From the IMG/VR virus record IMGVR_UViG_3300023110_002336, positions 1 through 64,000 of that record: a stretch of DNA of 64,000 nt. One strand, written 5' to 3'. Below the pieces are notes generated by a model. The model was not told the DNA's origin. It saw nothing but the letters and a program-made list of their open reading frames with translations, and did no database searches. This document shows positions 1 through 64,000 of the stretch, in pieces. The position numbers and the translations under genes were made by a program. Source of the stretch: a virus. Each line of letters opens with the position of its first letter. Within the stretch, counting starts at the first letter, position 1.

Positions 1-1842
1 ACCAAGATTGTTAGTTCTGTAGGTGTTCATTTCGGGTGTTGGAACACTGCTGTAGTTTCTTGTTCTAGCACCTGCGGGTCGTTTATCGGTCGCTACCTTT
101 TGATAGACTTTGCCTTTTGCGCCTTGGGTAACGTATTTTTTACCTGTTCTCGCGCGCTTGCCGAGTGAGGGCGCTAGACGCGGTGAAGGACGAGAGCCGG
201 GAGGTGCTGCTAGAAGCGCGGATTCTTCGCCGCCGCCTGCTTCTTCGCCACCACCTTCGTCGCCGCCTAGATCAAGACCACCGCCTTCGTCGCCTCCACC
301 GAGGTCTAAGCCGCCACCTTCATCTCCACCGCCGAGGTCAAGACCACCTCCGCCTTCTCCGCCACCGCCGCCGCCTGCGGCTGCTTCGGCAACGCCCTCA
401 AGGGCTGTGTCGTGTTTGCGGTCGTAGAACATCTCGCGCTGGTTGCGTAGGAACTCTTCGTGAGACATTCCGAAAATGTTGTCGGCAACCCAGCGACGTG
501 AGAAGTAGCCTTCTGTTGCTGCGGCAGCAATGTCGAACTTGGTCTTCCAGTGCTCTAGTTCCTGTAGTTCCGCAATCTTGCTTGGGTTATTGAGAGCGAG
601 TTTGAAGTTCATAAGATCTTCACCTCTGTAACCAAGTGTGTAAAGGTGGATAATTCCAACCTTTTCTAGTTCGTGGATAACAGAACGCTGTAGACGCTGA
701 ATGGTGCGAGCAAAACGAATGTCTTTGGTCGCTAGTGTGGTTTTATCTTCCTGTGCTCCCTCACCCATTGTGAGATAAGCCTGCGGGATCTTAATAGCGG
801 AGAACATTTTGTCGCGGAGATACTTGATGTCGTCAATTTGTGTTGTGTTCTGTCCGCCAGCAAGTGACTGAATGTCGGTCACAGAACCAGCACGAATCGG
901 AATGTAGTAGTCCTCTTCGATTGATAGTGGGTTGTAGCGAAGATCGATGCGACCTGTGTCTTTATCAACAATTGTGTGTCTCTTCAACTGGGACACGATC
1001 TTCTGCATGTATTGCTCGACTTCTTGTGGAGGAATAGCGCCAACGTCAATCTTGAACACCTTGCGCTCTGAAGAACGAACAATGCGATAAGCCATCATTG
1101 CATCTTCCATTAGAGTCAACTGACGCCAGATGCGTCGTGCTGGCTCTAGGACAGATGTGCCGTAGGGTGAATACTTGTCGTTTCCAAGAATGCGGAAGTG
1201 GGCAACCTGCCAGTTCTCAAAGGTCATTCCTGCTGAGTTCCACTGATACTGGATATAGTTGGGGTTTGTGGCGTCCATTCCCTCTAGTCTCTCAACTTCT
1301 TGTAGGGGAAGAGCGATTGTAGATTTAATCCCAATCTCGTCATCAATATCAAGATAGAGGATGAAGTCGCCATACTTACACATTGTGCGGCACCAACCAA
1401 AGAGGTTGTGCTCTACGTTCATGATGTTGTGATAAAGAATGTTGAGAACGGCTTTGATTTCGTCATTGCGGCACTTGATGTTTAGCATCGGAGAGAGAGT
1501 AGAGAATGTTGTCATCTCGTCTGCATAGATGTCGAGTGCAGAAGCCAATTCTGGCATGTACTCCATTTGGTCAAAGTCAATGTAGCGCTCGGAACGACGC
1601 TGGTTTGCAATAGCGTTTGCAGCGATTGTGTCTAACGGGTTGTAGGACTGCTTCTTGAACTGCTGTCCTGACGCAGACTTGAATCTTGTAGAGTACTTAT
1701 CAAGGTGCTGCCTGCGAATCTTGCGACCAGACTCTGAGCGGTAGTTAATGATAGGACCAGAGAACAACCGAGTAAGAGACCTGAATAACTGGGAATCTCT
1801 ATTCGCTGGGTTGTTGCCTTGTTTTGGGTTTCGGGGTGCCAT
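1..1842 (-). CDS. Portal protein, T4 gp20-like (3' end truncated by the window edge)
   Basis: Absent from the ORF track because there is no stop in the window. Manual translation from the ATG at 1842 gives MAPRNPKQ...QMEYMPELASALDIYADE...YGTSVLEPARRIWRQLTLMEDAMMAYRIVRSSERKVFKIDVG...DDIKYLRDKMFSAIKIP...KDIRFARTIQRLQ, the characteristic gp20 portal motifs. It lies directly downstream of the terminase. Confidence 0.95.
   Translation of the reverse strand, partial: MAPRNPKQGNNPANRDSQLFRSLTRLFSGPIINYRSESGRKIRRQHLDKYSTRFKSASGQQFKKQSYNPLDTIAANAIANQRRSERYIDFDQMEYMPELASALDIYADEMTTFSTLSPMLNIKCRNDEIKAVLNILYHNIMNVEHNLFGWCRTMCKYGDFILYLDIDDEIGIKSTIALPLQEVERLEGMDATNPNYIQYQWNSAGMTFENWQVAHFRILGNDKYSPYGTSVLEPARRIWRQLTLMEDAMMAYRIVRSSERKVFKIDVGAIPPQEVEQYMQKIVSQLKRHTIVDKDTGRIDLRYNPLSIEEDYYIPIRAGSVTDIQSLAGGQNTTQIDDIKYLRDKMFSAIKIPQAYLTMGEGAQEDKTTLATKDIRFARTIQRLQRSVIHELEKVGIIHLYTLGYRGEDLMNFKLALNNPSKIAELQELEHWKTKFDIAAAATEGYFSRRWVADNIFGMSHEEFLRNQREMFYDRKHDTALEGVAEAAAGGGGGGEGGGGLDLGGGDEGGGLDLGGGDEGGGLDLGGDEGGGEEAGGGEESALLAAPPGSRPSPRLAPSLGKRARTGKKYVTQGAKGKVYQKVATDKRPAGARTRNYSSVPTPEMNTYRTNNLG
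240..375 (-). repeat. Gly/acidic tandem repeat (GGGLDLGG(G)DE x3) in the portal C-terminal tail
   Basis: Portal frame reads AAAGGGGGGEGGGGLDLGGGDEGGGLDLGGGDEGGGLDLGGDEGGGEEAGGGEE. The ~33-nt units differ at synonymous positions. Confidence 0.9.
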
Positions 1843-1850
1843 TTATTTTC

Positions 1851-3431
1851 TCACTTAATTATCCACATATATTGGGAATATAGATTTTTTGCTTCGTTCA
1901 TTTTACTAGTTGTGTCTTCGCCTGTGTAGCCAATTTGTCCTTTTATCTGCGTGTTTAGGGTTGTTCTCGAAGTCATGATGGCGTCTACGAATGCCTTCTG
2001 GTAGTTGAGGTCTCGGGCGTTTGATTGGAGGGCTGTGTCTCTAACCCAACAACAAATCGCAAGAGCCATTACCAAGTCGTCATTGTAGCCCCTCATGGCT
2101 TGTGGCTTCCCGTTGTACCAAATGAAAGTTCGGAACTCGTTTGCTAAACGCGAAGAATACGTCTTAACTAGTTTGTTTCTCATAAACTCTTCTAACTTGG
2201 CTACGATGAGAGGTCTGGTCTTACTTGTGGTTGAAAAGCCAGCGATTGCTCCCGACTTGTGTTCGCCAAGATGTTGATCGATGTATTCGTGTGTGGACTT
2301 GATAGAGTAATAGAGATTTGGGTAGCCGTACTCTACTAATTTATCTATGACGGTGTAACCAATGGAGTTATTTTCTACGACGAGCATGGCGTTACCAAAC
2401 TCTCTACCGACCTGATTTAGCATGTTGGCGTAGAGGTCAGGTGTTGGTTTGCCCATGTACTCTCCGATGATTTCCATCGTTTCAAGTTTCAGAATGTGGA
2501 ACGTAGAACTATCTGCGCCGTCGCCTCGGGCAACGTCTGCGGACATGAGATAGTTACAACTTGGGTCGTACTCTTCCCATAGCCAGAAGTTTCTATCAAA
2601 GCCTGTCTTGTGTTTTGGCTCTTTGATGTTGGACATGATCCATTCCATGTTCTCTGGATCGATAACAGTTTCACCAGAAGTATTGAAGTTACACTCCAAC
2701 TCCTGAGCGATCTGTCTTCTGGACATGTTCTTGGTTTCTTTCTTGAACCATTCTTCATCTCTGTCTGGGTGAACCCACCACATAAGCGTCGTGAGATTGA
2801 AATTATTATCATTGGTCTCGGCACCTACGCAGGTTTTATGGAACCAGTTACCAACACCGTTTGGCGTGGAGATAGCGATACAGCGACCACCAGTTGATAG
2901 TGTTGGGTATAGACCAGTCCATAGTTCTTCTAGACCCTCGATGTGTGCAGCCTCGTCAAGAACGAGGAGGGATAGTGCTTCAGAACGACCAGCGTCGCCA
3001 GAGGTGGAGGCAGCCTTGATAGAAGAACCATTGGACAACTCGAAGGACGTGCGGTTGTCGGTTGTAATGTTTGCAATCCTGATCCAGTCAGGAAGGTTCT
3101 TCATAATGTTCTTGACTTTTCGGACCAAGTTGCCTGCTGTTTCAAACTTGGTCGCCATAACAAGAATGGTCTTGTCGCGGTGGAACAACATCATCCAAAC
3201 AATGTAGCCAGCCGTGATCGTTGAGATACCTAGCTGGCGACCCTTGTTGATGATGTTGAAGCGGTAGTCGTTGAAATCTTCTAGCAGTTGATCCTGATAA
3301 TCAAATGTCTTAAACAACATAAGCCCGTGCATCGGGTGAGAGATGCGGGCATAGTTTTTTAGGAAGTAAGAAGGATCTTTACCACACTTAACGACTTCTT
3401 TCAGTATTTGTTGTTTCGTTAACTTTGGCAT
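1851..3431 (-). CDS. terL: Terminase large subunit (T4 gp17-like)
   Basis: Walker A-like KGRQLGIST, Walker B LLVLDEAAH, coupling motif ISTPNG, nuclease motifs ADVARGDGADSS, VVENN and DDLVMALAI. No intein. Confidence 0.96.
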   Translation of the reverse strand: MPKLTKQQILKEVVKCGKDPSYFLKNYARISHPMHGLMLFKTFDYQDQLLEDFNDYRFNIINKGRQLGISTITAGYIVWMMLFHRDKTILVMATKFETAGNLVRKVKNIMKNLPDWIRIANITTDNRTSFELSNGSSIKAASTSGDAGRSEALSLLVLDEAAHIEGLEELWTGLYPTLSTGGRCIAISTPNGVGNWFHKTCVGAETNDNNFNLTTLMWWVHPDRDEEWFKKETKNMSRRQIAQELECNFNTSGETVIDPENMEWIMSNIKEPKHKTGFDRNFWLWEEYDPSCNYLMSADVARGDGADSSTFHILKLETMEIIGEYMGKPTPDLYANMLNQVGREFGNAMLVVENNSIGYTVIDKLVEYGYPNLYYSIKSTHEYIDQHLGEHKSGAIAGFSTTSKTRPLIVAKLEEFMRNKLVKTYSSRLANEFRTFIWYNGKPQAMRGYNDDLVMALAICCWVRDTALQSNARDLNYQKAFVDAIMTSRTTLNTQIKGQIGYTGEDTTSKMNEAKNLYSQYMWIIK

Positions 3432-3442
3432 TCATCTTTCTT

Positions 3443-3991
3443 TTATTCTTTTTTGCCAGAGTTTGCGGGTCTCTTGTCGTTAGGGGCACGCTTACCATAA
3501 CCACCTTGCTTCATAAAGGCTTCCCAGCCAGCAGCGAGTTTGTCTTCTGTGGCTTCGCCAACAACAGCAACCTCTTCCATCCCACCAATCTTGTAGGTCA
3601 TGCAAGCAGTAACCCAAGAACGGACGCGGGATGAGTTCTCAACGCGAATGTCAATCTCGCCTTCTTTGGTGAGAGACACAGAGCCAGCGCCTAGTTTGCG
3701 TGCTTCTTTCTTTAAGAACTTGATGATCTCGTTCATCTGCGATTCAACATCTGACTCAAAGCCGTTAGCGTAGACTTCCTTGAGTTGGACCTCAGACTGG
3801 TAAGAAAGGGTCATCATGTTGCCGTGGAACTTGACACCGAAGCCGTCCATAACACGCTTGTCAATAAGAGGGCTGCCCTCTTCTCTTTTTAGTCCTGCCT
3901 TGATTGCTTCGCCGTCTGCGTCGTGTGCTCCGTCGTAAGCGTTTGCTGCGGCTTGTGATAGAGCCTGAACGATTTCGTAAACTGTTGCCAT
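3443..3991 (-). CDS. Hypothetical phage protein immediately upstream of terL
   Basis: 182-aa ORF with TAATG coupling to the upstream gene. No recognised domain. Confidence 0.8.
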   Translation of the reverse strand: MATVYEIVQALSQAAANAYDGAHDADGEAIKAGLKREEGSPLIDKRVMDGFGVKFHGNMMTLSYQSEVQLKEVYANGFESDVESQMNEIIKFLKKEARKLGAGSVSLTKEGEIDIRVENSSRVRSWVTACMTYKIGGMEEVAVVGEATEDKLAAGWEAFMKQGGYGKRAPNDKRPANSGKKE

Positions 3992-4533
3992 TATTCCATT
4001 CCTTTGTTGTGCTTGCCATCTAAATAGTGGTAAACTTTACCTAAATAGTCGGCAGCAAGAGTAATTTTTGCTTGAACCCAGCCGGGTAGGTCAGAGTATT
4101 CTGAAGCGAGTTGAGAGACCTTGGGGGCGTATTCTTCTAGTTTGTGAAGATCTGATAGAGCCATGTGGACTTCGTGGTCATCATCTTCTATACCACCGGG
4201 CATCATTTGCTGTTCGTAGCCCTCTTTGACCATTCTTTTTTGTATTTGTTTCATAGCCTTTTCAAGAAAAGTTCTATGTTGTAGCAAATCGACACCTTCT
4301 GTTGAAGCAAGATCGGAGATAAACTTTTCTAACTGATCTACAATCTTCTGCTCTTGTGGTGTGAACTCTCCACTTGTATCTTTAATTCTTTCTCTAGAAG
4401 TCTTGATTCTCTGCGTAGAAGACATAGAGCCTGTCTTTAGCTTTGTAGCGTTCTTGTCGCCAATGTCTACTCGTTCTTCTTCTGCTTCTTTGAGAACTTC
4501 TCTGATTAGCTCTCTTAATTCACTAGCTTTCAT
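3991..4533 (-). CDS. Putative head-associated/internal virion protein with MKASELRELIREVLKE leader
   Basis: Start moved to the ATG at 4533, which overlaps the end of the upstream gene. Charged, helical protein. Its leader resembles those of 7054-7575, 7572-8147 and 12635-13603. Confidence 0.7.
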   Translation of the reverse strand: MKASELRELIREVLKEAEEERVDIGDKNATKLKTGSMSSTQRIKTSRERIKDTSGEFTPQEQKIVDQLEKFISDLASTEGVDLLQHRTFLEKAMKQIQKRMVKEGYEQQMMPGGIEDDDHEVHMALSDLHKLEEYAPKVSQLASEYSDLPGWVQAKITLAADYLGKVYHYLDGKHNKGME

Positions 4534-4903
4534 CTGGTCTCCATCCTTTTTTCCATCGTTCTTCTCTTCCCTCAACCCATTTGATGTAGCACTTGTAGCA
4601 GCATTCAAACTTTACAAGTGAGACATCATCTCTGGTTGAGTATGAGAACGAACCACAAACAGGACATCCCGTTTTGGATTCTCTATTAAGTAGTTTTCTT
4701 GAGACCTTTATTCCATTTAGTTCTACTTTATCGTTGGCTTCATCATTTTTCTTTTGTTTCTTGTAGAGTTCTCGCATCTGTTCCAGATAGACTTTCTCTT
4801 TGTTCTCGTCCCAATCTGCTTTGGGGTTCTGGATTGCTTCTTCGCCATACTTTTGTGCGATAGCCTGCTCTACCTTTACGATGTAATCTGGGTCTTTACT
4901 CAT
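4523..4903 (-). CDS. Hypothetical zinc-finger protein
   Basis: CPVC...CCYKC motif. Start at 4903 gives an ATGA overlap with the upstream stop. Confidence 0.75.
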   Translation of the reverse strand: MSKDPDYIVKVEQAIAQKYGEEAIQNPKADWDENKEKVYLEQMRELYKKQKKNDEANDKVELNGIKVSRKLLNRESKTGCPVCGSFSYSTRDDVSLVKFECCYKCYIKWVEGREERWKKGWRPDES

Positions 4904-5448
4904 TGTCCCCACCAAACCTCTTCGCCTCTGCGATAAAATTTTGTTTGTTCAAACTTGGTTTCGTCTATAAAATGGTCGTCTCTAAATCTACAATAGTTGT
5001 TTGGCTGTAGGGCAAACTGCCCATCTTCAAGGGAAACAAGGTTCAGTGGTTTATGCTCTTGTGGATAGCGGTCAAAGCCATCGGTCCAGTCAATTATTAT
5101 GCCTGTGTGTCGTCCTTTCCACCCATAGCGGAATAGTTCAACCTCAAGACCTTCTAGATACTTTGCGTGCCACGCTTCTATGTTTGGACCCATAGCAGTC
5201 CACGGAATCAAGTCGTTATGTGGTTTTTCTTTCCAAGTATCTGGTCCGTGAAAGTTTGACATCGCGTGGAGCGGCAAACCAGACCAGTGAGCACCGCTTT
5301 CCAATAGAACATGTGCCATAGGAATCTGTCCCTCTCTAGAATGTATACCATGCCACAGGGCATAAGTGTAGCCTTCGGGCATCTTGGGTCCAAGATATTT
5401 GTTGTTTACCCAAACATAAATGTGAAAAGGAAGATTGGTGTGCTTCAT
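4900..5448 (-). CDS. Hypothetical phage protein (His/Trp-rich)
   Basis: Start MKHTNLPF at 5448 (ATGA overlap). Conserved-looking segments SGAHWSGLPLH and EHK...GQFALQPNN. Function not recognised. Confidence 0.75.
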   Translation of the reverse strand: MKHTNLPFHIYVWVNNKYLGPKMPEGYTYALWHGIHSREGQIPMAHVLLESGAHWSGLPLHAMSNFHGPDTWKEKPHNDLIPWTAMGPNIEAWHAKYLEGLEVELFRYGWKGRHTGIIIDWTDGFDRYPQEHKPLNLVSLEDGQFALQPNNYCRFRDDHFIDETKFEQTKFYRRGEEVWWGQ

Positions 5449-5852
5449 TGCGTCGCCTGACCTATTCCGTAGTAGGTAGCACCACCGGCTGCTATTCCAA
5501 TCGCAAACCACATCCACTTGTAGGCTGGTGATTGCTTCTTGATAATCTTTTGTAGTTCGTCAATCTCGGTGTCTTTCTCAATCACCATTGTCGTATGTTT
5601 CTGGTTGAGAGCGTTGTAACGAATCTTTTCTTTTTCTAGCTCTAGGATAAACTCGCTTTCTTTTTTCTCGATTGTTCTCGTCCATTCGATCTCGCACTCT
5701 TGCTTGATTTTGTCTGGTGTTACGAGAACCTCTGATAAAGCCTCGGGATTGAGGACGATTCCCTCTATTGGAGAACGCTCGCCCTGATCTACAAAAGTGA
5801 ATTCAGAACCAGCGAAGGCTAGTGTAGTAAATAATAAAATGCTAGGGAACAT
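5445..5852 (-). CDS. Exported coiled-coil protein with C-terminal TM helix (spanin-partner candidate)
   Basis: Signal peptide MFPSILLFTTLAFA, central coiled coil, C-terminal hydrophobic WMWFAIGIAAGGATYYGI. Overlaps the i-spanin-like gene. Confidence 0.55.
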   Translation of the reverse strand: MFPSILLFTTLAFAGSEFTFVDQGERSPIEGIVLNPEALSEVLVTPDKIKQECEIEWTRTIEKKESEFILELEKEKIRYNALNQKHTTMVIEKDTEIDELQKIIKKQSPAYKWMWFAIGIAAGGATYYGIGQATQ

Positions 5853-6222
5853 AAGTGAATCCGTAAGTTTGTTCTATTTGAAGGCGTAGTTTGTCTTTAT
5901 CTTTTCTGTAATCTCTCACTATGCCTTTCTTGCGTTTATCAATCTCTTTTGATAAATCCATTAAAGCGTCTTGATAGCGCAGTTCAAGTTGTTCGTTTCT
6001 GATTCTGAAATCTTCAAGTGCCTTATCTCGTTGTTTTAGTTCTTCTTCGTGAATCTCTTGTAGTTCGGTTATTTGTGTTTTTAGAGACTCTTGGGAGATT
6101 TGCTGCGCTTTGATAATGTTGTGAACGTCGTAGCGTCCTTTCGCAAACACAACAAGAAGGAGCAGGACAAGCCCGATCTCCTTCCAGTGTTTTAGACAGA
6201 AAGCTAAAATCTTTTCTTTCAT
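5842..6222 (-). CDS. Inner-membrane spanin-like (Rz-like) protein
   Basis: N-terminal TM helix IGLVLLLLVVFA followed by ~90 aa of coiled coil. Lies near the holin-like gene. Confidence 0.55.
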   Translation of the reverse strand: MKEKILAFCLKHWKEIGLVLLLLVVFAKGRYDVHNIIKAQQISQESLKTQITELQEIHEEELKQRDKALEDFRIRNEQLELRYQDALMDLSKEIDKRKKGIVRDYRKDKDKLRLQIEQTYGFTYVP

Positions 6223-6225
6223 TAT

Positions 6226-6852
6226 TTATTTCTTCATTGTTGTGCCACCACCAGAATGGCGCTTACCCCCAATCGCATCGGTGTAAGCATTTGCAACCTT
6301 CAAGAGTTCTTTGATAGGCATGTTAACTTTTTCAATTGTCATTTTTTTCGCATCTTCTGGGTTTTGCGAATTATAAATTATTGTTGCTGCCCATCTATGG
6401 TGACCATCAAGCAGATAGTTATCAGCAGATACTAAGATAGAAGCATTCCAAGGAGCCCAGTCTATCTTGGGATCTGCACCTGCTTTAGCTTTCTTCAATG
6501 CATTGTCCATATAAATGTCTGTTTGTGTTGGCTTGAGGTCGGATGGATCAACATTAGGTATTTCCCTAACTTCTACCTGATCACCTTCAGGGTATGCACC
6601 TGCATCATCTGATGAATCTAGATATGCTCTTGTGGCAGCACCAAGATCTGGGATCTTTTGTGGTTCATTTGTCTCTAGTCCCTTGGGAGGTGGCGCTTCC
6701 AATTCCTTTTCAAATGCGTCCGCATCTGGAATCTGCGGCATATTAGCCCTCTTTGTTCCATAGGCACCTTTACAGGCTGCGGGGAAGTTTGTACAAAAAT
6801 CATTGCTTTGTTCTTTGAGGTAGCCTCTCCAGCTTTCCATTATAAGTTTCAT
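6226..6852 (-). CDS. ParB/sulfiredoxin N-terminal-like domain protein
   Basis: LKPTQTDI...ILVSADNYLLDGHHRWAA, the ParB/Srx GxxR motif. N-terminal leader MKLIMESWRGYLKE. Confidence 0.8.
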   Translation of the reverse strand: MKLIMESWRGYLKEQSNDFCTNFPAACKGAYGTKRANMPQIPDADAFEKELEAPPPKGLETNEPQKIPDLGAATRAYLDSSDDAGAYPEGDQVEVREIPNVDPSDLKPTQTDIYMDNALKKAKAGADPKIDWAPWNASILVSADNYLLDGHHRWAATIIYNSQNPEDAKKMTIEKVNMPIKELLKVANAYTDAIGGKRHSGGGTTMKK

Positions 6853-6853
6853 T

Positions 6854-7057
6854 TTATTCTAGTCCTTTTAATTTCACAATAGCGTCAATCACAGACTGAC
6901 CACCGAGGTAGAGACCTGAGATAATAACCCAGTCGCCTGATTCTAGACCGCCCCATAGCATTAGACCTGTGGCGGCAATCCACACAAGTAACTTGCGGGA
7001 AGTAATCTTTTCTACGCCTTTATCAAGTAGGGCTTGTTTGGTTTCTTCGCTCATCAT
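6854..7057 (-). CDS. Holin-like small membrane protein
   Basis: 67 aa with SRKLLVW followed by two TM helices and a charged C-terminus. Tandem Met-Met start. Confidence 0.55.
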   Translation of the reverse strand: MMSEETKQALLDKGVEKITSRKLLVWIAATGLMLWGGLESGDWVIISGLYLGGQSVIDAIVKLKGLE

Positions 7058-7575
7058 TTGGCACCCATCTTAACTAGTTGCTCGTAGATCATTCCGATGA
7101 GAACCGGAAGGGACATAGTGGCAATAAGGGGAGCCATCTTGGCCATGGCATCCTTGAAGATCATTATGTTTTCTGCGTTGATGTTAGCAAGTTCTGGAGA
7201 CTCCATCACTGGCTCGGTGGTGCCTTCTTGGAATACTCCATCGTCTGCTCCTATCATTCTTTCAAGTGCAGCCATGTCGGGCGGACTAAAGCCAGCCTGT
7301 TTTAACATTCCCATTCCCATTGAAGCCATCTTCAATGGATCGCTGCTGGCTCCTGCTGTTACAAGATAGTTAGAGAGTATGGAAATAGCATCATCTACTT
7401 TAGTTGTAACCATGCGCTCCATTTCTTGAGCGACCTGATCCATAGCGCCGCCTTTTTCCATTCCTGCTGGAACAGCATCGTCGTCGTATGGGTCGTCCAT
7501 CATAGTAAGACCATCCATCTCGGACATAATTTCTTCCTTGATTAGATCAAGTAATGCTGACTTTTTGATTTTCAT
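7054..7575 (-). CDS. Met-rich protein with MKIKKSALLDLIKEEI leader (putative internal virion protein)
   Basis: 173 aa, 22 Met by manual count, hydrophobic C-terminal helix, shared leader. Confidence 0.7.
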   Translation of the reverse strand: MKIKKSALLDLIKEEIMSEMDGLTMMDDPYDDDAVPAGMEKGGAMDQVAQEMERMVTTKVDDAISILSNYLVTAGASSDPLKMASMGMGMLKQAGFSPPDMAALERMIGADDGVFQEGTTEPVMESPELANINAENIMIFKDAMAKMAPLIATMSLPVLIGMIYEQLVKMGAK

Positions 7576-8147
7576 TTTTTATCCTTTGCGATCTTAGTCG
7601 CCGTTGCGTACATTACACTTTCGGCGTCATCGCCATAGCGTTTCTTGAAATCCTTCTTGGATTTCTTCATACCCTTAACTATTTTCTCTTTTTCGTTTTT
7701 TTCGCCCTTGGACAATTTTCTTTCGTTTAAAGAACCAGCGTATTCATCTGGTGACTGCCCGTTCATCCAAGCGTCGTAGGGGTTTGGAGAATTATCATCA
7801 ATCTGAGCGCCCTTCTGGAAAACAACAGCAATCCACTTTTCAAAAGACATTTCCTGTCCTGCTACATCTTGCGCGGCATCCATCTTCTGTTGGTCTCTGA
7901 ACTGCTCTGATTCCCTAACAGGCTCGGGCATAGGGCGTGTCTTTGGTTTGTAAGCGCGACCAAGCTGGCGCTGTGCTGTACCGATAGAAACACCGGATTC
8001 GCCTGTAAAAGCAGCAGCCAAGAAGTCAATACTAACATCAAGGTTGTCAATAGAGTCTGTCAACTTGCTAATAGCCTTTAGCATTTCTGGGTCGGACTGA
8101 ATCTCTTCTAGAATAATTTCTTTTAGTTCTGACTTCTTAATCTTCAT
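7572..8147 (-). CDS. Protein with MKIKKSELKEIILEEI leader and basic C-terminal module (putative internal virion protein)
   Basis: 191 aa. Lys-rich C-terminal block KGMKKSKKDFKKRYGDDAESVMYATATKIAK follows an LNE site. Confidence 0.7.
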   Translation of the reverse strand: MKIKKSELKEIILEEIQSDPEMLKAISKLTDSIDNLDVSIDFLAAAFTGESGVSIGTAQRQLGRAYKPKTRPMPEPVRESEQFRDQQKMDAAQDVAGQEMSFEKWIAVVFQKGAQIDDNSPNPYDAWMNGQSPDEYAGSLNERKLSKGEKNEKEKIVKGMKKSKKDFKKRYGDDAESVMYATATKIAKDKK

Positions 8148-8151
8148 TTAT

Positions 8152-9288
8152 TTATTTTCCTTTCTCGATACCATTCATAGATAGTATCGCAATCAGTCCG
8201 GGGACATTCTTTCGCACATAAACGCCAGAGAAAAGTGTTTCGCACCGCCCGCCAACATAAGCAATCGCAGATTCAAGGTGCTTTGACACACGAGGATCGG
8301 CAACCATTTCTTCACTTGCTACAAGAATAAGCGAGCCTGCTGCGGCTTTACCCTTGGGTGGTGGACAAGCAGAACGATTCATGCAGTTATGCATGATAGT
8401 TGTACCGAGTTTGCCCGTGTTTGGATCTTTGATCATTGTAGAGCCAATGAAGGCACGTCCATCTTTAGCAAAGCAAGTCTCCAAGTCCTTAGAGTCAAAT
8501 GACTGGATTGGAGAATCCTCAGTAGATAGTTTGAGAATCTGTGCTAGAATCTTTGAGAACTGGGTGTTGGCTACTGGATACATTCCAAGCATTCCAATGC
8601 GACCGCGTAGGAGGCGTGTGGAGCGCTCGTTATCTAGAACGATGTGTGGATAAGGAGTTACATCGTTGAGTAGTGATAGGGCGTTCTTGGCGATAGTTGG
8701 GTTTAGGTTCTCTTGTGCTGTTGGCCAAGAGACAATGTAAACAACCTTGCCGCTTGCCTGAACAGATTGTAGGTAGCGCTCAAAGACGGGTTGTAGAGCG
8801 ACGACAGAAGATCCTGTGCCTCCACCGCCACCAGCCATAACGAATAGCCAATCAACCTTGCCGAGTTTGATGCGGAGAGCATCTTCTACGATTGCGCCGT
8901 TCTGTGATAGAACTTCTTTGCCGTAGGAGATGTTCTTACCGATTCCGTCAGAGTCAGGAATAAGAACGACGTGCTCCTCTTCTACATTCTTCGGAATGTC
9001 TTTGCCAGTGCTGTTGACCAATAGGGTCTTGTTGAAACCCAACTCAATCATAGCGTTCGCCATCTTGTTGCCGCCGCCGCCAACACCAACAAAGCCCACA
9101 TTTAGGGATGATGGGGCTGTGTTCTCGGGTAGTAGGTCTTCGTCAGAGTATTCCATCTGTAATCCGAAGTCCTCAACCATACCAAAGTCTTCCGCTTCTA
9201 CTTCTTCGTGGAAGTGGTCCTTTTCTTGGTTGAATGATGGGGGTGCTTCTGCCGGGGGCAAGAAGCCAAACTCGTCGTCTTTACTCAT
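8152..9288 (-). CDS. Tubulin/FtsZ-superfamily GTPase (PhuZ/TubZ-like)
   Basis: T1 loop VGVGGGGNK, signature GGGGGTGS, T7-like loop FDSKD, ~60-aa acidic N-terminal extension. Confidence 0.92.
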   Translation of the reverse strand: MSKDDEFGFLPPAEAPPSFNQEKDHFHEEVEAEDFGMVEDFGLQMEYSDEDLLPENTAPSSLNVGFVGVGGGGNKMANAMIELGFNKTLLVNSTGKDIPKNVEEEHVVLIPDSDGIGKNISYGKEVLSQNGAIVEDALRIKLGKVDWLFVMAGGGGGTGSSVVALQPVFERYLQSVQASGKVVYIVSWPTAQENLNPTIAKNALSLLNDVTPYPHIVLDNERSTRLLRGRIGMLGMYPVANTQFSKILAQILKLSTEDSPIQSFDSKDLETCFAKDGRAFIGSTMIKDPNTGKLGTTIMHNCMNRSACPPPKGKAAAGSLILVASEEMVADPRVSKHLESAIAYVGGRCETLFSGVYVRKNVPGLIAILSMNGIEKGK

Positions 9289-12200
9289 TGATTTACCTTT
9301 GCAAAACCTGCTTCTTTCTCAATTACAATCTGCATGTCTACACAATCCTTGAGAGAATCAAGGTGAGAAATCAGCAAGACGTTCTTGAAATACACCTTAA
9401 TTAGTTCCAAGATCCGAATAAATCCAGCCATATTCTCTTCGTCCAAAGCAGTGCCGGGCTCATCAAGCACAAACACGTCACCCTTGGGTAGAGAAGACAC
9501 GGAGAGCAGAGCAAGACGAATAGCCATAGCAGCCATAGACTTCTCTGCACCAGACGCCATCTCAATAGGGCGGGCATCGTGCTTGGGGTGCTTGATAAAA
9601 ATGTCAAACTTGTTGCCAGATGTCTCAAAGAAAATCTCAAAGTCTACGACGTTTGATAGAATCTTTGCAATCTCTTCGTTGATTACTGGTAGCTTCTGCT
9701 TGATGATGTCGTAGGCAATCCCATTCGGATGCATACAGCGCAGGAATAGGTCATACGCTGCATACTCCGATTGGATTGTCTCGAACTCTAGTCTTCTTTC
9801 TTTGAGGCTTTCGACTCGTTGTTCTTCTGAACCAAGTGATTTGTAAAGATCAATCTTCTTCTGGTTATTTGATCGATTCTCTCTCTCAAGAGATTTGATT
9901 TGATTGTCATGCTTATCCTTCTCCTTTATTAGTTTTTCTAGATTCTCAATCGCTTCCTTGTTGGAGTTGTATTCTGACTGCTCTGCGGCGAGTTCTTGTA
10001 GCCTTGTGTTGGTACGCTGAACTGCGCTGTTCATTCTTTCAATTGAGAGTTCCAGTTCCTTGATAAAGGTCTGGGTGTTTACGCGCCGTGTTTCAAGCGC
10101 GTTGTACTTGTTTAGGTGATCTCGGACAATCTCGGGGTTGAGATCTTTGAGTGTCTCCCGAAGTTCAGCCACTTTTGATTCCACTTCTGGAATCGTTGCG
10201 GAAGCAACATGGGCATCGTGAATGAACTTGCAAGCAGGGAAAGATGAGCCGCAGGGGATGTCTTCTAGTAACTTCTTCTTCTCGGTTGCGATCTCCAATC
10301 TGCTTGTGAAGCCTTTGAGCTTCTCTTCAGTTTCCTGAATCGTCAAAAGAGAACCATTCAAAGAGTCGTAATCCAATGTTTTCATTAGATTATCGATCTT
10401 GACGATGCGCTCTTTCTCAGTAATTAGTTGCTCGGACTCTTCAATTACCGACTGAGACAGGGAAATCACCTGATTTTTTAGTTTTCTTATCTCGGACTGA
10501 ACGGCGTGAATGTCGATCGCTTCTGTTGGAATGTCGGTGATCTTACGAGACACCTCAAGCAAGAGGGTCTGCTCGGTCGCCAACTTGGTTTCTAGCAGTT
10601 TCTCTTCTGCCTCCACCACAGAAATAGCCTTTTTGTGAGCCGCAAAGGCTTCCTCTGCTTCCAGAATTTCTTTTTCGTAATCTCGCCCTTCTAGTTTTTT
10701 GACGAGCGCCTTGGACGAAATAGAGTCCTCTTTGGCTAGTTTGAACTTCTTATCAAAGAACTGAAGATCGAGGAACTTCGCAATGATTTCCTTGCGCTTG
10801 GTTGAGCCCTCGTTGATAAACGCAAGAGCGCCGTGCTGTGAGGACATAGACGAGATAAGGAAATCGTCAATAGTTCCAAAGTGGCGTCGGATTGCTGCGT
10901 CGGTTTCGTTACGAGTTGTGCCGTTTAGCGAAGTAGTCTCGTCAAGAACAGCGTCATAGACCGAGAAGTCTAGTTCGGTCTTTGCTTCTGTGCTTTCGCC
11001 TGCTTTGCCTTTCTTGATGTACTTCGTTACCTTGCGGCGGATTGTGTAGGTCTTGTCGTCAATAGTGATAGACAAGTTGCCTTCACCCCAATCGCGGTTC
11101 TGGTTTACAACATTGACGTTCTTGCGCTCGTTCTTGGAGGTTGTGTTGAACATTGTAAAGAGAATAGCGTCAATAATGGAAGACTTGCCTGAGAAGTTCT
11201 TACCAAAAATGCCGACGATTCCGTTTACATTATTGAAATCAACAGAGTTGTTCTCTCCATAGTTGAATAGGTTAGACCATTCAAACTTGACGAGATCCCA
11301 ATTGACGTTTCTGGAAATGTCTTCTTTTGCCTCAACCTGAACGTTGTACTTTGAGTTCAGTTCGTAGACCTTTGATAGAGTGTCAGATTTGACTTGATAG
11401 TCTTTGAGATACTCTGAGATCAACTCCTGCTGGACTTCTGGATCTCGGAGGTTCTGTGCTCCAAGTCCGTCGGTCAAGTCCTCAACGTCTCCACGCTTAC
11501 CTGCGGCACGATTGAGGAAAGAGATTGACTCTGGTCCGAACTTATGCTTCGCAACGTCTACTGCCTTACGCATAACATCAAGAGGCAGATTGTTGTCGCT
11601 CACAAGCCGTAGTCTTGCGTTTGCGGGCACGCTTGTTTTGCGAGGGATCTTGCCTGTTGCTGTTAGTTCAATCGTCATGAACGGACGCGGGTTCTGTAAC
11701 GTAAAGTGCTCAATCTCCCAATCATCCTTGGAGTTGATAGTCCAAATAGAGAAACCCTTGTCGTCTTCCTCTCCGTGGTTCTGCTGGATTGTAGAGCCTG
11801 CGTAGTAGACACGACGCTCCTTGTCCAAGAACTGGCGTTTATGAATGTCGCCAAGCATAGCAAAGTCAAACTCTTCAAAGATTGAGAGGTTGTCCTCGCC
11901 GTGCTCCATAGTCCAGCCTGCGTCTGTTTGGCAGTTAGAGATTGCGCCGTGATAGAGGGCAATGTTGATCTTGTCTGGATTGGTTGGCTGGACCCAATTA
12001 TCTCGGTCAAAAACTGATAGGACGTTTAGGACAAGATTGCCGTAGGCTAGGTGTGTCTCGCCTGAGTTCTTCAATAGACGCAGAGTCCCAAGATCAAGCG
12101 CCTGAATGATAGGCGTGATAGCGTCCTGACGGCTGCTATTCTTTAGGTTTCCATCGTGGTTACCAAGAATAACAAATGTCGTCGCAATCTTACTGAGATT

Positions 12201-12395
12201 GGTGAAAAAGTCAGACGCCATTTCCACAAACTCTGGGGAAATCTGGGTCTTTGTGTGTGCAATGTCGCCGCAGTGAACAATGTAATCTACTTCCTGCTGG
12301 CGCAGGATTTCGTACATCTGCCCAAAGCAGTTGCGATAGTCTTCGTGATACTTCAGGTTCTTGATGTGAGTATCAGCAATGTGTGCGATTTTCAA
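9285..12395 (-). CDS. Fused Mre11/SbcD nuclease - Rad50/SbcC ATPase (T4 gp47-gp46 fusion)
   Basis: Metallophosphoesterase motifs ADTH, GDIAH, GNHD, ALYHG and GDIH, then Walker A GKNFSGKSS, long coiled coil, signature ASGAE, Walker B VLDEP and H-loop ISH. Likely TTG start at 12395 (GGAGG 4 nt upstream, TTGA overlap); the track start is 12422. Confidence 0.94.
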   Translation of the reverse strand: MKIAHIADTHIKNLKYHEDYRNCFGQMYEILRQQEVDYIVHCGDIAHTKTQISPEFVEMASDFFTNLSKIATTFVILGNHDGNLKNSSRQDAITPIIQALDLGTLRLLKNSGETHLAYGNLVLNVLSVFDRDNWVQPTNPDKINIALYHGAISNCQTDAGWTMEHGEDNLSIFEEFDFAMLGDIHKRQFLDKERRVYYAGSTIQQNHGEEDDKGFSIWTINSKDDWEIEHFTLQNPRPFMTIELTATGKIPRKTSVPANARLRLVSDNNLPLDVMRKAVDVAKHKFGPESISFLNRAAGKRGDVEDLTDGLGAQNLRDPEVQQELISEYLKDYQVKSDTLSKVYELNSKYNVQVEAKEDISRNVNWDLVKFEWSNLFNYGENNSVDFNNVNGIVGIFGKNFSGKSSIIDAILFTMFNTTSKNERKNVNVVNQNRDWGEGNLSITIDDKTYTIRRKVTKYIKKGKAGESTEAKTELDFSVYDAVLDETTSLNGTTRNETDAAIRRHFGTIDDFLISSMSSQHGALAFINEGSTKRKEIIAKFLDLQFFDKKFKLAKEDSISSKALVKKLEGRDYEKEILEAEEAFAAHKKAISVVEAEEKLLETKLATEQTLLLEVSRKITDIPTEAIDIHAVQSEIRKLKNQVISLSQSVIEESEQLITEKERIVKIDNLMKTLDYDSLNGSLLTIQETEEKLKGFTSRLEIATEKKKLLEDIPCGSSFPACKFIHDAHVASATIPEVESKVAELRETLKDLNPEIVRDHLNKYNALETRRVNTQTFIKELELSIERMNSAVQRTNTRLQELAAEQSEYNSNKEAIENLEKLIKEKDKHDNQIKSLERENRSNNQKKIDLYKSLGSEEQRVESLKERRLEFETIQSEYAAYDLFLRCMHPNGIAYDIIKQKLPVINEEIAKILSNVVDFEIFFETSGNKFDIFIKHPKHDARPIEMASGAEKSMAAMAIRLALLSVSSLPKGDVFVLDEPGTALDEENMAGFIRILELIKVYFKNVLLISHLDSLKDCVDMQIVIEKEAGFAKVNQ

Positions 12396-12604
12396 TTGAC
12401 CTCCTGCTCGCAAGTCTCCCATGGTGTGGCGTTAGGATGTCTCTGGGAGTAAAGTTCCGCAAGCGTCTCAAGGCTTGCTACTTCCTCTGCTGGCTCGGCT
12501 GGTGTGGATAGAGAACCATGAATTAATGCTGTGCCAGCATAGCCGAAAAAATAAAAAGTGATGAAAATTGCGAGCCCAAAACACGCTTTGAATAGTCTGC
12601 TCAT
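12392..12604 (-). CDS. Small membrane-anchored hypothetical protein
   Basis: N-terminal TM helix. GGAGG RBS at 12610-12614. Directly downstream of a sigma70-type promoter. Confidence 0.7.
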   Translation of the reverse strand: MSRLFKACFGLAIFITFYFFGYAGTALIHGSLSTPAEPAEEVASLETLAELYSQRHPNATPWETCEQEVN

Positions 12605-12620
12605 CATTACCTCCAATAGT

Positions 12621-12649
12621 AATATAACCCAAGGCTAGTCTACTGTCAA
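12621..12649 (-). promoter_or_regulatory. Sigma70-type (early) promoter
   Basis: Minus strand reads TTGACA-GTAGACTAGCCTTGGGT(17 nt)-TATATT, then GGAGG and ATG. Confidence 0.85.
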
Positions 12650-13603
12650 GGAAATAATGTTGTCTCCAGCGCGCTGAAGTCCCGCTCTGGTCAACTTATC
12701 GTTAAGTTCTTTCTCTAATTGTCCAGAAGTTTCTGCGTTGCTTTTCTTTAATAGTTCTGCTTTGCCTAGTTCGTCAGATTGATCCCATGACTGGACTAAA
12801 TCCAATACTACTTTTTTGGTTAGTTCTTGATATAAATCATAGGCGGTTGACCACTCGGGAGGAAGCACTTGCGCGCCCGAAACCATTCGTGCCTTATCTT
12901 CACCGCTTCCAGATGGCCATTTTCCTGTATTTCCAAAAACAAAATTTTCTAATTCTGGCAGATTGGCTATATCGCCCTCTAGAACACGCTCTACAACCCA
13001 TTTTCTATATTGGTCTTTGCTTTTTAGAGAATTTGGCAGCGGTATGTTAGGAGGAATATCATTGTAATCTAGAGCAGCCATACCACCGGGTAGTGTGCTT
13101 GCGACGCGAGCGTATTCATAATTTAACTTTCCATCCTCTACCATATCATCAATTATTTTCCAAGCGGCTTCGACTCTTTGGGTATTGTCCATGTCAGAAA
13201 GATCAACAAGACCTAATTCTGCTGTTGGGTAGCCTTTGGAAAAATGCTTTTCTGCTGCTGCTGACGGATCTTTGAGAGCACCAACATCAACTCCAAAACT
13301 TTTTAAAGTTTCATCATCAAGTTGTTGGACTTTTTCAACATCAGGCTGGATGCGTTGTTTTTGAGATGTAGATAGTCCTGCCACCCCTCCAAAAAGAAGT
13401 GCTACTGCGGCAAGCATAGAGATGCCAGCACGCTCTCGAAATTTTCTGGCTTTTACCCTCTTCTTTATAAATTCATCTTCGGCGTCTTCTTTAAGTCCAA
13501 CAATCTGTCGAAGAAGTTCTTCAGCCTCTTCTTCGTCACGAGAGCGCTCTAATTCTTCTATAATAATTCTTTTTATTTGTTTTCTAGTAAAAGTGTGTTT
13601 CAT
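12635..13603 (-). CDS. Hypothetical protein with MKHTFTRKQIKRIIIEEL leader and one TM helix
   Basis: 322 aa. TM-like AGISMLAAVALLFGGVAGL after the leader. ACTACTTA motif upstream. Confidence 0.75.
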   Translation of the reverse strand: MKHTFTRKQIKRIIIEELERSRDEEEAEELLRQIVGLKEDAEDEFIKKRVKARKFRERAGISMLAAVALLFGGVAGLSTSQKQRIQPDVEKVQQLDDETLKSFGVDVGALKDPSAAAEKHFSKGYPTAELGLVDLSDMDNTQRVEAAWKIIDDMVEDGKLNYEYARVASTLPGGMAALDYNDIPPNIPLPNSLKSKDQYRKWVVERVLEGDIANLPELENFVFGNTGKWPSGSGEDKARMVSGAQVLPPEWSTAYDLYQELTKKVVLDLVQSWDQSDELGKAELLKKSNAETSGQLEKELNDKLTRAGLQRAGDNIISLTVD

Positions 13604-13606
13604 AAA

Positions 13607-14545
13607 TTATACCGCCGATAGCAAATCTAGCAATAAGTAGTTGTCTCTATCGATAAATCTTGCGTTCGCCTTTCGTTCCCTGAAGATGTCCTGTGGCATT
13701 TCACCTACATCATCATAGCCTGTCACATCGATCTTGTAGAGTTCCACATCGTAACGCAGAAGCGTCTGAATGATACGACGCTCTTTGTCAGCCGCGTCAG
13801 GATCGAGGGCGATGTAGCACGGGGTGTCATTTCGTACAATCTTTCGTAGTAGGTCGGAGTCTGTCCGTAGTGTAGACCCCAAGATAGGCACAGCGTTTCC
13901 TGCCCGAATAGCATCAAATACTCCTTCAACGATCACAAGGTCGTCATTCCAGTTAGTAAATAGATCATTGAACACCACATTCTTGGATGCTTGTGGGTTC
14001 TTGTACTTCATTCCGTGCCCGACATAAGACCGAGCAATAAAGTAGTTGGGATAGCCTGTCGTGCTGAATGAGGGCACTATGATTCTGCCGCCGTAGTCTC
14101 CGTCATAGCAGAAGCCAATCTTCCACCGCTGGATGTCTTCTCTTGTAATCCCTCTCTCGCTAAGATAGCGTAGAGCACGATTGGCTGATAGTGGAAGGTT
14201 CTTGTTGGCGAGACTTACGAACTCGGGTGGGAGTTCGATCTTATCCTCGACATCAGCGTTGCCTTCATCAGAGAATAGTTCAGAAAAGCGACTAAGATCC
14301 GTTCTGTCCGTAATCTGGTCCCATTTCTGGAGTTGTGTAAACGAACCAAAACGTCTAATAACGCGCCTAAGATTGCGACCATAATAATCACAAACCCAAC
14401 ATTTAAAGACATTCTTGTCCAAGTTAACAGAGAACTTACGTTTGTGATGGTTGCACGACGGACACGCGAATAGTAACTCCGAACCCTTATCCAGATAGTT
14501 ACCAAGCGTCTCATAGAGGATCTTCTTCGCTACGATCTTGTTCAT
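13607..14545 (-). CDS. DNA primase (DnaG/T4 gp61-like, zinc finger plus TOPRIM)
   Basis: CPSCNHH...FKCWVC zinc finger, YLSERGI, RIIVP, KYKNP, TOPRIM VEGVFDA and ALDPDA. Confidence 0.92.
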   Translation of the reverse strand: MNKIVAKKILYETLGNYLDKGSELLFACPSCNHHKRKFSVNLDKNVFKCWVCDYYGRNLRRVIRRFGSFTQLQKWDQITDRTDLSRFSELFSDEGNADVEDKIELPPEFVSLANKNLPLSANRALRYLSERGITREDIQRWKIGFCYDGDYGGRIIVPSFSTTGYPNYFIARSYVGHGMKYKNPQASKNVVFNDLFTNWNDDLVIVEGVFDAIRAGNAVPILGSTLRTDSDLLRKIVRNDTPCYIALDPDAADKERRIIQTLLRYDVELYKIDVTGYDDVGEMPQDIFRERKANARFIDRDNYLLLDLLSAV

Positions 14546-14551
14546 GCCTAT

Positions 14552-14580
14552 AGAATAACACGGGGATCACTCTTCGGCAA
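14552..14580 (-). promoter_or_regulatory. Sigma70-type promoter with extended -10, likely giving a leaderless primase mRNA
   Basis: TTGCCG-17 nt-TATTCT with TG at the extended -10 position. The ATG follows the -10 box after only 6 nt (ATAGGC) and there is no SD. Confidence 0.65.
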
Positions 14581-15106
14581 GTTCTTTTAGTCCTGCTCTC
14601 GCAATGACGAGGGCGTCGGCTCTGTCAAATTCTTGTGGTTTGGGATTGCCCTTATGCGTGCGTTCGATCTTGAACTCTGGGTCAGTTGCGAGCAGGTGTT
14701 CCATAACGACTTCTTTTGCTTTTTGACCTCTGGGCACCTTGATTCCTGCTAATTTGCGTGCCTGTGTGGCTCCCAGATAGCGCGGTTTTATCTCAAAGCA
14801 CTCGTAGACCATCCAAGAAACAACGCCATTAAAACGCTGTAGAGCCGCCATAGTCTTACCTGATGAACCACCAGAGTTGAAGAATGTGAAAGGTTGCTCG
14901 ATGTAGATGTGCTCTACGCCTCCACCATTTAACACGGTGCAGTGTTTATCGCAAATGTCCAAAATGTGCTCTCTTATCGCGAGACACTTGGAGAAGAAGT
15001 CTTTGTGCTTTCTGAGATCACAGGCTTCGGATAGAAGGATCTTGCCTTCACTGTCTATAATTGCAAAACCTGTAATGCTTGTGGAAACGTCTATACCGAG
15101 AATCAA
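14567..15106 (-). CDS. RuvC-like Holliday junction resolvase
   Basis: ILGIDVSTSITGFA, IYIEQP and DRADALVIA RNase H-fold acidic motifs. TTG start. Confidence 0.88.
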   Translation of the reverse strand: MILGIDVSTSITGFAIIDSEGKILLSEACDLRKHKDFFSKCLAIREHILDICDKHCTVLNGGGVEHIYIEQPFTFFNSGGSSGKTMAALQRFNGVVSWMVYECFEIKPRYLGATQARKLAGIKVPRGQKAKEVVMEHLLATDPEFKIERTHKGNPKPQEFDRADALVIARAGLKELAEE

Positions 15107-15444
15107 ACCTTATACCTTCGCCACGCAAACCACTCTCTTGTCTTAAGATAATCCAAGTCTTGGTCGTTTGAGTAGGCTTCTTGCTCAAATGGTATCATGT
15201 AGTAGGCTTGCTGTTTATCTTTATATTTAATAATTCCAACAAGATAGTAGTAGAAGTAGAGAATGTAGAACGGAATTACCAACAACTCACGCTGTTGATG
15301 GATGTGTATGGTTTCATGATTGAGGGTAGTTTCGTTCATCCATTCTCTTGAGATAATAAATGGGAAAATTGTGATTGCATATACATCAATCACAACTGAC
15401 ATAAGTTTGGTAAACCACGGAGAGACTATAAGAATAGGCTTCAT
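15103..15444 (-). CDS. Small HExxH (zincin-like) hypothetical protein
   Basis: AITIFPFII...NHETIHIHQQREL...PFEQEAY. Confidence 0.65.
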   Translation of the reverse strand: MKPILIVSPWFTKLMSVVIDVYAITIFPFIISREWMNETTLNHETIHIHQQRELLVIPFYILYFYYYLVGIIKYKDKQQAYYMIPFEQEAYSNDQDLDYLKTREWFAWRRYKV

Positions 15445-16796
15445 TAGATGTCCAACTTTAGTTTGAACGAAAGATCTTCTGCTTCTTTCTTGAGAATTGG
15501 GTTGGATAGTGTCGCAACACCAACAAGTTTCTTGTCTTCATCGTAGATCGCAACTCGGGAAACATACACTTGTCTCTCGAACGGAGCATCGAAACCGGCA
15601 TAGCTTGACGACACTGTGTTTTTGATTCTAATTGTATCCTTCTCTTGGTAAACATTAGAAGACGTTTGGTAAATCTTGTATTGTGCATCCTCATAATCAA
15701 GGAATGTGGGGTTGTTTGAGAAGTTAACTTCGCCTCTACGTGCGTGAGCATACATTGTGAGGACTTGTGTTTCAGTGTGTCCTTTGAATGAAAGATCAAA
15801 CGAGGCGGAGGTTGTTGTGTTGGAAATCCCGTCATTTGCACCAGCAGCAAAATATTTCCAAGCACCAGCAACAAACGCGCCGGGGGTTGCATCTCCTGCA
15901 CCCACAAAATCATAGGACACGCCTTCTGTAAGATCCCAGCTTCCCGTAAGAAGCAAGAATCCTTCTTCATACATCGCAACGCCTGCGACAGAACCTGAGC
16001 CTTCTGAGCCTTCTGGTCCAACTTGAATTAGCTCTCCATTATACTTGGTGTCCTGCAGTTCTCCGACCAATGTACCTGTAACATAAAACTTGAGAGACAT
16101 AGAGCCGGGTTTGATGCGTGTTCCGTAGAAGATCTTTGGAACAGAGATAAGGTTAATGGTTTGTTCATCTTTGTTCCATTGGCCAATGTTTGATGCTGAG
16201 AACTCAACAAAGTAGTGTGGTGAACGAGTGCCGTAGAAGTTAAGAGAATTCCGAAGACTACGATAGTGAGGATTAGCGGAACGAGAAACGTTGGTAATGC
16301 TACCTAGGTTACCTGCGTCTACCATCAATTCTCTTGTAATTGATGCTGACATCACATACGAAGAACCAGTAAGCACGTCTCCGTTTGCTGCTCTAACATA
16401 ATCATCCGAAACTTCCTGCATAGGACCAGAGGCAGTGATTGTATTGGTGCCAGCGGGACCCTCTACAATTGTTCTTGTTCTTCTCTTGGACTTCAAGTAT
16501 TGTTTTGAACTTGTTTTCAAAACATATGGTGTTATAAGCCTGTTGGTGCCAGTGCTGCCAGTCCAACTATCTTGATCTCCTCGGTCGCTCCAAGAAAGCT
16601 CGCCCTGACGGTCCACGTTGTATTCATACAAACTCAAGCCGCCAGAAGCAGACAGTATGTCGCTACTAAAGCTGCCGCTTTCTATTGGGCGATTATCATA
16701 ATATACTGAAGAATCATAGATAAAGAAAGTGTTATGAGGGTATGCCCTCATAGCATTTCTTATCACATCGCTTTGTCCAAACTTCTTGAGGGACAT
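15444..16796 (-). CDS. Baseplate/tail-collar-like structural protein
   Basis: C-terminal NFSNNPTF...VAIYDEDKKLVGVATLSNPILK...FKLKLDI is paralogous to the next gene and resembles tail-collar fibre C-termini. Beta-rich, with many SGS/TGS/SAS motifs. Confidence 0.65.
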   Translation of the reverse strand: MSLKKFGQSDVIRNAMRAYPHNTFFIYDSSVYYDNRPIESGSFSSDILSASGGLSLYEYNVDRQGELSWSDRGDQDSWTGSTGTNRLITPYVLKTSSKQYLKSKRRTRTIVEGPAGTNTITASGPMQEVSDDYVRAANGDVLTGSSYVMSASITRELMVDAGNLGSITNVSRSANPHYRSLRNSLNFYGTRSPHYFVEFSASNIGQWNKDEQTINLISVPKIFYGTRIKPGSMSLKFYVTGTLVGELQDTKYNGELIQVGPEGSEGSGSVAGVAMYEEGFLLLTGSWDLTEGVSYDFVGAGDATPGAFVAGAWKYFAAGANDGISNTTTSASFDLSFKGHTETQVLTMYAHARRGEVNFSNNPTFLDYEDAQYKIYQTSSNVYQEKDTIRIKNTVSSSYAGFDAPFERQVYVSRVAIYDEDKKLVGVATLSNPILKKEAEDLSFKLKLDI

Positions 16797-16805
16797 CTTG
16801 CCCTC

Positions 16806-17867
16806 CTAGTAGTCGAGCCTGACGCGGAGGGTTAGTTCGTTTGTGGGATCCTTGCGAAGTGGCTCTGAGAGCTTGGCTACGGCAAGGAGTTCGTTAGAAG
16901 AGTTGTAGAGACCGATTGTTGTAATGTATGCTAATGGTGGGCGAGAGCGTGTGTTATTCTTTACTCTGATTGAGCCGCCGCTTAGGTAGGTTGGGTTACT
17001 TGAGTAATTAAACTTGTTGTGTGGTGCTCTACAGAAATAAACCTTGGAATTAATCTCTGTTGTGTTGTTGAACTGGATGTTCTTGATTCTCTGACGAAGT
17101 GCGTCGCAAGCACCAGAAATTGCAGATCCAGTTAGAAGTGCGTCCACGGAATCGCTTCTGTAGAAATTAGATGGAGAACCAAAGTTACCACTAAATGCAG
17201 AGGCGGTGAGAACCATAATGCCAGCTTGATAGAAAACAATACCACCTGTAAGATTGTTAGCGGTATCTACAAGTACGCCATAATCCCCACCAACGGTATT
17301 CAATGTGCCACCAGTGTCTGTTACACCTGCGTCTGAGTATGTAATAGACCCAGAACCACCGTCGAATAAGTCTCCGTCAGCAACATAGCTTGAGGTCATT
17401 AGAGTAATAGACACAGAGCCTTTCTTTACTTGATCCTTAGTTAGGAGACGAGAGAAGTTTACGAAGAAAACCTCTTTCATTGGATTGTCTTCATTGAGAG
17501 TCAAGTCTGACTCAAAGAGACGAACTGTGTTAGTGGAGCCAGTGTATCCCAGAAGAACCTGAGACATTTGGTTATACATATTTATTTTCTTATTTTGCTG
17601 AATACGGTCAGAGGTTCCAGATAATGCTGAGTTTTCATCGTACCCTACTGATAGATCGAAGATGTGGTTAGCGGAAGAACTCAAGTAGGGATAATCGTAA
17701 ACAGACTGAAATTGTCCATGAGAGTAGTTTTTCACATTTGAGTCGTTGGGGAACGTGCCGTAAGTTCCGCTAACAATTGTACCTGTTAGTGGAATAACTT
17801 CGTGAAGAAGTGTTCTTGTGGTTGCTACGTCTGTTTGACCATTAATTGGTTCATAATTGATAGGCAT
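16806..17867 (-). CDS. Baseplate/tail-collar-like structural protein
   Basis: FNYSSNPTY...IGLYNSSNELLAVAKLSEPLRK...LRVRLDY; paralogue of 15444-16796. Confidence 0.65.
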   Translation of the reverse strand: MPINYEPINGQTDVATTRTLLHEVIPLTGTIVSGTYGTFPNDSNVKNYSHGQFQSVYDYPYLSSSANHIFDLSVGYDENSALSGTSDRIQQNKKINMYNQMSQVLLGYTGSTNTVRLFESDLTLNEDNPMKEVFFVNFSRLLTKDQVKKGSVSITLMTSSYVADGDLFDGGSGSITYSDAGVTDTGGTLNTVGGDYGVLVDTANNLTGGIVFYQAGIMVLTASAFSGNFGSPSNFYRSDSVDALLTGSAISGACDALRQRIKNIQFNNTTEINSKVYFCRAPHNKFNYSSNPTYLSGGSIRVKNNTRSRPPLAYITTIGLYNSSNELLAVAKLSEPLRKDPTNELTLRVRLDY

Positions 17868-17878
17868 TTAGTTCTCCG

Positions 17879-18892
17879 TTAGCTCGCTAATCTAATTATT
17901 CTAAGTGGGATTTGTAGTTGTGCGCTGCTCGCCATACCGCGAACATAAATGGTGGTATCGATTGTATCGTATGTATCAGAACCACCGAGTCCAAGACTTG
18001 AGGCAGACTGACCGGCGCGACCATAAAGGGTGTAGTAGGTTGGTACTGTTGTGCCTTCTGCGTTAATTTCGAGGCTTGGGCTGAAAGTCATCGCTGTGAC
18101 GCCACCGCGTGGACCTTGGAATTGAGAGAAATTGTTACCAGAAGTTCCGGTATCTCCTCTCTTAGCAATCTCGTTTGGAATACCGCGAGCCATAGCTGTT
18201 GAGTAATTCTCGATGAAGTCGAGGGAAGAAACGCCACTCTGCGCTGCGAAAGTGTCTAAACGCATGTCAAGGTTGTTGCTGGAATCGTTGGCTAGCTTAC
18301 CACCAACTAGGGTGCGAGCACCAGCAACAAATCTGTTATCAAACTTGATTTCAAAGTTAGTATCTAGAAGACCGGTTTGTACGATAGCAGCATTTCTGTT
18401 CTCAAGAGTAGGTTGTCTCTCGTTGCTAGCGATACCGCTTTCAACAACGATAACATAAGTGGGGCTGTTTGAGTTTGGCTGCAAAAAGCGATTGGCTTTG
18501 TTTGCATTGTTGCTTAGAAGGTTCTCGTGTGTCGCCGCATTTGCTGCGAGGTAGTACATATTGCCTTCCTTGACTAGAGACTTGCCTTCTAGTTTCTCGT
18601 TTACTTCGAGAGTAGGCATGTAAACCAAATCGGTTCTCGTGATACTTAATAGACCATACTTGATAGAAGAAGCCTGTCTTGTGGCTGCTTCCATCACAGG
18701 AGACTGAAGAATCTCAAGATCGTAGTAAGCAGTACCAGAAGGATGGTTTGCGTTGTAAAGTGAATAATCAATCTCATCGTCGCCTAGGGCAAACTTGGTG
18801 ATTCTGAATTCGCCATCTGCCATGCGCCTTCTACCTAGGTCTGTTAATACGGCGTCAAGGATAATGTCGCCAGAGTTATCTAAAAATCCCAT
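17879..18892 (-). CDS. Structural protein with tail-collar-fibre-like N-terminus
   Basis: DAVLTDLGRRRMADGEFRITKFALGDDEIDY, an LTxxGR...ITxFAxGD motif. Confidence 0.65.
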   Translation of the reverse strand: MGFLDNSGDIILDAVLTDLGRRRMADGEFRITKFALGDDEIDYSLYNANHPSGTAYYDLEILQSPVMEAATRQASSIKYGLLSITRTDLVYMPTLEVNEKLEGKSLVKEGNMYYLAANAATHENLLSNNANKANRFLQPNSNSPTYVIVVESGIASNERQPTLENRNAAIVQTGLLDTNFEIKFDNRFVAGARTLVGGKLANDSSNNLDMRLDTFAAQSGVSSLDFIENYSTAMARGIPNEIAKRGDTGTSGNNFSQFQGPRGGVTAMTFSPSLEINAEGTTVPTYYTLYGRAGQSASSLGLGGSDTYDTIDTTIYVRGMASSAQLQIPLRIIRLAS

Positions 18893-18910
18893 TTATTTTC
18901 CTCTCTCACA

Positions 18911-18918
18911 TAAATAGT
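18911..18918 (-). promoter_or_regulatory. Candidate late-promoter element ACTATTTA
   Basis: Sits in the 35-nt intergenic gap upstream of 18892, followed by GAGAGAGG and ATG. The same motif recurs before other virion genes. Confidence 0.55.
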
Positions 18919-18927
18919 GGCTTAAAG

Positions 18928-21900
18928 TTATTTACGCACTTCCTTTTTGAAGCCGATGTTTATATCTAGTTTTCTACCAGTTTTTTTTGATGTCAAGCGA
19001 ATCTTGAAATATCTGCCAGGGTCGCTAGTAATTAGTGGATCTGTTAGATTTGAAGATCCAAGAGAGATATTATCAATCTCAGAAACTGATGAGTTGTTCA
19101 AATCTACATTACTTGAATCTAATACTAAATGTTGTATGTTTGGCACTACATTAAACAGCTTCTTAACGACCGAAAGGGGATCTTTTGTATCGATCACAGC
19201 AAGGTCTTCTTCTGAGTGCTGCTGGAATCTTCCATAAACATACCCGCCATCGTTGATTAGTTCTGATTCAAATACAGGAGAAAATTGTCCTGCTATTCCA
19301 TTTTCGTTGAGAGAGCGGAACACATAATAATATATTGCATTGTCGCGTACTCGCTCAATAAATAAGTGGTCAGTGGGTATGTCGCCATTTTCTTGTTTCA
19401 AATCAATCGTAGTTCTCAAGTTACCAGAAAAATCATCATAACTTGTGGGCTTCGTGGTTGTTCTATATACTTCTAAGAAGCGTGGACGAGATACTGACTC
19501 TTGAGTAAGCTTTGAGATTTGGAGGAAATCGTGCCCCGTTAGATATGCGTCTTTGTTTTGAGTGTCTCTCGCATTCAAAGCGGGCGGATAGGTAACGGCA
19601 TTCATAGAGAAAGTGTCGTACTTGCAGTAGAAAGCCAATCTGTTTGACTGATCAAGAAGATGATGTGGTGTTATAACGAGATCGTTTGGTGGATGATCCA
19701 CGATTCGCATACGCTTTTCTTCCAAAGGTATCTCTACGATCTTAAGAGAAGGCTCGATTGTGATTCTAAAGTCTGCAAGATGCGGGTAATTTGAGTTGGT
19801 TTGAGAATTTGTAAAAAGCTCATTATCAGAGACTCTGCTTAACCTTAGTCTAGCCATACCAAGCATCATTCTATCTCGTGATAACTCTGCTTTTTCGCTT
19901 TCGTATTGTTGCTTTTGCTGGTTTATTGTATCTTGAATATTTTGAAATTCTTCTCTAAAAGCTACGAATTCTTCGTAGTTTCTAATAAAAAGTACATCTT
20001 CTGGTATTTCTCCACTTTCTACTTGTCCAATTATCCTCTCAAATGGAATTAAACCAAAAGTTGAAAAAATATTGTCATCTAATGTTGTTTCTTCTATGAA
20101 ATAAGGAATTCCTATAAAATTGGGATCTCCATAAAAGGTACTCAAATACAAACCAAAATAAAAATCATCACTGATTCTATATTCTCGCTCTACAATTCTT
20201 GGCTCTGTTCCACCACGTCCGTCTGGTACTTGTATTGTTTCTTCTCTCGAAAAACTAAAAACTGAATTTGCAAACTCAAGATTAGTTTCATACAAAGGAG
20301 CAATCTCATCTATTTTATCTTGCAAAACTCCCATTTCTTGGGTTAGTAGATCCATTCTTGTTTGAAGAATTGATAATTCATTAAAACCATCTAAAAGGCT
20401 CTGCCTTGTTTGTCCTGAGAACGGATCATAAAACTCCAAGCAGTAAACCTTACTAGTGCCTTCGCCTTCGGTTGCAATTTGTCTTGTAGCGACAACATCA
20501 GAAAGCTGGTATTTGTATCCCTGAACTAGGTCGTATTTGTAAACCTTGTAAGTGTAATCAGAGTTGTATTTGACCTGTGTATCCAAATAGGTTATTGCTC
20601 CATCTGCGTTATAAAACCAAATGTTTTGAATTGTGTTTTCTGTTCTCGCATCACCAGTAGGAGCGCCGCCAATCTTTTCAATTCTAAATGCGACAGTTTC
20701 GTGGTACTTGGACTCATCTGCTTGATTCAAGAAATTTTGTAAAGGATAGGTCTTTTCTGTTTCAAAATTGTTTTTTATTTTAGCAACAAAGTCATTCAAC
20801 ACGCTAAGAGATTTTTCAGTATTCTCATATCTGTATGAGCCACTAACATCGAGTGCATAATCAATCTGTTCTTGATAAGAGCCAGAATTCAACACTGCTA
20901 TGTTGTTTGTCTCCGACATTGGATTTTGGTAAGCGTATAGCAGCATAGTTGGAGCATCAACGAGCCTAACAGGAATTGTAGTCGTTGTCTCAAGAGAGCC
21001 TGTTAAAACACCAGTGCTGCTTTCGGTTTCCGTATTTACAGCGAAATTGATAGTTGCTGGTTGTAGTCGAGATTCTCCTTGGAATATCTCTTTCAATAGT
21101 TTTGTAAACTTTAGTTCGTAATTATGATCTCTTATTACTTCTCGAAAACGTCGGCTGCTGAGTCTTGGGTCTGGGTTAGCTAAATCTTGCTTGATTTCTA
21201 GTTTGTTCCCAAAAGGCATAAGAGAGTATAACTTTGATAAATCGCTATCAATAAAATCGCTGTTTAGATCTGAAGTGTCGAGGCGTGTGTCGTTATTATC
21301 ATCTAGTATATCTTCATCAAGAACAAATATATTTTCCATTCTCGTGTCTAGTGGCTTCGGAGAGTTTACATAACCACCGGTCAAAAATGTTGTAAGATTT
21401 GAATACTGATATCTTGATTGAACAATTTCGTTATTGTAACTTGGTACAAGGTAGGAAGCACTATCTAAGAGATAATAGTTTGGTGCTTGTAGTTCGCTCT
21501 CAAGGCTATTTACTTCTGACTGAAATCTCGGATAGTAGTTGAAGTATTCTGTTGTGAGGACAAGCGAGGGCTCTATGTTGTTGTTGTTTACAGCTTCTCT
21601 CGGGACATAAGGCAGCGGAGAATTGTTTGCGTGATCAGCATATACCGCCTCGTTGTATAATCCAGAGTACGTCTTGTCTGCGTATGTTCCACCGACAATG
21701 AAAGTCCTCCAGTCTTCGTCTGAGAGAAAACCGTGCCCCTCATCAACGTAAAGTCTGCTAGCATATTTGACCTTTGGTAAAATAGTGTCTGATGTGGTGT
21801 CTACTTCTGAAGCATCAACAGATTCTACGCCACCAATATCTGCAACATTTGCCTCTACAAATGAAACATCACCAGTCCTCGCCAAGTCTCCATAATAACC

Positions 21901-21978
21901 ACCAGCAGCCTGTCTCAATAACTCAGAAGAGCCAGAGAACAAGTTCAGGTCTATAATTCTAGTGGTTTTTGTGGTCAT
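18928..21978 (-). CDS. Large putative virion structural protein
   Basis: 1016 aa within the baseplate module. Fn3/Ig-like segments (YLDTQVKYNSDYTYKVY, YYYVFRSLNENG) and an internal coiled-coil insert. Confidence 0.65.
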   Translation of the reverse strand: MTTKTTRIIDLNLFSGSSELLRQAAGGYYGDLARTGDVSFVEANVADIGGVESVDASEVDTTSDTILPKVKYASRLYVDEGHGFLSDEDWRTFIVGGTYADKTYSGLYNEAVYADHANNSPLPYVPREAVNNNNIEPSLVLTTEYFNYYPRFQSEVNSLESELQAPNYYLLDSASYLVPSYNNEIVQSRYQYSNLTTFLTGGYVNSPKPLDTRMENIFVLDEDILDDNNDTRLDTSDLNSDFIDSDLSKLYSLMPFGNKLEIKQDLANPDPRLSSRRFREVIRDHNYELKFTKLLKEIFQGESRLQPATINFAVNTETESSTGVLTGSLETTTTIPVRLVDAPTMLLYAYQNPMSETNNIAVLNSGSYQEQIDYALDVSGSYRYENTEKSLSVLNDFVAKIKNNFETEKTYPLQNFLNQADESKYHETVAFRIEKIGGAPTGDARTENTIQNIWFYNADGAITYLDTQVKYNSDYTYKVYKYDLVQGYKYQLSDVVATRQIATEGEGTSKVYCLEFYDPFSGQTRQSLLDGFNELSILQTRMDLLTQEMGVLQDKIDEIAPLYETNLEFANSVFSFSREETIQVPDGRGGTEPRIVEREYRISDDFYFGLYLSTFYGDPNFIGIPYFIEETTLDDNIFSTFGLIPFERIIGQVESGEIPEDVLFIRNYEEFVAFREEFQNIQDTINQQKQQYESEKAELSRDRMMLGMARLRLSRVSDNELFTNSQTNSNYPHLADFRITIEPSLKIVEIPLEEKRMRIVDHPPNDLVITPHHLLDQSNRLAFYCKYDTFSMNAVTYPPALNARDTQNKDAYLTGHDFLQISKLTQESVSRPRFLEVYRTTTKPTSYDDFSGNLRTTIDLKQENGDIPTDHLFIERVRDNAIYYYVFRSLNENGIAGQFSPVFESELINDGGYVYGRFQQHSEEDLAVIDTKDPLSVVKKLFNVVPNIQHLVLDSSNVDLNNSSVSEIDNISLGSSNLTDPLITSDPGRYFKIRLTSKKTGRKLDINIGFKKEVRK

Positions 21979-21979
21979 A

Positions 21980-22642
21980 TTAGTATCCGCGTGTTGTTAC
22001 AGTTGTTGTTCCCGTTATGAGTTCCGTGAATACAACATCTGTGCTTTCTATTTCTCTATCTCTACCAGCACCTGATAGTCCACCGACATCGGTAATTGTT
22101 TCAGCTTCTTCTGTAATTAGTCCCGTTACAGAACCCGTTGTTGCTGAAATTGTAAAGCCTTCTTGGGATATAGCGCCAAGAGAAGAGAGTGAGTTGTAAG
22201 ATATCTGCTCTCCTACTACGGAGTTTTGGATTCCAATGTCTGCGCGGGTTGGAGTTTCATCAAGATCGATTTGTAGAACGGGCTCTTCGTCTCCATATAA
22301 GCTCTGTAGTCTTTGTTTTTCTTCTTCAGAATAAGAGAACAGATATGAGTTACCTCCTTCCCTTATTATTTGTATTAAATAATCAGCAATAGAGGTATAT
22401 TTCCATAAGTTAGTATCGTCTTCTGCAATAAATGACTCTCTAGAAATTACAAATATTTTATTGCTTTGTTGTACTTGCTGTCCTAGGTTCGGGGAAAAGC
22501 CGTACATCAGACTTTCCAAGAAGTAATTGTTTCTAAAATTTATATTTTTTAGGTACTGGGGAGTAGCATATCTTATTATTAGAGGGCTTAGCGCTGATTC
22601 GGCAGAATTAGCTTTTTCTGTTTCTATTATTGGAATTTCCAT
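21980..22642 (-). CDS. Hypothetical protein (baseplate module)
   Basis: 220-aa ORF, closely coupled to its neighbours, Thr/Gly/Glu-rich C-terminus. Confidence 0.65.
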   Translation of the reverse strand: MEIPIIETEKANSAESALSPLIIRYATPQYLKNINFRNNYFLESLMYGFSPNLGQQVQQSNKIFVISRESFIAEDDTNLWKYTSIADYLIQIIREGGNSYLFSYSEEEKQRLQSLYGDEEPVLQIDLDETPTRADIGIQNSVVGEQISYNSLSSLGAISQEGFTISATTGSVTGLITEEAETITDVGGLSGAGRDREIESTDVVFTELITGTTTVTTRGY

Positions 22643-22646
22643 CTTA

Positions 22647-23054
22647 TTACCTCTTTAAGTTCTTCATCTTTATAGCAGATATTTTTTTATAAACTTTTGT
22701 GCTTTTTTGTTTTTTCAAAACATTCTTTCTCAACATTTGTTGATTTTCATCTCTCGCTTCATCAAAGTTGTATATAGGATCTGTAATTTCTGAGAATGGC
22801 TTTTCCAAAGAAGCTTTGTCGTTTTTTAGTCTATCGAAGTCTTGTGTTTCTAAGATGTTGGGATTTTGTACAAACTCTCTTCCCAAATCAAGATTCTTGA
22901 ATGAAAATGCGGCGGGCGTTTCTTCAATAGTTATAGAACTTTGCCCTACTGCTTCTTCCACTTCTGATACCGATAAATCCAAATCTATCTTTTTAACAAC
23001 TATGTTTAAGCTTTGTACATTGGCTAATTGTTTTTTGTTTATAAAGTCAGGCAT
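22647..23054 (-). CDS. Hypothetical protein
   Basis: 135-aa ORF with a basic C-terminus, in operon context. Confidence 0.6.
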   Translation of the reverse strand: MPDFINKKQLANVQSLNIVVKKIDLDLSVSEVEEAVGQSSITIEETPAAFSFKNLDLGREFVQNPNILETQDFDRLKNDKASLEKPFSEITDPIYNFDEARDENQQMLRKNVLKKQKSTKVYKKISAIKMKNLKR

Positions 23055-23055
23055 T

Positions 23056-25650
23056 TTATGGTCTAATCATCCTCATTCCACTAGCAGCATAGCTTGTAAC
23101 CATTGCGTTATAATTTGCGGCTGCTGTAGAATATAAATTTGCATAATTGTTTGTATATGCATTTTGAAATTGTATTGAATTTGTATTTCCCTGCGTCAAA
23201 TAGCTACTATAGCCCACATTTGCTAAATTCAAAATTTTATTCATAAAGCTCGATGAAAAATCTCGTGGGACCCCCACTTGTATAACAACAATATCAAAAG
23301 CTCTTTCAACAAATGAAACAAATGCTTGCTGAGCCTGCATATTATTTAAATCGTATTGCCGAGCTACTTCTCTTATAAGATCCTCAATTAAGATCTTATC
23401 AATCTTTTCTGTTCTGAGATAATCCGTTATTAATGCAGCAATGCTTGTATTTGTTTCTGTATCGGTCTCTTCTATAGTTGGTATCTCTATTTCTAATTCG
23501 TATTCGTCTATGATACCAACACTTACAACAAATGTTTTTTCAAATTCTTTATTTGGATATGCTCTCAAGGTCTTGCCGCCTCGACTATCGTCATCGTATA
23601 TTGACGGAGTAAGGGCATCAAAACCTTGTTCATATCCAAAATATGTGTTATAGAAATTTGTAAATTCTACTAAAAATTCTTGTAAATAAGACAGATCACC
23701 AGAGCTTGGAGAAATTTGCCTGCTTTTCAAAATAGCGTTGTTCTTAACAAGCGACATATTAATCAAAGAGCCATCTTTCTTTCTGACGCCCCCGCTGATT
23801 TGTTGTGGATCATCCCAAGAACTTTCAATTAGTGCCTTTATACAATAGTAATATAGTGGGGCGTTTTCCCACACAAAAGGTTCTTCAAATTCAGATTCAA
23901 TCGAGTTCACAAAAAAATCATTGAATCTGTTATCTAAGTTATTGTAGCTACAAAATTGTTCGGCAAATTCAGTGTATCTTTGTAAATCAGATATCAAAGT
24001 TTCTAATTTTGTTTTTATGAACTTATCATAAAAGTTCATAGTTTTCTCTTCTATCTCAACAATTACTCTGTATTCTATTGGACCATTTGTTGCTTGTTCT
24101 GCTGATTCTAAATCCACCATTTCGTAGTTCTTGAATTTGTAGTTGTTCAATCCATCAACAGTATCGAATGCTCTTTCTATCAATTGTCTATAAGTCGTCT
24201 TCCCACCAGAGAAAGAAAAATCATTAAAGCTTTTTGGATTTTGTTCTGTGTGCGACAAATTCCTTGAAAGATATTGTTCTTCGTATCCTTTGCTATCTGA
24301 ATAGACAACCTTTTGTTCTAAAACTTGCGACTTATTACGATTGTGGTATGCAAACTTCTCAACCATTATGTTTTTGATTCTGTAATAATTGTTGAAACAA
24401 TTGACTCCAAAAATCTGTTTCAGATTGTATGGGTTGAAATAATTGCTTATTCTTGATTCATAGTTTAGATTCTTTTCGTAATCAAAAAAGATGTAAGATA
24501 AGTTCTTAACGATAAATTCATCACCAATTACAGGCATCGTAAGTGTAGATACTGCTGGTTTCAAATATCTTGAAACAAATGGTAAGTATATGTATTCGCC
24601 AGCGGATTCACTAGTCAATGTGGTATTCAAAGAATCAACGCTGGATATAAAAGTCCGATCGCCTCTTCTATCTTTTATCTTCGTGTTAGTCTCAAGCCTT
24701 TTGTTGAGAGTCGTCTCGGCTTGTAGAAGATTATCGATATCGGCAACAACGTCAACAAGCTGTGAATAAAACTGTCCAGTTGTTGTGGCGGAACTCTTGT
24801 TGGTAAAAGAGTTAATATCCTTTTCGAGTTGCGTCAGTAGGGCAGGGTCGTTCGAGTATTGAGATAAGGTCATCGATATCTTGTCGGCTTCTGGGATTGA
24901 GCCAACATAAGGAGATACTACTGGGTTGACCAAATCGATTACTCTTTGGTGGGTAATCTTGTTGGTTTGCTTGTATATCTTACCAAGAGATTGTAAAGGG
25001 GTCTTGCCGTAGTAATTGCCGTCTGGTTCTTGATAAGCGTTTTGCTTGCCTGTATTTAGGGTACCATCGGCATTGAGGATTTTTTCGTAAACCAAGTCGG
25101 ATGTCTGGTTTCTGTAAAGTGCTCTTTCGGATTTTGTTGCTGCACTCAACACGTCTTTTTCAAAATTACCTTCAAATTCTAGTTCAGAAGAAGGTGAAGT
25201 GAATGAAGTAAAGGCGGCAAAATATCTATCTCTCTGCAAATTGAGGAAGCCCGCTATTTCCGTGTATTCAAAAGTCACCAAGCACTTAGCAAATCGCTTA
25301 CCTTCAGAGTTATAGTGATACTCTATATTTTGGAGTGGTTCTGTTATTTCGTAATCATTTATATTGAAATGTAAAGCAAAGAAACTGTTCTTGTAGAAAT
25401 TACTTTGAGAATTAGGGTTGATTGTCCTATTGAATTGATCTTGTTCTAAGAAAGCACCAAATACACGAAGATTCTCGTTTATTCTACCGATAAGATTGTC
25501 TGTTTCGGCTTGTTCAAGAGGCACCTCCAAAAACAACATAACGTCTGCTTGGATGGCGTCATCGTATACCCTTATCTCTTGGATAAAAGGCTTTGGAAAT
25601 AGTTTACCAAAGCGTTCCGTGGTATCACCCTCAAAGATTAATCGGGACAT
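23056..25650 (-). CDS. Large hypothetical protein (baseplate module)
   Basis: 864-aa ORF overlapping the upstream gene. No recognised domain. Confidence 0.7.
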   Translation of the reverse strand: MSRLIFEGDTTERFGKLFPKPFIQEIRVYDDAIQADVMLFLEVPLEQAETDNLIGRINENLRVFGAFLEQDQFNRTINPNSQSNFYKNSFFALHFNINDYEITEPLQNIEYHYNSEGKRFAKCLVTFEYTEIAGFLNLQRDRYFAAFTSFTSPSSELEFEGNFEKDVLSAATKSERALYRNQTSDLVYEKILNADGTLNTGKQNAYQEPDGNYYGKTPLQSLGKIYKQTNKITHQRVIDLVNPVVSPYVGSIPEADKISMTLSQYSNDPALLTQLEKDINSFTNKSSATTTGQFYSQLVDVVADIDNLLQAETTLNKRLETNTKIKDRRGDRTFISSVDSLNTTLTSESAGEYIYLPFVSRYLKPAVSTLTMPVIGDEFIVKNLSYIFFDYEKNLNYESRISNYFNPYNLKQIFGVNCFNNYYRIKNIMVEKFAYHNRNKSQVLEQKVVYSDSKGYEEQYLSRNLSHTEQNPKSFNDFSFSGGKTTYRQLIERAFDTVDGLNNYKFKNYEMVDLESAEQATNGPIEYRVIVEIEEKTMNFYDKFIKTKLETLISDLQRYTEFAEQFCSYNNLDNRFNDFFVNSIESEFEEPFVWENAPLYYYCIKALIESSWDDPQQISGGVRKKDGSLINMSLVKNNAILKSRQISPSSGDLSYLQEFLVEFTNFYNTYFGYEQGFDALTPSIYDDDSRGGKTLRAYPNKEFEKTFVVSVGIIDEYELEIEIPTIEETDTETNTSIAALITDYLRTEKIDKILIEDLIREVARQYDLNNMQAQQAFVSFVERAFDIVVIQVGVPRDFSSSFMNKILNLANVGYSSYLTQGNTNSIQFQNAYTNNYANLYSTAAANYNAMVTSYAASGMRMIRP

Positions 25651-26603
25651 ATTTCTGACTCCGTAACTCTGCCGTAGATATCAAAATAGATATCCTCACC
25701 CTCGACATCTGAACAATCAAAGTCTAGGTCTATTAAATAGTTTTCTGTGTTAAACTGCTCAACATGCCTACAAGCAGTTTTTGGATCTACTTGAGTATCT
25801 GTTAGTATAGAGAAATAATATTCAACGGAAGACGTGGTTAATGTTTGCACATTTCCTACTGGCTGCGCTGAAACCAGCATTCCATTGACAATTTGTGGCT
25901 CTGTTTTATTGAAATATAATCTTCGGAAATCATCATCCGGGGAGTTCGATACCACTTCAAATACTTCAATATCAAAGTTCTCAGTCAATAATTCTGTGTT
26001 TAGTTCTTCAAGATAAATTAGAGGATGATTGGTAGACAGCTTTACCCTTTTACCATCTGAAAATTCTCCAACAGTGTTTAGCTCTGCCATTGTTTCTAAA
26101 CCAACAGCTAAATCTTCAGGCTGTACTGCTTCAAGAATGTAGGACGCAGTAATGTTGATTTGTGGAACTTTTGATTTGTTTCTCAGATCTTCAAGCGCAG
26201 AAGATGTGATGTAGTTCTGCAAACTCACGACCTTCCAAGCAGGCGCTACGTTGGTATCTTTTGAGAGTAGTTTGGCGTCTCCAATAAAGCCATCAGAAGT
26301 TAGAAGACTCTCTTCTTGCTCATAGATGGTATCCTGAAGAATACCACCCTGTACGATAGCTCCGCTCATTACCTGACGGAATAAGGTCTGACTCTCAAGG
26401 TATTGTGTCTCTTGCTTGATACGCTTATGGATATCGTTTTGTGGTTCGTCTACAGAAGCAGAAGAATAACGAATATCATAGAGGACATTATCATCAAAGA
26501 ACGCATAATAGGTTGGCTTGAGAGTTCCAGCACCCAACTTGTGTTTTCCATAAGGAGTAAGTTGGATGTCGAACACTTGCTCTTTCTTGTTTAGGAACTT
26601 CAT
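25638..26603 (-). CDS. Structural protein, N-terminal paralogue of 17879-18892
   Basis: MKFLNKKEQVFDIQLTPYGKHKLGAGTLKPTYYAFFDDNVLYD aligns by eye with MGFLDNSGDIILDAVLTDLGRRRMADGEFRITKFALGDDEIDY. Confidence 0.65.
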   Translation of the reverse strand: MKFLNKKEQVFDIQLTPYGKHKLGAGTLKPTYYAFFDDNVLYDIRYSSASVDEPQNDIHKRIKQETQYLESQTLFRQVMSGAIVQGGILQDTIYEQEESLLTSDGFIGDAKLLSKDTNVAPAWKVVSLQNYITSSALEDLRNKSKVPQINITASYILEAVQPEDLAVGLETMAELNTVGEFSDGKRVKLSTNHPLIYLEELNTELLTENFDIEVFEVVSNSPDDDFRRLYFNKTEPQIVNGMLVSAQPVGNVQTLTTSSVEYYFSILTDTQVDPKTACRHVEQFNTENYLIDLDFDCSDVEGEDIYFDIYGRVTESEICPD

Positions 26604-29600
26604 TGCGGCTCTTCTTGATCTGCCTTGTAGAGAACATCGGCTTCTAGCTTAACTAGTTCTACGAAGGAAAGGTAATCGTATGGCCAGTTGAACTGGAGGT
26701 ATTCATCATCCTTGTCGGTCTCGGGCTTATCGAGGTTGCTTGTGGGTCTCGCTGCCTTGACCTGTGGCGGGATGAGATCGTAGTAATCCTTTGTTGCCTT
26801 CTGCTTGACCTTGAAAACCATCCAACGTAGGTTGGGGTTATCCATCAAGTTACTTTCATCTAGAAGCTCGTTGTTCATTAGATCGTGAGCAACCTTTGCT
26901 TCTTGGAATGTAATCTTCTTGTAGTCTCTCGGAGCAAGGTTCTGCCAGATGTAGGAGAGATCGTCCTTGTCAAACTCGTACTTGAACTCAAAGAAGTACA
27001 TTACAATGGGATCAATTTCATCAAAATTGATGAAGTCGAATTGTGGTGGGAGAACGTAGCGCTTCATCTTCTGAACCATCTTACGGATGCTCTCGCCTGC
27101 TGCTTCTAGTGAATCGCCATCTTGTGAGCCCTCACGTTCCTTTAGTGCCGCTCTAAAGCGCTGCCTTGGTATGTTTATAAACTTCTTGCGGTTCTTGTCA
27201 TCGTCAGTCTTGGCATTTCCGTAATCTTCGTTTGCTTCAAGAATGTAAGGAATTGCCACAACCGCTTCATATACCTCTCTCTTATCCGCAATTTCTCCAA
27301 GGCGTACCTTTGCGCTGTCTTTTTTCTGAGAGCGTGAGAAGCCGAATAGGTCGCTTAATGACTGATAATCTAGGTAGGCTGTGGAGCCTGAGCCTAGTGG
27401 GTCGTTATTGTTGTATGATGAACTCATGTTGATCACATCATAGTGATATTTAAGCCAGTCGTTTGGAATATCACCAATTTCTAGGAACACGCCTGTATCT
27501 GGATCTGTCGGCATTTCGCCAAACTGGTGCCACATACCACGGGGAACTGACTCGGAGAAGTTAGTTGGGTAGGTAATATTGTTGCTATCTTCTTTCACGT
27601 TCGCGAAATTAAGCATCGGGGTTTCCCACTTAGGCTGAATAACCCAGCGCTTGCCTGCGAGTTCGTTTTGATCTAGAATTGTGTTTCCGAATTTGTCTTT
27701 GCGCTTCTTGGGGACTCTCTCGACACCGAAGAGGTTGAGAGAAGAATCAAGTTGCATTGCGTTCTTGTTGATTACGCTTCCACCATAAATTGCCTGCTGA
27801 CCAGAAATACCACTGCTGGCGTCATAGCCATGGTCTATGAGTGCTCTTTGAAGATTGGAGTAGCCGTCGAGGTTGCTGTCTGCGGTGCCTTCAATTATTC
27901 TGCCCGGATCAACGCGCCAGTATATTGCCTCGGTTTCAGTAAGAATATCTTCAAGTGTATAAGTTTTGGTAGAATCTGGACGGAAAATAAAATCAACCCA
28001 AGACTCGCCGTGGTAATAAGGCGGCGTGTATGCCCAGTTGTATCCCTCTAGTGAGTCAAGAGTTCCACTTAAGAATGCATCTGCATGATTCTCAGAAGAA
28101 TCAGAGTTTCTGCCACTGATAGATGGACCGAACGCAGTTGGACGAGAATACATTGTAAATGTTTCTTGAAACTCAGAATTGTGTGCAGGATCTTGGGGAA
28201 TCGGGAATGAAGCACTCAAAGAGATCACATTGCTTCCGGTGCTGCGAGTTGCTAAAGCGCCATTTGTTGAGAAGTACTCATTATCTCCGGTGGAGCCAGA
28301 TTCACTATTGTAGAACCTTTTACCATTATGAGACTTTCTGATTTTTAGTCTCGCAGCAAAAACATCGCCATCTTTGAACTTGAGTCCATCTTGGATAAGA
28401 TCAGACTCAATTTTGGTGTAAGAAGAGTTCTTCAAGAAGAAGTCGCCTGTCTGTCCAAAGAAGTTCTTTGCCATAAGTTCGTAAATTCCGTCTGAGACAG
28501 AAGTGTCAAGAGAAGCTGTTATATTTATAGAAGCAGAAGGGTGTGGCTCAAAGTCTAAGAACTCAACTTTGTCTATGTATTTTCCGGGTTCGATCATAGT
28601 CTCGAATGGAACACGAAGGTCCCAATAAGAATTTTGCGGGTTATAATCATCCAAAGACACTTCCGAAGAAGTTATCGGAATTAACATGTAGTTTTCAGCG
28701 TCTGCATTAGAGCCGGTGAAGTTAAATGTTGAAATTTTCTTTTTGTTATTGACAACCGGATAATCAACAGCGATTCCAGATTTAATGGAGTTGTAGAGGA
28801 TACCGGGAGAGAAAAGGGGCTGGATCACTGGTCTATAAATTCCAGACACAGAGCCATTAAATCCTCCAACAGTGTTGGTGCCTCCCCCTAATTTTGGATA
28901 AGTAGCACTAAATCCAGCAGCAAAAGAACTTGAGAACTGGCTTACCAAGTCAAGCGTTCTCTGTGCTGGGTAGAAGCCCTTGTAGGGATTGAAGCGAACT
29001 GCTGCCTTACAGGTCAACATTATTTCTTTCGCATTTAGTCCGGACTTATCCTTGATGCTTGCGAACTCTCGCAAGAAGTCAGAGTTAGAATAGTCCTTGT
29101 AGAAGTTCTGCTGTGAACTGCTGATTGTTGTTCCGGGGATCTCAAATGTGTCGAAGTTAAACTTGTTGAAAGTTCCGCCCTTGACGTATTCGTTAATGTG
29201 TTCTGAGATTCTGAACTCTGGAATAATGGCGTAATCTCTCGCAGCAAGTTGCAACTCTTCGCGGAAGTCCCCATATTCATCGAACCAAGGCTCAGATCGG
29301 TAAGAAGAAGTTATGAAAGAACTACCAGACTTGACGTTAATTGTGGCATAAGTTCCTGCTTCCCACAACGCCTCACCAGCACCAATTCCAATCTGATCTG
29401 TAAATGAATCAGGCGAACTACTAGTTTTGGCAAAGCCTGTTCTTGAAACAACCGAGTTTGGTGAAGTCAAGTTCTGCTTTCTAGAATAAAGAGCAGATGC
29501 AGCATTTAGAATTGCTTTAGTAGAGTTAGTTGGGAGATAAATGGGTGTAGATGATTTTACATAAGCCATCAAGTAGAGGTTTTGTAGCTCTCCTGCATTG

Positions 29601-32600
29601 CCCTCTAGCGATGGAGAATCATAGTTAGAAGCTGTCAAGTAATCTGTAAAGCTGGAGCCATTGAAGTTTCCTGTCAAGATTGCTGTTCTATCAATGAAGT
29701 TGTCAGGAGCATCCAAAATCCAACTACTTTGCGAGACAACAAGATTGAATGAGTTTGTAAATGAATTTCCTAGTTCTGCTCTATCGCTACGACTATCTCT
29801 CCAGAACTTGTTGTCGTAGCCAAGTCTCTCGCGTGAGCCGCTTGAGAATTCGTTTCTTGTGGACGGGAATAGGGTTTCAGAGTAATGGATCCAGTTTAGG
29901 CTAGAACCTTGCTGTTGAGATACTTCTAACAACTGGTCAAATGGGGTGAGTGTTGGATCTTCTTTCTCGAACACAAGGTCATTCAATTCGCGCTCGTTGA
30001 AGTAGATCTTCTCGTTGTTGTGTGTTGTCTTGAGGGAAACGTTTTGCCCGTCAACATCCATGTTGACCACAACTGGGCGACCACGGAGAGAAACCGGTGG
30101 TAGTCGGAACTCTCTGATTGTAGTTCCCTTGACTGCTGTGAGTAGGTTTTCTTTGTGTTCTCGGTCCAAGATCGGGTGATCTTTCTGGTGGAGGGCACGC
30201 CAGTTCCAGCCATATGTGTCACCACGATGGATAAGCAAAGCGTTTAGTCTCTCGCCTTCTGCGGGTGTCTGTAGTGCGCCGCTGATTGTTGGCTCGCCAA
30301 GAGTGTTTATGGCAGAACCAGTCTTATCGAGAACAAGCAAGTCCAATCTTGTTGTGTTCTGGTAGATTCCAGATGTAGCAGCAGATGCTGACACATAATC
30401 AAAGAACGGGTAGTAGTTACCTGTGATCTCGTAGTAAGGTGCGATAGGCGAGTTTACCTGCATGAAGCCAGAGTAGCGTGGCTCGCAAGCACCTGTATGA
30501 GTAATTGAGTGTGCAAACCAAGAGTATTGGCGATCAGAGCGTGGGATCTGGTGGTGTAGATTTAGGTTGTCGTACTTTTGGTCGCAGACAACTTCTGTAA
30601 GTGTATTTGTAACAGTTTCACTAAATGTATCAAAAGTCGATGCCGTGATTTGTAGCTGACCTGCTGTTGTGACCGCTGCTTCAAAGTCATTAATGCCGCC
30701 TACATCTACGACTGCATCACCGTCAGATAGATTACCTACTGATGCATCTCCAGTAGAATCACCCATTCTGAGATAGAAATACATGTCACTAGATTTTACA
30801 GAATCTGGATCCCTATCTATGTCGTAATACGAGCCAGAATTATACAAACTATCTTTGTTAGCATCCGAAAGTTGCCCATTCCAGAAGCCAAACTCATCAA
30901 TTAGATAGTCTCTGCCTTGGTTGTTGACATTAGGGTTCCAAATTGTTCCCCTACCGATAGCGTGCCTATGGTTAGAGCCGTAAGTGATGTTAATTGGATC
31001 TGAGAAAGAACCGATTGGGGTTGAGTTACTTGCAGTATTGTTAATCCAAATCTCAGGCTTATTGCTTGAATCTCCGTCCCAACGTATAAAAATGTGGTTC
31101 CATTGATCTCTGGTAACTGTATTAGCACTCAAGTATCTTATGTCGCTAGATTTTGAACTCTCATCAGCATCAGAAAAAGCAATTGCTATTTGAGAATCGG
31201 GACTGTTATTTGTTAGAGAAATCTGGAGTGGTGAAAATTCATCATCTAATGAACCAGTAGGGACATTTAACGAGAAAATGTGCTTAACAACATTGCTACC
31301 GATTGTCTTATCATCATAAATCCAGAAAGAAAAAGTCATCTCTCTAGAAGTTAAATCAAAGTTACGAGTAGATAAGCTTTTAGCGTCTGTTGTGTCTGTA
31401 AAACGTAAAGAATTTTGATTTTGATAGGTTGTGGTGGTAATTGTTTCTACTTCTCTAGCCTTTATGACATTGTTTCTATGAACTTTGTGGAATGATGGCG
31501 CTTCGGTAAACGCATCGTCAGCTTTTCCGGGAGAATTTAAGTCAGGGGTGTTTCTTGGCACGTTGGAGAAGTCAGTGTCGCTCTCAACGTGAGAATCACG
31601 GAAGAATCTAGTAGCATGACGTGCAGCCAAGTTTGTAAAACCAAAGTCTTTGCCAGTGTGATCGAAACTTCTAATTCCTGTTGTCTGAGAAACAATCGAA
31701 GAAGTTACGCCTTGGAATGGGCGACGTGAAGTAAGGTTTCTGTTGTTAATTGTGTTGTAGACTGAGAAGTCACCAGAACGGAAGTCCTTGAAGGCAGGAG
31801 TCATAGACTCGAAAGAGCCGGGAGATGAGAAGCGGTTGACTATGACAGTCTTATTTTTGTAGTCTCCGGACCCTGTTAGGTAGCCAGCGTTGTAGTCGTC
31901 AACGAATGTAAAGTGTCCGTTTTTCCCTCTTTCGATGTCAAGAATAGTCTTGACAACATCAGCGCCTTCTGCTACAGTCGGTAGTGTTGGCTGTTCGTCA
32001 ATGAATGCTCTTGGGTTAGAGTAGCCGCCTACAATATGGACAACATCGTAGTTATGGTTGTAGTTGCCAAGAATGGTTGAACCAGTTCTGTGCTGAATGT
32101 TGCGAATGTTGACAGGGCGCTTGGCGGTTTCGTCGCGGAAGTAAGTTGCCTTCATAGCACCAGTCATGGGGTATGGTGTTTGCCCTTCTTCGTTGGCTTC
32201 GGGGTAAGGGTAATCTGCGCCGACCATGCCGATAGCACCGTCAGTGTTGGGGCACTTGCCTAGGGCAATCTTCCAAGCCTCAGGGCGGTTTAGGTAGTTG
32301 TCTCCACCAGTGTTAAGTTTGATGTGACGAGATTGATGCCCACCAACAGCGTAGTTAGTGAACGGACCCTGCATTGGGCGTTCCATGTCGGGACCATAGA
32401 CATCGTTGTGGAGGTTTGTGATTTCAATGCTTGCTGTTGCTCTCGCGATAACATGCGCGTTGTAGCCAGAACGAACAGAGGAAGAGACGATGTTGAATGG
32501 GAATGCCTTTGATGATTTAACGTTCTTGTAGCCGAGTCCATCTTCCCAATCGCGACCGTGTTGAACGAGAATGTTTCTCTTGACCTTAGCTGCTGGGTTC

Positions 32601-35600
32601 TCGGGAGGATCGCTTGTGTCTTCGAGAGCAACAAGATCATCTGTAAATCCGAGAAGAACGTTCTTTGGAATAAAGATGTTGTCGGTTTGGTTTATTGGAC
32701 CTGCGGGATGTAGAGCGGTATAGGTGTAGTGAATGTCCTTGTCGTCTGTAAAGTTGACGCCGCCCTTGATTTCTCTTATTCTCTTTGACTCGAACACTTG
32801 ACCCTTGGATAGAGTGCGGTACTTGAAGTTTGAGCGTGAGTATTTGACGCCTGCGTTAGTGAAACTTCTACCAACACCGCCATTAGTCTGGTTTGTGCTA
32901 ACATTGCGAATCTGAGTTCTGTCGGAGTCCACAGCAGCATCACCAGAAGAAATTGTACCAGCACGCTCAGCACGCTCCTTCCACCAGTTTGAGTTATCGC
33001 GTTCTAATCCGCTTACGGGGGCGTGGTTTCTATCCCAGTTGTAGCGCAACTCTTCTGCACCGAAAGCAACGCCCTCGGTTGAAGAAGTGAAAGCCATCAT
33101 CGGGATTCTGTGTTGGAACTTAGCACGCTCCAAAACGTGTGATTCTACTGTGTTTAGAATATCTGATGTGTATTCAGCAGACGCTGGGATAAGCTGCCCA
33201 ATGATCTGAGATACAGCATCATCGAACCACTTGTAGTAATCTACGAAACGTTCTACTTCTGTGACGTTTGTGACTCTGCGGAAGAAGACTTCTCTTAGCT
33301 TGTTGAGACCCTTGTACTCCATCCTGTACATATGAACAGGGTGTCCAATTAGGTTATGGAAATCATTAACGCCTGCGAAGAAGTTTAACATCTCCTCGGA
33401 GATTGCGTTATACATACTCTTTTCAAGAACGTGGTGGTAGTTGGGAATTGTATCAACAGAATCAAAAAGTTTATCGTCATCTGTTCTGATCTGAACAAGA
33501 TTGTCCCCGATTACCAACTCTGGGTTGATAAACTGATGCGTGTTGACTTCTTTTTTGAGAACAACGTCGGTTGCGTTAGCCTCGAAACCAAATCCAACGC
33601 CGGGGTATAGATAGCCAGAGATGGCCCCTAGTTCTCCGTATTCTCCGCTTCTAGCCTCGGTAGATCCAGAACTGATATCTGTGACCGAGAAGCCGCCTGT
33701 TCCATCAGCGCCAGTTACGTTGCCGAACTCGTAGTTGAGAGCGAGCGTGTGACGGTTTAATGTTTTGTTGTTATCGTTGTCTAAAGCAGATAAATGTTGG
33801 CTGGCACTAACAATTCCATAATTTTCAAAATCAAACGCATGTTGCTGTAAAGAAATTTCGTCAAGGTATTTCGTCCAGTATCTTGTAGCAGTTACAAGAA
33901 CATCTGATTTGTATTGTAACGCACCTGTGACGTTTGTTCTATGAGCACCAACGAAGATTCTCTTTGGAGACTTGAGAAGATCTTCTGCACTTGTTGCTGA
34001 ACCGGTTACCTTGAAGCTGTTTCTGATCTCTCCAAGCCTCTGATTGTATCCTGAGAATTCTAGGGTGTAACCAGAGGCTGCTACACCTTCAACAGAGCCT
34101 GTTAGTCCGAGACTATCCGGCTTGATACGAACTGAAAGATTCCAATCTTCATCATCATAGACGCCGTGGAAGAGGCTACTTGAGATTTCGCTTGTGAGCA
34201 TAGAAGAAGAAAGAACAAATTTTACATTCTTTGAGTAGTTCTCGTCTCTCTCGGCATAAACGTAGAAGCTTGGGTCGTATACATCGGTCCCTGCTGTATC
34301 AGCACTAGCAGAGTGAAGACCGAATAGCGATACTCTTGTGAAATTGCGATCGAAAGTATCGATAAGCTTGATGAACTTGGGGAATATAACGTCAACTTCG
34401 TGGGTCAATCCGTAGCGAAGTTCGTGAGAATCCAATCCAGAGCCATAAATGTAGCCCAATTGTGTTGAATCAGTAGAACCAGACGAGTAAACAACCGCAC
34501 CAAGATGGTCTTTGTTGTTGAAATTAACAGAAGACTTTTTCAAAGTTGTCTGTTTTAGATTATTTTCAAGTTCATATGTGAAGTTGTTAGCGTAAGTATT
34601 GAATCTTACTAGCTTATCATCGATGTTGAAAGCGCGAAGAACGTTTCTAACAGCCTTTTCGGTACCCTTTGACTTGAAAATGTAAGTTAAGTTGTTGTAA
34701 AGGTTAAGATAAATAAGGTTTTTAACTTCTTCTAGGTCATTCTCGAAGGCTTCGGATTCGTTTCTATTGAGAAATTTCTCCATAACAGTCGCATCTACGA
34801 AGATTTCTGGTGTTTCTAGACCCAAAGAAGCTGGCATGTGCTTCGCAAATGGGATTGGTTTATAGGAGGAACTGGTGTAAATTGGTGATTTGAAAGTGGA
34901 AACAGCCTCGATTTGGAGGTATAATTTGTCAAAATATGTACCAATTATATGACTTAGGTACTTGAAGTTGGTGTTTCCAAGGTCCTCGTGCTCTTCCATG
35001 ATCCAACTTGGCATGAAAGTCGCAAAAGCCGCGTTATTGCGCATGTCATGGTCTGCACCCTTGCTTATGAGACTTGTTTTGAGACTAGATACGCTTGGAT
35101 GGGTAGCATAAATGATAGGGTCAAGGTACTCGCTTGTAGCAGCGCTTGCGGATACAATTGCAGAACCAGTGTTACGAGTGCTTGTGGTGTAGCCGGTGAA
35201 GGTACCGTTAGAAATGCGACCAGAGTAGTCCAAAACTATCTTATCTGTCGCCTCTACGCCTGTTATGCCCTCGTTAAATTTGTAGTAGACCCCAAGGGTA
35301 GTGTTAGAAATGTCGGTGTTAGAACCGCCTCTGACTTGACCAAACCAGTTTCTACCGATCTCTTGTGCTGTTCTCTCAACTTTCCAGAAACGGAACTCGT
35401 CCATAGAACCTGAGAAATAAAGGTGCCCTTCATCATGAGAACCAGAGCCAATGTAAGCAAGGGTCTCTGGTTGTGTAAGAGTGTTTACACCGTCGGTACC
35501 AAGAGTTGTTGTCTGATCGAGAACACCATTGAGGTAGAACTTGGTTGTGATACCAGCACTTGCGCTCTTGAACGAGACAGCATAGTGATTCCAGTTTTCT

Positions 35601-36346
35601 ATAGATGAGGTATCTGGAGTGGAACCAATTTGTTCATCTCCAAAAATATCAGAGTGCGAGGCGCTAAGAGTGGCAAAGAAAGGTGAGCCAGCAGAGTCAG
35701 AAAGATATAAGGTAAATTCGTCACCACCAGAAGAGTTGGTGAGATGAAAGATTGCTCTTTTTTCGCCAGCACCCAACTCATGATTCTTAAGCCAGAATTC
35801 AATAGTGACACCCTTTTGGAAATCACACTTTAGGTTCGACTCTCTGGTTCCCTGACCGTAATCAGATGGCAAACCCTCAGTAGTGTATAAATCTTCATCG
35901 TAGATATTGGCAGTCTCTCTTTGGGAAGACTTTGGATCCTTAAACAGTCCCTTCGTAGAAGTCGAACTGATTGTGTGTGGACCGCCCTTGAAAGAGATGT
36001 AAGAGTTTGAAAAGTTGACGTATCCGTTGGTGCGAGGATAGAGAGTATTGAATATAAATTTCTCAATATCCAGAGACTTGTTGTAAAACTCGTTGTATTC
36101 TGCGTCAGACCCGTCGTATGGATAGAAATCAATGATACGATCGATAGCAGACTGGTAGTAAAGCTCGGCAGAACCAAAACGAGCAAAAGAGAGAGGATCA
36201 TTGTAATCTATCTGTGGCTCGAAAGTATTCTGCTTTTCAGAGATAGCGGCTACGTTTCTTGACGACTCTGCGTCAGTAAAAGCATCTTTCTGGTTTGTGT
36301 CTGAAACGTAGTTTGTTGAACGCTCGAATAAATCTCTAGTACTCAT
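26600..36346 (-). CDS. Giant baseplate wedge-like protein with LamG/concanavalin-like domains
   Basis: 3248 aa. LamG motifs (VTIEFW...WNHYAVSF...FYLNG...MDEFRFW and MTFSFW...QWNHIFIRW...IDEFGFW) and a wedge/tail-protein-I-like motif IFKSKGTEKAVRNVL. Downstream of gp25 and gp6. Confidence 0.75.
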   Translation of the reverse strand: MSTRDLFERSTNYVSDTNQKDAFTDAESSRNVAAISEKQNTFEPQIDYNDPLSFARFGSAELYYQSAIDRIIDFYPYDGSDAEYNEFYNKSLDIEKFIFNTLYPRTNGYVNFSNSYISFKGGPHTISSTSTKGLFKDPKSSQRETANIYDEDLYTTEGLPSDYGQGTRESNLKCDFQKGVTIEFWLKNHELGAGEKRAIFHLTNSSGGDEFTLYLSDSAGSPFFATLSASHSDIFGDEQIGSTPDTSSIENWNHYAVSFKSASAGITTKFYLNGVLDQTTTLGTDGVNTLTQPETLAYIGSGSHDEGHLYFSGSMDEFRFWKVERTAQEIGRNWFGQVRGGSNTDISNTTLGVYYKFNEGITGVEATDKIVLDYSGRISNGTFTGYTTSTRNTGSAIVSASAATSEYLDPIIYATHPSVSSLKTSLISKGADHDMRNNAAFATFMPSWIMEEHEDLGNTNFKYLSHIIGTYFDKLYLQIEAVSTFKSPIYTSSSYKPIPFAKHMPASLGLETPEIFVDATVMEKFLNRNESEAFENDLEEVKNLIYLNLYNNLTYIFKSKGTEKAVRNVLRAFNIDDKLVRFNTYANNFTYELENNLKQTTLKKSSVNFNNKDHLGAVVYSSGSTDSTQLGYIYGSGLDSHELRYGLTHEVDVIFPKFIKLIDTFDRNFTRVSLFGLHSASADTAGTDVYDPSFYVYAERDENYSKNVKFVLSSSMLTSEISSSLFHGVYDDEDWNLSVRIKPDSLGLTGSVEGVAASGYTLEFSGYNQRLGEIRNSFKVTGSATSAEDLLKSPKRIFVGAHRTNVTGALQYKSDVLVTATRYWTKYLDEISLQQHAFDFENYGIVSASQHLSALDNDNNKTLNRHTLALNYEFGNVTGADGTGGFSVTDISSGSTEARSGEYGELGAISGYLYPGVGFGFEANATDVVLKKEVNTHQFINPELVIGDNLVQIRTDDDKLFDSVDTIPNYHHVLEKSMYNAISEEMLNFFAGVNDFHNLIGHPVHMYRMEYKGLNKLREVFFRRVTNVTEVERFVDYYKWFDDAVSQIIGQLIPASAEYTSDILNTVESHVLERAKFQHRIPMMAFTSSTEGVAFGAEELRYNWDRNHAPVSGLERDNSNWWKERAERAGTISSGDAAVDSDRTQIRNVSTNQTNGGVGRSFTNAGVKYSRSNFKYRTLSKGQVFESKRIREIKGGVNFTDDKDIHYTYTALHPAGPINQTDNIFIPKNVLLGFTDDLVALEDTSDPPENPAAKVKRNILVQHGRDWEDGLGYKNVKSSKAFPFNIVSSSVRSGYNAHVIARATASIEITNLHNDVYGPDMERPMQGPFTNYAVGGHQSRHIKLNTGGDNYLNRPEAWKIALGKCPNTDGAIGMVGADYPYPEANEEGQTPYPMTGAMKATYFRDETAKRPVNIRNIQHRTGSTILGNYNHNYDVVHIVGGYSNPRAFIDEQPTLPTVAEGADVVKTILDIERGKNGHFTFVDDYNAGYLTGSGDYKNKTVIVNRFSSPGSFESMTPAFKDFRSGDFSVYNTINNRNLTSRRPFQGVTSSIVSQTTGIRSFDHTGKDFGFTNLAARHATRFFRDSHVESDTDFSNVPRNTPDLNSPGKADDAFTEAPSFHKVHRNNVIKAREVETITTTTYQNQNSLRFTDTTDAKSLSTRNFDLTSREMTFSFWIYDDKTIGSNVVKHIFSLNVPTGSLDDEFSPLQISLTNNSPDSQIAIAFSDADESSKSSDIRYLSANTVTRDQWNHIFIRWDGDSSNKPEIWINNTASNSTPIGSFSDPINITYGSNHRHAIGRGTIWNPNVNNQGRDYLIDEFGFWNGQLSDANKDSLYNSGSYYDIDRDPDSVKSSDMYFYLRMGDSTGDASVGNLSDGDAVVDVGGINDFEAAVTTAGQLQITASTFDTFSETVTNTLTEVVCDQKYDNLNLHHQIPRSDRQYSWFAHSITHTGACEPRYSGFMQVNSPIAPYYEITGNYYPFFDYVSASAATSGIYQNTTRLDLLVLDKTGSAINTLGEPTISGALQTPAEGERLNALLIHRGDTYGWNWRALHQKDHPILDREHKENLLTAVKGTTIREFRLPPVSLRGRPVVVNMDVDGQNVSLKTTHNNEKIYFNERELNDLVFEKEDPTLTPFDQLLEVSQQQGSSLNWIHYSETLFPSTRNEFSSGSRERLGYDNKFWRDSRSDRAELGNSFTNSFNLVVSQSSWILDAPDNFIDRTAILTGNFNGSSFTDYLTASNYDSPSLEGNAGELQNLYLMAYVKSSTPIYLPTNSTKAILNAASALYSRKQNLTSPNSVVSRTGFAKTSSSPDSFTDQIGIGAGEALWEAGTYATINVKSGSSFITSSYRSEPWFDEYGDFREELQLAARDYAIIPEFRISEHINEYVKGGTFNKFNFDTFEIPGTTISSSQQNFYKDYSNSDFLREFASIKDKSGLNAKEIMLTCKAAVRFNPYKGFYPAQRTLDLVSQFSSSFAAGFSATYPKLGGGTNTVGGFNGSVSGIYRPVIQPLFSPGILYNSIKSGIAVDYPVVNNKKKISTFNFTGSNADAENYMLIPITSSEVSLDDYNPQNSYWDLRVPFETMIEPGKYIDKVEFLDFEPHPSASINITASLDTSVSDGIYELMAKNFFGQTGDFFLKNSSYTKIESDLIQDGLKFKDGDVFAARLKIRKSHNGKRFYNSESGSTGDNEYFSTNGALATRSTGSNVISLSASFPIPQDPAHNSEFQETFTMYSRPTAFGPSISGRNSDSSENHADAFLSGTLDSLEGYNWAYTPPYYHGESWVDFIFRPDSTKTYTLEDILTETEAIYWRVDPGRIIEGTADSNLDGYSNLQRALIDHGYDASSGISGQQAIYGGSVINKNAMQLDSSLNLFGVERVPKKRKDKFGNTILDQNELAGKRWVIQPKWETPMLNFANVKEDSNNITYPTNFSESVPRGMWHQFGEMPTDPDTGVFLEIGDIPNDWLKYHYDVINMSSSYNNNDPLGSGSTAYLDYQSLSDLFGFSRSQKKDSAKVRLGEIADKREVYEAVVAIPYILEANEDYGNAKTDDDKNRKKFINIPRQRFRAALKEREGSQDGDSLEAAGESIRKMVQKMKRYVLPPQFDFINFDEIDPIVMYFFEFKYEFDKDDLSYIWQNLAPRDYKKITFQEAKVAHDLMNNELLDESNLMDNPNLRWMVFKVKQKATKDYYDLIPPQVKAARPTSNLDKPETDKDDEYLQFNWPYDYLSFVELVKLEADVLYKADQEEPQ

Positions 36347-37754
36347 AATCTTCTACTCTGAATAGGAATTTCTGGTCTTGCTCAAGCCAGCTTTGGCGTT
36401 GAGAGTCATAGAACGCAAGCTTGATGCCATACTCATAGCCGGGCTCAAGCAAGGACATATCAAGGTTGAAATAATTTCCTGAGACATCGTAAGAAAGGAG
36501 TGTTTGAAGTTCTGATCCTGTGCCGTGTGGAATAGCATTGTAACCATCTAAGACTCTATAAACTCTGTATGATGCGCTAGGAATAATAGTATTTTCTATT
36601 TCACTTGACGCTACTGTGTAAATAGTTGGGGACCAGTTTTTGCTTCGGACATAAACGTTGAAGCGTGCTTCCTCTTCAGAGAAGTATTTGTTTCTAAGAT
36701 TCTTGATCTTTGTGATGTAACGGTTGTTACCAGTTGATACAGCAGCAGCACCGAAGGTTTGAGGAGAAATTGTTCCCGTAAAGTATTCAGTGCCCTCAGA
36801 ATACCAAACATCACGTAAGGTTGTGTAGGTTCCTGTGATACAAACTGAGCAAGAGTATATGCCTGTTGACACATAGCCGCCTGTTGCTGGTGTGTTGATT
36901 TCTTGCGTTAATGCGGTGCCGCCGAGGGTCTGGTAAAGATCGACGTAGATTTCTCCTGTGCCAATCGCTGGGATGTTGGTCAATTGGCCACGAACGTAGT
37001 TGTAAAGATAGAGTGTGTTGAGGTTGTCTGCTGCTGGTGCGAGAGAAGAAGACATGTAGAAGTCGCCTCTATCATCTTGTGTTGAAGAGTTCCAACGAGC
37101 TTCGATTACAGGCTTCTTGAAGAAGTATTGTGTGCCTCTCGCAAAGAAGCGCTTGGTGTAATACGATGTTGTGTCGCTTTCTACTGAGGAAGTAAGTCTT
37201 ATACCGATACCATAGTTGTCTTTTGTGCCATCGATCCATTGTTCAACAAGATCAGAAATGTCTATTTCTAAATCCTCCAAACCGCTATCAAAAGTCTGAG
37301 TAAACACAGGAGTTTCATGATAATCACCACCAGCCGAACTCCATGCAGTGGTAGTAGATGCTGAAACCCAGTTTGATTTACCAATGTCTTTGTAGTTCTC
37401 CAAATCTAAACCATCGCCCTCATTCCAAGCTCTTGAAATTGCTTGTGCTACTACTGTGAAGTTTTTTGGGACAGTCTGAGAAGTTTCAGCATTGTATAGA
37501 CGCAAGTAAAAACTCACACTGCCAGAAGCAGGAATTACACCGGCTGTTCTATCTGAAGATATTGTAGATACGCTGAATTGGGTAAGAACGCGAGAGAGTT
37601 CCGAAGAAGTCAAAGAAGCGCGTCCATAAATTGAAAAAACTTCACTAACATCTGCCTGACCCATGTTTGAGCCAGTTGCTCTTACTCCTAGCCCATCTTT
37701 GAAGGCATTTGTAATTGTATTATCGGCACTTGCCACATAACGTCTAATAGCCAT
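36336..37754 (-). CDS. DNRLRE/CBM96-like domain virion protein
   Basis: LRLY...AWNEG...NW...WSSAGGDY...EIDISDLVEQW...NYGIGIR...KPVIEARW pattern. Confidence 0.6.
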   Translation of the reverse strand: MAIRRYVASADNTITNAFKDGLGVRATGSNMGQADVSEVFSIYGRASLTSSELSRVLTQFSVSTISSDRTAGVIPASGSVSFYLRLYNAETSQTVPKNFTVVAQAISRAWNEGDGLDLENYKDIGKSNWVSASTTTAWSSAGGDYHETPVFTQTFDSGLEDLEIDISDLVEQWIDGTKDNYGIGIRLTSSVESDTTSYYTKRFFARGTQYFFKKPVIEARWNSSTQDDRGDFYMSSSLAPAADNLNTLYLYNYVRGQLTNIPAIGTGEIYVDLYQTLGGTALTQEINTPATGGYVSTGIYSCSVCITGTYTTLRDVWYSEGTEYFTGTISPQTFGAAAVSTGNNRYITKIKNLRNKYFSEEEARFNVYVRSKNWSPTIYTVASSEIENTIIPSASYRVYRVLDGYNAIPHGTGSELQTLLSYDVSGNYFNLDMSLLEPGYEYGIKLAFYDSQRQSWLEQDQKFLFRVEDYEY

Positions 37755-39550
37755 TATCTTAACTTACCTTTGATGTCTACTTGGGGAAACTTAATTTCAA
37801 ATATTGCATTCTTTGGGCAAACCAAAGAATCTCCATCTGGTGACATATTTTCTGCTATTGAGAAAAATACGTTAGAATAATTTGATGATGTTTTATTTAC
37901 AAACTGAACTTTAACAACATCATTAACACCGGGCACGTTGTTCAAGACATTGAAAATTTTTGAGACTGAAAGAGGCTCGCCTACAAAGAGTGGTGTTGAA
38001 AACTCATTTGCTAATGCAGCTACACAGTTATTTAGGACATCAAATTTATTTGCATTCATCTCTGGTTTAATCACAAAATTAATTCCAAGATTGATGATAA
38101 ATGTGTCAAGAACATCAACTGTATCATTAATCATCCGATAATGATTAAGCCAAGTTTTTATATTTTCTTTAATTGTGTTATTTGTCTGTTCGAGTTTGCC
38201 TTCTGGATTTTCTGATATGACATACACATTAAGATTTCTTTTTTGTGAATCTGGATCCTTTTGAACTGAGCAACGCTTAATCGACCCAAAGCTAGATGGC
38301 ATTCTATAAACTAGATTTTCATAATCTCTTTGAGTTACGGCTCTGTTCTGAGTTGGAAATGTGTCATAAATTCTTTGTTTTATTTCTGCCGAACTGGGAT
38401 TGGATACGTTTCCGGCAATTGGTGTTTCGTTATTTACTTCAAGGGAGGATCTAACTGATTGCACAACTGGTGCCGAAAGCACCGAAACATCTTCAAACTC
38501 TAGTATCCTGTTCCCTACTGTGTTAATTGAATTTGCTGCAACATTGGCGTTTGTTGGATTTGTTTGTCTATACAAAATTGTCAATGTTGTGTTTTGTGGA
38601 ACTATACCATAATATTTATTTGATACTAGAGTGCTAGGATCAAAAGAAGTGTCTGTAACGTAAGACTTGCCAAATACATCTATAGCAAGACTTTGCGGCT
38701 CTGCCACAACATCACCTGCGTATTCGTCCCCGCTACCAAACTGTAAAGAGACACCGTTGTTATCAAAAACAGTTACAAACTTTCGATTGACAAGAAGTGG
38801 CTTTAAGACAGATGGCACATTATCATTTTTATAATTTTTATTTGTTAGTTTTTTAAATATCGTATCTTGAGAAAGATTTTCAACTTCAAAGTATTCATTA
38901 CCGTCTGAATCTAAAACACTGATTATTTCTGATACATTTAACTCTGATAACTGAACCCTTCTAAACCTCTGAAACGCACCAATTTCTACCGTCTCAGTGT
39001 TGAAAAACCCAGATACCACTTTTCCATATGACTTAATGGCGTAAAAAGTTGGAGCGCCTGTAGTTGGCTCTGTTCTAGCTACCACTATTGGGTTCGTGGT
39101 TTTTGCCATGTCTACATCATCAGTCAAAACAAATCCTAAGCCATTTGCAGAAGAAAAAGTTGTGCCTCGCTTTATGATTGGTATATATCTGTTGTCCGGA
39201 CCTATACCACTTGTTGAGGCTGGGACTAGAACATAGATAGCAACCGTACCGTATGTCGAAGGGCGTCCTGAGTTTTTGTATCCCATTATTCTGCCATGGC
39301 GAATAATGTTGTTTAACTGATAGGAGGTATCTAGAAATGACTCATTAACATTGTAATCTAGATAAAAAGAAAGCTGGTCACCAACATAAGCAACTGCATC
39401 CAGCATCATAGAGCCGAAAGAAGCCTCGCTAAAATCTTGAAATGTATCGGGATAGAATCGTTCTGCTATCTGATTCAAATCCTCTCTAATGCTCCCATAA
39501 TCTCTATTAGTATAGTTTATAGAGGGCGTTTTGTTGTTATGCTTTGGCAT
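37754..39550 (-). CDS. Baseplate wedge subunit (T4 gp6/J-like)
   Basis: INYTNRDYGSIREDL...DFSEASFGSMMLDAVAYVGDQLSFYLD...LQFGSG...QNRAVTQRDY. Confidence 0.9.
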   Translation of the reverse strand: MPKHNNKTPSINYTNRDYGSIREDLNQIAERFYPDTFQDFSEASFGSMMLDAVAYVGDQLSFYLDYNVNESFLDTSYQLNNIIRHGRIMGYKNSGRPSTYGTVAIYVLVPASTSGIGPDNRYIPIIKRGTTFSSANGLGFVLTDDVDMAKTTNPIVVARTEPTTGAPTFYAIKSYGKVVSGFFNTETVEIGAFQRFRRVQLSELNVSEIISVLDSDGNEYFEVENLSQDTIFKKLTNKNYKNDNVPSVLKPLLVNRKFVTVFDNNGVSLQFGSGDEYAGDVVAEPQSLAIDVFGKSYVTDTSFDPSTLVSNKYYGIVPQNTTLTILYRQTNPTNANVAANSINTVGNRILEFEDVSVLSAPVVQSVRSSLEVNNETPIAGNVSNPSSAEIKQRIYDTFPTQNRAVTQRDYENLVYRMPSSFGSIKRCSVQKDPDSQKRNLNVYVISENPEGKLEQTNNTIKENIKTWLNHYRMINDTVDVLDTFIINLGINFVIKPEMNANKFDVLNNCVAALANEFSTPLFVGEPLSVSKIFNVLNNVPGVNDVVKVQFVNKTSSNYSNVFFSIAENMSPDGDSLVCPKNAIFEIKFPQVDIKGKLR

Positions 39551-39565
39551 TCAGTTTACCTCAAC

Positions 39566-39934
39566 TTAAATAGTGAACTCCAGCAAATCTCTTGCAGCGA
39601 TGTCAGGTATAATATATTCTATTCTTAAGCCCAGACTGTTGTTTTCTATTTCCGCTACACCAAACTCAATGCTTGTTATCTCAATAACTGGTAAATATCT
39701 CTGTGTCTGATCTTTGATTCTTGAGTCTATTCTTGCGTAAACATCACTTTGAAAATTCTCGAATAAAAATAATTTTATTCCTACACCAAATTCTGGATCC
39801 ATTACTCTCTCACCGGGATTTGTCAAAATTAACATTTTGAAATTTTGTTTAATAAGAGTTTTTAAAGTTTTTATCGATGTATAGCCATCTCCAGAATCCA
39901 AAGTAAGTGGAAGTTTAGGTGCCAAAGAAGCCAT
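39566..39934 (-). CDS. Baseplate gp25/GpW-like protein
   Basis: LILTNPGERVMDPEFGVGI...YLPVIEI. Confidence 0.92.
   Translation of the reverse strand: MASLAPKLPLTLDSGDGYTSIKTLKTLIKQNFKMLILTNPGERVMDPEFGVGIKLFLFENFQSDVYARIDSRIKDQTQRYLPVIEITSIEFGVAEIENNSLGLRIEYIIPDIAARDLLEFTI
39567..39574 (-). promoter_or_regulatory. Candidate late-promoter element ACTATTTA overlapping the gp25 stop codon
   Basis: ACTATTTAA-GTTGAGGTAAACTGA-ATG upstream of the gp6-like gene. Confidence 0.5.
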
Positions 39935-39952
39935 TAATTGTCCCTCACTTTA

Positions 39953-39960
39953 TAATTAGT
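39953..39960 (-). promoter_or_regulatory. Candidate late-promoter element ACTAATTA overlapping a stop codon
   Basis: GACTAATTATAAAGTGAGGGACAATTAATG upstream of gp25. Confidence 0.5.
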
Positions 39961-42900
39961 CATCTTCTTTTCTCTCGCATAGTTGACCCTTGGCGTTAAA
40001 TGGGTTACTGGTGCGACGATGCCACCAAGGCACAGTTCTCGCACCGGGAGCAAACTTAAATTTTTCTTTTAGATTTTGTATAGCGACCTGAGCACCAGTG
40101 GCATCTGGCTTCTCTTGCTTACCAAATTCTCTAGAATAATAATATGATTTAAACATCTTCTTGAGGACAGTATCTGATTTTCGTAATGTCTCTTTTGACC
40201 ACTCGTCCCAAGTAAGAACAAACGGACTGAAACCTCCGCGCTCAGCCCTTGGTAACCAGCCGGGAGCACTTACAGAAGTTGTACCATCTTCTTCAACAGC
40301 CATACCCGGCTTATTAGTATTAGATGCAGTTCCATCACCAATTTCCCCACTCTTTTTGGCTCCACTGGTAAGTTCTCCAATAGAATTTAGATATGACACA
40401 TCGTTGTAAATTGCAATTGCAGATAGAATCTGCTTGACTGGAATTGCATATTCCATAAATAATTTGTAATTTGGGTCGTCTATTAACTTGTTGATTAGGC
40501 AGAGCAGTTCTTTGCTGTTACCCTCAAGTCCTTTGAGCAAGTTCAGAGGCAAGTCTAGTACATCAATTTCAGCAGTTGCTATCACGTCGCCAGAAGTAGT
40601 TGAGAACTCCAAACCATAGCGTAGACCAAGTTCACCTTGAAGACCAACGATAGGTCTACCGGGCGCATCAGGATCAAGTGCTACGCTTCCTTCTCTTGTC
40701 TTCTGTCCGTCATAGACATACTGAAGAGTACCGGGATAAACTTCGGATACTAATCTATCTCCACCATCATTTCTTATTTGTTTTATAAGTTCGGTAGAAT
40801 ATTCTTCTGGTGCTCCAAGATTCCTTCTAATGTACTTTCTGATCTTGAACGGAGCAGTTGGATCTCCACTTGCGCCGTCTATATCTCCAATTGGAACTAT
40901 CACCTTGTTTGCGAATGGTCTCAAAAGCCTATCGTCGTCGCCGTGCTCTTCACCAACCATAAAGACCAGATCGCCTTCATCATCTTCCATAGCGTGGTAG
41001 TATCCAACGTATGGCGTTCCATCTTCTAGAGCAAACTCGTCGCCGTCTGTGTAATCTGATTGACCAGCCGTGATTGGGGAAGCAACTTCTTCTCTCAATT
41101 CTTGATTCAGTTTTAACTGTGAGCCATATGTTAGTTCTGTCAATATATGATAGTGGATGTTAGTCACATAGTTATTCTTATCTATGAATTTTTCTTCAAC
41201 CATGTTCTTATAAAATACGTTTGAAATAAAATTGACTTCTTCAATCATAAACTCTTTTAGTATTATTTTACAATCATCTTCTACAGATTTAACAGCAGCA
41301 AGATTTTCGTCTTCTCTATACTGTGTAAGACCTTGGAGTAATGGTGCTTCTCCAAGTTTTTTAGCGTTCTTTAGATCTTTGCGATTAGGATACTTGTATC
41401 TGTTCTGGGCAGCAGCGATTCTCTCTAAAGCACTCTCAACATCTGTTGGTATATCTATAATTGAACCAGACTGTATTTTATTGAAATACGTTTGAACAGC
41501 TTGCTCCAAGAATGCATACCAAAATTCATCGTCTTTGAAAGGATTGAAAAGCTCAGCCAATTGACCTTGAGAGTCTTTCATATTCTTTTCCATATCCTCA
41601 AGAATAAAGGAGGCGTAAACTGAACTCAAAGTTGTATTAAAATCTGGTTTGAACATTGCAAAAGTATTGATTGTCTTAAGAAAGTGCATTGAAGCATAAA
41701 TTCTACAAGCAGCGGAAATAGCTCCCTCAATACCAGCCTTTGATGATCGTCCAAGCACACGGTCAAAGGGTCTTTCTACAATACAATCAGGGTCGCCTGC
41801 TAATCTCGGATCATCAGGATAATTGTTGTAACTTGTTGAGATCTTTGATGCTATGTCTCCAAAATCTACAAGATCTGTTCTGTATGGTTTACAAGGACTT
41901 AATTCAGGGAACATAACATTCACAAGACCCAATATTCCTTCTGCATCAACTGGTTTAACGTATACTTTTGGATTGGTGTATGTTCCACCAAATTGTGCCG
42001 GGTCGAGATAAAATACCCTCGCATTATCTCCATTTTCATACTGGTCTCGACTCAAGCCCATTACTCCATCAGAATTTCTTAATGGCTGCTCGATGCCGTC
42101 TTCATCTGTAAATGTTGCCTCCGAATATGGTTTAAAGACTCCGTCTTGCTCAACACCGTATTCTGCCAACTCTGAAGTTAAAGAGTCTGGCTTGGCACCG
42201 TAGAGGAAAGAGGGATTATCGTTTGTGAATACTCTATTTCCAAAATTAGAAGCCAAGGTTTGGATTGTGTTTTGCCAATATGACCTCGCGGCGGGAGTGC
42301 CTATGTCAAGGATATCTGAAACCATTAGAACCAATGGAGATTCATCTGATAGAGTTTGGAATGAAGCCTCAAAATTTGCAAATTTATTTCTATCTCCAGA
42401 CATTCTACGAGCAGACTGTAAGAGTTCATCGATTCCAGAATCAATGCCAATAAATTCATAATTTTGATTCTCAATAATCGCGCTATCGGCTACGGGCTTG
42501 GCAGGTGCGGTCTCAGAGCCTTTAGAATTTTGATTATTAATAGTATCTGCAACATCTGCCGATAAATTGCCATAGTTCAGCAATTGAGTAATTTTTACTC
42601 TCACATTACTATTTTTTATATTTATGCCATTACGAACTTCGCCAAAATAGAACTCGAATCTATCACCAATGCCCATTGAGTCTACAGTTCCATCAGAATT
42701 ACCGTTACCTGCTCGATTGTCACGATAGGTCATTGTAAGTTCTGGAATTGCTTTACGACGACGAGTAATAATGTTATAGCCATCCTCAACTGGTTCTATT
42801 CCTATGTTATATCCAAAATCTGGTAGTGCCGTTATATCATCTTTGCTTTCTACAAATTTTGTCTTTTTAGTTGTGATAGCGTTTGTTGGTTCATTTACGG

Positions 42901-45900
42901 TTAATTCTCCAGAGTTTATGCCCCAATAGGTGTTCTGCCACTCTCCAACATAAACCGGGAAAGCACCTCTTTGGCGCGCGGTCTTTGCATAATTAACGTC
43001 TTCGTCTCCGTCTGAACTGTCCTTATTATCAACATAGAAATCAACATATTTCTTAGCACCAAATATGGCGAACCTATTAACAAGTCTGGCATGGTTAGTA
43101 AAAGGTCTTGCCATCGTGTCACAAAGAATCATATTGACGTAACCCCAGTTCTTTTCTCCGGGTCCGTTACCTAGCATGTCATACGAATAGGCTATTTTCA
43201 AATTATCTAAGTCTGCGGACAAGCCTGCTGATGCAGCTTGCTGTAATTCTTCCGGCTCATATGGAAACAGCCCATTGTTACAACCGGGATCAGACAATAG
43301 CGGCGGAAGGTTATTCATAATTGTGGCTGGAATGCCATCTTGTAATACGTTATTAAGGGTCTCAAAATCATCTGTAGGACGAGTACAGAGAGTTGCAATC
43401 TGCTCGTCGGATGCTCTTCCTGCAAGGATTTCTGCACGTAGTGAACAGAACTCTTCTATTTGATCTGGAGTTGCACATAACGTGGGATTAGCCGGAAGAT
43501 CAAGATTTTCATAAGTTTGATTTGCTATGTTATCCAATTCATCTTTGACTTCTGACGGCAAAAGATTGCCGAAATTGGTAAAGAAAGAGCCAATCGCACT
43601 TCTATTTGGCATAGCCTCTCTGAAATCTGGGAACTGGACTTCTATAATTGTGTCAACTATGGATAGGAATTCTTGTGATGGGTTACCAAGTGAAGCATCA
43701 ATAATTTCTTGTCTTGTTGATGATGAAGCAATCGCCTCGTTAAGCTCTAGAACTCTATCTTTATTTGCAAGGTTGGCACCAGCACCACCAAGTGTCTCAA
43801 ACATGGAAGCAATAGAATTGTCTACATCTTCATCCGAAGCATTGGGTCCACATATAGATTCTCTTACAATATCTCTAATCGTTGTATTACCTGTAACCAA
43901 TCCCGGTAGGCTTCCAATAATGTTGCCTGCTGTTTCAAGTGCTTTACAGATTGCCTCACCAAGAATCTCACAAATCTTAACCATTAACTTGATTAATATC
44001 TCTAGAACTGCTTGAATAATTGCTTCTTTGATAGCCTCAACTATTCTTTTAATAATTTCTGCAAAATTTATCTTTGGAATAAATAACTTTGGCAAAGCAA
44101 TATCGCCTATGTTTCGACAGAATGGAAGCTCGACATCCTTTAGGAAGTCCATTATACTCGGAGTGAATAGAGGCGGACGAGGACAATCAGCCACAGCAAG
44201 AATCTTACTGATAATTTCTGCACCGGGAAATTCATTTAGCTTATCTACAAGATCTAACAATCTTCCTGAATAGTACTCAATCAATGCCAAAATGTATGCT
44301 TCCATTATGGAGTCAGCAGAGAATGTCTGTTCTGCTCTTTTTGCTACACTATTGATGGCATCTGCAGCGGGAGTTTGATTGCCGGATATTTGTTGCGGAT
44401 TATCATATTCGGTTCCCAGCCTCGGGCGATGACCAAAGTTACTGCTCTGAGCTTCGTAAACACCTGTAGACACAGTTGTTCCCTCATAAGGACCGGGAGT
44501 GCGAGAGGCTCTTTCTTGTTCAAGCAAAACTGGATCTTCAAAGGGTTTTACAAAATTTACATCACCAAACACGCTTGCATCTGCATCAACAGAATTTCTT
44601 TCTTGATCTTGTGCTGCTGTTTGTCTTGTTCCAGCAGATTGTTTTGCCTCTGCCAATTTTCTCTTGACTAAGGCATCTAGTTCAGCTTGCTCTTCTGGTG
44701 GTAGCCCAGCAAAAAGGATACCAAAATTTTCTATACCCATTGCCTTTAGGGCACTTGTCAAAGCAATTGTGAGGGCTTCTTCTAATTCCAAGCCTCCCCA
44801 CAAACAGCCAAGAGCGTCAAGCAAGAAATCAAGAAGACCACAAAGTTTCATTCTATCAAAAGAACTATCCCATAAATCTCTCGCCGCAAACTTGCCACCT
44901 AAGCCTGACGCTCCTATGAGCATTTCAGCACATAACTGAACAAACACATTTGGGTTTGTTTGTAGTTTTTCAAATGCCTGTTGGGTAGCCATTGCTTTCA
45001 CAGCATTTCTACTACCCTTACTGAAAATTGATTCCTTGCCTTTTTTCTTGCTTCCAAAAATGACAAGTTCCTCTACTGGCTTGTATCTTTCACCAAACTG
45101 ATCAACTAGATCCTGCTGTTCTTCGTCATCTCTACACAATTGCTTGTGGAACTGGTATGCCAAAATGTCGCCAATACCCAAGACATCATTAACCAGTTCT
45201 TGACCAAGACCCTGTATGTTTTCTCTGATCTTATCAGCAACACAACTAGAATCGCCCTCTACTATCTCTTCTGCGTCTAGAAAAGCAACAGTAGGGTATG
45301 TGTAATCTTGAATAAAATCAACAAAGTTTTTTGGATTACGTGCCGTGAGATCTCTTTCCATATCAGCTAATTGTGCGAAGTAAGCCATCGCTGTACGATC
45401 TTTGAATACATCGACCCTATTGAGCGCTGATAATTTATTTCCTTTGAAAACTTTTGGCTTTTCTCTACAGCCTAGCGAGAAGACTGATAACTTCCTTAGT
45501 TTAAAGTTTTTAGTAAATCCAAGTTTTAATTTTATAACTCTGTCTTTGCCAAAACCAAAACTACCTGCACCAACAATGTTGAATCCTCTACGATTCAAGA
45601 ACTTATCCAACTCAATTAGGACTCTAGCCATCTCGCTGCTTCTGCCAAATCCAGAGTCACCATATTTATCAATATTAAAAACTGAACGGGTTTCGTCAAA
45701 CACAAGGCTTGCGCCTTTCATGACTGATTCTACTTTGACATACCTAGAGTAAAGATTGATTCCTTTACGAACTCTTGTAAGCAAGACCGGCAACTCTGAG
45801 GCTAGGTAAGTAACCTCTATCGGCTCTCTTTCATCATCCTCTTCGTCGTCATCGTCATCTGCTTCCTCTAAGCCCCCAATGGCATCAAAGGGCACTGAAT

Positions 45901-46312
45901 ACAACAGAGATAAAGTAGAGTTTGCTCTTGCTTCAAGATCAAAATCTTTGTCAGAATCATAAGTTATTGCTTCACGCAAAGCCTCTATGTTTTCAAAACT
46001 GACTGCCTTCTGGTATTCATCCAGAAACAATTCAATCGCTTCTTCTTTGTAGGTTTCAAACCTGTCTACAATGCCTTCATTACCACCAGTATCATTGTGC
46101 GAAGTTTTAACGCCAACTTGATATAAACAAAGTTTCTCATTGAGAAATGGTGTGTTTAGGCTTGTTTTCCAATTCTGGACTATTGCTTTTGGATTCGGTT
46201 TGCAATCGAGACATACTTTCTCGATTGGTCCGGGTAGATCTACTTCGCAATCATCAATTAGAAAATCGCCATTTTTATCCTGATAGCGCAGGAAAGGTGA
46301 AGGATTTGACAT
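39956..46312 (-). CDS. Giant acidic, Cys-containing hub/spike-associated protein of unknown function
   Basis: 2118 aa between the spike-like gene and gp25. N-terminal DKNGDFLID (Ca-binding-loop-like), long amphipathic helices, GTPYVGYYH motif. Confidence 0.7.
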   Translation of the reverse strand: MSNPSPFLRYQDKNGDFLIDDCEVDLPGPIEKVCLDCKPNPKAIVQNWKTSLNTPFLNEKLCLYQVGVKTSHNDTGGNEGIVDRFETYKEEAIELFLDEYQKAVSFENIEALREAITYDSDKDFDLEARANSTLSLLYSVPFDAIGGLEEADDDDDEEDDEREPIEVTYLASELPVLLTRVRKGINLYSRYVKVESVMKGASLVFDETRSVFNIDKYGDSGFGRSSEMARVLIELDKFLNRRGFNIVGAGSFGFGKDRVIKLKLGFTKNFKLRKLSVFSLGCREKPKVFKGNKLSALNRVDVFKDRTAMAYFAQLADMERDLTARNPKNFVDFIQDYTYPTVAFLDAEEIVEGDSSCVADKIRENIQGLGQELVNDVLGIGDILAYQFHKQLCRDDEEQQDLVDQFGERYKPVEELVIFGSKKKGKESIFSKGSRNAVKAMATQQAFEKLQTNPNVFVQLCAEMLIGASGLGGKFAARDLWDSSFDRMKLCGLLDFLLDALGCLWGGLELEEALTIALTSALKAMGIENFGILFAGLPPEEQAELDALVKRKLAEAKQSAGTRQTAAQDQERNSVDADASVFGDVNFVKPFEDPVLLEQERASRTPGPYEGTTVSTGVYEAQSSNFGHRPRLGTEYDNPQQISGNQTPAADAINSVAKRAEQTFSADSIMEAYILALIEYYSGRLLDLVDKLNEFPGAEIISKILAVADCPRPPLFTPSIMDFLKDVELPFCRNIGDIALPKLFIPKINFAEIIKRIVEAIKEAIIQAVLEILIKLMVKICEILGEAICKALETAGNIIGSLPGLVTGNTTIRDIVRESICGPNASDEDVDNSIASMFETLGGAGANLANKDRVLELNEAIASSSTRQEIIDASLGNPSQEFLSIVDTIIEVQFPDFREAMPNRSAIGSFFTNFGNLLPSEVKDELDNIANQTYENLDLPANPTLCATPDQIEEFCSLRAEILAGRASDEQIATLCTRPTDDFETLNNVLQDGIPATIMNNLPPLLSDPGCNNGLFPYEPEELQQAASAGLSADLDNLKIAYSYDMLGNGPGEKNWGYVNMILCDTMARPFTNHARLVNRFAIFGAKKYVDFYVDNKDSSDGDEDVNYAKTARQRGAFPVYVGEWQNTYWGINSGELTVNEPTNAITTKKTKFVESKDDITALPDFGYNIGIEPVEDGYNIITRRRKAIPELTMTYRDNRAGNGNSDGTVDSMGIGDRFEFYFGEVRNGINIKNSNVRVKITQLLNYGNLSADVADTINNQNSKGSETAPAKPVADSAIIENQNYEFIGIDSGIDELLQSARRMSGDRNKFANFEASFQTLSDESPLVLMVSDILDIGTPAARSYWQNTIQTLASNFGNRVFTNDNPSFLYGAKPDSLTSELAEYGVEQDGVFKPYSEATFTDEDGIEQPLRNSDGVMGLSRDQYENGDNARVFYLDPAQFGGTYTNPKVYVKPVDAEGILGLVNVMFPELSPCKPYRTDLVDFGDIASKISTSYNNYPDDPRLAGDPDCIVERPFDRVLGRSSKAGIEGAISAACRIYASMHFLKTINTFAMFKPDFNTTLSSVYASFILEDMEKNMKDSQGQLAELFNPFKDDEFWYAFLEQAVQTYFNKIQSGSIIDIPTDVESALERIAAAQNRYKYPNRKDLKNAKKLGEAPLLQGLTQYREDENLAAVKSVEDDCKIILKEFMIEEVNFISNVFYKNMVEEKFIDKNNYVTNIHYHILTELTYGSQLKLNQELREEVASPITAGQSDYTDGDEFALEDGTPYVGYYHAMEDDEGDLVFMVGEEHGDDDRLLRPFANKVIVPIGDIDGASGDPTAPFKIRKYIRRNLGAPEEYSTELIKQIRNDGGDRLVSEVYPGTLQYVYDGQKTREGSVALDPDAPGRPIVGLQGELGLRYGLEFSTTSGDVIATAEIDVLDLPLNLLKGLEGNSKELLCLINKLIDDPNYKLFMEYAIPVKQILSAIAIYNDVSYLNSIGELTSGAKKSGEIGDGTASNTNKPGMAVEEDGTTSVSAPGWLPRAERGGFSPFVLTWDEWSKETLRKSDTVLKKMFKSYYYSREFGKQEKPDATGAQVAIQNLKEKFKFAPGARTVPWWHRRTSNPFNAKGQLCERKEDD

Positions 46313-46326
46313 TTTATGCTCTCAAA

Positions 46327-46334
46327 TAATTAGG
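46327..46334 (-). promoter_or_regulatory. Candidate late-promoter element CCTAATTA overlapping a stop codon
   Basis: ACCTAATTATTTGAGAGCATAAAATG upstream of the 2118-aa gene. Confidence 0.45.
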
Positions 46335-47343
46335 TTGTCTTGACATTTCTACTTTCGATATAACGAAACCCAATTGGTTGTAAATAATTTATGTCAAATA
46401 GTGTGGCATCTATGTTGGCTCGCCACAAATCTATTGATGTGGTCACTTCTCTTGTGCTGTATAGAGCGAACGCTGCAGATATTAGAGGTCCTGCAATAGC
46501 AGGAGGTAAAGAGGCAGCAGCAGAAATTGCTATATTTAGAAGCTTTTGATTAGCTTTAGTTTTTCTTACAACACCAATGACATCTTGCAACAAGAACATC
46601 AAATCTTGAAATGCTTTTACTAGATTGTTGCCCATACCAACACCTTGTAGCGGATCATACATCTCGTCTTCGCCAAAGAAAGCACCCAAAGTTCCTGCTG
46701 CTGGTCGGGGCTCTGTGTTGTTTCCAGCAATTAGTTCGATAGTAGGAGCAGGAAGCATCTTACCTCCAAGAGAGTTCTTTTCATTAGTGGCTTGCATTCT
46801 GCCTGTAACTATTTTAACACCCTCTCGACCGATGATTCTCACACCATCAGCCTTGATACCAATACCAGAACGTTGTTCCATGTAACCAGATTTGCCCGGA
46901 TCTATACCAAAGTTTGCATCAATATCGGTAAGTTGTGAAATGTAAATTCTTGCAGCATCAGCCTGAAAGCTGTTGTCTGTATTTGTGCCATCATCAGGCT
47001 TACCCATAGATTGCCTCCCAACCACTAAATCAATTCTATTAGCCCCCATAGCTCCTTTGCCACCGTAACCACTGGCAGTTCCCGTAGGTTTATCTGCTCC
47101 AAAAGTTATAAAAGCGCCTTTGTGCTGGATAACATGTTCGTTTGGGCTCGCTGCATAATAAACGTTAATGTCTAGCTTTTCAGTGTTTAGTAAGCCGCTT
47201 AGTCTTGGTACAAGAGGAGAACCGCCAGCATCTTTGCTTTCCATATAGTCTTTTACTTCTCTCTGGATTCTTTTTGCCTCTTTACGACGAGTACCAGAAA
47301 ACTTACTAGGATCTATTATGCTTTTAGTTCTTGATTGTGCCAT
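46330..47343 (-). CDS. Baseplate spike (gp5/VgrG C-terminal beta-helix-like) protein
   Basis: Short beta-strand repeats (DAARIYISQLTDID, SGIGIKADGVRIIGREGVKIVTG) then a hydrophobic helical segment. Position in the baseplate operon supports the call. Confidence 0.55.
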   Translation of the reverse strand: MAQSRTKSIIDPSKFSGTRRKEAKRIQREVKDYMESKDAGGSPLVPRLSGLLNTEKLDINVYYAASPNEHVIQHKGAFITFGADKPTGTASGYGGKGAMGANRIDLVVGRQSMGKPDDGTNTDNSFQADAARIYISQLTDIDANFGIDPGKSGYMEQRSGIGIKADGVRIIGREGVKIVTGRMQATNEKNSLGGKMLPAPTIELIAGNNTEPRPAAGTLGAFFGEDEMYDPLQGVGMGNNLVKAFQDLMFLLQDVIGVVRKTKANQKLLNIAISAAASLPPAIAGPLISAAFALYSTREVTTSIDLWRANIDATLFDINYLQPIGFRYIESRNVKTT

Positions 47344-47360
47344 TGTTTTAATCCTTTAAA

Positions 47361-48548
47361 TTATGAGTGTTTTGAAGTTTGTTTAGCAGTCGCCGCAGAT
47401 GATTCCACAACTGCAGAAGACAGTTCGGCTTCTCTAGCGGCAGTTGCGGCAGCGTGAGCGGCTTCTCCAATGTGCCAAGCTGGATTTAGTTTATCACCAT
47501 TGCTTCTATGTAACTGAAGGTGTAGGTGAGGACCAGAACTATTTCCTGTGTTTCCAGAGTATGCAATTATGTCTCCAGCCTTGACAAATACACCAGATTT
47601 TGCTGTCAACTCTTTTCCTGAAAGGTGCATATAAGATGTGAACCACCCATCTGGATGTGTAAGTCTTATAAAATTTCCTCCACGAGAGCCCTTGTAAGTG
47701 CCATCTGGCTGTTTACCACAGTCTTTTTCTGCTATTGCAACAAGTTTTCCATCCACAGATTTTAGATTAGAAAAATTGTCTTTGCAGTTTGAAGCTCTAA
47801 TAGATACCGTACCATCGTGCATTGCTCTAATCGGAGTTTCAACTTCCGCTCCTAGATCTAAACCTCCGTGAATACCACTACCTCTTTTATTATAAAAATT
47901 ATCAGACACCGGATAACCACTCAAAGGATTTGATAATGGACCAATTGAAGGCTCAAAGTGTTCTTTGTAGCTTGTGCTTATACTACCAACACTAGTAAAG
48001 CTAACAGATTTAAATAAACTCTCCATAGAATCACAAACTTCTTTTTGTTTTTCATTCACGGGTTTAAAATCATTTTCAGATGTGTGTCTTACAATACCAA
48101 GATAAGATTTTGCTCTTCTGCAATTAAATTCATAATCTAGACCTGACTCAAGAGTTACTTTTACAATATCGCCTTTCTTTGGTCTAGCAAAATGATTTGT
48201 TATAACCCGACAAAGTTGTGTATTTAAAGTATTTATTTGAGTTCTTTTTTCATCTGAATAAGTGGGATCGTCTTCACAGTCTTCTGCAAGGAATTTTTGA
48301 GGCTGATTACCTATTAATTTAACGTAAAATTGATATTTTCTATCACCATCTTTTGGATTTGGATTTCTTGATTTTTTATATCCATCGCTCTCAAAATCAG
48401 CAGGAACATTTACAGGCGTTGTCATCACCTTAGCTTCAAACTCATTACTTCTTTTAACACCGGGATTAATCGTTTCTCGGGCTGCATTAACAAGTAGTTC
48501 CATACCAGCGCCCGGATAATTAATTTGATTGAAATCAATCCTCGCCAT
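47361..48548 (-). CDS. gp5-like N-terminal domain fused to an M23 metallopeptidase (virion-associated peptidoglycan hydrolase)
   Basis: PKKGDIVKV (gp5/VgrG OB-fold-like). M23 motifs HGGLD, YMHL and GNTGNSSGPHLHL. Confidence 0.85.
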   Translation of the reverse strand: MARIDFNQINYPGAGMELLVNAARETINPGVKRSNEFEAKVMTTPVNVPADFESDGYKKSRNPNPKDGDRKYQFYVKLIGNQPQKFLAEDCEDDPTYSDEKRTQINTLNTQLCRVITNHFARPKKGDIVKVTLESGLDYEFNCRRAKSYLGIVRHTSENDFKPVNEKQKEVCDSMESLFKSVSFTSVGSISTSYKEHFEPSIGPLSNPLSGYPVSDNFYNKRGSGIHGGLDLGAEVETPIRAMHDGTVSIRASNCKDNFSNLKSVDGKLVAIAEKDCGKQPDGTYKGSRGGNFIRLTHPDGWFTSYMHLSGKELTAKSGVFVKAGDIIAYSGNTGNSSGPHLHLQLHRSNGDKLNPAWHIGEAAHAAATAAREAELSSAVVESSAATAKQTSKHS

Positions 48549-48835
48549 CAGGTTTCTCCTTGAATCATGTCAAAGAGGCTTGCCTTGTCCTCGTCAGACA
48601 AACCAACTTCTTTGGTTCTCTCCTTTTGCTTGAGGGTGAGAACCTTTACCAACTGTTCATTAGAGCGCTGCATGGTTTCAATGTGCTTTGCAGCGACGGG
48701 GGAAAGTGCTCGGTTGTTTTCTGCGTTTTGAGCGATTTGGTTGGCTAACTCATTCAAGAACTCGCGCGCAACCTTGCGGTCGTTGCGAATGTTCTCGATT
48801 GCTTCGTCCATCAAATCATCAAATTCATCGCTCAT
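48548..48835 (-). CDS. Hypothetical helical protein
   Basis: 95 aa, translationally coupled on both sides. Confidence 0.75.
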   Translation of the reverse strand: MSDEFDDLMDEAIENIRNDRKVAREFLNELANQIAQNAENNRALSPVAAKHIETMQRSNEQLVKVLTLKQKERTKEVGLSDEDKASLFDMIQGET

Positions 48836-49524
48836 ATTTTGCCATTCTCCCAGTCTGACTTGAAGTCACAGTATAGCTCTCTAAACTTGTTCAGAGAATT
48901 TACGACCTGCTTTGTATTGAGACCTGTAATCTCTCGCAGATATAGGTAAATAGCTTTTTTATTAAAAATTTCTATGTCGTCTTTGCTCTCGAACAGAACG
49001 ATGATTGCCTTGTATACGCGCTCATCATTGTCGCGCATGTCATTGAATTCCCAAGTCTTCATGTCTTCATAGAAGGATCTCCAGAATTCTCGTTGTAGTT
49101 GCTCAGTGACCCATGTCTCTTCTGTTGCCAGATACTCTTGCTCGTACTTCTTGGGAGCAGCATCGTAGTCTACCTCTCTTTGATTCTTGCGCTTTTGCTT
49201 CTTGACCTTATGGATAAACCAGTTTTTTGTGATCACAGAGAAGTAGGAGAATGCTTTGTGTCCTTTCTCGGGCTGGAACTTGTCAAGGATGGTCATTAAC
49301 CATACCTTACACTCTTCTCTTAGGACATCGATGTTTGGAAGAGTCGTGAACTTGTATGTGTATACGATCTTGTCTACCATCTCACTGAACGCAGGCTGCA
49401 ACATTGTTACATAGATCTCAGTCTTTCTCCTATTACAGTCTGTAGAGCAGTACTCAATAATTGCCTGTTCGTGCTCTTTGGTAAAATAGTGATTAGATTT
49501 CTTCGATCTGCTGCGTCTCGGCAT
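48832..49524 (-). CDS. Phage RNA polymerase sigma factor (T4 gp55-like late-sigma candidate)
   Basis: Region-2-like LDKFQPEKGHKAFSYFSVITKNWFI and C-terminal HTH-like YLREITGLNTKQV. Start reassigned to MPRRSRS at 49524, which has a GGAG RBS. Confidence 0.75.
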   Translation of the reverse strand: MPRRSRSKKSNHYFTKEHEQAIIEYCSTDCNRRKTEIYVTMLQPAFSEMVDKIVYTYKFTTLPNIDVLREECKVWLMTILDKFQPEKGHKAFSYFSVITKNWFIHKVKKQKRKNQREVDYDAAPKKYEQEYLATEETWVTEQLQREFWRSFYEDMKTWEFNDMRDNDERVYKAIIVLFESKDDIEIFNKKAIYLYLREITGLNTKQVVNSLNKFRELYCDFKSDWENGKI

Positions 49525-49822
49525 CTTCTTCTCCGTCTGGTATGTATATGAAGTCAAACTCGTCCATGTATTCTCGGAAGGAACGAGCGTGATCCATCAA
49601 AGCTTGCAGTGTCTGATCACCGTAGAACGCCTCTAGTTCGTACACCTTCTTTACATGCTCGGCAAAGCTTCCTGCTGCTGCTCGTAGATCATCAATCTCT
49701 TCTGAGATCATGACAAGCTTTTGTGCTACGTTGCGAGAATACACAAACAGCAGTGCATTGATCCCGAGAGACAACAACAGGATAAGTGATAGTATCATTT
49801 CTAGCCTACTCATAAAGTCCAT
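49493..49822 (-). CDS. Membrane-anchored coiled-coil hypothetical protein
   Basis: N-terminal TM helix ILSLILLLSLGINALLFVY, then a coiled coil ending in FYGDQTL. Confidence 0.7.
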   Translation of the reverse strand: MDFMSRLEMILSLILLLSLGINALLFVYSRNVAQKLVMISEEIDDLRAAAGSFAEHVKKVYELEAFYGDQTLQALMDHARSFREYMDEFDFIYIPDGEEDAETQQIEEI

Positions 49823-50060
49823 TATTTGCTTTCTCCTTCATCTCAGCCAGTAGCTCACGATTGGCTTCAATGTATTCGTTTGTGAGGGCACCAGTAGCCT
49901 TAGAATCTTCCTGTTTTTTGTTCAGGACTATCGGCTTACCCACCATTTTTGTAACGCTCTCGTGCCCACAGAGGTCGCAAGACTCCTTTTGCTCCGAGAA
50001 CGAGTGAAAAGCCACGAAGTCTCCCTCGCAGCTTTCACATTTGTATCGATAACGCGGCAA
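49806..50060 (-). CDS. FmdB-family zinc-ribbon protein
   Basis: MPRYRYKCESC...CDLCG...VTKM; TTG start. Confidence 0.85.
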   Translation of the reverse strand: MPRYRYKCESCEGDFVAFHSFSEQKESCDLCGHESVTKMVGKPIVLNKKQEDSKATGALTNEYIEANRELLAEMKEKANNGLYE

Positions 50061-50282
50061 TTAGTCGCCCGCCATGTTGAGCAAATCTTGCTCGGTAATT
50101 GGCTTGCTGTTGCTAACGCGGACAGTTGGTGGATTCGTTACGACAAGACCTTCATCTCCTGTCTGTAGTTCAAAACCCTTGATGATTGGAACTATGTCCA
50201 ATTCGTTTAGCAGTGACTCCTGAAGAGCCATCATTAGGGCACCTACTGCCTGATTTGATAGTTTGAATGTTCCGTTGCTCAT
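50061..50282 (-). CDS. Hypothetical protein
   Basis: Start MSNGTFKLS at 50282 with an AAGGAG RBS. Confidence 0.7.
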   Translation of the reverse strand: MSNGTFKLSNQAVGALMMALQESLLNELDIVPIIKGFELQTGDEGLVVTNPPTVRVSNSKPITEQDLLNMAGD

Positions 50283-50284
50283 TA

Positions 50285-51130
50285 TTACTCCTTTGAAACG
50301 GCGCGACCGGGCATGTTTTCCCAATCTCTGTTAATTCTCACCTTATTATTTTTCTCTCTAGTCGCTTCTAGAATTGTTGGCTCTAGTCCCAAACTTGATG
50401 CTACATAAATCATTGCATCTAAATCCTTTGGGAAACAATGCCCACCATACCCAAAATCTCCATCAGGTCCGGGGACAGCGAGGTGACTTCTTCCAATTCT
50501 TTGATCAAAAAGCGCATACTCAGTCACCTTATCATAATCAATTCCTAACTCATTGCAAATCTGGTACATTTCATTTGCAAACGACACCTTCGTTGATAAA
50601 AAGTTATTAATAAAATATTTTACCATTTCTGCAGTTTGGTATCCTGTTTTAATAATAGGAATATACGGAAATGCTTTTCTAAACATTGTTTTTACTTGAG
50701 TTGTATAAGGTCTTGGTCCTCCAAGGATAATACGTGTCTGATTTTTAAAATCTTCTATTGAATTTGCTTCTGTAAGAAATTCTGGGCTAAATATAATATT
50801 TAAACTAATAAACGTATCATTTAGTCTTTCACAAGTACCGGGCGGGACCGTAGACTTTATAACAACGATAGGGGTGCGATTGAATTGTCTGGAAAGCTCA
50901 TCTATGTTTTTTAAAGAGGCTTCTACGATTGTCAAATCGCATTCACCAGTTGAACGCATTGGTGTTGGCAAGCACTGAAAAATAATACCAGAATGTAAAA
51001 CCAGCTTTTCAAGAGTGGAGTTAGATTTGGTTTCATTAATATCGTATGTTCTAATATTATAAAAGTTTTTCAAACCTTCATAGATAGCTGTACCCACAAA
51101 ACCTTGTCCAATTATCCCTACAGAACTCAC
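50285..51130 (-). CDS. UDP-glucose/GDP-mannose dehydrogenase family protein, short form
   Basis: GQGFVG, CLPTP, IKSTVPPGT, SPEFL, AEMVKY and GYGGHCFPKD. Lacks the C-terminal UDP-binding domain. Confidence 0.9.
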   Translation of the reverse strand: MSSVGIIGQGFVGTAIYEGLKNFYNIRTYDINETKSNSTLEKLVLHSGIIFQCLPTPMRSTGECDLTIVEASLKNIDELSRQFNRTPIVVIKSTVPPGTCERLNDTFISLNIIFSPEFLTEANSIEDFKNQTRIILGGPRPYTTQVKTMFRKAFPYIPIIKTGYQTAEMVKYFINNFLSTKVSFANEMYQICNELGIDYDKVTEYALFDQRIGRSHLAVPGPDGDFGYGGHCFPKDLDAMIYVASSLGLEPTILEATREKNNKVRINRDWENMPGRAVSKE

Positions 51131-52002
51131 TTAAGTCTCCTGAAGCAATCTGATATTCCTTCGTTTATTTCAATACCTGCTCGCCAGCCTAGTTCGGCAA
51201 GACCTGATACGTTTGCCTTTGTGGTCATTACATCGCCTTTTCTTGGCTCAGTATAATCAAAATTGACGTTTGGGAAATGCTCTTTTACTACCTGAGACAT
51301 TTCATTTAGAGAAATATTGGCACCTGTACCAACATCAAAAACAGATCCATTCAGCTTTTCTTCGTAGTTCATGCAAAAGATGTTAGCATTGACAACATCG
51401 TCAGCATTGACCATATCGCGGCGTTGTTCACCATCACCAGTAATGAATGGATTGATGCCTTCTCTAATACTCTTCATCCAGTTTGCAACAGCAGTAGCAT
51501 ATGGACCATCTGCTCGTTGGTCATGAGAATAAACATTGAAGTACCTAAGACTTACAGTATCTAAGCCATAAAGATGAGAATACATGGTAGTCTCAAGTTC
51601 TGTGGTAAACTTTTGTAGAGCATAGGGGCTTGCAGGTCCATTTCCATTTCCAACCACAGATGAAGAACTAGAATAAATTACTCTCTTGACAGAGCCAACC
51701 TTTCTTGCAAAATTAAGAACATTGGTTCCTGCAAGTACATTGTTCCTTGTTGTCTCAACAGGATGCTCCACACTATAGCCTACACGGGGAAGACATGCCA
51801 TGTGAAAGACATATTCTGGCTGGAAATTAAAGAAATAAGGGTGAAACTTGCCATCGCTATCTTCTGCCAAGATCTTGTTGATATCTTTTGAGACTTCTTC
51901 GTTAAGATCAATACCAATAACTTTGTGACCCAAAGACTGCAGTCTTGTAAAAAGCTTTGAGCCTATATATCCTTTGTGTCCTGTTACTAAACATCTAGCC
52001 AT
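51127..52002 (-). CDS. NAD-dependent epimerase/dehydratase (extended SDR)
   Basis: TGHKGYIG, SSSS, YALQK, LRYFNVY, GDGEQRRD. Confidence 0.92.
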   Translation of the reverse strand: MARCLVTGHKGYIGSKLFTRLQSLGHKVIGIDLNEEVSKDINKILAEDSDGKFHPYFFNFQPEYVFHMACLPRVGYSVEHPVETTRNNVLAGTNVLNFARKVGSVKRVIYSSSSSVVGNGNGPASPYALQKFTTELETTMYSHLYGLDTVSLRYFNVYSHDQRADGPYATAVANWMKSIREGINPFITGDGEQRRDMVNADDVVNANIFCMNYEEKLNGSVFDVGTGANISLNEMSQVVKEHFPNVNFDYTEPRKGDVMTTKANVSGLAELGWRAGIEINEGISDCFRRLK

Positions 52003-52999
52003 TCTTTTTCACCTGTTTTAGAATCCAATTATACGTCATTTCCATCCCTTCGTATAGGGGTTGTGATACTTCCCATCCTATTTTTTCACGATAAAGCGTG
52101 TTATCAGAGTTTCTTCCGTTAACACCAATTGGGCACTTGTGCCCATACTTAGCTTCAAACTCCTCACCGTCAATGTTATAAAGTTCCAGATCCTTGCCAG
52201 AGATTTGTATTGCCATTCTGGCAAAATCGTTAATCGCGATCATTTCTTCGGAGCCAATGTTAACTGGTCCCGTAAAATCAGACTGCATCAAGCGGTAAGT
52301 GGCTTCAACACATTCATCAACATACAGGAAGGATCTAGTCTGAGTACCCGGTCCCCATACCTCAATCTTACTGCCTTCTGGAGCTTGTGCAACTTTACGA
52401 CAGAAAGCAGCGGGAGCCTTTTCTCTACCACCTTCCCATGTTCCATATGGTCCAAAAATGTTGTGATACCTTGCCACACGCACTTCAAGTCCCTTGTTTC
52501 TCATGAAAGCCAAGAATAGTCTTTCTGAGAAAAGCTTCTCCCAACCATATTCCGAATCTGGATTTGCTGGATATGCAGAGTCTTCAACACAGTTTGGGTT
52601 ATCGGGATCTAGTTGGTTGTGCTCTGGATACATACAAGCAGAAGAGGAGTAGAATACTCTCTTGACCTTCTTTTTGGCTGCTTCGTGCGCAACGTTTAGG
52701 TTGATCATGGCAGAATTATGCATGATATCTGCATCATTCTCGCCAGTAAAAACAAATCCTGCTCCGCCCATATCAGCAGCAAGTTGATAGATTTCATCCA
52801 TTTCTTCGTCAATCACGGCGGCGACAACATAAGGATCTCTCAGATCTCCAATAACAAAATGATCTGCTATCTCATCAACCTTATGAAATTCGTTGTATTT
52901 AAGATCAACACCGCGTACCCAGTAGCCTTTCGACTTTAGATACTTGACAAGATGACCACCGATGAAGCCACCCGCTCCACACACTAATGCTTTTTTCAT
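51995..52999 (-). CDS. GDP-mannose 3,5-epimerase-like SDR
   Basis: GAGGFIG, LAADMGGAGF, SSACMYP, YGWEKL, HNIFGP and GGREKAPAAFCRK, the GME-type motifs including the catalytic Cys and Lys. ATG at 52999. Confidence 0.88.
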   Translation of the reverse strand: MKKALVCGAGGFIGGHLVKYLKSKGYWVRGVDLKYNEFHKVDEIADHFVIGDLRDPYVVAAVIDEEMDEIYQLAADMGGAGFVFTGENDADIMHNSAMINLNVAHEAAKKKVKRVFYSSSACMYPEHNQLDPDNPNCVEDSAYPANPDSEYGWEKLFSERLFLAFMRNKGLEVRVARYHNIFGPYGTWEGGREKAPAAFCRKVAQAPEGSKIEVWGPGTQTRSFLYVDECVEATYRLMQSDFTGPVNIGSEEMIAINDFARMAIQISGKDLELYNIDGEEFEAKYGHKCPIGVNGRNSDNTLYREKIGWEVSQPLYEGMEMTYNWILKQVKKNG

Positions 53000-53622
53000 T
53001 TCACACTCCAAATTTTGCAATCTTCAGCATTGTTTATTTTTTCTATGAAAGAAGAGTATCCAGAATTAAAGATTTTTATCTGTTCGCCTGTTAGGCTTTG
53101 TCTTAGGTTTTTAGATTCTCTAGTTTTACGCTCAGGGAGCCTAAAATCAAAATCTAGAAACTCAGAAATTTTATCTTCATTTTCCCATAGAGTTTCATAC
53201 CTTAGACACATAATATCACATGTTTGCGGTTTGTAAAATGAATCAAACATATTTTCTAGTTTTAGAACGTCTCGAATAAAAATATCTCCAAACTCTCCCC
53301 AATCAGCATCTAGGTTCTTGAAGTGAGCAGGACCCCAGTAGCCTTCAGTTTTACTTTTTCTAACAACCGACAATATAATATCCAAAGGATTACCAAAAGT
53401 AAAAATAACTTTGCAGTTGTCAGGATATTGAATTGGATATAGGTGTGTTTTGTGAACCACCCCGTTCTTGAATACACTAGGATATTCTCTTATAAAAGGT
53501 CTTGTCTTTTTTAAAAATTTCTTTTCGTGCTCCTGAAATCCCCATAAATGATTGTGTAAAGCCACCGTCATTAACTGAGAGCCGCATCGACCAAGCGAAG
53601 CTACAACATATGAATTATTCAT
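52996..53622 (-). CDS. Sulfotransferase-like protein
   Basis: 5'-PSB-like SLGRCGSQL, KTH, 3'-PB-like GNPLDIILS, LRYETL. Confidence 0.7.
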   Translation of the reverse strand: MNNSYVVASLGRCGSQLMTVALHNHLWGFQEHEKKFLKKTRPFIREYPSVFKNGVVHKTHLYPIQYPDNCKVIFTFGNPLDIILSVVRKSKTEGYWGPAHFKNLDADWGEFGDIFIRDVLKLENMFDSFYKPQTCDIMCLRYETLWENEDKISEFLDFDFRLPERKTRESKNLRQSLTGEQIKIFNSGYSSFIEKINNAEDCKIWSVK

Positions 53623-54314
53623 TTTATCACGTATACCCAAGTTTCTGGCCAGTCAAAGCATGTTTCATAATAGCCGTAGTCTTTTAGCTGTGGCTTTACA
53701 GTAACATGTTGAAATTTCTTGGACCACTTATGCTCTTCAGCGTAATCAATCACATCTTGATGACTAATTTTTTGTGGATGAAAATCACCATCTATTTCAT
53801 CTTTTGTATCAAACATTAAAAACATGCTTTTTGAAACTCTCAAACACTCATCGATAGAAGCCTTCCAATCCCAACCATGATCGATAGAATTGTAACCAAA
53901 AAGAATGTCTAGCGAATTATCTTCTAGATGAATGTGTTCGGCGGGAGCATTAATGAAATGAGAATTAGAAGTCCAATTGACATAATTCATATCTTTGAAA
54001 TCATCCATAAAAACATCAATAAAATATTTCTCTTTGCAATTCATTCCATAACACTCTATGATGCCTCCATAAGGTCCTACAGATATCTCCCCTATGATTT
54101 TATCTTTGACATTATCAAATGTGATGCCAGTAATACTTTTTATATCATTTAAGAAAAAATCGTAGTTCGCCTTTTTAGTTTCGGGCTTTTCTTTTGGATC
54201 GCTTTTTCCTACTCTTTTCCACCAATTAATGTTGGTAGCCCTAATGTCATCCCAAGTCAAATTATTGTTCAAACCAAACATTTGCTCTTCTAAATTATAT
54301 GGTTTTTTTAGCAT
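53619..54314 (-). CDS. Class I SAM-dependent methyltransferase-like protein
   Basis: IGEISVGPYGG, FIDV, AEHIHLEDNSLD...NSIDH...ECLRV. Confidence 0.7.
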   Translation of the reverse strand: MLKKPYNLEEQMFGLNNNLTWDDIRATNINWWKRVGKSDPKEKPETKKANYDFFLNDIKSITGITFDNVKDKIIGEISVGPYGGIIECYGMNCKEKYFIDVFMDDFKDMNYVNWTSNSHFINAPAEHIHLEDNSLDILFGYNSIDHGWDWKASIDECLRVSKSMFLMFDTKDEIDGDFHPQKISHQDVIDYAEEHKWSKKFQHVTVKPQLKDYGYYETCFDWPETWVYVIK

Positions 54315-55108
54315 ATTTCAACCTCCGCTGTTGCTCCTCCTAACCACCATGCTACTTCTGTATAAGTACTAAGATAAGTTCCTATAATTGTTTTGTTCTT
54401 GGACAGTAAAAGCATTTCAATGAAGTCTTCTTTGATTCCTTCCCCATGAAAACGACTTGTTGCTATGTCTGTCTCTCTGTCATAAACCAGTACTCTGTTT
54501 CCGTATCTTGTCTTAAATAAATTTTTGACATAATCAGAATCTGACGTAAGATATATATTACCATCCGTAGTATTATTCAAATTAGACTTAACACTGGCAA
54601 AAAAGTTTTCTAATCTGTGAAAGCTATCTTTTCTCTCGATATCGTCCGACCAAGAACGTATGTGTACTGATATGGTCTCATCGTTGAAATTGCTTGAGAA
54701 TCTTTCGACTTTTTCTAAAATCTCTGGATTTATGATTAGGTCATTGAATTTACTAACACATTCAGATCTTACAGCTTCAGGTATTCTTGAAAATTCTAAA
54801 TCAATGTTTCGTAATCTAGGACAAGTAAAACTAAATCTATTACCAGCCATATCTCTGTCTGCTGTAATCTTGGTGAAACCATTAGGTATTGGGTCTGTGT
54901 CTAAAATAGCCAGTCGCCATGAAGGGTAAGTTTTAGCACCTGATGGGATTGATTTCACCTCTACATCATTTAGAAATAAATCAGAAAATTCACAAGTCAA
55001 ATCCTTATTTTTAGTCCAGTGGACACGGTAATCACTGTCAAGCCTCATGGCAGAAACAATCGATTTCATTCTGTTACCCAACCCTGACTTATTGTTGGCT
55101 ACTATCAT
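54308..55108 (-). CDS. GDP-fucose-type glycosyltransferase (NodZ/GT23/O-FucT-like)
   Basis: GLGNRM, ISVHIR, IYLTSD, EMLLLSK...GTYLSTYTEVA. Confidence 0.8.
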   Translation of the reverse strand: MIVANNKSGLGNRMKSIVSAMRLDSDYRVHWTKNKDLTCEFSDLFLNDVEVKSIPSGAKTYPSWRLAILDTDPIPNGFTKITADRDMAGNRFSFTCPRLRNIDLEFSRIPEAVRSECVSKFNDLIINPEILEKVERFSSNFNDETISVHIRSWSDDIERKDSFHRLENFFASVKSNLNNTTDGNIYLTSDSDYVKNLFKTRYGNRVLVYDRETDIATSRFHGEGIKEDFIEMLLLSKNKTIIGTYLSTYTEVAWWLGGATAEVEIC

Positions 55109-56508
55109 CTTAGTGCTTCCTCTATTTCAGACCAGTTGTTATTGTATCTAATGAAAGGTATATTGAAATAAATCAATTTCTTGACATTATCTTTCTTTAC
55201 TTCAATATTATCAGTATGATGTCCTCTTGTTAAGTCATCTATGAACAAATGAGTTCTATGATCTGATTTTAGTATCTCTAATTTTTGCTCAAAGTTATCA
55301 ACAATTATTATCTGGTCATAATGAAAGTTATTTTTGATAAGCCAGTCTCTAGTAGAGAGATAGGGATTATTGAATTTACCCCTAGCTGTTATAAAAACAA
55401 TTCTATACTTTTCTTTTGCATAATTGAGAATTTCTCTTGCTTGCTCATTGGCAGGATCGAGCATAATCTCATCATAATCTCCATATCTTTGGTCTATAGA
55501 GCCATCTGAACTTGTCCATTTTTTCACCCTAGGTACATGGTCATTAATCGTGTAGTCAATATCACAATAGATTACTGGCTTTTCACTTTCCGACTTCAAA
55601 AATTGAATTACTTTTTTATAAAAGTCTAATTGTATTTGTCTTTCTTTTACTTTGAACTCAGCAGTTCCTTTGAAAGATTTGTATGCAGAGCCAACAGGAC
55701 CCGGAACATTCATACTAAAGATTGGGGAAACTTCAAAAAAATGTGGTTCTACTGTCAAATCATCATTTTCCCAAGCAACATCACACGCTCCTATATTTAT
55801 ATTTGTAAGCTTTCTAAACTTCTTTATGTGTTTTGACATCTCTTTTAGATCAATATCAAAATCACAAACAGAACCAAAACGAGTAGAACCAGAAAGTGAA
55901 TCTTGGTCTTTCTTGATTCTAAAGTAGCCATGCACCACTTCATCGCCAACAAAAGTCAATCTTGCTTCTTTTGTGAACATTATCTTTTGCTGCACTATGC
56001 ATCCCGAAGATACATTGAAGATTTTTCTAACCTTATCTCTGTATTCCTCTATATTTTTAGCCTGCTCCATGAAGTTGCTAGCGCACGAATAAGGGTGTTT
56101 TATGACGACCGGGAATGGTATTTTAGTGTTTAATGCTTCTTCAGGATTATCAAAAAACCAAGTTTGTGGTTGTTTTACTCCGCATTTATCAAATAAGAAA
56201 AATATGTTTTTCTTGTTTTCATACAGCCTGTAAAGATAAGAACTAGGAAATATTGAACTTCTCTTGTTTTCAAAGTGTAGAGCTATCTCTTCTAGTTTTT
56301 TGGATAATTTTTCAGAATTCTTGTAACCAGCATCATGGTTGAGTCTTGTTAAATAAAATAAAGTTTCTTCATCTACAAGAGACGGGTTGTCAATAAAATC
56401 TAATTCTAAACCTAGAATACCAATTGCCTCTTTCATCCTATTTGTCCAATCACAATTTTGCCAACCGCTTGGGTGAAAACGATTTTTCAAAACTCCAATC
56501 TTACTCAT
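55105..56508 (-). CDS. ATP-grasp ligase fused to a HAD-family phosphatase
   Basis: N-terminal ENKK...FPVVIK...IVQQKI...ACDV...FFEVSP. C-terminal IYCDIDYTI, ITAR, FIDD. Confidence 0.75.
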   Translation of the reverse strand: MSKIGVLKNRFHPSGWQNCDWTNRMKEAIGILGLELDFIDNPSLVDEETLFYLTRLNHDAGYKNSEKLSKKLEEIALHFENKRSSIFPSSYLYRLYENKKNIFFLFDKCGVKQPQTWFFDNPEEALNTKIPFPVVIKHPYSCASNFMEQAKNIEEYRDKVRKIFNVSSGCIVQQKIMFTKEARLTFVGDEVVHGYFRIKKDQDSLSGSTRFGSVCDFDIDLKEMSKHIKKFRKLTNINIGACDVAWENDDLTVEPHFFEVSPIFSMNVPGPVGSAYKSFKGTAEFKVKERQIQLDFYKKVIQFLKSESEKPVIYCDIDYTINDHVPRVKKWTSSDGSIDQRYGDYDEIMLDPANEQAREILNYAKEKYRIVFITARGKFNNPYLSTRDWLIKNNFHYDQIIIVDNFEQKLEILKSDHRTHLFIDDLTRGHHTDNIEVKKDNVKKLIYFNIPFIRYNNNWSEIEEALR

Positions 56509-56543
56509 CTACATCTCCAAAATATTCTGATATTATTTCTTTT

Positions 56544-57308
56544 TTACTTTCTGATATATTCATTGACCTTCTCTATAACATGTTTAGAATTTCTAAATCT
56601 GTTTATTCTGCCAGAGAAGTCTGTTTTCTGTCCAGTACCCTTGAAGTGAACTATCTTTGTATTTTCATCTGAGAAAAAACTTTCCTCTTCACAAGCAACA
56701 TCAGCAGTAAACACATCTCCTATATTAAATTCTCCGTGTTTACCTTGTCTAATTTCATTAAGCAATAAATTCAAGGAATGAGATTCAAACCAGCCGCGAT
56801 GTGGCTGTTCTTCCATTAGCCTCTTCATTCTACCAATCCAAGAATTCAAAAATCTTATACCTTCATCTGGATTGTTTACAACAAAAAAAGAAGCAATCCA
56901 GTTATCATCTTCTTTATAACTTCTATTGCAAACTAAAATATCCTTATCTTGTTCTATCACTTCTGTTACATCGCCTAAAAACATACAATCTGAATCGACC
57001 ATAATCAATGGACTGCTGTGGATCTTTAGTGCCACTTTACAAAATTTAGTTTTTCTGAGAACATGTTGTAGCCAATTTGAATTTCGTGGAAGAGCATCAG
57101 AAGTGTCTGTAAGATTCAAGTCACTTTGTAGAATACTGACTTTGCTGAAGCTCTTGAGATATTCAACCTCTTCATCTTTCAAACCCGTATCTAAGATTAT
57201 TATATTATCAATTTTGTCGTCGGGGACTTCCTCTAATAATGAAAGAAGCCAAATTTTTCCAAAAATCATATAAGCAGAGTTGAGAACTGTAAAGAAATTG
57301 TACTTCAT
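56544..57308 (-). CDS. Nucleotide-diphospho-sugar transferase (GT-A fold)
   Basis: DXD motif IMVDSDCMF, ILDTGL, IVHFKG. Confidence 0.75.
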   Translation of the reverse strand: MKYNFFTVLNSAYMIFGKIWLLSLLEEVPDDKIDNIIILDTGLKDEEVEYLKSFSKVSILQSDLNLTDTSDALPRNSNWLQHVLRKTKFCKVALKIHSSPLIMVDSDCMFLGDVTEVIEQDKDILVCNRSYKEDDNWIASFFVVNNPDEGIRFLNSWIGRMKRLMEEQPHRGWFESHSLNLLLNEIRQGKHGEFNIGDVFTADVACEEESFFSDENTKIVHFKGTGQKTDFSGRINRFRNSKHVIEKVNEYIRK

Positions 57309-58219
57309 GATTTTATTCCATACTTTTTAAAGTAAAGAGCATCAGCACCACCCCATGAAAACCAACCATCAAAATTGGTTCTTCCAAGGTTTCTTCTAAG
57401 ATTGGGAGGCTTAGCAATCTTCCAAGGATTAAAAATTGCTACTTGCGATGCTCCACTTAAAGTAGCTGCCCACCAAGAAAATGTACTGTTATGTACAATA
57501 ACTTTATCAAAACTTCTCAAAAGATTGAAATCATCAATGAAGCTGCCTCGCAGCCCACCAGTACCTCCCATCATTTCAGCCCCATTACAGTGAATAATTG
57601 GGTCTAGAGGTGTCAATTCCTCAACAAGATGATTCATGTATTCTAAAGACTGCTCAGTAGAAACCCATGGGGCTGTTCGATTGGGTCCTACTCTGATTTG
57701 ATCTTGTATCTTTTTAATATCAGAAATAGTATATGGTTCCCACTTTTCAGCATCAGTGACAATGTGAAGTCTTTCAAAACTCATCTTGTTTAAAACTTCT
57801 TTTATAGAATCTGCAGTGATGTGATTTTTGTGATGAGACTCTTGTATCAATCTATTTTGCAAACGAAGGTGTAAGATAACATCCTTTCTATTTGTTATTT
57901 CAGATGGTGTATACCAAGTTCTTATTTCGTCAATATATGGTTTTATGATTTTATAATCTTCAAAGTAACCATTGATAACAAAATTTTGTTCTAAATTGAT
58001 ATCAGAGTTTAGACATTGTTTGTAGTTTGAATCGTTGATATAAAATACTGGAAGTTGTCTATTTGCAAAAGCTGTTTGCTCGGGAATACCAAGCTCAGGT
58101 ATTGCTCTATGTAAAAGCTTGAGACCATTTTTTTCAGCAAATAATCTACCACATGCATATTGAAATAGGTTGTTTCCAAAACCAATTGTAAAATTTATTT
58201 GTACTACGCCTTTATTCAT
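57305..58219 (-). CDS. GT11 alpha-1,2-fucosyltransferase-like protein
   Basis: GFGNNLFQYA, INGYFED, LHLRL, IVTD, NSTFSWWAA. Confidence 0.85.
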   Translation of the reverse strand: MNKGVVQINFTIGFGNNLFQYACGRLFAEKNGLKLLHRAIPELGIPEQTAFANRQLPVFYINDSNYKQCLNSDINLEQNFVINGYFEDYKIIKPYIDEIRTWYTPSEITNRKDVILHLRLQNRLIQESHHKNHITADSIKEVLNKMSFERLHIVTDAEKWEPYTISDIKKIQDQIRVGPNRTAPWVSTEQSLEYMNHLVEELTPLDPIIHCNGAEMMGGTGGLRGSFIDDFNLLRSFDKVIVHNSTFSWWAATLSGASQVAIFNPWKIAKPPNLRRNLGRTNFDGWFSWGGADALYFKKYGIKS

Positions 58220-59319
58220 CTTCTCTCCACATAAGCAAATAAATCATCATATATTTTTTTTAGATTTTGTATTACTTCTTCGGATTCTTCAATTGTAACC
58301 TTGACTCCATTTTTTGCCAGTGCATGAGCGAACCTTAGCTGCTGAGATTCTTCTAAAATTACTGTTCCTTTTTTGTATGTCACTGAATCTGTGAAGTATT
58401 CAGATTGTCCAGAGCTTAAAAATTGCTCTACCTGAAAATCTAAATGTTTGCCATTGATATCAGTAGAAGCTTCGCACATGTCAAAAGGCATATCATTGTT
58501 CTTGGCAAGGCGCATGTAGGCTCTTGTGTCTCTAGGGAAACACGGACCACCCCACCCAAAGCCATATCTAAAAAACTTATTGTTTATTCGACTATCTGAG
58601 CCAACTGCGTGTAAAACTTTGTCAGGATTAGCCCCTATCTTTGTGGCTAGATCACCAACCATATTGGCGAAAGAAATCTTGCAAGTTAAGTAGCAATTGA
58701 GGGATACCTTCGTAAGCTCAGCACTTAGTCTATCCATAATGTGTATGGAGGGAGTATTAGTACAAGCATTTTTGTAAACAGATACAATCTCCTGTGCAAG
58801 TTCATCCGTATCGCTGCCTATGTAAACACAATCTGGCTCAGATTGATTTTTTAGAATTGTTCCTTGAGCTATTGTTTCTGGATTAAAACTAACATTCCAG
58901 TTATATTCCCGTAATCTCTTGTATACAGTATCTGAATAACCGGGATTAACATTTGTGCAAACTACTAAATGCTTAGTATCTTTTTGCTTGCCAAGTTTCA
59001 CTAGAGTATCTACAACAGAATCGACTTGAGAAACATCGTATTGACCGTCTGGCTCTGAAAAAGATGCTACAGTAACGAAAAGAATATCCGAATGTGACAC
59101 ACAATCAGCAGCATCCGATGTGGCTCTAAAATTTTTTGACTTTGATAAGAGTTTATTTACTCCGGGCTCATGAGAAAAGAATGCTTTTTTATTGATTTCG
59201 TTTACATAATTTTCGATTATGTCATAGCCAACAACATTGTATCCAGCCTTTTCTAATGTTAGGCAGAAACAAAGACCGAGGCGACCGATTCCAATTACAC
59301 TTATATTGTTTTTCATCAA
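58216..59319 (-). CDS. UDP-glucose/GDP-mannose dehydrogenase family protein
   Basis: GIGRLG, FNPE, AELTK, KISFAN, GFGWGGPCFPRD, TYKKGT. Confidence 0.9.
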   Translation of the reverse strand: MMKNNISVIGIGRLGLCFCLTLEKAGYNVVGYDIIENYVNEINKKAFFSHEPGVNKLLSKSKNFRATSDAADCVSHSDILFVTVASFSEPDGQYDVSQVDSVVDTLVKLGKQKDTKHLVVCTNVNPGYSDTVYKRLREYNWNVSFNPETIAQGTILKNQSEPDCVYIGSDTDELAQEIVSVYKNACTNTPSIHIMDRLSAELTKVSLNCYLTCKISFANMVGDLATKIGANPDKVLHAVGSDSRINNKFFRYGFGWGGPCFPRDTRAYMRLAKNNDMPFDMCEASTDINGKHLDFQVEQFLSSGQSEYFTDSVTYKKGTVILEESQQLRFAHALAKNGVKVTIEESEEVIQNLKKIYDDLFAYVERR

Positions 59320-59930
59320 TAGTCCTTCATTTTATCTCTGATGATAGATACTATATCATCATTTTTCTGTGGAAGGTATTCCGTAAATCTATACAAATTT
59401 ATATCATTTTCTTTTAGTAGTGTGTAGTAGGCATCGACTTTATCCTCAAGTTCTGATACCTTTTCTACATCGTGACCTTGCCCACAATATACATCAATGT
59501 GTTTATGTACTCCAGAATTTACAAGATCATTAAACAAATACCACTCTGAGCCTTCAATGTTAACCTTTAAAATATTAAAAGCAATTTTGTGTGCTTTTAC
59601 ATTCTCTTTAATCCACTCTGAAAACACGATACCTTCAACTTCTTCATAGTTTTTGGATACGTTTCTTTTTGTTGAAAAAACAGAGTGACCGACGTGATTT
59701 GGGGCATGATAAAGCCTAACCATTCGCGGAGTGTCAACTACAGCTTTGTTAATAATTTCAACCCGATCATTATCCTTGTACTTATTTTTTAAGGCATCAG
59801 CGTAATCCTTACAAGCCTCAAAACCATATACTTTATAGTCTGTGATATTGAGAGCAGGGAAGACATGATTGACCATCCAGTGTATCTCTGTTCCCTTCCA
59901 TAATCCAAAATCATAGTAGTAAACTTTCAT
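59316..59930 (-). CDS. FkbM-family methyltransferase
   Basis: YYDFGLWKG, VYGFEA, INKAV, LKVNIEGSE. Confidence 0.8.
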   Translation of the reverse strand: MKVYYYDFGLWKGTEIHWMVNHVFPALNITDYKVYGFEACKDYADALKNKYKDNDRVEIINKAVVDTPRMVRLYHAPNHVGHSVFSTKRNVSKNYEEVEGIVFSEWIKENVKAHKIAFNILKVNIEGSEWYLFNDLVNSGVHKHIDVYCGQGHDVEKVSELEDKVDAYYTLLKENDINLYRFTEYLPQKNDDIVSIIRDKMKDY

Positions 59931-60830
59931 TTAATCTTCCTTTAAAAAATTTAAGTATTTTTTGGCAACGATAGCCATTGATATTTTTGAATCAAAAGAG
60001 TTGCCAGTTATGTTGTTAAACTCAAGGGCTGGAGGCTCGGGGCTCTCCAAAAAACTATAATCCCATTCTGGTTCGTTAACAATTGTTGCGCCTAAGCCTG
60101 CTATTTCTCGTGTTCCACCTGCAGATGAGCAAATGATATTACACCCGCAGGCGCGAGCGTCAATAACAACATTTGGACAGTGATCTAGATAAGCCAAATG
60201 AATAAAGTATTTTGAAATTTTATATACCGACATGAGTTCAGATATTGATAGGTCACCAACGTAAAATATTCTTGGGTGCTCAATCACATAGTCAGGATTA
60301 TTTCCACATACTATCAGACAATCATTATCACCCGCAAAATTCAAGAAATACTTTACATTTTCTTTCAGTCTCTTGAAGGCGTGCCAGCTAGCAGCACAAC
60401 TCCAAACATTATCAAAAGAACTGTATCTGTTCTTTATTTGTTCTGATATCTCAAAATCAGATATTGATAATACATCGGCTCCATTATTTATGATGGCATA
60501 ATTTGAATGTGAACCAAACCATTTAAAAATCAATTCTTTATTGAAATTTGTTTGAAAGATCACACCTTTAGCATCATGATAGCTAGCTTTTATATTATGG
60601 TTCATTCTCTCGCAATCAAAACCAGAATTGAAATATATACCATCTAATCTAAGATACATGTCCAAGTCCTTTCTTTGACCACTTGACTGTATAAAAGTAA
60701 GCTTCTTGTCGTAAGGAATCGAATTACTGAATTGTACTCCACGTAAACTAAGGTATTTTACTAACTTTTGTCCAAAATGATTAGGTCCAGAAGTCGATCT
60801 AAGATTAACGTTTTCTAGCAGAATATTCAT
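59931..60830 (-). CDS. Glycosyltransferase family 4 (GT-B)
   Basis: SGPNHF, INNGAD, DHCPNVVIDARACGCNIICSSAGGTREI. Confidence 0.85.
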   Translation of the reverse strand: MNILLENVNLRSTSGPNHFGQKLVKYLSLRGVQFSNSIPYDKKLTFIQSSGQRKDLDMYLRLDGIYFNSGFDCERMNHNIKASYHDAKGVIFQTNFNKELIFKWFGSHSNYAIINNGADVLSISDFEISEQIKNRYSSFDNVWSCAASWHAFKRLKENVKYFLNFAGDNDCLIVCGNNPDYVIEHPRIFYVGDLSISELMSVYKISKYFIHLAYLDHCPNVVIDARACGCNIICSSAGGTREIAGLGATIVNEPEWDYSFLESPEPPALEFNNITGNSFDSKISMAIVAKKYLNFLKED

Positions 60831-61561
60831 AGTTTTTCTAATCTATCGTATGGTTTTATTTGTCTTATAAGTTTTTCTGTTAAAAGTTGATCATTTCTAT
60901 TAACCCTATCATCTGACAATGGGTTTTTTCTATTGTAGCAGTATAACACTTCGTTTATCGAACGATGGTGTTCTGGTCCTGCCATCTCAGCCATAGGCCA
61001 CATTATTGCTTGGTCACTTGTCGTAGCCCAGTATAGACCAGACGAATTCATTAGGTGCTTCTTTTTTATTCTATCATACAATTTCTTCTTAAAAGTTCCA
61101 AGATGAGAGAACTCCCAACTTTTTTGTCTTATGTTCCCAGACCAATAGTCATTGTTTAATCTTGGCTTAACCACAAAACCGTGTGGTTCAATAACATAAG
61201 AGCCATTTGTCATCCAAACATTTGAATCTTGATAAATTTGATTTAAAAAACCAAGGACCTCTTTATTGTAGAACCAATCATCACCATCTAGAATTACTGT
61301 AATTGTGTCTTCAGGTAAAGACTCATTTACAATCTCTAAGTTCTCCATTTTGCCTTTGTTGAAAGAGTTAAAAAATGTTACTATCTTATCGCTCTTGAAA
61401 GAAGAAACAATATCCACAGTTTTGTCTGTAGAGCAATCATCAACATAGTAAATTGTATAATTGTCGTATGATTGCCCTAAGACAGAACCTAAGTTTTTCT
61501 CAACCCATTCTTCGCAATTATATGAAGGAATGACAACAGAAAAATGATTATCTAACTTCAT
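60827..61561 (-). CDS. Glycosyltransferase family 2
   Basis: VVIPSYN, VDDCSTD, ILDGDD. Confidence 0.9.
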   Translation of the reverse strand: MKLDNHFSVVIPSYNCEEWVEKNLGSVLGQSYDNYTIYYVDDCSTDKTVDIVSSFKSDKIVTFFNSFNKGKMENLEIVNESLPEDTITVILDGDDWFYNKEVLGFLNQIYQDSNVWMTNGSYVIEPHGFVVKPRLNNDYWSGNIRQKSWEFSHLGTFKKKLYDRIKKKHLMNSSGLYWATTSDQAIMWPMAEMAGPEHHRSINEVLYCYNRKNPLSDDRVNRNDQLLTEKLIRQIKPYDRLEKL

Positions 61562-63593
61562 CCCAGAATACTTCCTTTCGATTCAACAGGTAACTCTTGA
61601 TATCTTCTAAATTATCTGTATTGAACCAATCCTCATTAGCGTGCTGAACATGCTCGTTTAGATGTAGTTCACATCCCAATAACTTAGCCTCAATAACAAA
61701 TCTTGGACAAGTATCATAGCCTGTTGGCAAGAAGCATACACCCTTTGCCTTTGACATCCGTTCCAGCACCTCTTCTGGCTTAAGACCTGAAATCACTTCA
61801 TAATCTAGATTGTTATCTTTGCACCACTTTTCAGATTGATTGCTTCCCTTAACCCAAGAACGAGAACCTAGCACAAGCCACTTATCAGTCTTCTCGTTTG
61901 AAGAATACTTCTCAAGATTTTCAAAGAAATCCGTGTTGAATGTGGAAGATAATACGACTAAGTTGTCACCAGTTAGGCTCTTCAAATCAGCAGCATGGAT
62001 ATCACGCTGAGCTTGTGACATATAGAAGGTCTTTATTGAGTTGTTGATAAACTTAGAAATTAACTTACCTCTTGGGGTTTCGCTATATTCACACTTTTCA
62101 TCTTCAAGGAACTCATAAAGAACTGGGTTCCTGTACTCACAGTACTTGTAATCATACTCGATAAAGTAGTAATTTGTAAGATTCTCGGCTGCAAAAGAAA
62201 TAAGTTCTTCTGGTAACTGAGCTATATTACCAAATATCCATGTCTTATCCTTATTTAAGGAAAGCATGAGTTCAGAAACATTGGCTGAATTTACACGGGT
62301 AAAAGTTTTAGATTCAGGTATTGAATCAATCAAGGTCTGTAAGCTCAGTTCAGCACCACCGATATACTGCTCTTGAAACATATCACTTACAAAAATACAG
62401 TCTTGTTCTATTACTATTCCAGCAAAGCCCATGGTTTTTACAAACTTTTCATACATCGCCTGCTCAGAGAAACGTTCGTGTAGTTGCTGAGCGTACTCAT
62501 CGCGTCTCGTATTATTCTCAAAACAAGCACGCATCTGTTCCTTCGCAGAGCCCTCGCGAGCAAACGCCCACATGGAATCAGGGACTATGACCCCATCCCA
62601 AACAACCTCTTTCTGGACCGGCTGTAGATCGAAGGCGACGTTGTAAAATTGTTCCTTGCCCTCAGCATCAACCAAGAAATCTAACTGCCCAGACCAGCCT
62701 GTAGCGACTACAGGGAGATCTGAGTAAGCAGCTTCAAAGAGTGGAAGACCAAAGCCTTCGCCGTGGGGGAGAGAGACAAATGCATTGATTTGAGGATCAC
62801 GATACAAGGAGTGCATTTCGGCGTCAGTCATGTCGCCGTGTAGGAGGAATACTTTGCACTGTCTCTCTCCCTGTTGACGAAGGAAGTTAGCAAGATCTAC
62901 CATCAAGCGCTTGCGATCCATCAAACAGTTCTTTGCAATGTTAGACTTAACTACAAGACCTACATCCTCATTGCGGAACTCTTCAATAAACCACTTAATG
63001 GTGTTTAGAAGGTTCTTTCTTGGCCCGAACTGAGCAACAGTAAGGAAGTTGAATGAAGTAGGTAAGTCTAGACCTAACTCTGGTAGAGTCTCGAAAGTCT
63101 TGACTGGGTATCCGACTGCTTCTATGGGGGTCTGGTTTCGTAGAGTTACCTGCTCACCAGTCTGCTGGTTTACTGCCTTATACTCGGTGCTCTCGAATAC
63201 TTGCTTAGAGTGATTAGATACAACTATAACCTTGTCCATCTCATTTGACTTCTGAAGCCACTGGTGAGCGATCTTGGTGGTCTCAATACCAGCAGTATAT
63301 CCAATGTTTACCGGAGCAAGCTTCTGAAATTCATTTGGAATCGTTACTTGTAGAGAAATGTCGAACTGACCTCCCTGCTGAATGTAACCAATCGTCTTCT
63401 CAATAGTCTGGTCAATCCAAATGCGCTCTTCATTCATTTCAGAAGTCCAAGATGTCTGCCCCCACTGGATGGGCTGAATGAAAACTTCAAAAAGGTCTTC
63501 GCGAGAACGCAAAGAACGAAGAGCAAAACGAGCCTGCTCGCCATAACCAGAGCGGGTTAGAAGCGGACCCTTGAGTAGAACTTTCTTTTTCAT
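61548..63593 (-). CDS. Tandem GT4-GT4 glycosyltransferase
   Basis: Domain 1: SGYG...RKN...GEGFGLPLFEA...TGWSG. Domain 2: GGAEL...VKG...DTCPRFVIEAKLLG. Start at 63593 (ATGA overlap). Confidence 0.88.
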   Translation of the reverse strand: MKKKVLLKGPLLTRSGYGEQARFALRSLRSREDLFEVFIQPIQWGQTSWTSEMNEERIWIDQTIEKTIGYIQQGGQFDISLQVTIPNEFQKLAPVNIGYTAGIETTKIAHQWLQKSNEMDKVIVVSNHSKQVFESTEYKAVNQQTGEQVTLRNQTPIEAVGYPVKTFETLPELGLDLPTSFNFLTVAQFGPRKNLLNTIKWFIEEFRNEDVGLVVKSNIAKNCLMDRKRLMVDLANFLRQQGERQCKVFLLHGDMTDAEMHSLYRDPQINAFVSLPHGEGFGLPLFEAAYSDLPVVATGWSGQLDFLVDAEGKEQFYNVAFDLQPVQKEVVWDGVIVPDSMWAFAREGSAKEQMRACFENNTRRDEYAQQLHERFSEQAMYEKFVKTMGFAGIVIEQDCIFVSDMFQEQYIGGAELSLQTLIDSIPESKTFTRVNSANVSELMLSLNKDKTWIFGNIAQLPEELISFAAENLTNYYFIEYDYKYCEYRNPVLYEFLEDEKCEYSETPRGKLISKFINNSIKTFYMSQAQRDIHAADLKSLTGDNLVVLSSTFNTDFFENLEKYSSNEKTDKWLVLGSRSWVKGSNQSEKWCKDNNLDYEVISGLKPEEVLERMSKAKGVCFLPTGYDTCPRFVIEAKLLGCELHLNEHVQHANEDWFNTDNLEDIKSYLLNRKEVFWDEVR

Positions 63594-64000
63594 GCTACCT
63601 CCATTAAATGCCATCTATCGTAACCAGTCCTTGTTTCCCAAGAACCCATTTCGGCAGTGACCTTATCCATTAGCTCAATCCAAGACTTTTCAAAAGTCTC
63701 AAAGTTGTAAGATTTTAGCACATGCCTACGACCATGTGAAGCCATTTGGCGATATTTCTTGGTTGGATTCTTGAGCGCAGAAGTAAGCGCCTTATCAAAA
63801 TCTCTTTGTGAGATTCTGTCCTCGTAGATGTATGGAACCTGTAGAGAGCCAATAACTGTCTTTGAGGAAGGTTCGATGCCAAAGCCAAACCAGTTCTTGC
63901 CGTCAGTTACCTGCTCTTGTAGACCGCCTGTCATGTTAACAATGATGGGAGTACCACAAGAAAGTGACTCAAGAGTTGCTAAACCAAAGCCCTCAGCATC
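63590..64000 (-). CDS. Glycosyltransferase family 4, C-terminal part (5' end outside the window)
   Basis: The frame is open to the window edge: DAEGFGLATLESLSCGTPIIVNMTGGLQEQV. Confidence 0.88.
   Translation of the reverse strand, partial: DAEGFGLATLESLSCGTPIIVNMTGGLQEQVTDGKNWFGFGIEPSSKTVIGSLQVPYIYEDRISQRDFDKALTSALKNPTKKYRQMASHGRRHVLKSYNFETFEKSWIELMDKVTAEMGSWETRTGYDRWHLMEVA

What the first reader, a model, noticed from the sequence alone, without database searches (positions are those of the whole stretch)
15444..37754. [S/T]-[G/A/S]-S tripeptide concentrated in outer-baseplate proteins: candidate sequon of a phage virion-glycosylation system
Seen (manual counts): 13 copies in the 450-aa protein, 6 in the 353-aa, 8 in the 472-aa, 4 in the 321-aa, 5 in the 1016-aa and about 44 in the 3248-aa protein. 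They often follow a hydrophobic residue (LTGS, VSAS, ITAS, FSGS, LSSS). I found none in the terminase (526 aa) or Mre11-Rad50 (>1000 aa), about 1 in gp6 and about 2 in the 2118-aa protein. My rough composition-based expectation is several-fold below the observed counts. The copies are dispersed through unrelated folds rather than tandem. Established: some viruses glycosylate their virions with self-encoded glycosyltransferases (chloroviruses, some mycobacteriophages), and bacterial O-glycosylation can use short Ser/Thr sequons. Inference: the glycan cluster at 50285-64000 decorates surface-exposed virion proteins at this motif, forming a sequon-directed glycan shield.
Basis: partly seen in the sequence, partly recalled or inferred. 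Interest (0 to 1): 0.82.

Follow-up and report, generated by a model that had tools for sequence, protein, structure and literature searches.

The report
Serine tripeptide tag on phage tails
The outer tail proteins of this marine T4-like phage and its relatives carry a short serine motif three to four times more often than chance, and evolution keeps its density while moving its positions, so it is probably a tag for attaching sugars, though no sugar has been seen.

Summary
All six counts reproduce (13, 6, 5, 4, 8, 46). [ST]-[GAS]-S occurs 82 times against 23-28 expected, even when shuffling within 10-residue blocks (z about 11). Thr at position 3 gives no excess (18 vs 17.9). A hydrophobic residue before the motif gives the strongest excess (46 vs 7.2). 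Codons are varied and the copies are dispersed.

The motif is conserved in 151 of 151 diverse homologs and in 80 of 80 viral-contig relatives. The giant protein's orthologs keep their density (46/53/54 copies) while the positions turn over. The excess is specific to one clade. It is about 4-fold in this phage and in the cultured phages Mel-JY01 and immuto, and 3-fold in RM378. It is absent from T4, KVP40, ACP17, S-PM2 and P-SSM2.

All four enriched phages share an adjacent pair of GT4 glycosyltransferase genes, found in only four of about 50,700 phage records' worth of distinct phages. One relative lacking the second gene has only a weak excess.

The sequon reading is partly supported. It remains confounded with ancestry, HTVC008M is intermediate without the pair, immuto's capsid protein is not enriched, and a structural role is not excluded. 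No modification has been shown.

This scan had already noted the same motif on at least six other genomes.

The parts
15444..16796 (-). 450-aa outer tail/baseplate protein with 13 motif copies. It contains an Ig-like beta-sandwich and has no Pfam or PHROG family.
   Evidence: 13 vs 2.7. 8 of 13 sites carry the motif in at least 110 of 120 close homologs. 151 of 151 distant representatives are at least 2-fold enriched. Model pLDDT 84. Weak Ig-like matches, Z up to 6. No families.
16806..17867 (-). 353-aa paralog of the 450-aa protein (shared C-terminal domain) with 6 copies.
   Evidence: 6 vs 1.9, p 0.011. BLASTP to the 450-aa protein E 2e-8. Orthologs in L001 and L002 have 10 vs 1.9 and 8 vs 1.6.
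18928..21978 (-). 1016-aa structural protein with 5 copies. Weak case.
   Evidence: 5 vs 2.3, p 0.078; p 0.057 with block shuffles. Not significant alone.
25638..26603 (-). 321-aa protein next to the giant protein, with 4 copies.
   Evidence: 4 vs 0.5, p 0.002.
26600..36346 (-). 3248-aa giant baseplate/fibre protein with 46 dispersed copies.
   Evidence: 46 vs 12.5; 46 vs 16.5 with block shuffles. Orthologs have 53 and 54 copies with positional turnover.
36336..37754 (-). 472-aa protein directly downstream of gp6, with 8 copies.
   Evidence: 8 vs 2.7, p 0.006. Positional orthologs: 650 aa with 18 vs 5.6 in G008, 480 aa with 9 vs 3.7 in G001.
37754..39550 (-). gp6-type baseplate wedge protein. 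Not enriched. Used as the anchor for cross-phage comparison.
   Evidence: phrog_219 and phrog_6. 1 vs 1.5. Anchor.
50285..61561 (-). Variable sugar-gene block: two nucleotide-sugar dehydrogenases, two SDR epimerase/dehydratases, sulfotransferase-like, methyltransferase-like and ATP-grasp genes, plus GT11, GT4 and GT2 transferases.
   Evidence: Pfam; NCBIfam. Apart from weak SDR matches in immuto, these genes have no counterparts in Mel-JY01 or immuto.
61548..63614 (-). GT4-B: 688-aa divergent GT4 glycosyltransferase. It is the conserved partner of GT4-A and carries an extra C-terminal part of about 290 aa.
   Evidence: PF00534 4e-6. Orthologs in Mel-JY01, immuto and RM378. Found in 17 of 20 long related contigs. 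E-x7-E kept in 3 of 4 aligned sequences.
63590..64000 (-). C-terminal end of GT4-A, a 422-aa GT4 glycosyltransferase. The gene runs to 64858 on the contig, beyond the window.
   Evidence: PF00534 3e-14 and PF20706 6e-11. tblastn finds it in only 7 of 50,697 phage records, which are 4 phages. Found in 17 of 20 long related contigs. E-x7-E kept in 4 of 4.

Best explanation
Hydrophobic-[S/T]-[G/A/S]-S is a selected, protein-level tag on the outer baseplate and fibre proteins of one clade of aquatic T4-type myoviruses. The most likely mechanism is that the final Ser is O-glycosylated in the infected cell's cytoplasm by phage enzymes. The conserved adjacent pair GT4-A/GT4-B is the best candidate for attaching the first sugar. 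The variable neighbouring genes (dehydrogenases, epimerases, GT2/GT4/GT11, methyl- and sulfo-transferase-like) would then extend and decorate the glycan differently in different strains.

Shown: the motif's specificity, its conservation, density maintained with positional turnover, restriction to one clade, and co-occurrence with the GT4 pair.

Inferred: that the motif is modified at all, that the modification is a sugar, that the third Ser is the acceptor, and that the GT4 pair is the enzyme.
For: 1. Specificity typical of an enzyme site. Ser is required at position 3 (Thr version 18 vs 17.9). Only G, A or S is allowed at position 2. S and T are interchangeable at position 1. Asp directly after the Ser is 0 of 82 vs 5.8 expected.
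2. Within-class substitutions at conserved sites, for example SAS/TAS/SSS/TSS in 125 of 147 sequences.
3. Density kept while sites move. Giant-protein orthologs have 46, 53 and 54 copies, each about 3 times expected. At 47% identity only 14 of 46 sites share a column. Private sites alone exceed whole-protein chance (25 vs 16.4; 32 vs 16.5), while three control motifs do not. In the 450 family, lineage-specific sites are 321 vs 222 expected, with controls at 0.89, 0.94 and 0.48.
4. Clade restriction. In the 40 kb downstream of gp6 the hydrophobic-preceded form is 4.1-fold (own), 4.0 (Mel-JY01) and 4.6 (immuto), against 0.85-1.3 in S-PM2, P-SSM2, KVP40 and ACP17. T4 is 0.98 and RM378 3.06. The hosts span three phyla, so the responsible factor should be phage-encoded.
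5. GT4-A and GT4-B are the only enzyme-type genes of the sugar region shared by all enriched phages. GT4-A occurs in 4 phages among 50,697 records. LR756508.1 has GT4-A but no GT4-B and shows only 1.9-fold, z 2.3.
6. No lipid-carrier priming transferase (PF02397, PF00953) in 0 of 5 genomes, including 4 complete relatives, with the controls positive.
7. Nucleoside LC-MS of immuto DNA showed canonical dA, dC and dT plus fdPreQ1 and no mention of glycosylated bases (passages of 10.1101/2023.04.13.536721). That makes DNA an unlikely acceptor there.
8. 11 of 13 position-3 serines are in coil, against 51% of the protein's other serines.
Against: - No chemical evidence of any modification exists.
- The GT4 pair is a core gene pair of the clade (17 of 20 long contigs, 6 of 6 complete). 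All 80 relatives keep the motif. Co-occurrence is therefore effectively a single evolutionary event, with one weak natural contrast (LR756508.1).
- HTVC008M has a 2.3-fold excess (z 5-6) without either GT4 gene, although it has its own annotated glycosyltransferase and sugar genes.
- P-SSM2 has a GT4 but no excess.
- Hydrophobic residues at -4 to -1 and the position at strand ends (6 of 13) also fit a structural cap.
- Immuto's 1053-aa tail spike uses [ST][AG]S[YF] as a tandem repeat unit with 60 copies, which could be a fibre-shaft building block.
- Most sites in the 450 family (997 of 1515) lie in ten conserved columns.
- GT4 enzymes have many kinds of acceptor. The best PDB and NCBIfam matches are small-molecule or lipid glycosyltransferases such as BshA and MshA.
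- Solvent exposure could not be computed because model coordinates are not exposed.
Confidence: 0.45

Rival explanations
1. Structural motif. Hydrophobic-[ST]-[GAS]-S is a strand-terminating cap or turn, or a trimer-axis packing unit, typical of the baseplate and fibre architecture of this clade. It is inherited with these proteins and is not modified. The sugar genes would then serve another acceptor such as the host envelope, a lipid or a small molecule.
For: - Hydrophobic run at -4 to -1.
- 6 of 13 sites directly follow a beta-strand in the model.
- 997 of 1515 sites in the 450 family lie in ten conserved columns.
- Immuto's tail spike has tandem [ST][AG]S[YF] repeats spaced 5-9 residues apart.
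- HTVC008M has a 2.3-fold excess without the GT4 pair.
- The GT4-A best matches are non-protein glycosyltransferases.
Against: - No excess in T4, KVP40, ACP17, S-PM2 or P-SSM2 baseplate and fibre proteins, including homologous gp6-neighbour modules.
- The motif occurs in proteins with no detectable similarity to each other.
- Typical turn formers N and D at position 2 are not enriched, and Thr at position 3 is excluded.
- Positions turn over while density is kept, and private sites exceed chance.
- The excess persists in the poorly conserved part of the family, 171 vs 75 at 31% identity.
Confidence: 0.3
2. The motif is a tag for a different phage-encoded trans-acting factor. This could be another serine modification such as phosphorylation or acylation, or a dedicated assembly chaperone that binds the extended peptide before folding.
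For: The same specificity, turnover and clade restriction as for the main explanation. Buried-type hydrophobic residues just before the site suggest recognition of the unfolded chain. The window's contig is only about 50% complete by CheckV, so other enzymes may lie in the unseen half.
Against: No candidate kinase, acyltransferase or chaperone is shared by the enriched phages in the part compared. Apart from structural and DNA-metabolism genes, only the GT4 pair, a PD-(D/E)XK nuclease and PhoH are shared.
Confidence: 0.14
3. An artefact of composition or low complexity: Ser/Thr/Gly-rich tail proteins produce the tripeptide by chance.
For: The enriched proteins are rich in Ser and Thr (14.7-21%). 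Control T4-type phages show a mild 1.1-1.6-fold excess shared by the Thr version. Mel-JY01's collagen-like 805-aa protein has 47 copies vs 40 expected.
Against: 82 vs 28 even with 10-residue block shuffles, where the maximum of 500 shuffles was 43. The Thr version is at chance (18 vs 17.9) and the reverse motif with Thr is 10 vs 9.9. 151 of 151 homologs are enriched.
Confidence: 0.01

Closest known systems
Virion O-glycosylation of mycobacteriophages by phage-encoded glycosyltransferases (Freeman et al. 2023; the paper is not held; seen only as summarised in a passage of PMC12619734)
   Same: Phage-encoded glycosyltransferases are proposed to decorate the phage's own structural proteins in the cytoplasm.
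   Different: In that system the glycans sit at the C-termini of capsid and tail-tube subunits (PMC12619734 passage). Here the motif is dispersed inside outer baseplate and fibre proteins, the capsid protein of immuto is not enriched, a short defined motif is involved, and nothing has been shown chemically.
GtfA/GtfB priming of serine-rich repeat adhesins in Gram-positive bacteria (passages of PMC6973325)
   Same: Two adjacent GT-B-type glycosyltransferase genes are conserved while a variable set of further transferases gives different glycans. The proposed action is cytoplasmic O-glycosylation of serines in small-residue contexts (S-A-S-like). Immuto's spike even has serine-rich tandem repeats.
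   Different: The DUF1975 domain that defines GtfA/GtfB was not found by Pfam in either protein. Similarity to GtfA structures is generic (E 0.013-0.055). GT4-B keeps the E-x7-E signature in 3 of 4 sequences, so it is not an obviously dead partner. The window's targets are folded proteins with dispersed sites, not long repeat tracts. There is no accessory Sec export.
Chlorovirus capsid glycosylation by virus-encoded cytoplasmic glycosyltransferases at non-standard sequons
   Same: A virus-encoded, host-independent glycosylation machinery with its own site rules. A chlorovirus GT4 (PDB 3oy2, B736L) is among the sequence matches of GT4-A (E 2.5e-5).
   Different: That system is N-linked on the major capsid protein of a eukaryotic virus. 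Here a Ser motif sits on the tail proteins of a bacteriophage.
Bacterial lipoprotein lipobox [LVI][ASTVI][GAS]C (recalled)
   Same: The residue preferences at the three positions before the modified residue are nearly identical: hydrophobic, then S/T, then G/A/S.
   Different: The defining Cys is replaced by Ser in all 82 copies. The sites are internal and multiple, with no signal peptide. I treat this as a coincidence of small-residue preferences.

Membership tests
Mycobacteriophage-type virion glycosylation | Phage encodes its own glycosyltransferases | tested here: met
   GT2, GT4 (three genes) and GT11 by Pfam.
Mycobacteriophage-type virion glycosylation | Glycans on C-terminal tails of capsid and tail-tube subunits (as summarised in PMC12619734) | tested here: not met
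   Motif copies are internal and dispersed. Immuto's capsid protein has 3 vs 1.9. The window's own capsid and tube genes are not on the contig part examined.
Mycobacteriophage-type virion glycosylation | Glycan demonstrated on virion proteins | not testable with these tools
   Needs mass spectrometry or glycan staining.
GtfA/GtfB two-protein O-GlcNAc transferase of serine-rich repeat proteins | Two adjacent, conserved GT-B glycosyltransferase-like genes | tested here: met
   GT4-A and GT4-B are adjacent in own, Mel-JY01, immuto and RM378, and in 17 of 20 long contigs.
GtfA/GtfB two-protein O-GlcNAc transferase of serine-rich repeat proteins | DUF1975 domain mediating partner and acceptor binding (PMC6973325 passage) | tested here: not met
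   Pfam scans of both proteins list no DUF1975 at E up to 0.01 and 0.05.
GtfA/GtfB two-protein O-GlcNAc transferase of serine-rich repeat proteins | One partner catalytically inactive and acting as a chaperone | tested here: inconclusive
   The E-x7-E signature (recalled as the GT4 hallmark) is kept in GT4-A in 4 of 4 sequences and in GT4-B in 3 of 4, lost in RM378.
GtfA/GtfB two-protein O-GlcNAc transferase of serine-rich repeat proteins | Acceptor is a long serine-rich tandem repeat region | tested here: not met
   The window's sites are dispersed and aperiodic. Only immuto's tail spike has tandem repeats.
Bacteroidota general O-glycosylation sequon D-[ST]-[AILVMT] (recalled) | Asp immediately before the acceptor Ser/Thr | tested here: not met
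   Position 2 must be G, A or S, and [ST]DS is 4 vs 7.0. The hosts of the enriched phages span three phyla.
Lipoprotein lipobox | Invariant Cys as the modified residue, following a signal peptide | tested here: not met
   All 82 copies have Ser by definition and are internal.
Phage DNA glycosyltransferases (T4 alpha/beta-gt type or hypermodification) | Glycosylated nucleosides in virion DNA | tested here: inconclusive
   For immuto only: LC-MS showed dA, dC, dT and fdPreQ1, and the text holds no word beginning 'glycosyl'. GT4-A does match Pfam's GT4-conflict family at 6e-11. Nothing is known for the window's own phage.

The most novel reading that the evidence does not exclude
A widespread clade of aquatic T4-type phages, infecting at least Bacteroidota, Cyanobacteria and Rhodothermota, runs its own sequon-directed serine O-glycosylation system for tail and baseplate proteins. 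A conserved pair of GT4 enzymes reads hydrophobic-[ST]-[GAS]-S and primes the last Ser. Strain-variable sugar islands then build different glycans, giving phage 'serotypes' on the host-contacting end of the virion. Sites drift like the sequons of viral glycan shields.
Probability: 0.4. Interest if true: 0.85.

Novelty: new variant of a known kind. Interest (0 to 1): 0.7.

Why it matters
Self-glycosylation of phage particles is known from only a few cases, and none has a defined short sequon or targets the baseplate and fibres, the parts that touch the host. If this motif is a sugar-attachment site, there would be a simple sequence rule for predicting modified sites in thousands of uncultured marine phage proteins. 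The large sugar-gene islands of marine phages are usually read as host-surface remodelling genes, and this would give them a function. It would also add a new variable layer to host recognition and to evasion of host or grazer defences.

Tried and rejected
- PHROGs and Pfam gave no family for the six enriched proteins.
- tblastn of the 450-aa protein against 50,697 phage records found nothing.
- The first AlphaFold run, with a shallow alignment (all rows at least 68% identical), failed at pLDDT 33. The second, with 109 diverse rows, worked.
- Foldseek against the PDB gave no match at E up to 0.001. The VIA-align wide search gave only Z up to 6 to Ig-like domains. No fold is assigned.
- A DNA-level origin is rejected because the codons are varied.
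- Tandem or internal repeats are rejected for the window's proteins.
- The third gene conserved next to the GT4 pair is a PD-(D/E)XK nuclease, not a sugar gene.
- I looked for natural loss of the motif among relatives and found none in 80 loci.
- I looked for long contigs lacking the GT4 pair and found 3 of 20. By synteny (the pair lies 42-48 kb upstream of the 450-aa gene) its expected place in all three is off or at the contig end. So the claim in earlier notes that relatives without the sugar island lack the motif could not be reproduced or refuted on this family.
- NCBIfam gave no specific enzyme names beyond nucleotide-sugar dehydrogenase.
- Literature: five searches listed no paper describing this motif or glycosylated tail or baseplate proteins in such phages. 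'Mel-JY01' occurs in no held paper. Freeman et al. 2023 is not held.
- I did not ask for supplementary files. Those of 10.1101/2023.04.13.536721 may hold fuller nucleoside data for immuto.


Full report
**What the window is.** All genes lie on the minus strand of a 90.6-kb viral contig that CheckV rates about 50% complete. It is a distant T4-type myovirus.
- The terminase is 43-44% identical to those of Microcystis phage Mel-JY01, Flavobacterium phage immuto and the uncultured phage LR756508.1, and about 32% identical to cyanophage terminases.
- Reading along the genes: a sugar-gene cluster (50285 to 64858 on the contig), an M23-peptidase protein, a 2118-aa protein, gp25-like and gp6-like wedge proteins, the proteins of the finding, then a small protease-like gene, a RuvC-like resolvase, a primase, an SbcCD-type fusion, the terminase and the portal.

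**The observation.**
- Against 2000 whole-protein shuffles, five of the six proteins are individually significant. The 1016-aa protein is not (5 vs 2.3, p 0.078).
- Pooled, [ST][GAS]S occurs 82 times against 22.9 expected (z 12.8).
- Shuffling only within blocks of 10, 15, 20, 30 or 50 residues leaves 82 against 25.7-28.0 (z 10.8-11.7; the highest of 500 shuffles was 51). Local Ser-rich patches are therefore not the cause.
- The pattern is narrow. With Thr in the last place it is at chance (18 vs 17.9). With any residue other than G, A or S in the middle it is at chance (69 vs 76.4). N or D in the middle gives nothing.
- A hydrophobic residue in front raises the excess to 46 vs 7.2 (z 14.8).
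- Asp never follows the last Ser (0 of 82, 5.8 expected), and D/E is favoured one place further on.
- Codons are varied. Spacing is irregular, and the proteins are unrelated apart from a domain shared by the 450- and 353-aa proteins.
- No other ORF on the contig shows a comparable excess.

**Conservation.** The 450-aa protein belongs to a large family from metagenomes, with more than 2300 hits at E up to 0.001 among 8000 scored candidates and 815 representatives in the exhaustive search.
- Among 120 close homologs, the copy number is 9-16 against about 3 expected. Eight of the 13 reference sites carry the motif in at least 110 of 120.
- Among 151 representatives at roughly 35-70% identity, all 151 are at least 2-fold enriched (1515 vs 362 in total; Thr version 336 vs 260). 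The conserved sites vary almost only inside the class, for example SAS 78, TAS 21, SSS 15, TSS 11 of 147 at one site.
- The excess persists in the least conserved stretch (171 vs 75 at 31% mean identity).
- In 80 of 80 related viral-contig loci, the 450/353 pair is 2.5-5.8-fold enriched.

**Turnover.**
- In the 450 family, 997 of 1515 sites lie in ten conserved columns. Sites in rare columns outside those neighbourhoods are still in excess (321 vs 222), whereas three control motifs are at 0.89, 0.94 and 0.48 of expectation.
- The giant protein is more telling. Orthologs from two related contigs have 53 and 54 copies against the window's 46, each about three times expected.
- Against the 47%-identical ortholog, only 14 of 46 sites share a column (21 within four columns). 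The private sites alone exceed the chance expectation for the whole protein (25 vs 16.4 and 32 vs 16.5).
- For [ST][GAS]T, [ST][NDQ]S and [ST][GAS][NDG], the private sites are at or below expectation, apart from 16 vs 11.8 for the Thr motif in one ortholog.
- So selection keeps the number of motifs, not only particular positions.

**Where the sites sit.** One confident model exists, for the 450-aa protein (pLDDT 84, pTM 0.75).
- The last Ser is in coil at 11 of 13 sites, against 51% of the protein's 39 other serines.
- At 6 of 13 sites it directly follows a beta-strand, against 18%.
- This is a small sample, and exposure itself could not be computed.

**Which phages have it.** I compared proteins chosen by rules that do not use the motif.
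- Rule 1: proteins of at least 300 aa with at least 14.5% Ser+Thr, tested with 20-residue block shuffles. The hydrophobic-preceded motif is 3.78-fold (own), 3.86 (Mel-JY01), 3.57 (immuto) and 3.06 (RM378), z 7.7-13.8, while the Thr version is 0.68-1.42.
  - HTVC008M is 2.31 (z 6.4).
  - S-PM2 is 1.35, P-SSM2 1.45, ACP17 1.45, KVP40 1.56 and T4 0.98.
- Rule 2: all proteins of at least 300 aa in the 40 kb downstream of gp6. Own 4.10, Mel-JY01 4.04, immuto 4.61, LR756508.1 1.92 (z 2.3), HTVC008M 2.28, S-PM2 1.26, P-SSM2 0.98, KVP40 1.32, ACP17 0.85.
- None of 20 T4 structural proteins tested individually is enriched.
- In immuto the capsid protein is not enriched and the sheath only modestly. A 373-aa protein among the fibre genes has 17 vs 2.9.

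**The candidate enzyme.**
- Of the window's sugar genes, only the two at the far end have counterparts in both Mel-JY01 and immuto. These are the 688-aa GT4-B and the 422-aa GT4-A, adjacent and in the same order, followed by a PD-(D/E)XK nuclease.
- RM378 has the same pair.
- Among 50,697 phage records, GT4-A is found in 7 records, which are 4 phages: immuto, Mel-JY01, LR756508.1 and RM378. GT4-B is found by tblastn only in immuto and Mel-JY01, and in RM378 by profile.
- LR756508.1, whose gp6 is as close to the window's as immuto's, has GT4-A but no GT4-B across its whole 484 kb, and it has the weak excess.
- None of S-PM2, ACP17, KVP40, HTVC008M or P-SSM2 has either gene.
- Among 20 related contigs of at least 100 kb, both genes are present in 17, including 6 of 6 rated at least 90% complete.
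- Both proteins keep the E-x7-E signature that I recall as the GT4 hallmark, except RM378's GT4-B.
- Neither family of lipid-carrier priming transferase is present in the window's contig or in four complete relatives, with the control genomes positive. This fits direct transfer to an acceptor in the cytoplasm.
- For immuto, published nucleoside analysis leaves little room for a glycosylated base.

**What speaks against the sequon reading.**
- The link to the GT4 pair is a clade trait with no clean natural knock-out.
- HTVC008M shows the same kind of dispersed copies at half the strength without the pair, though it has another annotated glycosyltransferase beside a UDP-glucose dehydrogenase, a methyltransferase and a carbamoyltransferase.
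- P-SSM2 has a GT4 and no excess.
- The hydrophobic context and the strand-end position would suit a structural cap.
- Immuto's 1053-aa tail spike uses the element as a tandem repeat, with 60 copies spaced 5-9 residues apart, ahead of a YadA-head-like part.
- GT4-A's nearest characterised relatives act on small molecules or lipids.
- Mel-JY01's 805-aa collagen-like fibre shows that some high counts are pure composition (47 vs 40).

**Comparison with known systems.**
- The closest phage precedent is mycobacteriophage virion glycosylation, known to me here only through a citing passage. It differs in target proteins and in site type.
- The closest mechanistic parallel is the GtfA/GtfB pair that primes serine-rich repeat adhesins while variable further transferases extend the glycan. 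However, its defining DUF1975 domain is absent here, so this is a likeness in design, not family membership.

**Earlier notes of this scan.** The scan had already recorded the same motif on at least six other genomes, with similar verdicts. I treated these notes as leads. I tried their claim that relatives without the sugar island lack the motif, and could neither reproduce nor refute it on this family.

**Verdict.** It is most likely a serine modification tag, probably for sugars, read by phage enzymes (confidence 0.45). A clade-specific structural motif is the main rival (0.3). Three cultured phages now allow a direct test.

Noticed in passing
window 15103-15444 (-): A 113-aa gene directly downstream of the 450-aa gene matches phrog_15610 'protease' (E 1e-30). 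Its role next to the tail genes is unknown.
   Followed up: no
window 61548-62417 (-), residues about 400-688 of GT4-B: GT4-B carries an extra C-terminal part of about 290 aa that Mel-JY01 (455 aa) and immuto (436 aa) lack. It has a faint choline-kinase-like match (E 0.057). Some related contigs also have long forms of 656-702 aa.
   Followed up: partly
L007 35287-38448 (immuto tail spike, 1053 aa): The N-terminal half consists of short-period [ST][AG]S[YF] repeats with 60 motif copies. The C-terminal part resembles the head repeats of trimeric autotransporter adhesins (BpaC E 6e-10; YadA_head).
   Followed up: partly
Mel-JY01 record 4747-8430 (my ORF call; L019): A 1227-aa protein with a GT4-B-like domain (profile E 5e-20) is encoded between fibre genes. 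Its neighbours include a collagen-like 805-aa protein and a 508-aa fibre with 24 motif copies vs 7.2 expected.
   Followed up: partly
Mel-JY01 record 83441-84932: GT4-A appears as two ORFs (190 and 302 aa) in my ORF call, and as two pieces with two annotated glycosyltransferases in tblastn. It may be split or frameshifted.
   Followed up: no
window 50285-51130 (-): The 281-aa nucleotide-sugar dehydrogenase ORF matches the family profile only from about position 63-65 onward. Either the start is miscalled or the gene lacks part of its NAD-binding domain. A second, full-length copy lies at 58216-59319.
   Followed up: no
G000 contig 65671-68341 (L038 4671-7341): Beyond the window lie a metallopeptidase-like 230-aa gene (weak ATLF/M90 matches), a fatty-acid-hydroxylase-family gene (176 aa) and a PIN-PhoH fusion (443 aa).
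   Followed up: no
HTVC008M record 33435-54905 and 125017-132312: The Pelagibacter phage has a 2.3-fold excess of the same motif in the proteins after gp6, and a separate small sugar cluster with an unrelated annotated glycosyltransferase. It may be a second, independent instance.
   Followed up: partly
RM378 record 64825-67547, 74262-75968, 77415-78503: Four RM378 proteins are individually enriched (8 vs 1.7, 6 vs 1.2, 4 vs 1.0, 3 vs 0.5). I did not check their annotated functions.
   Followed up: no
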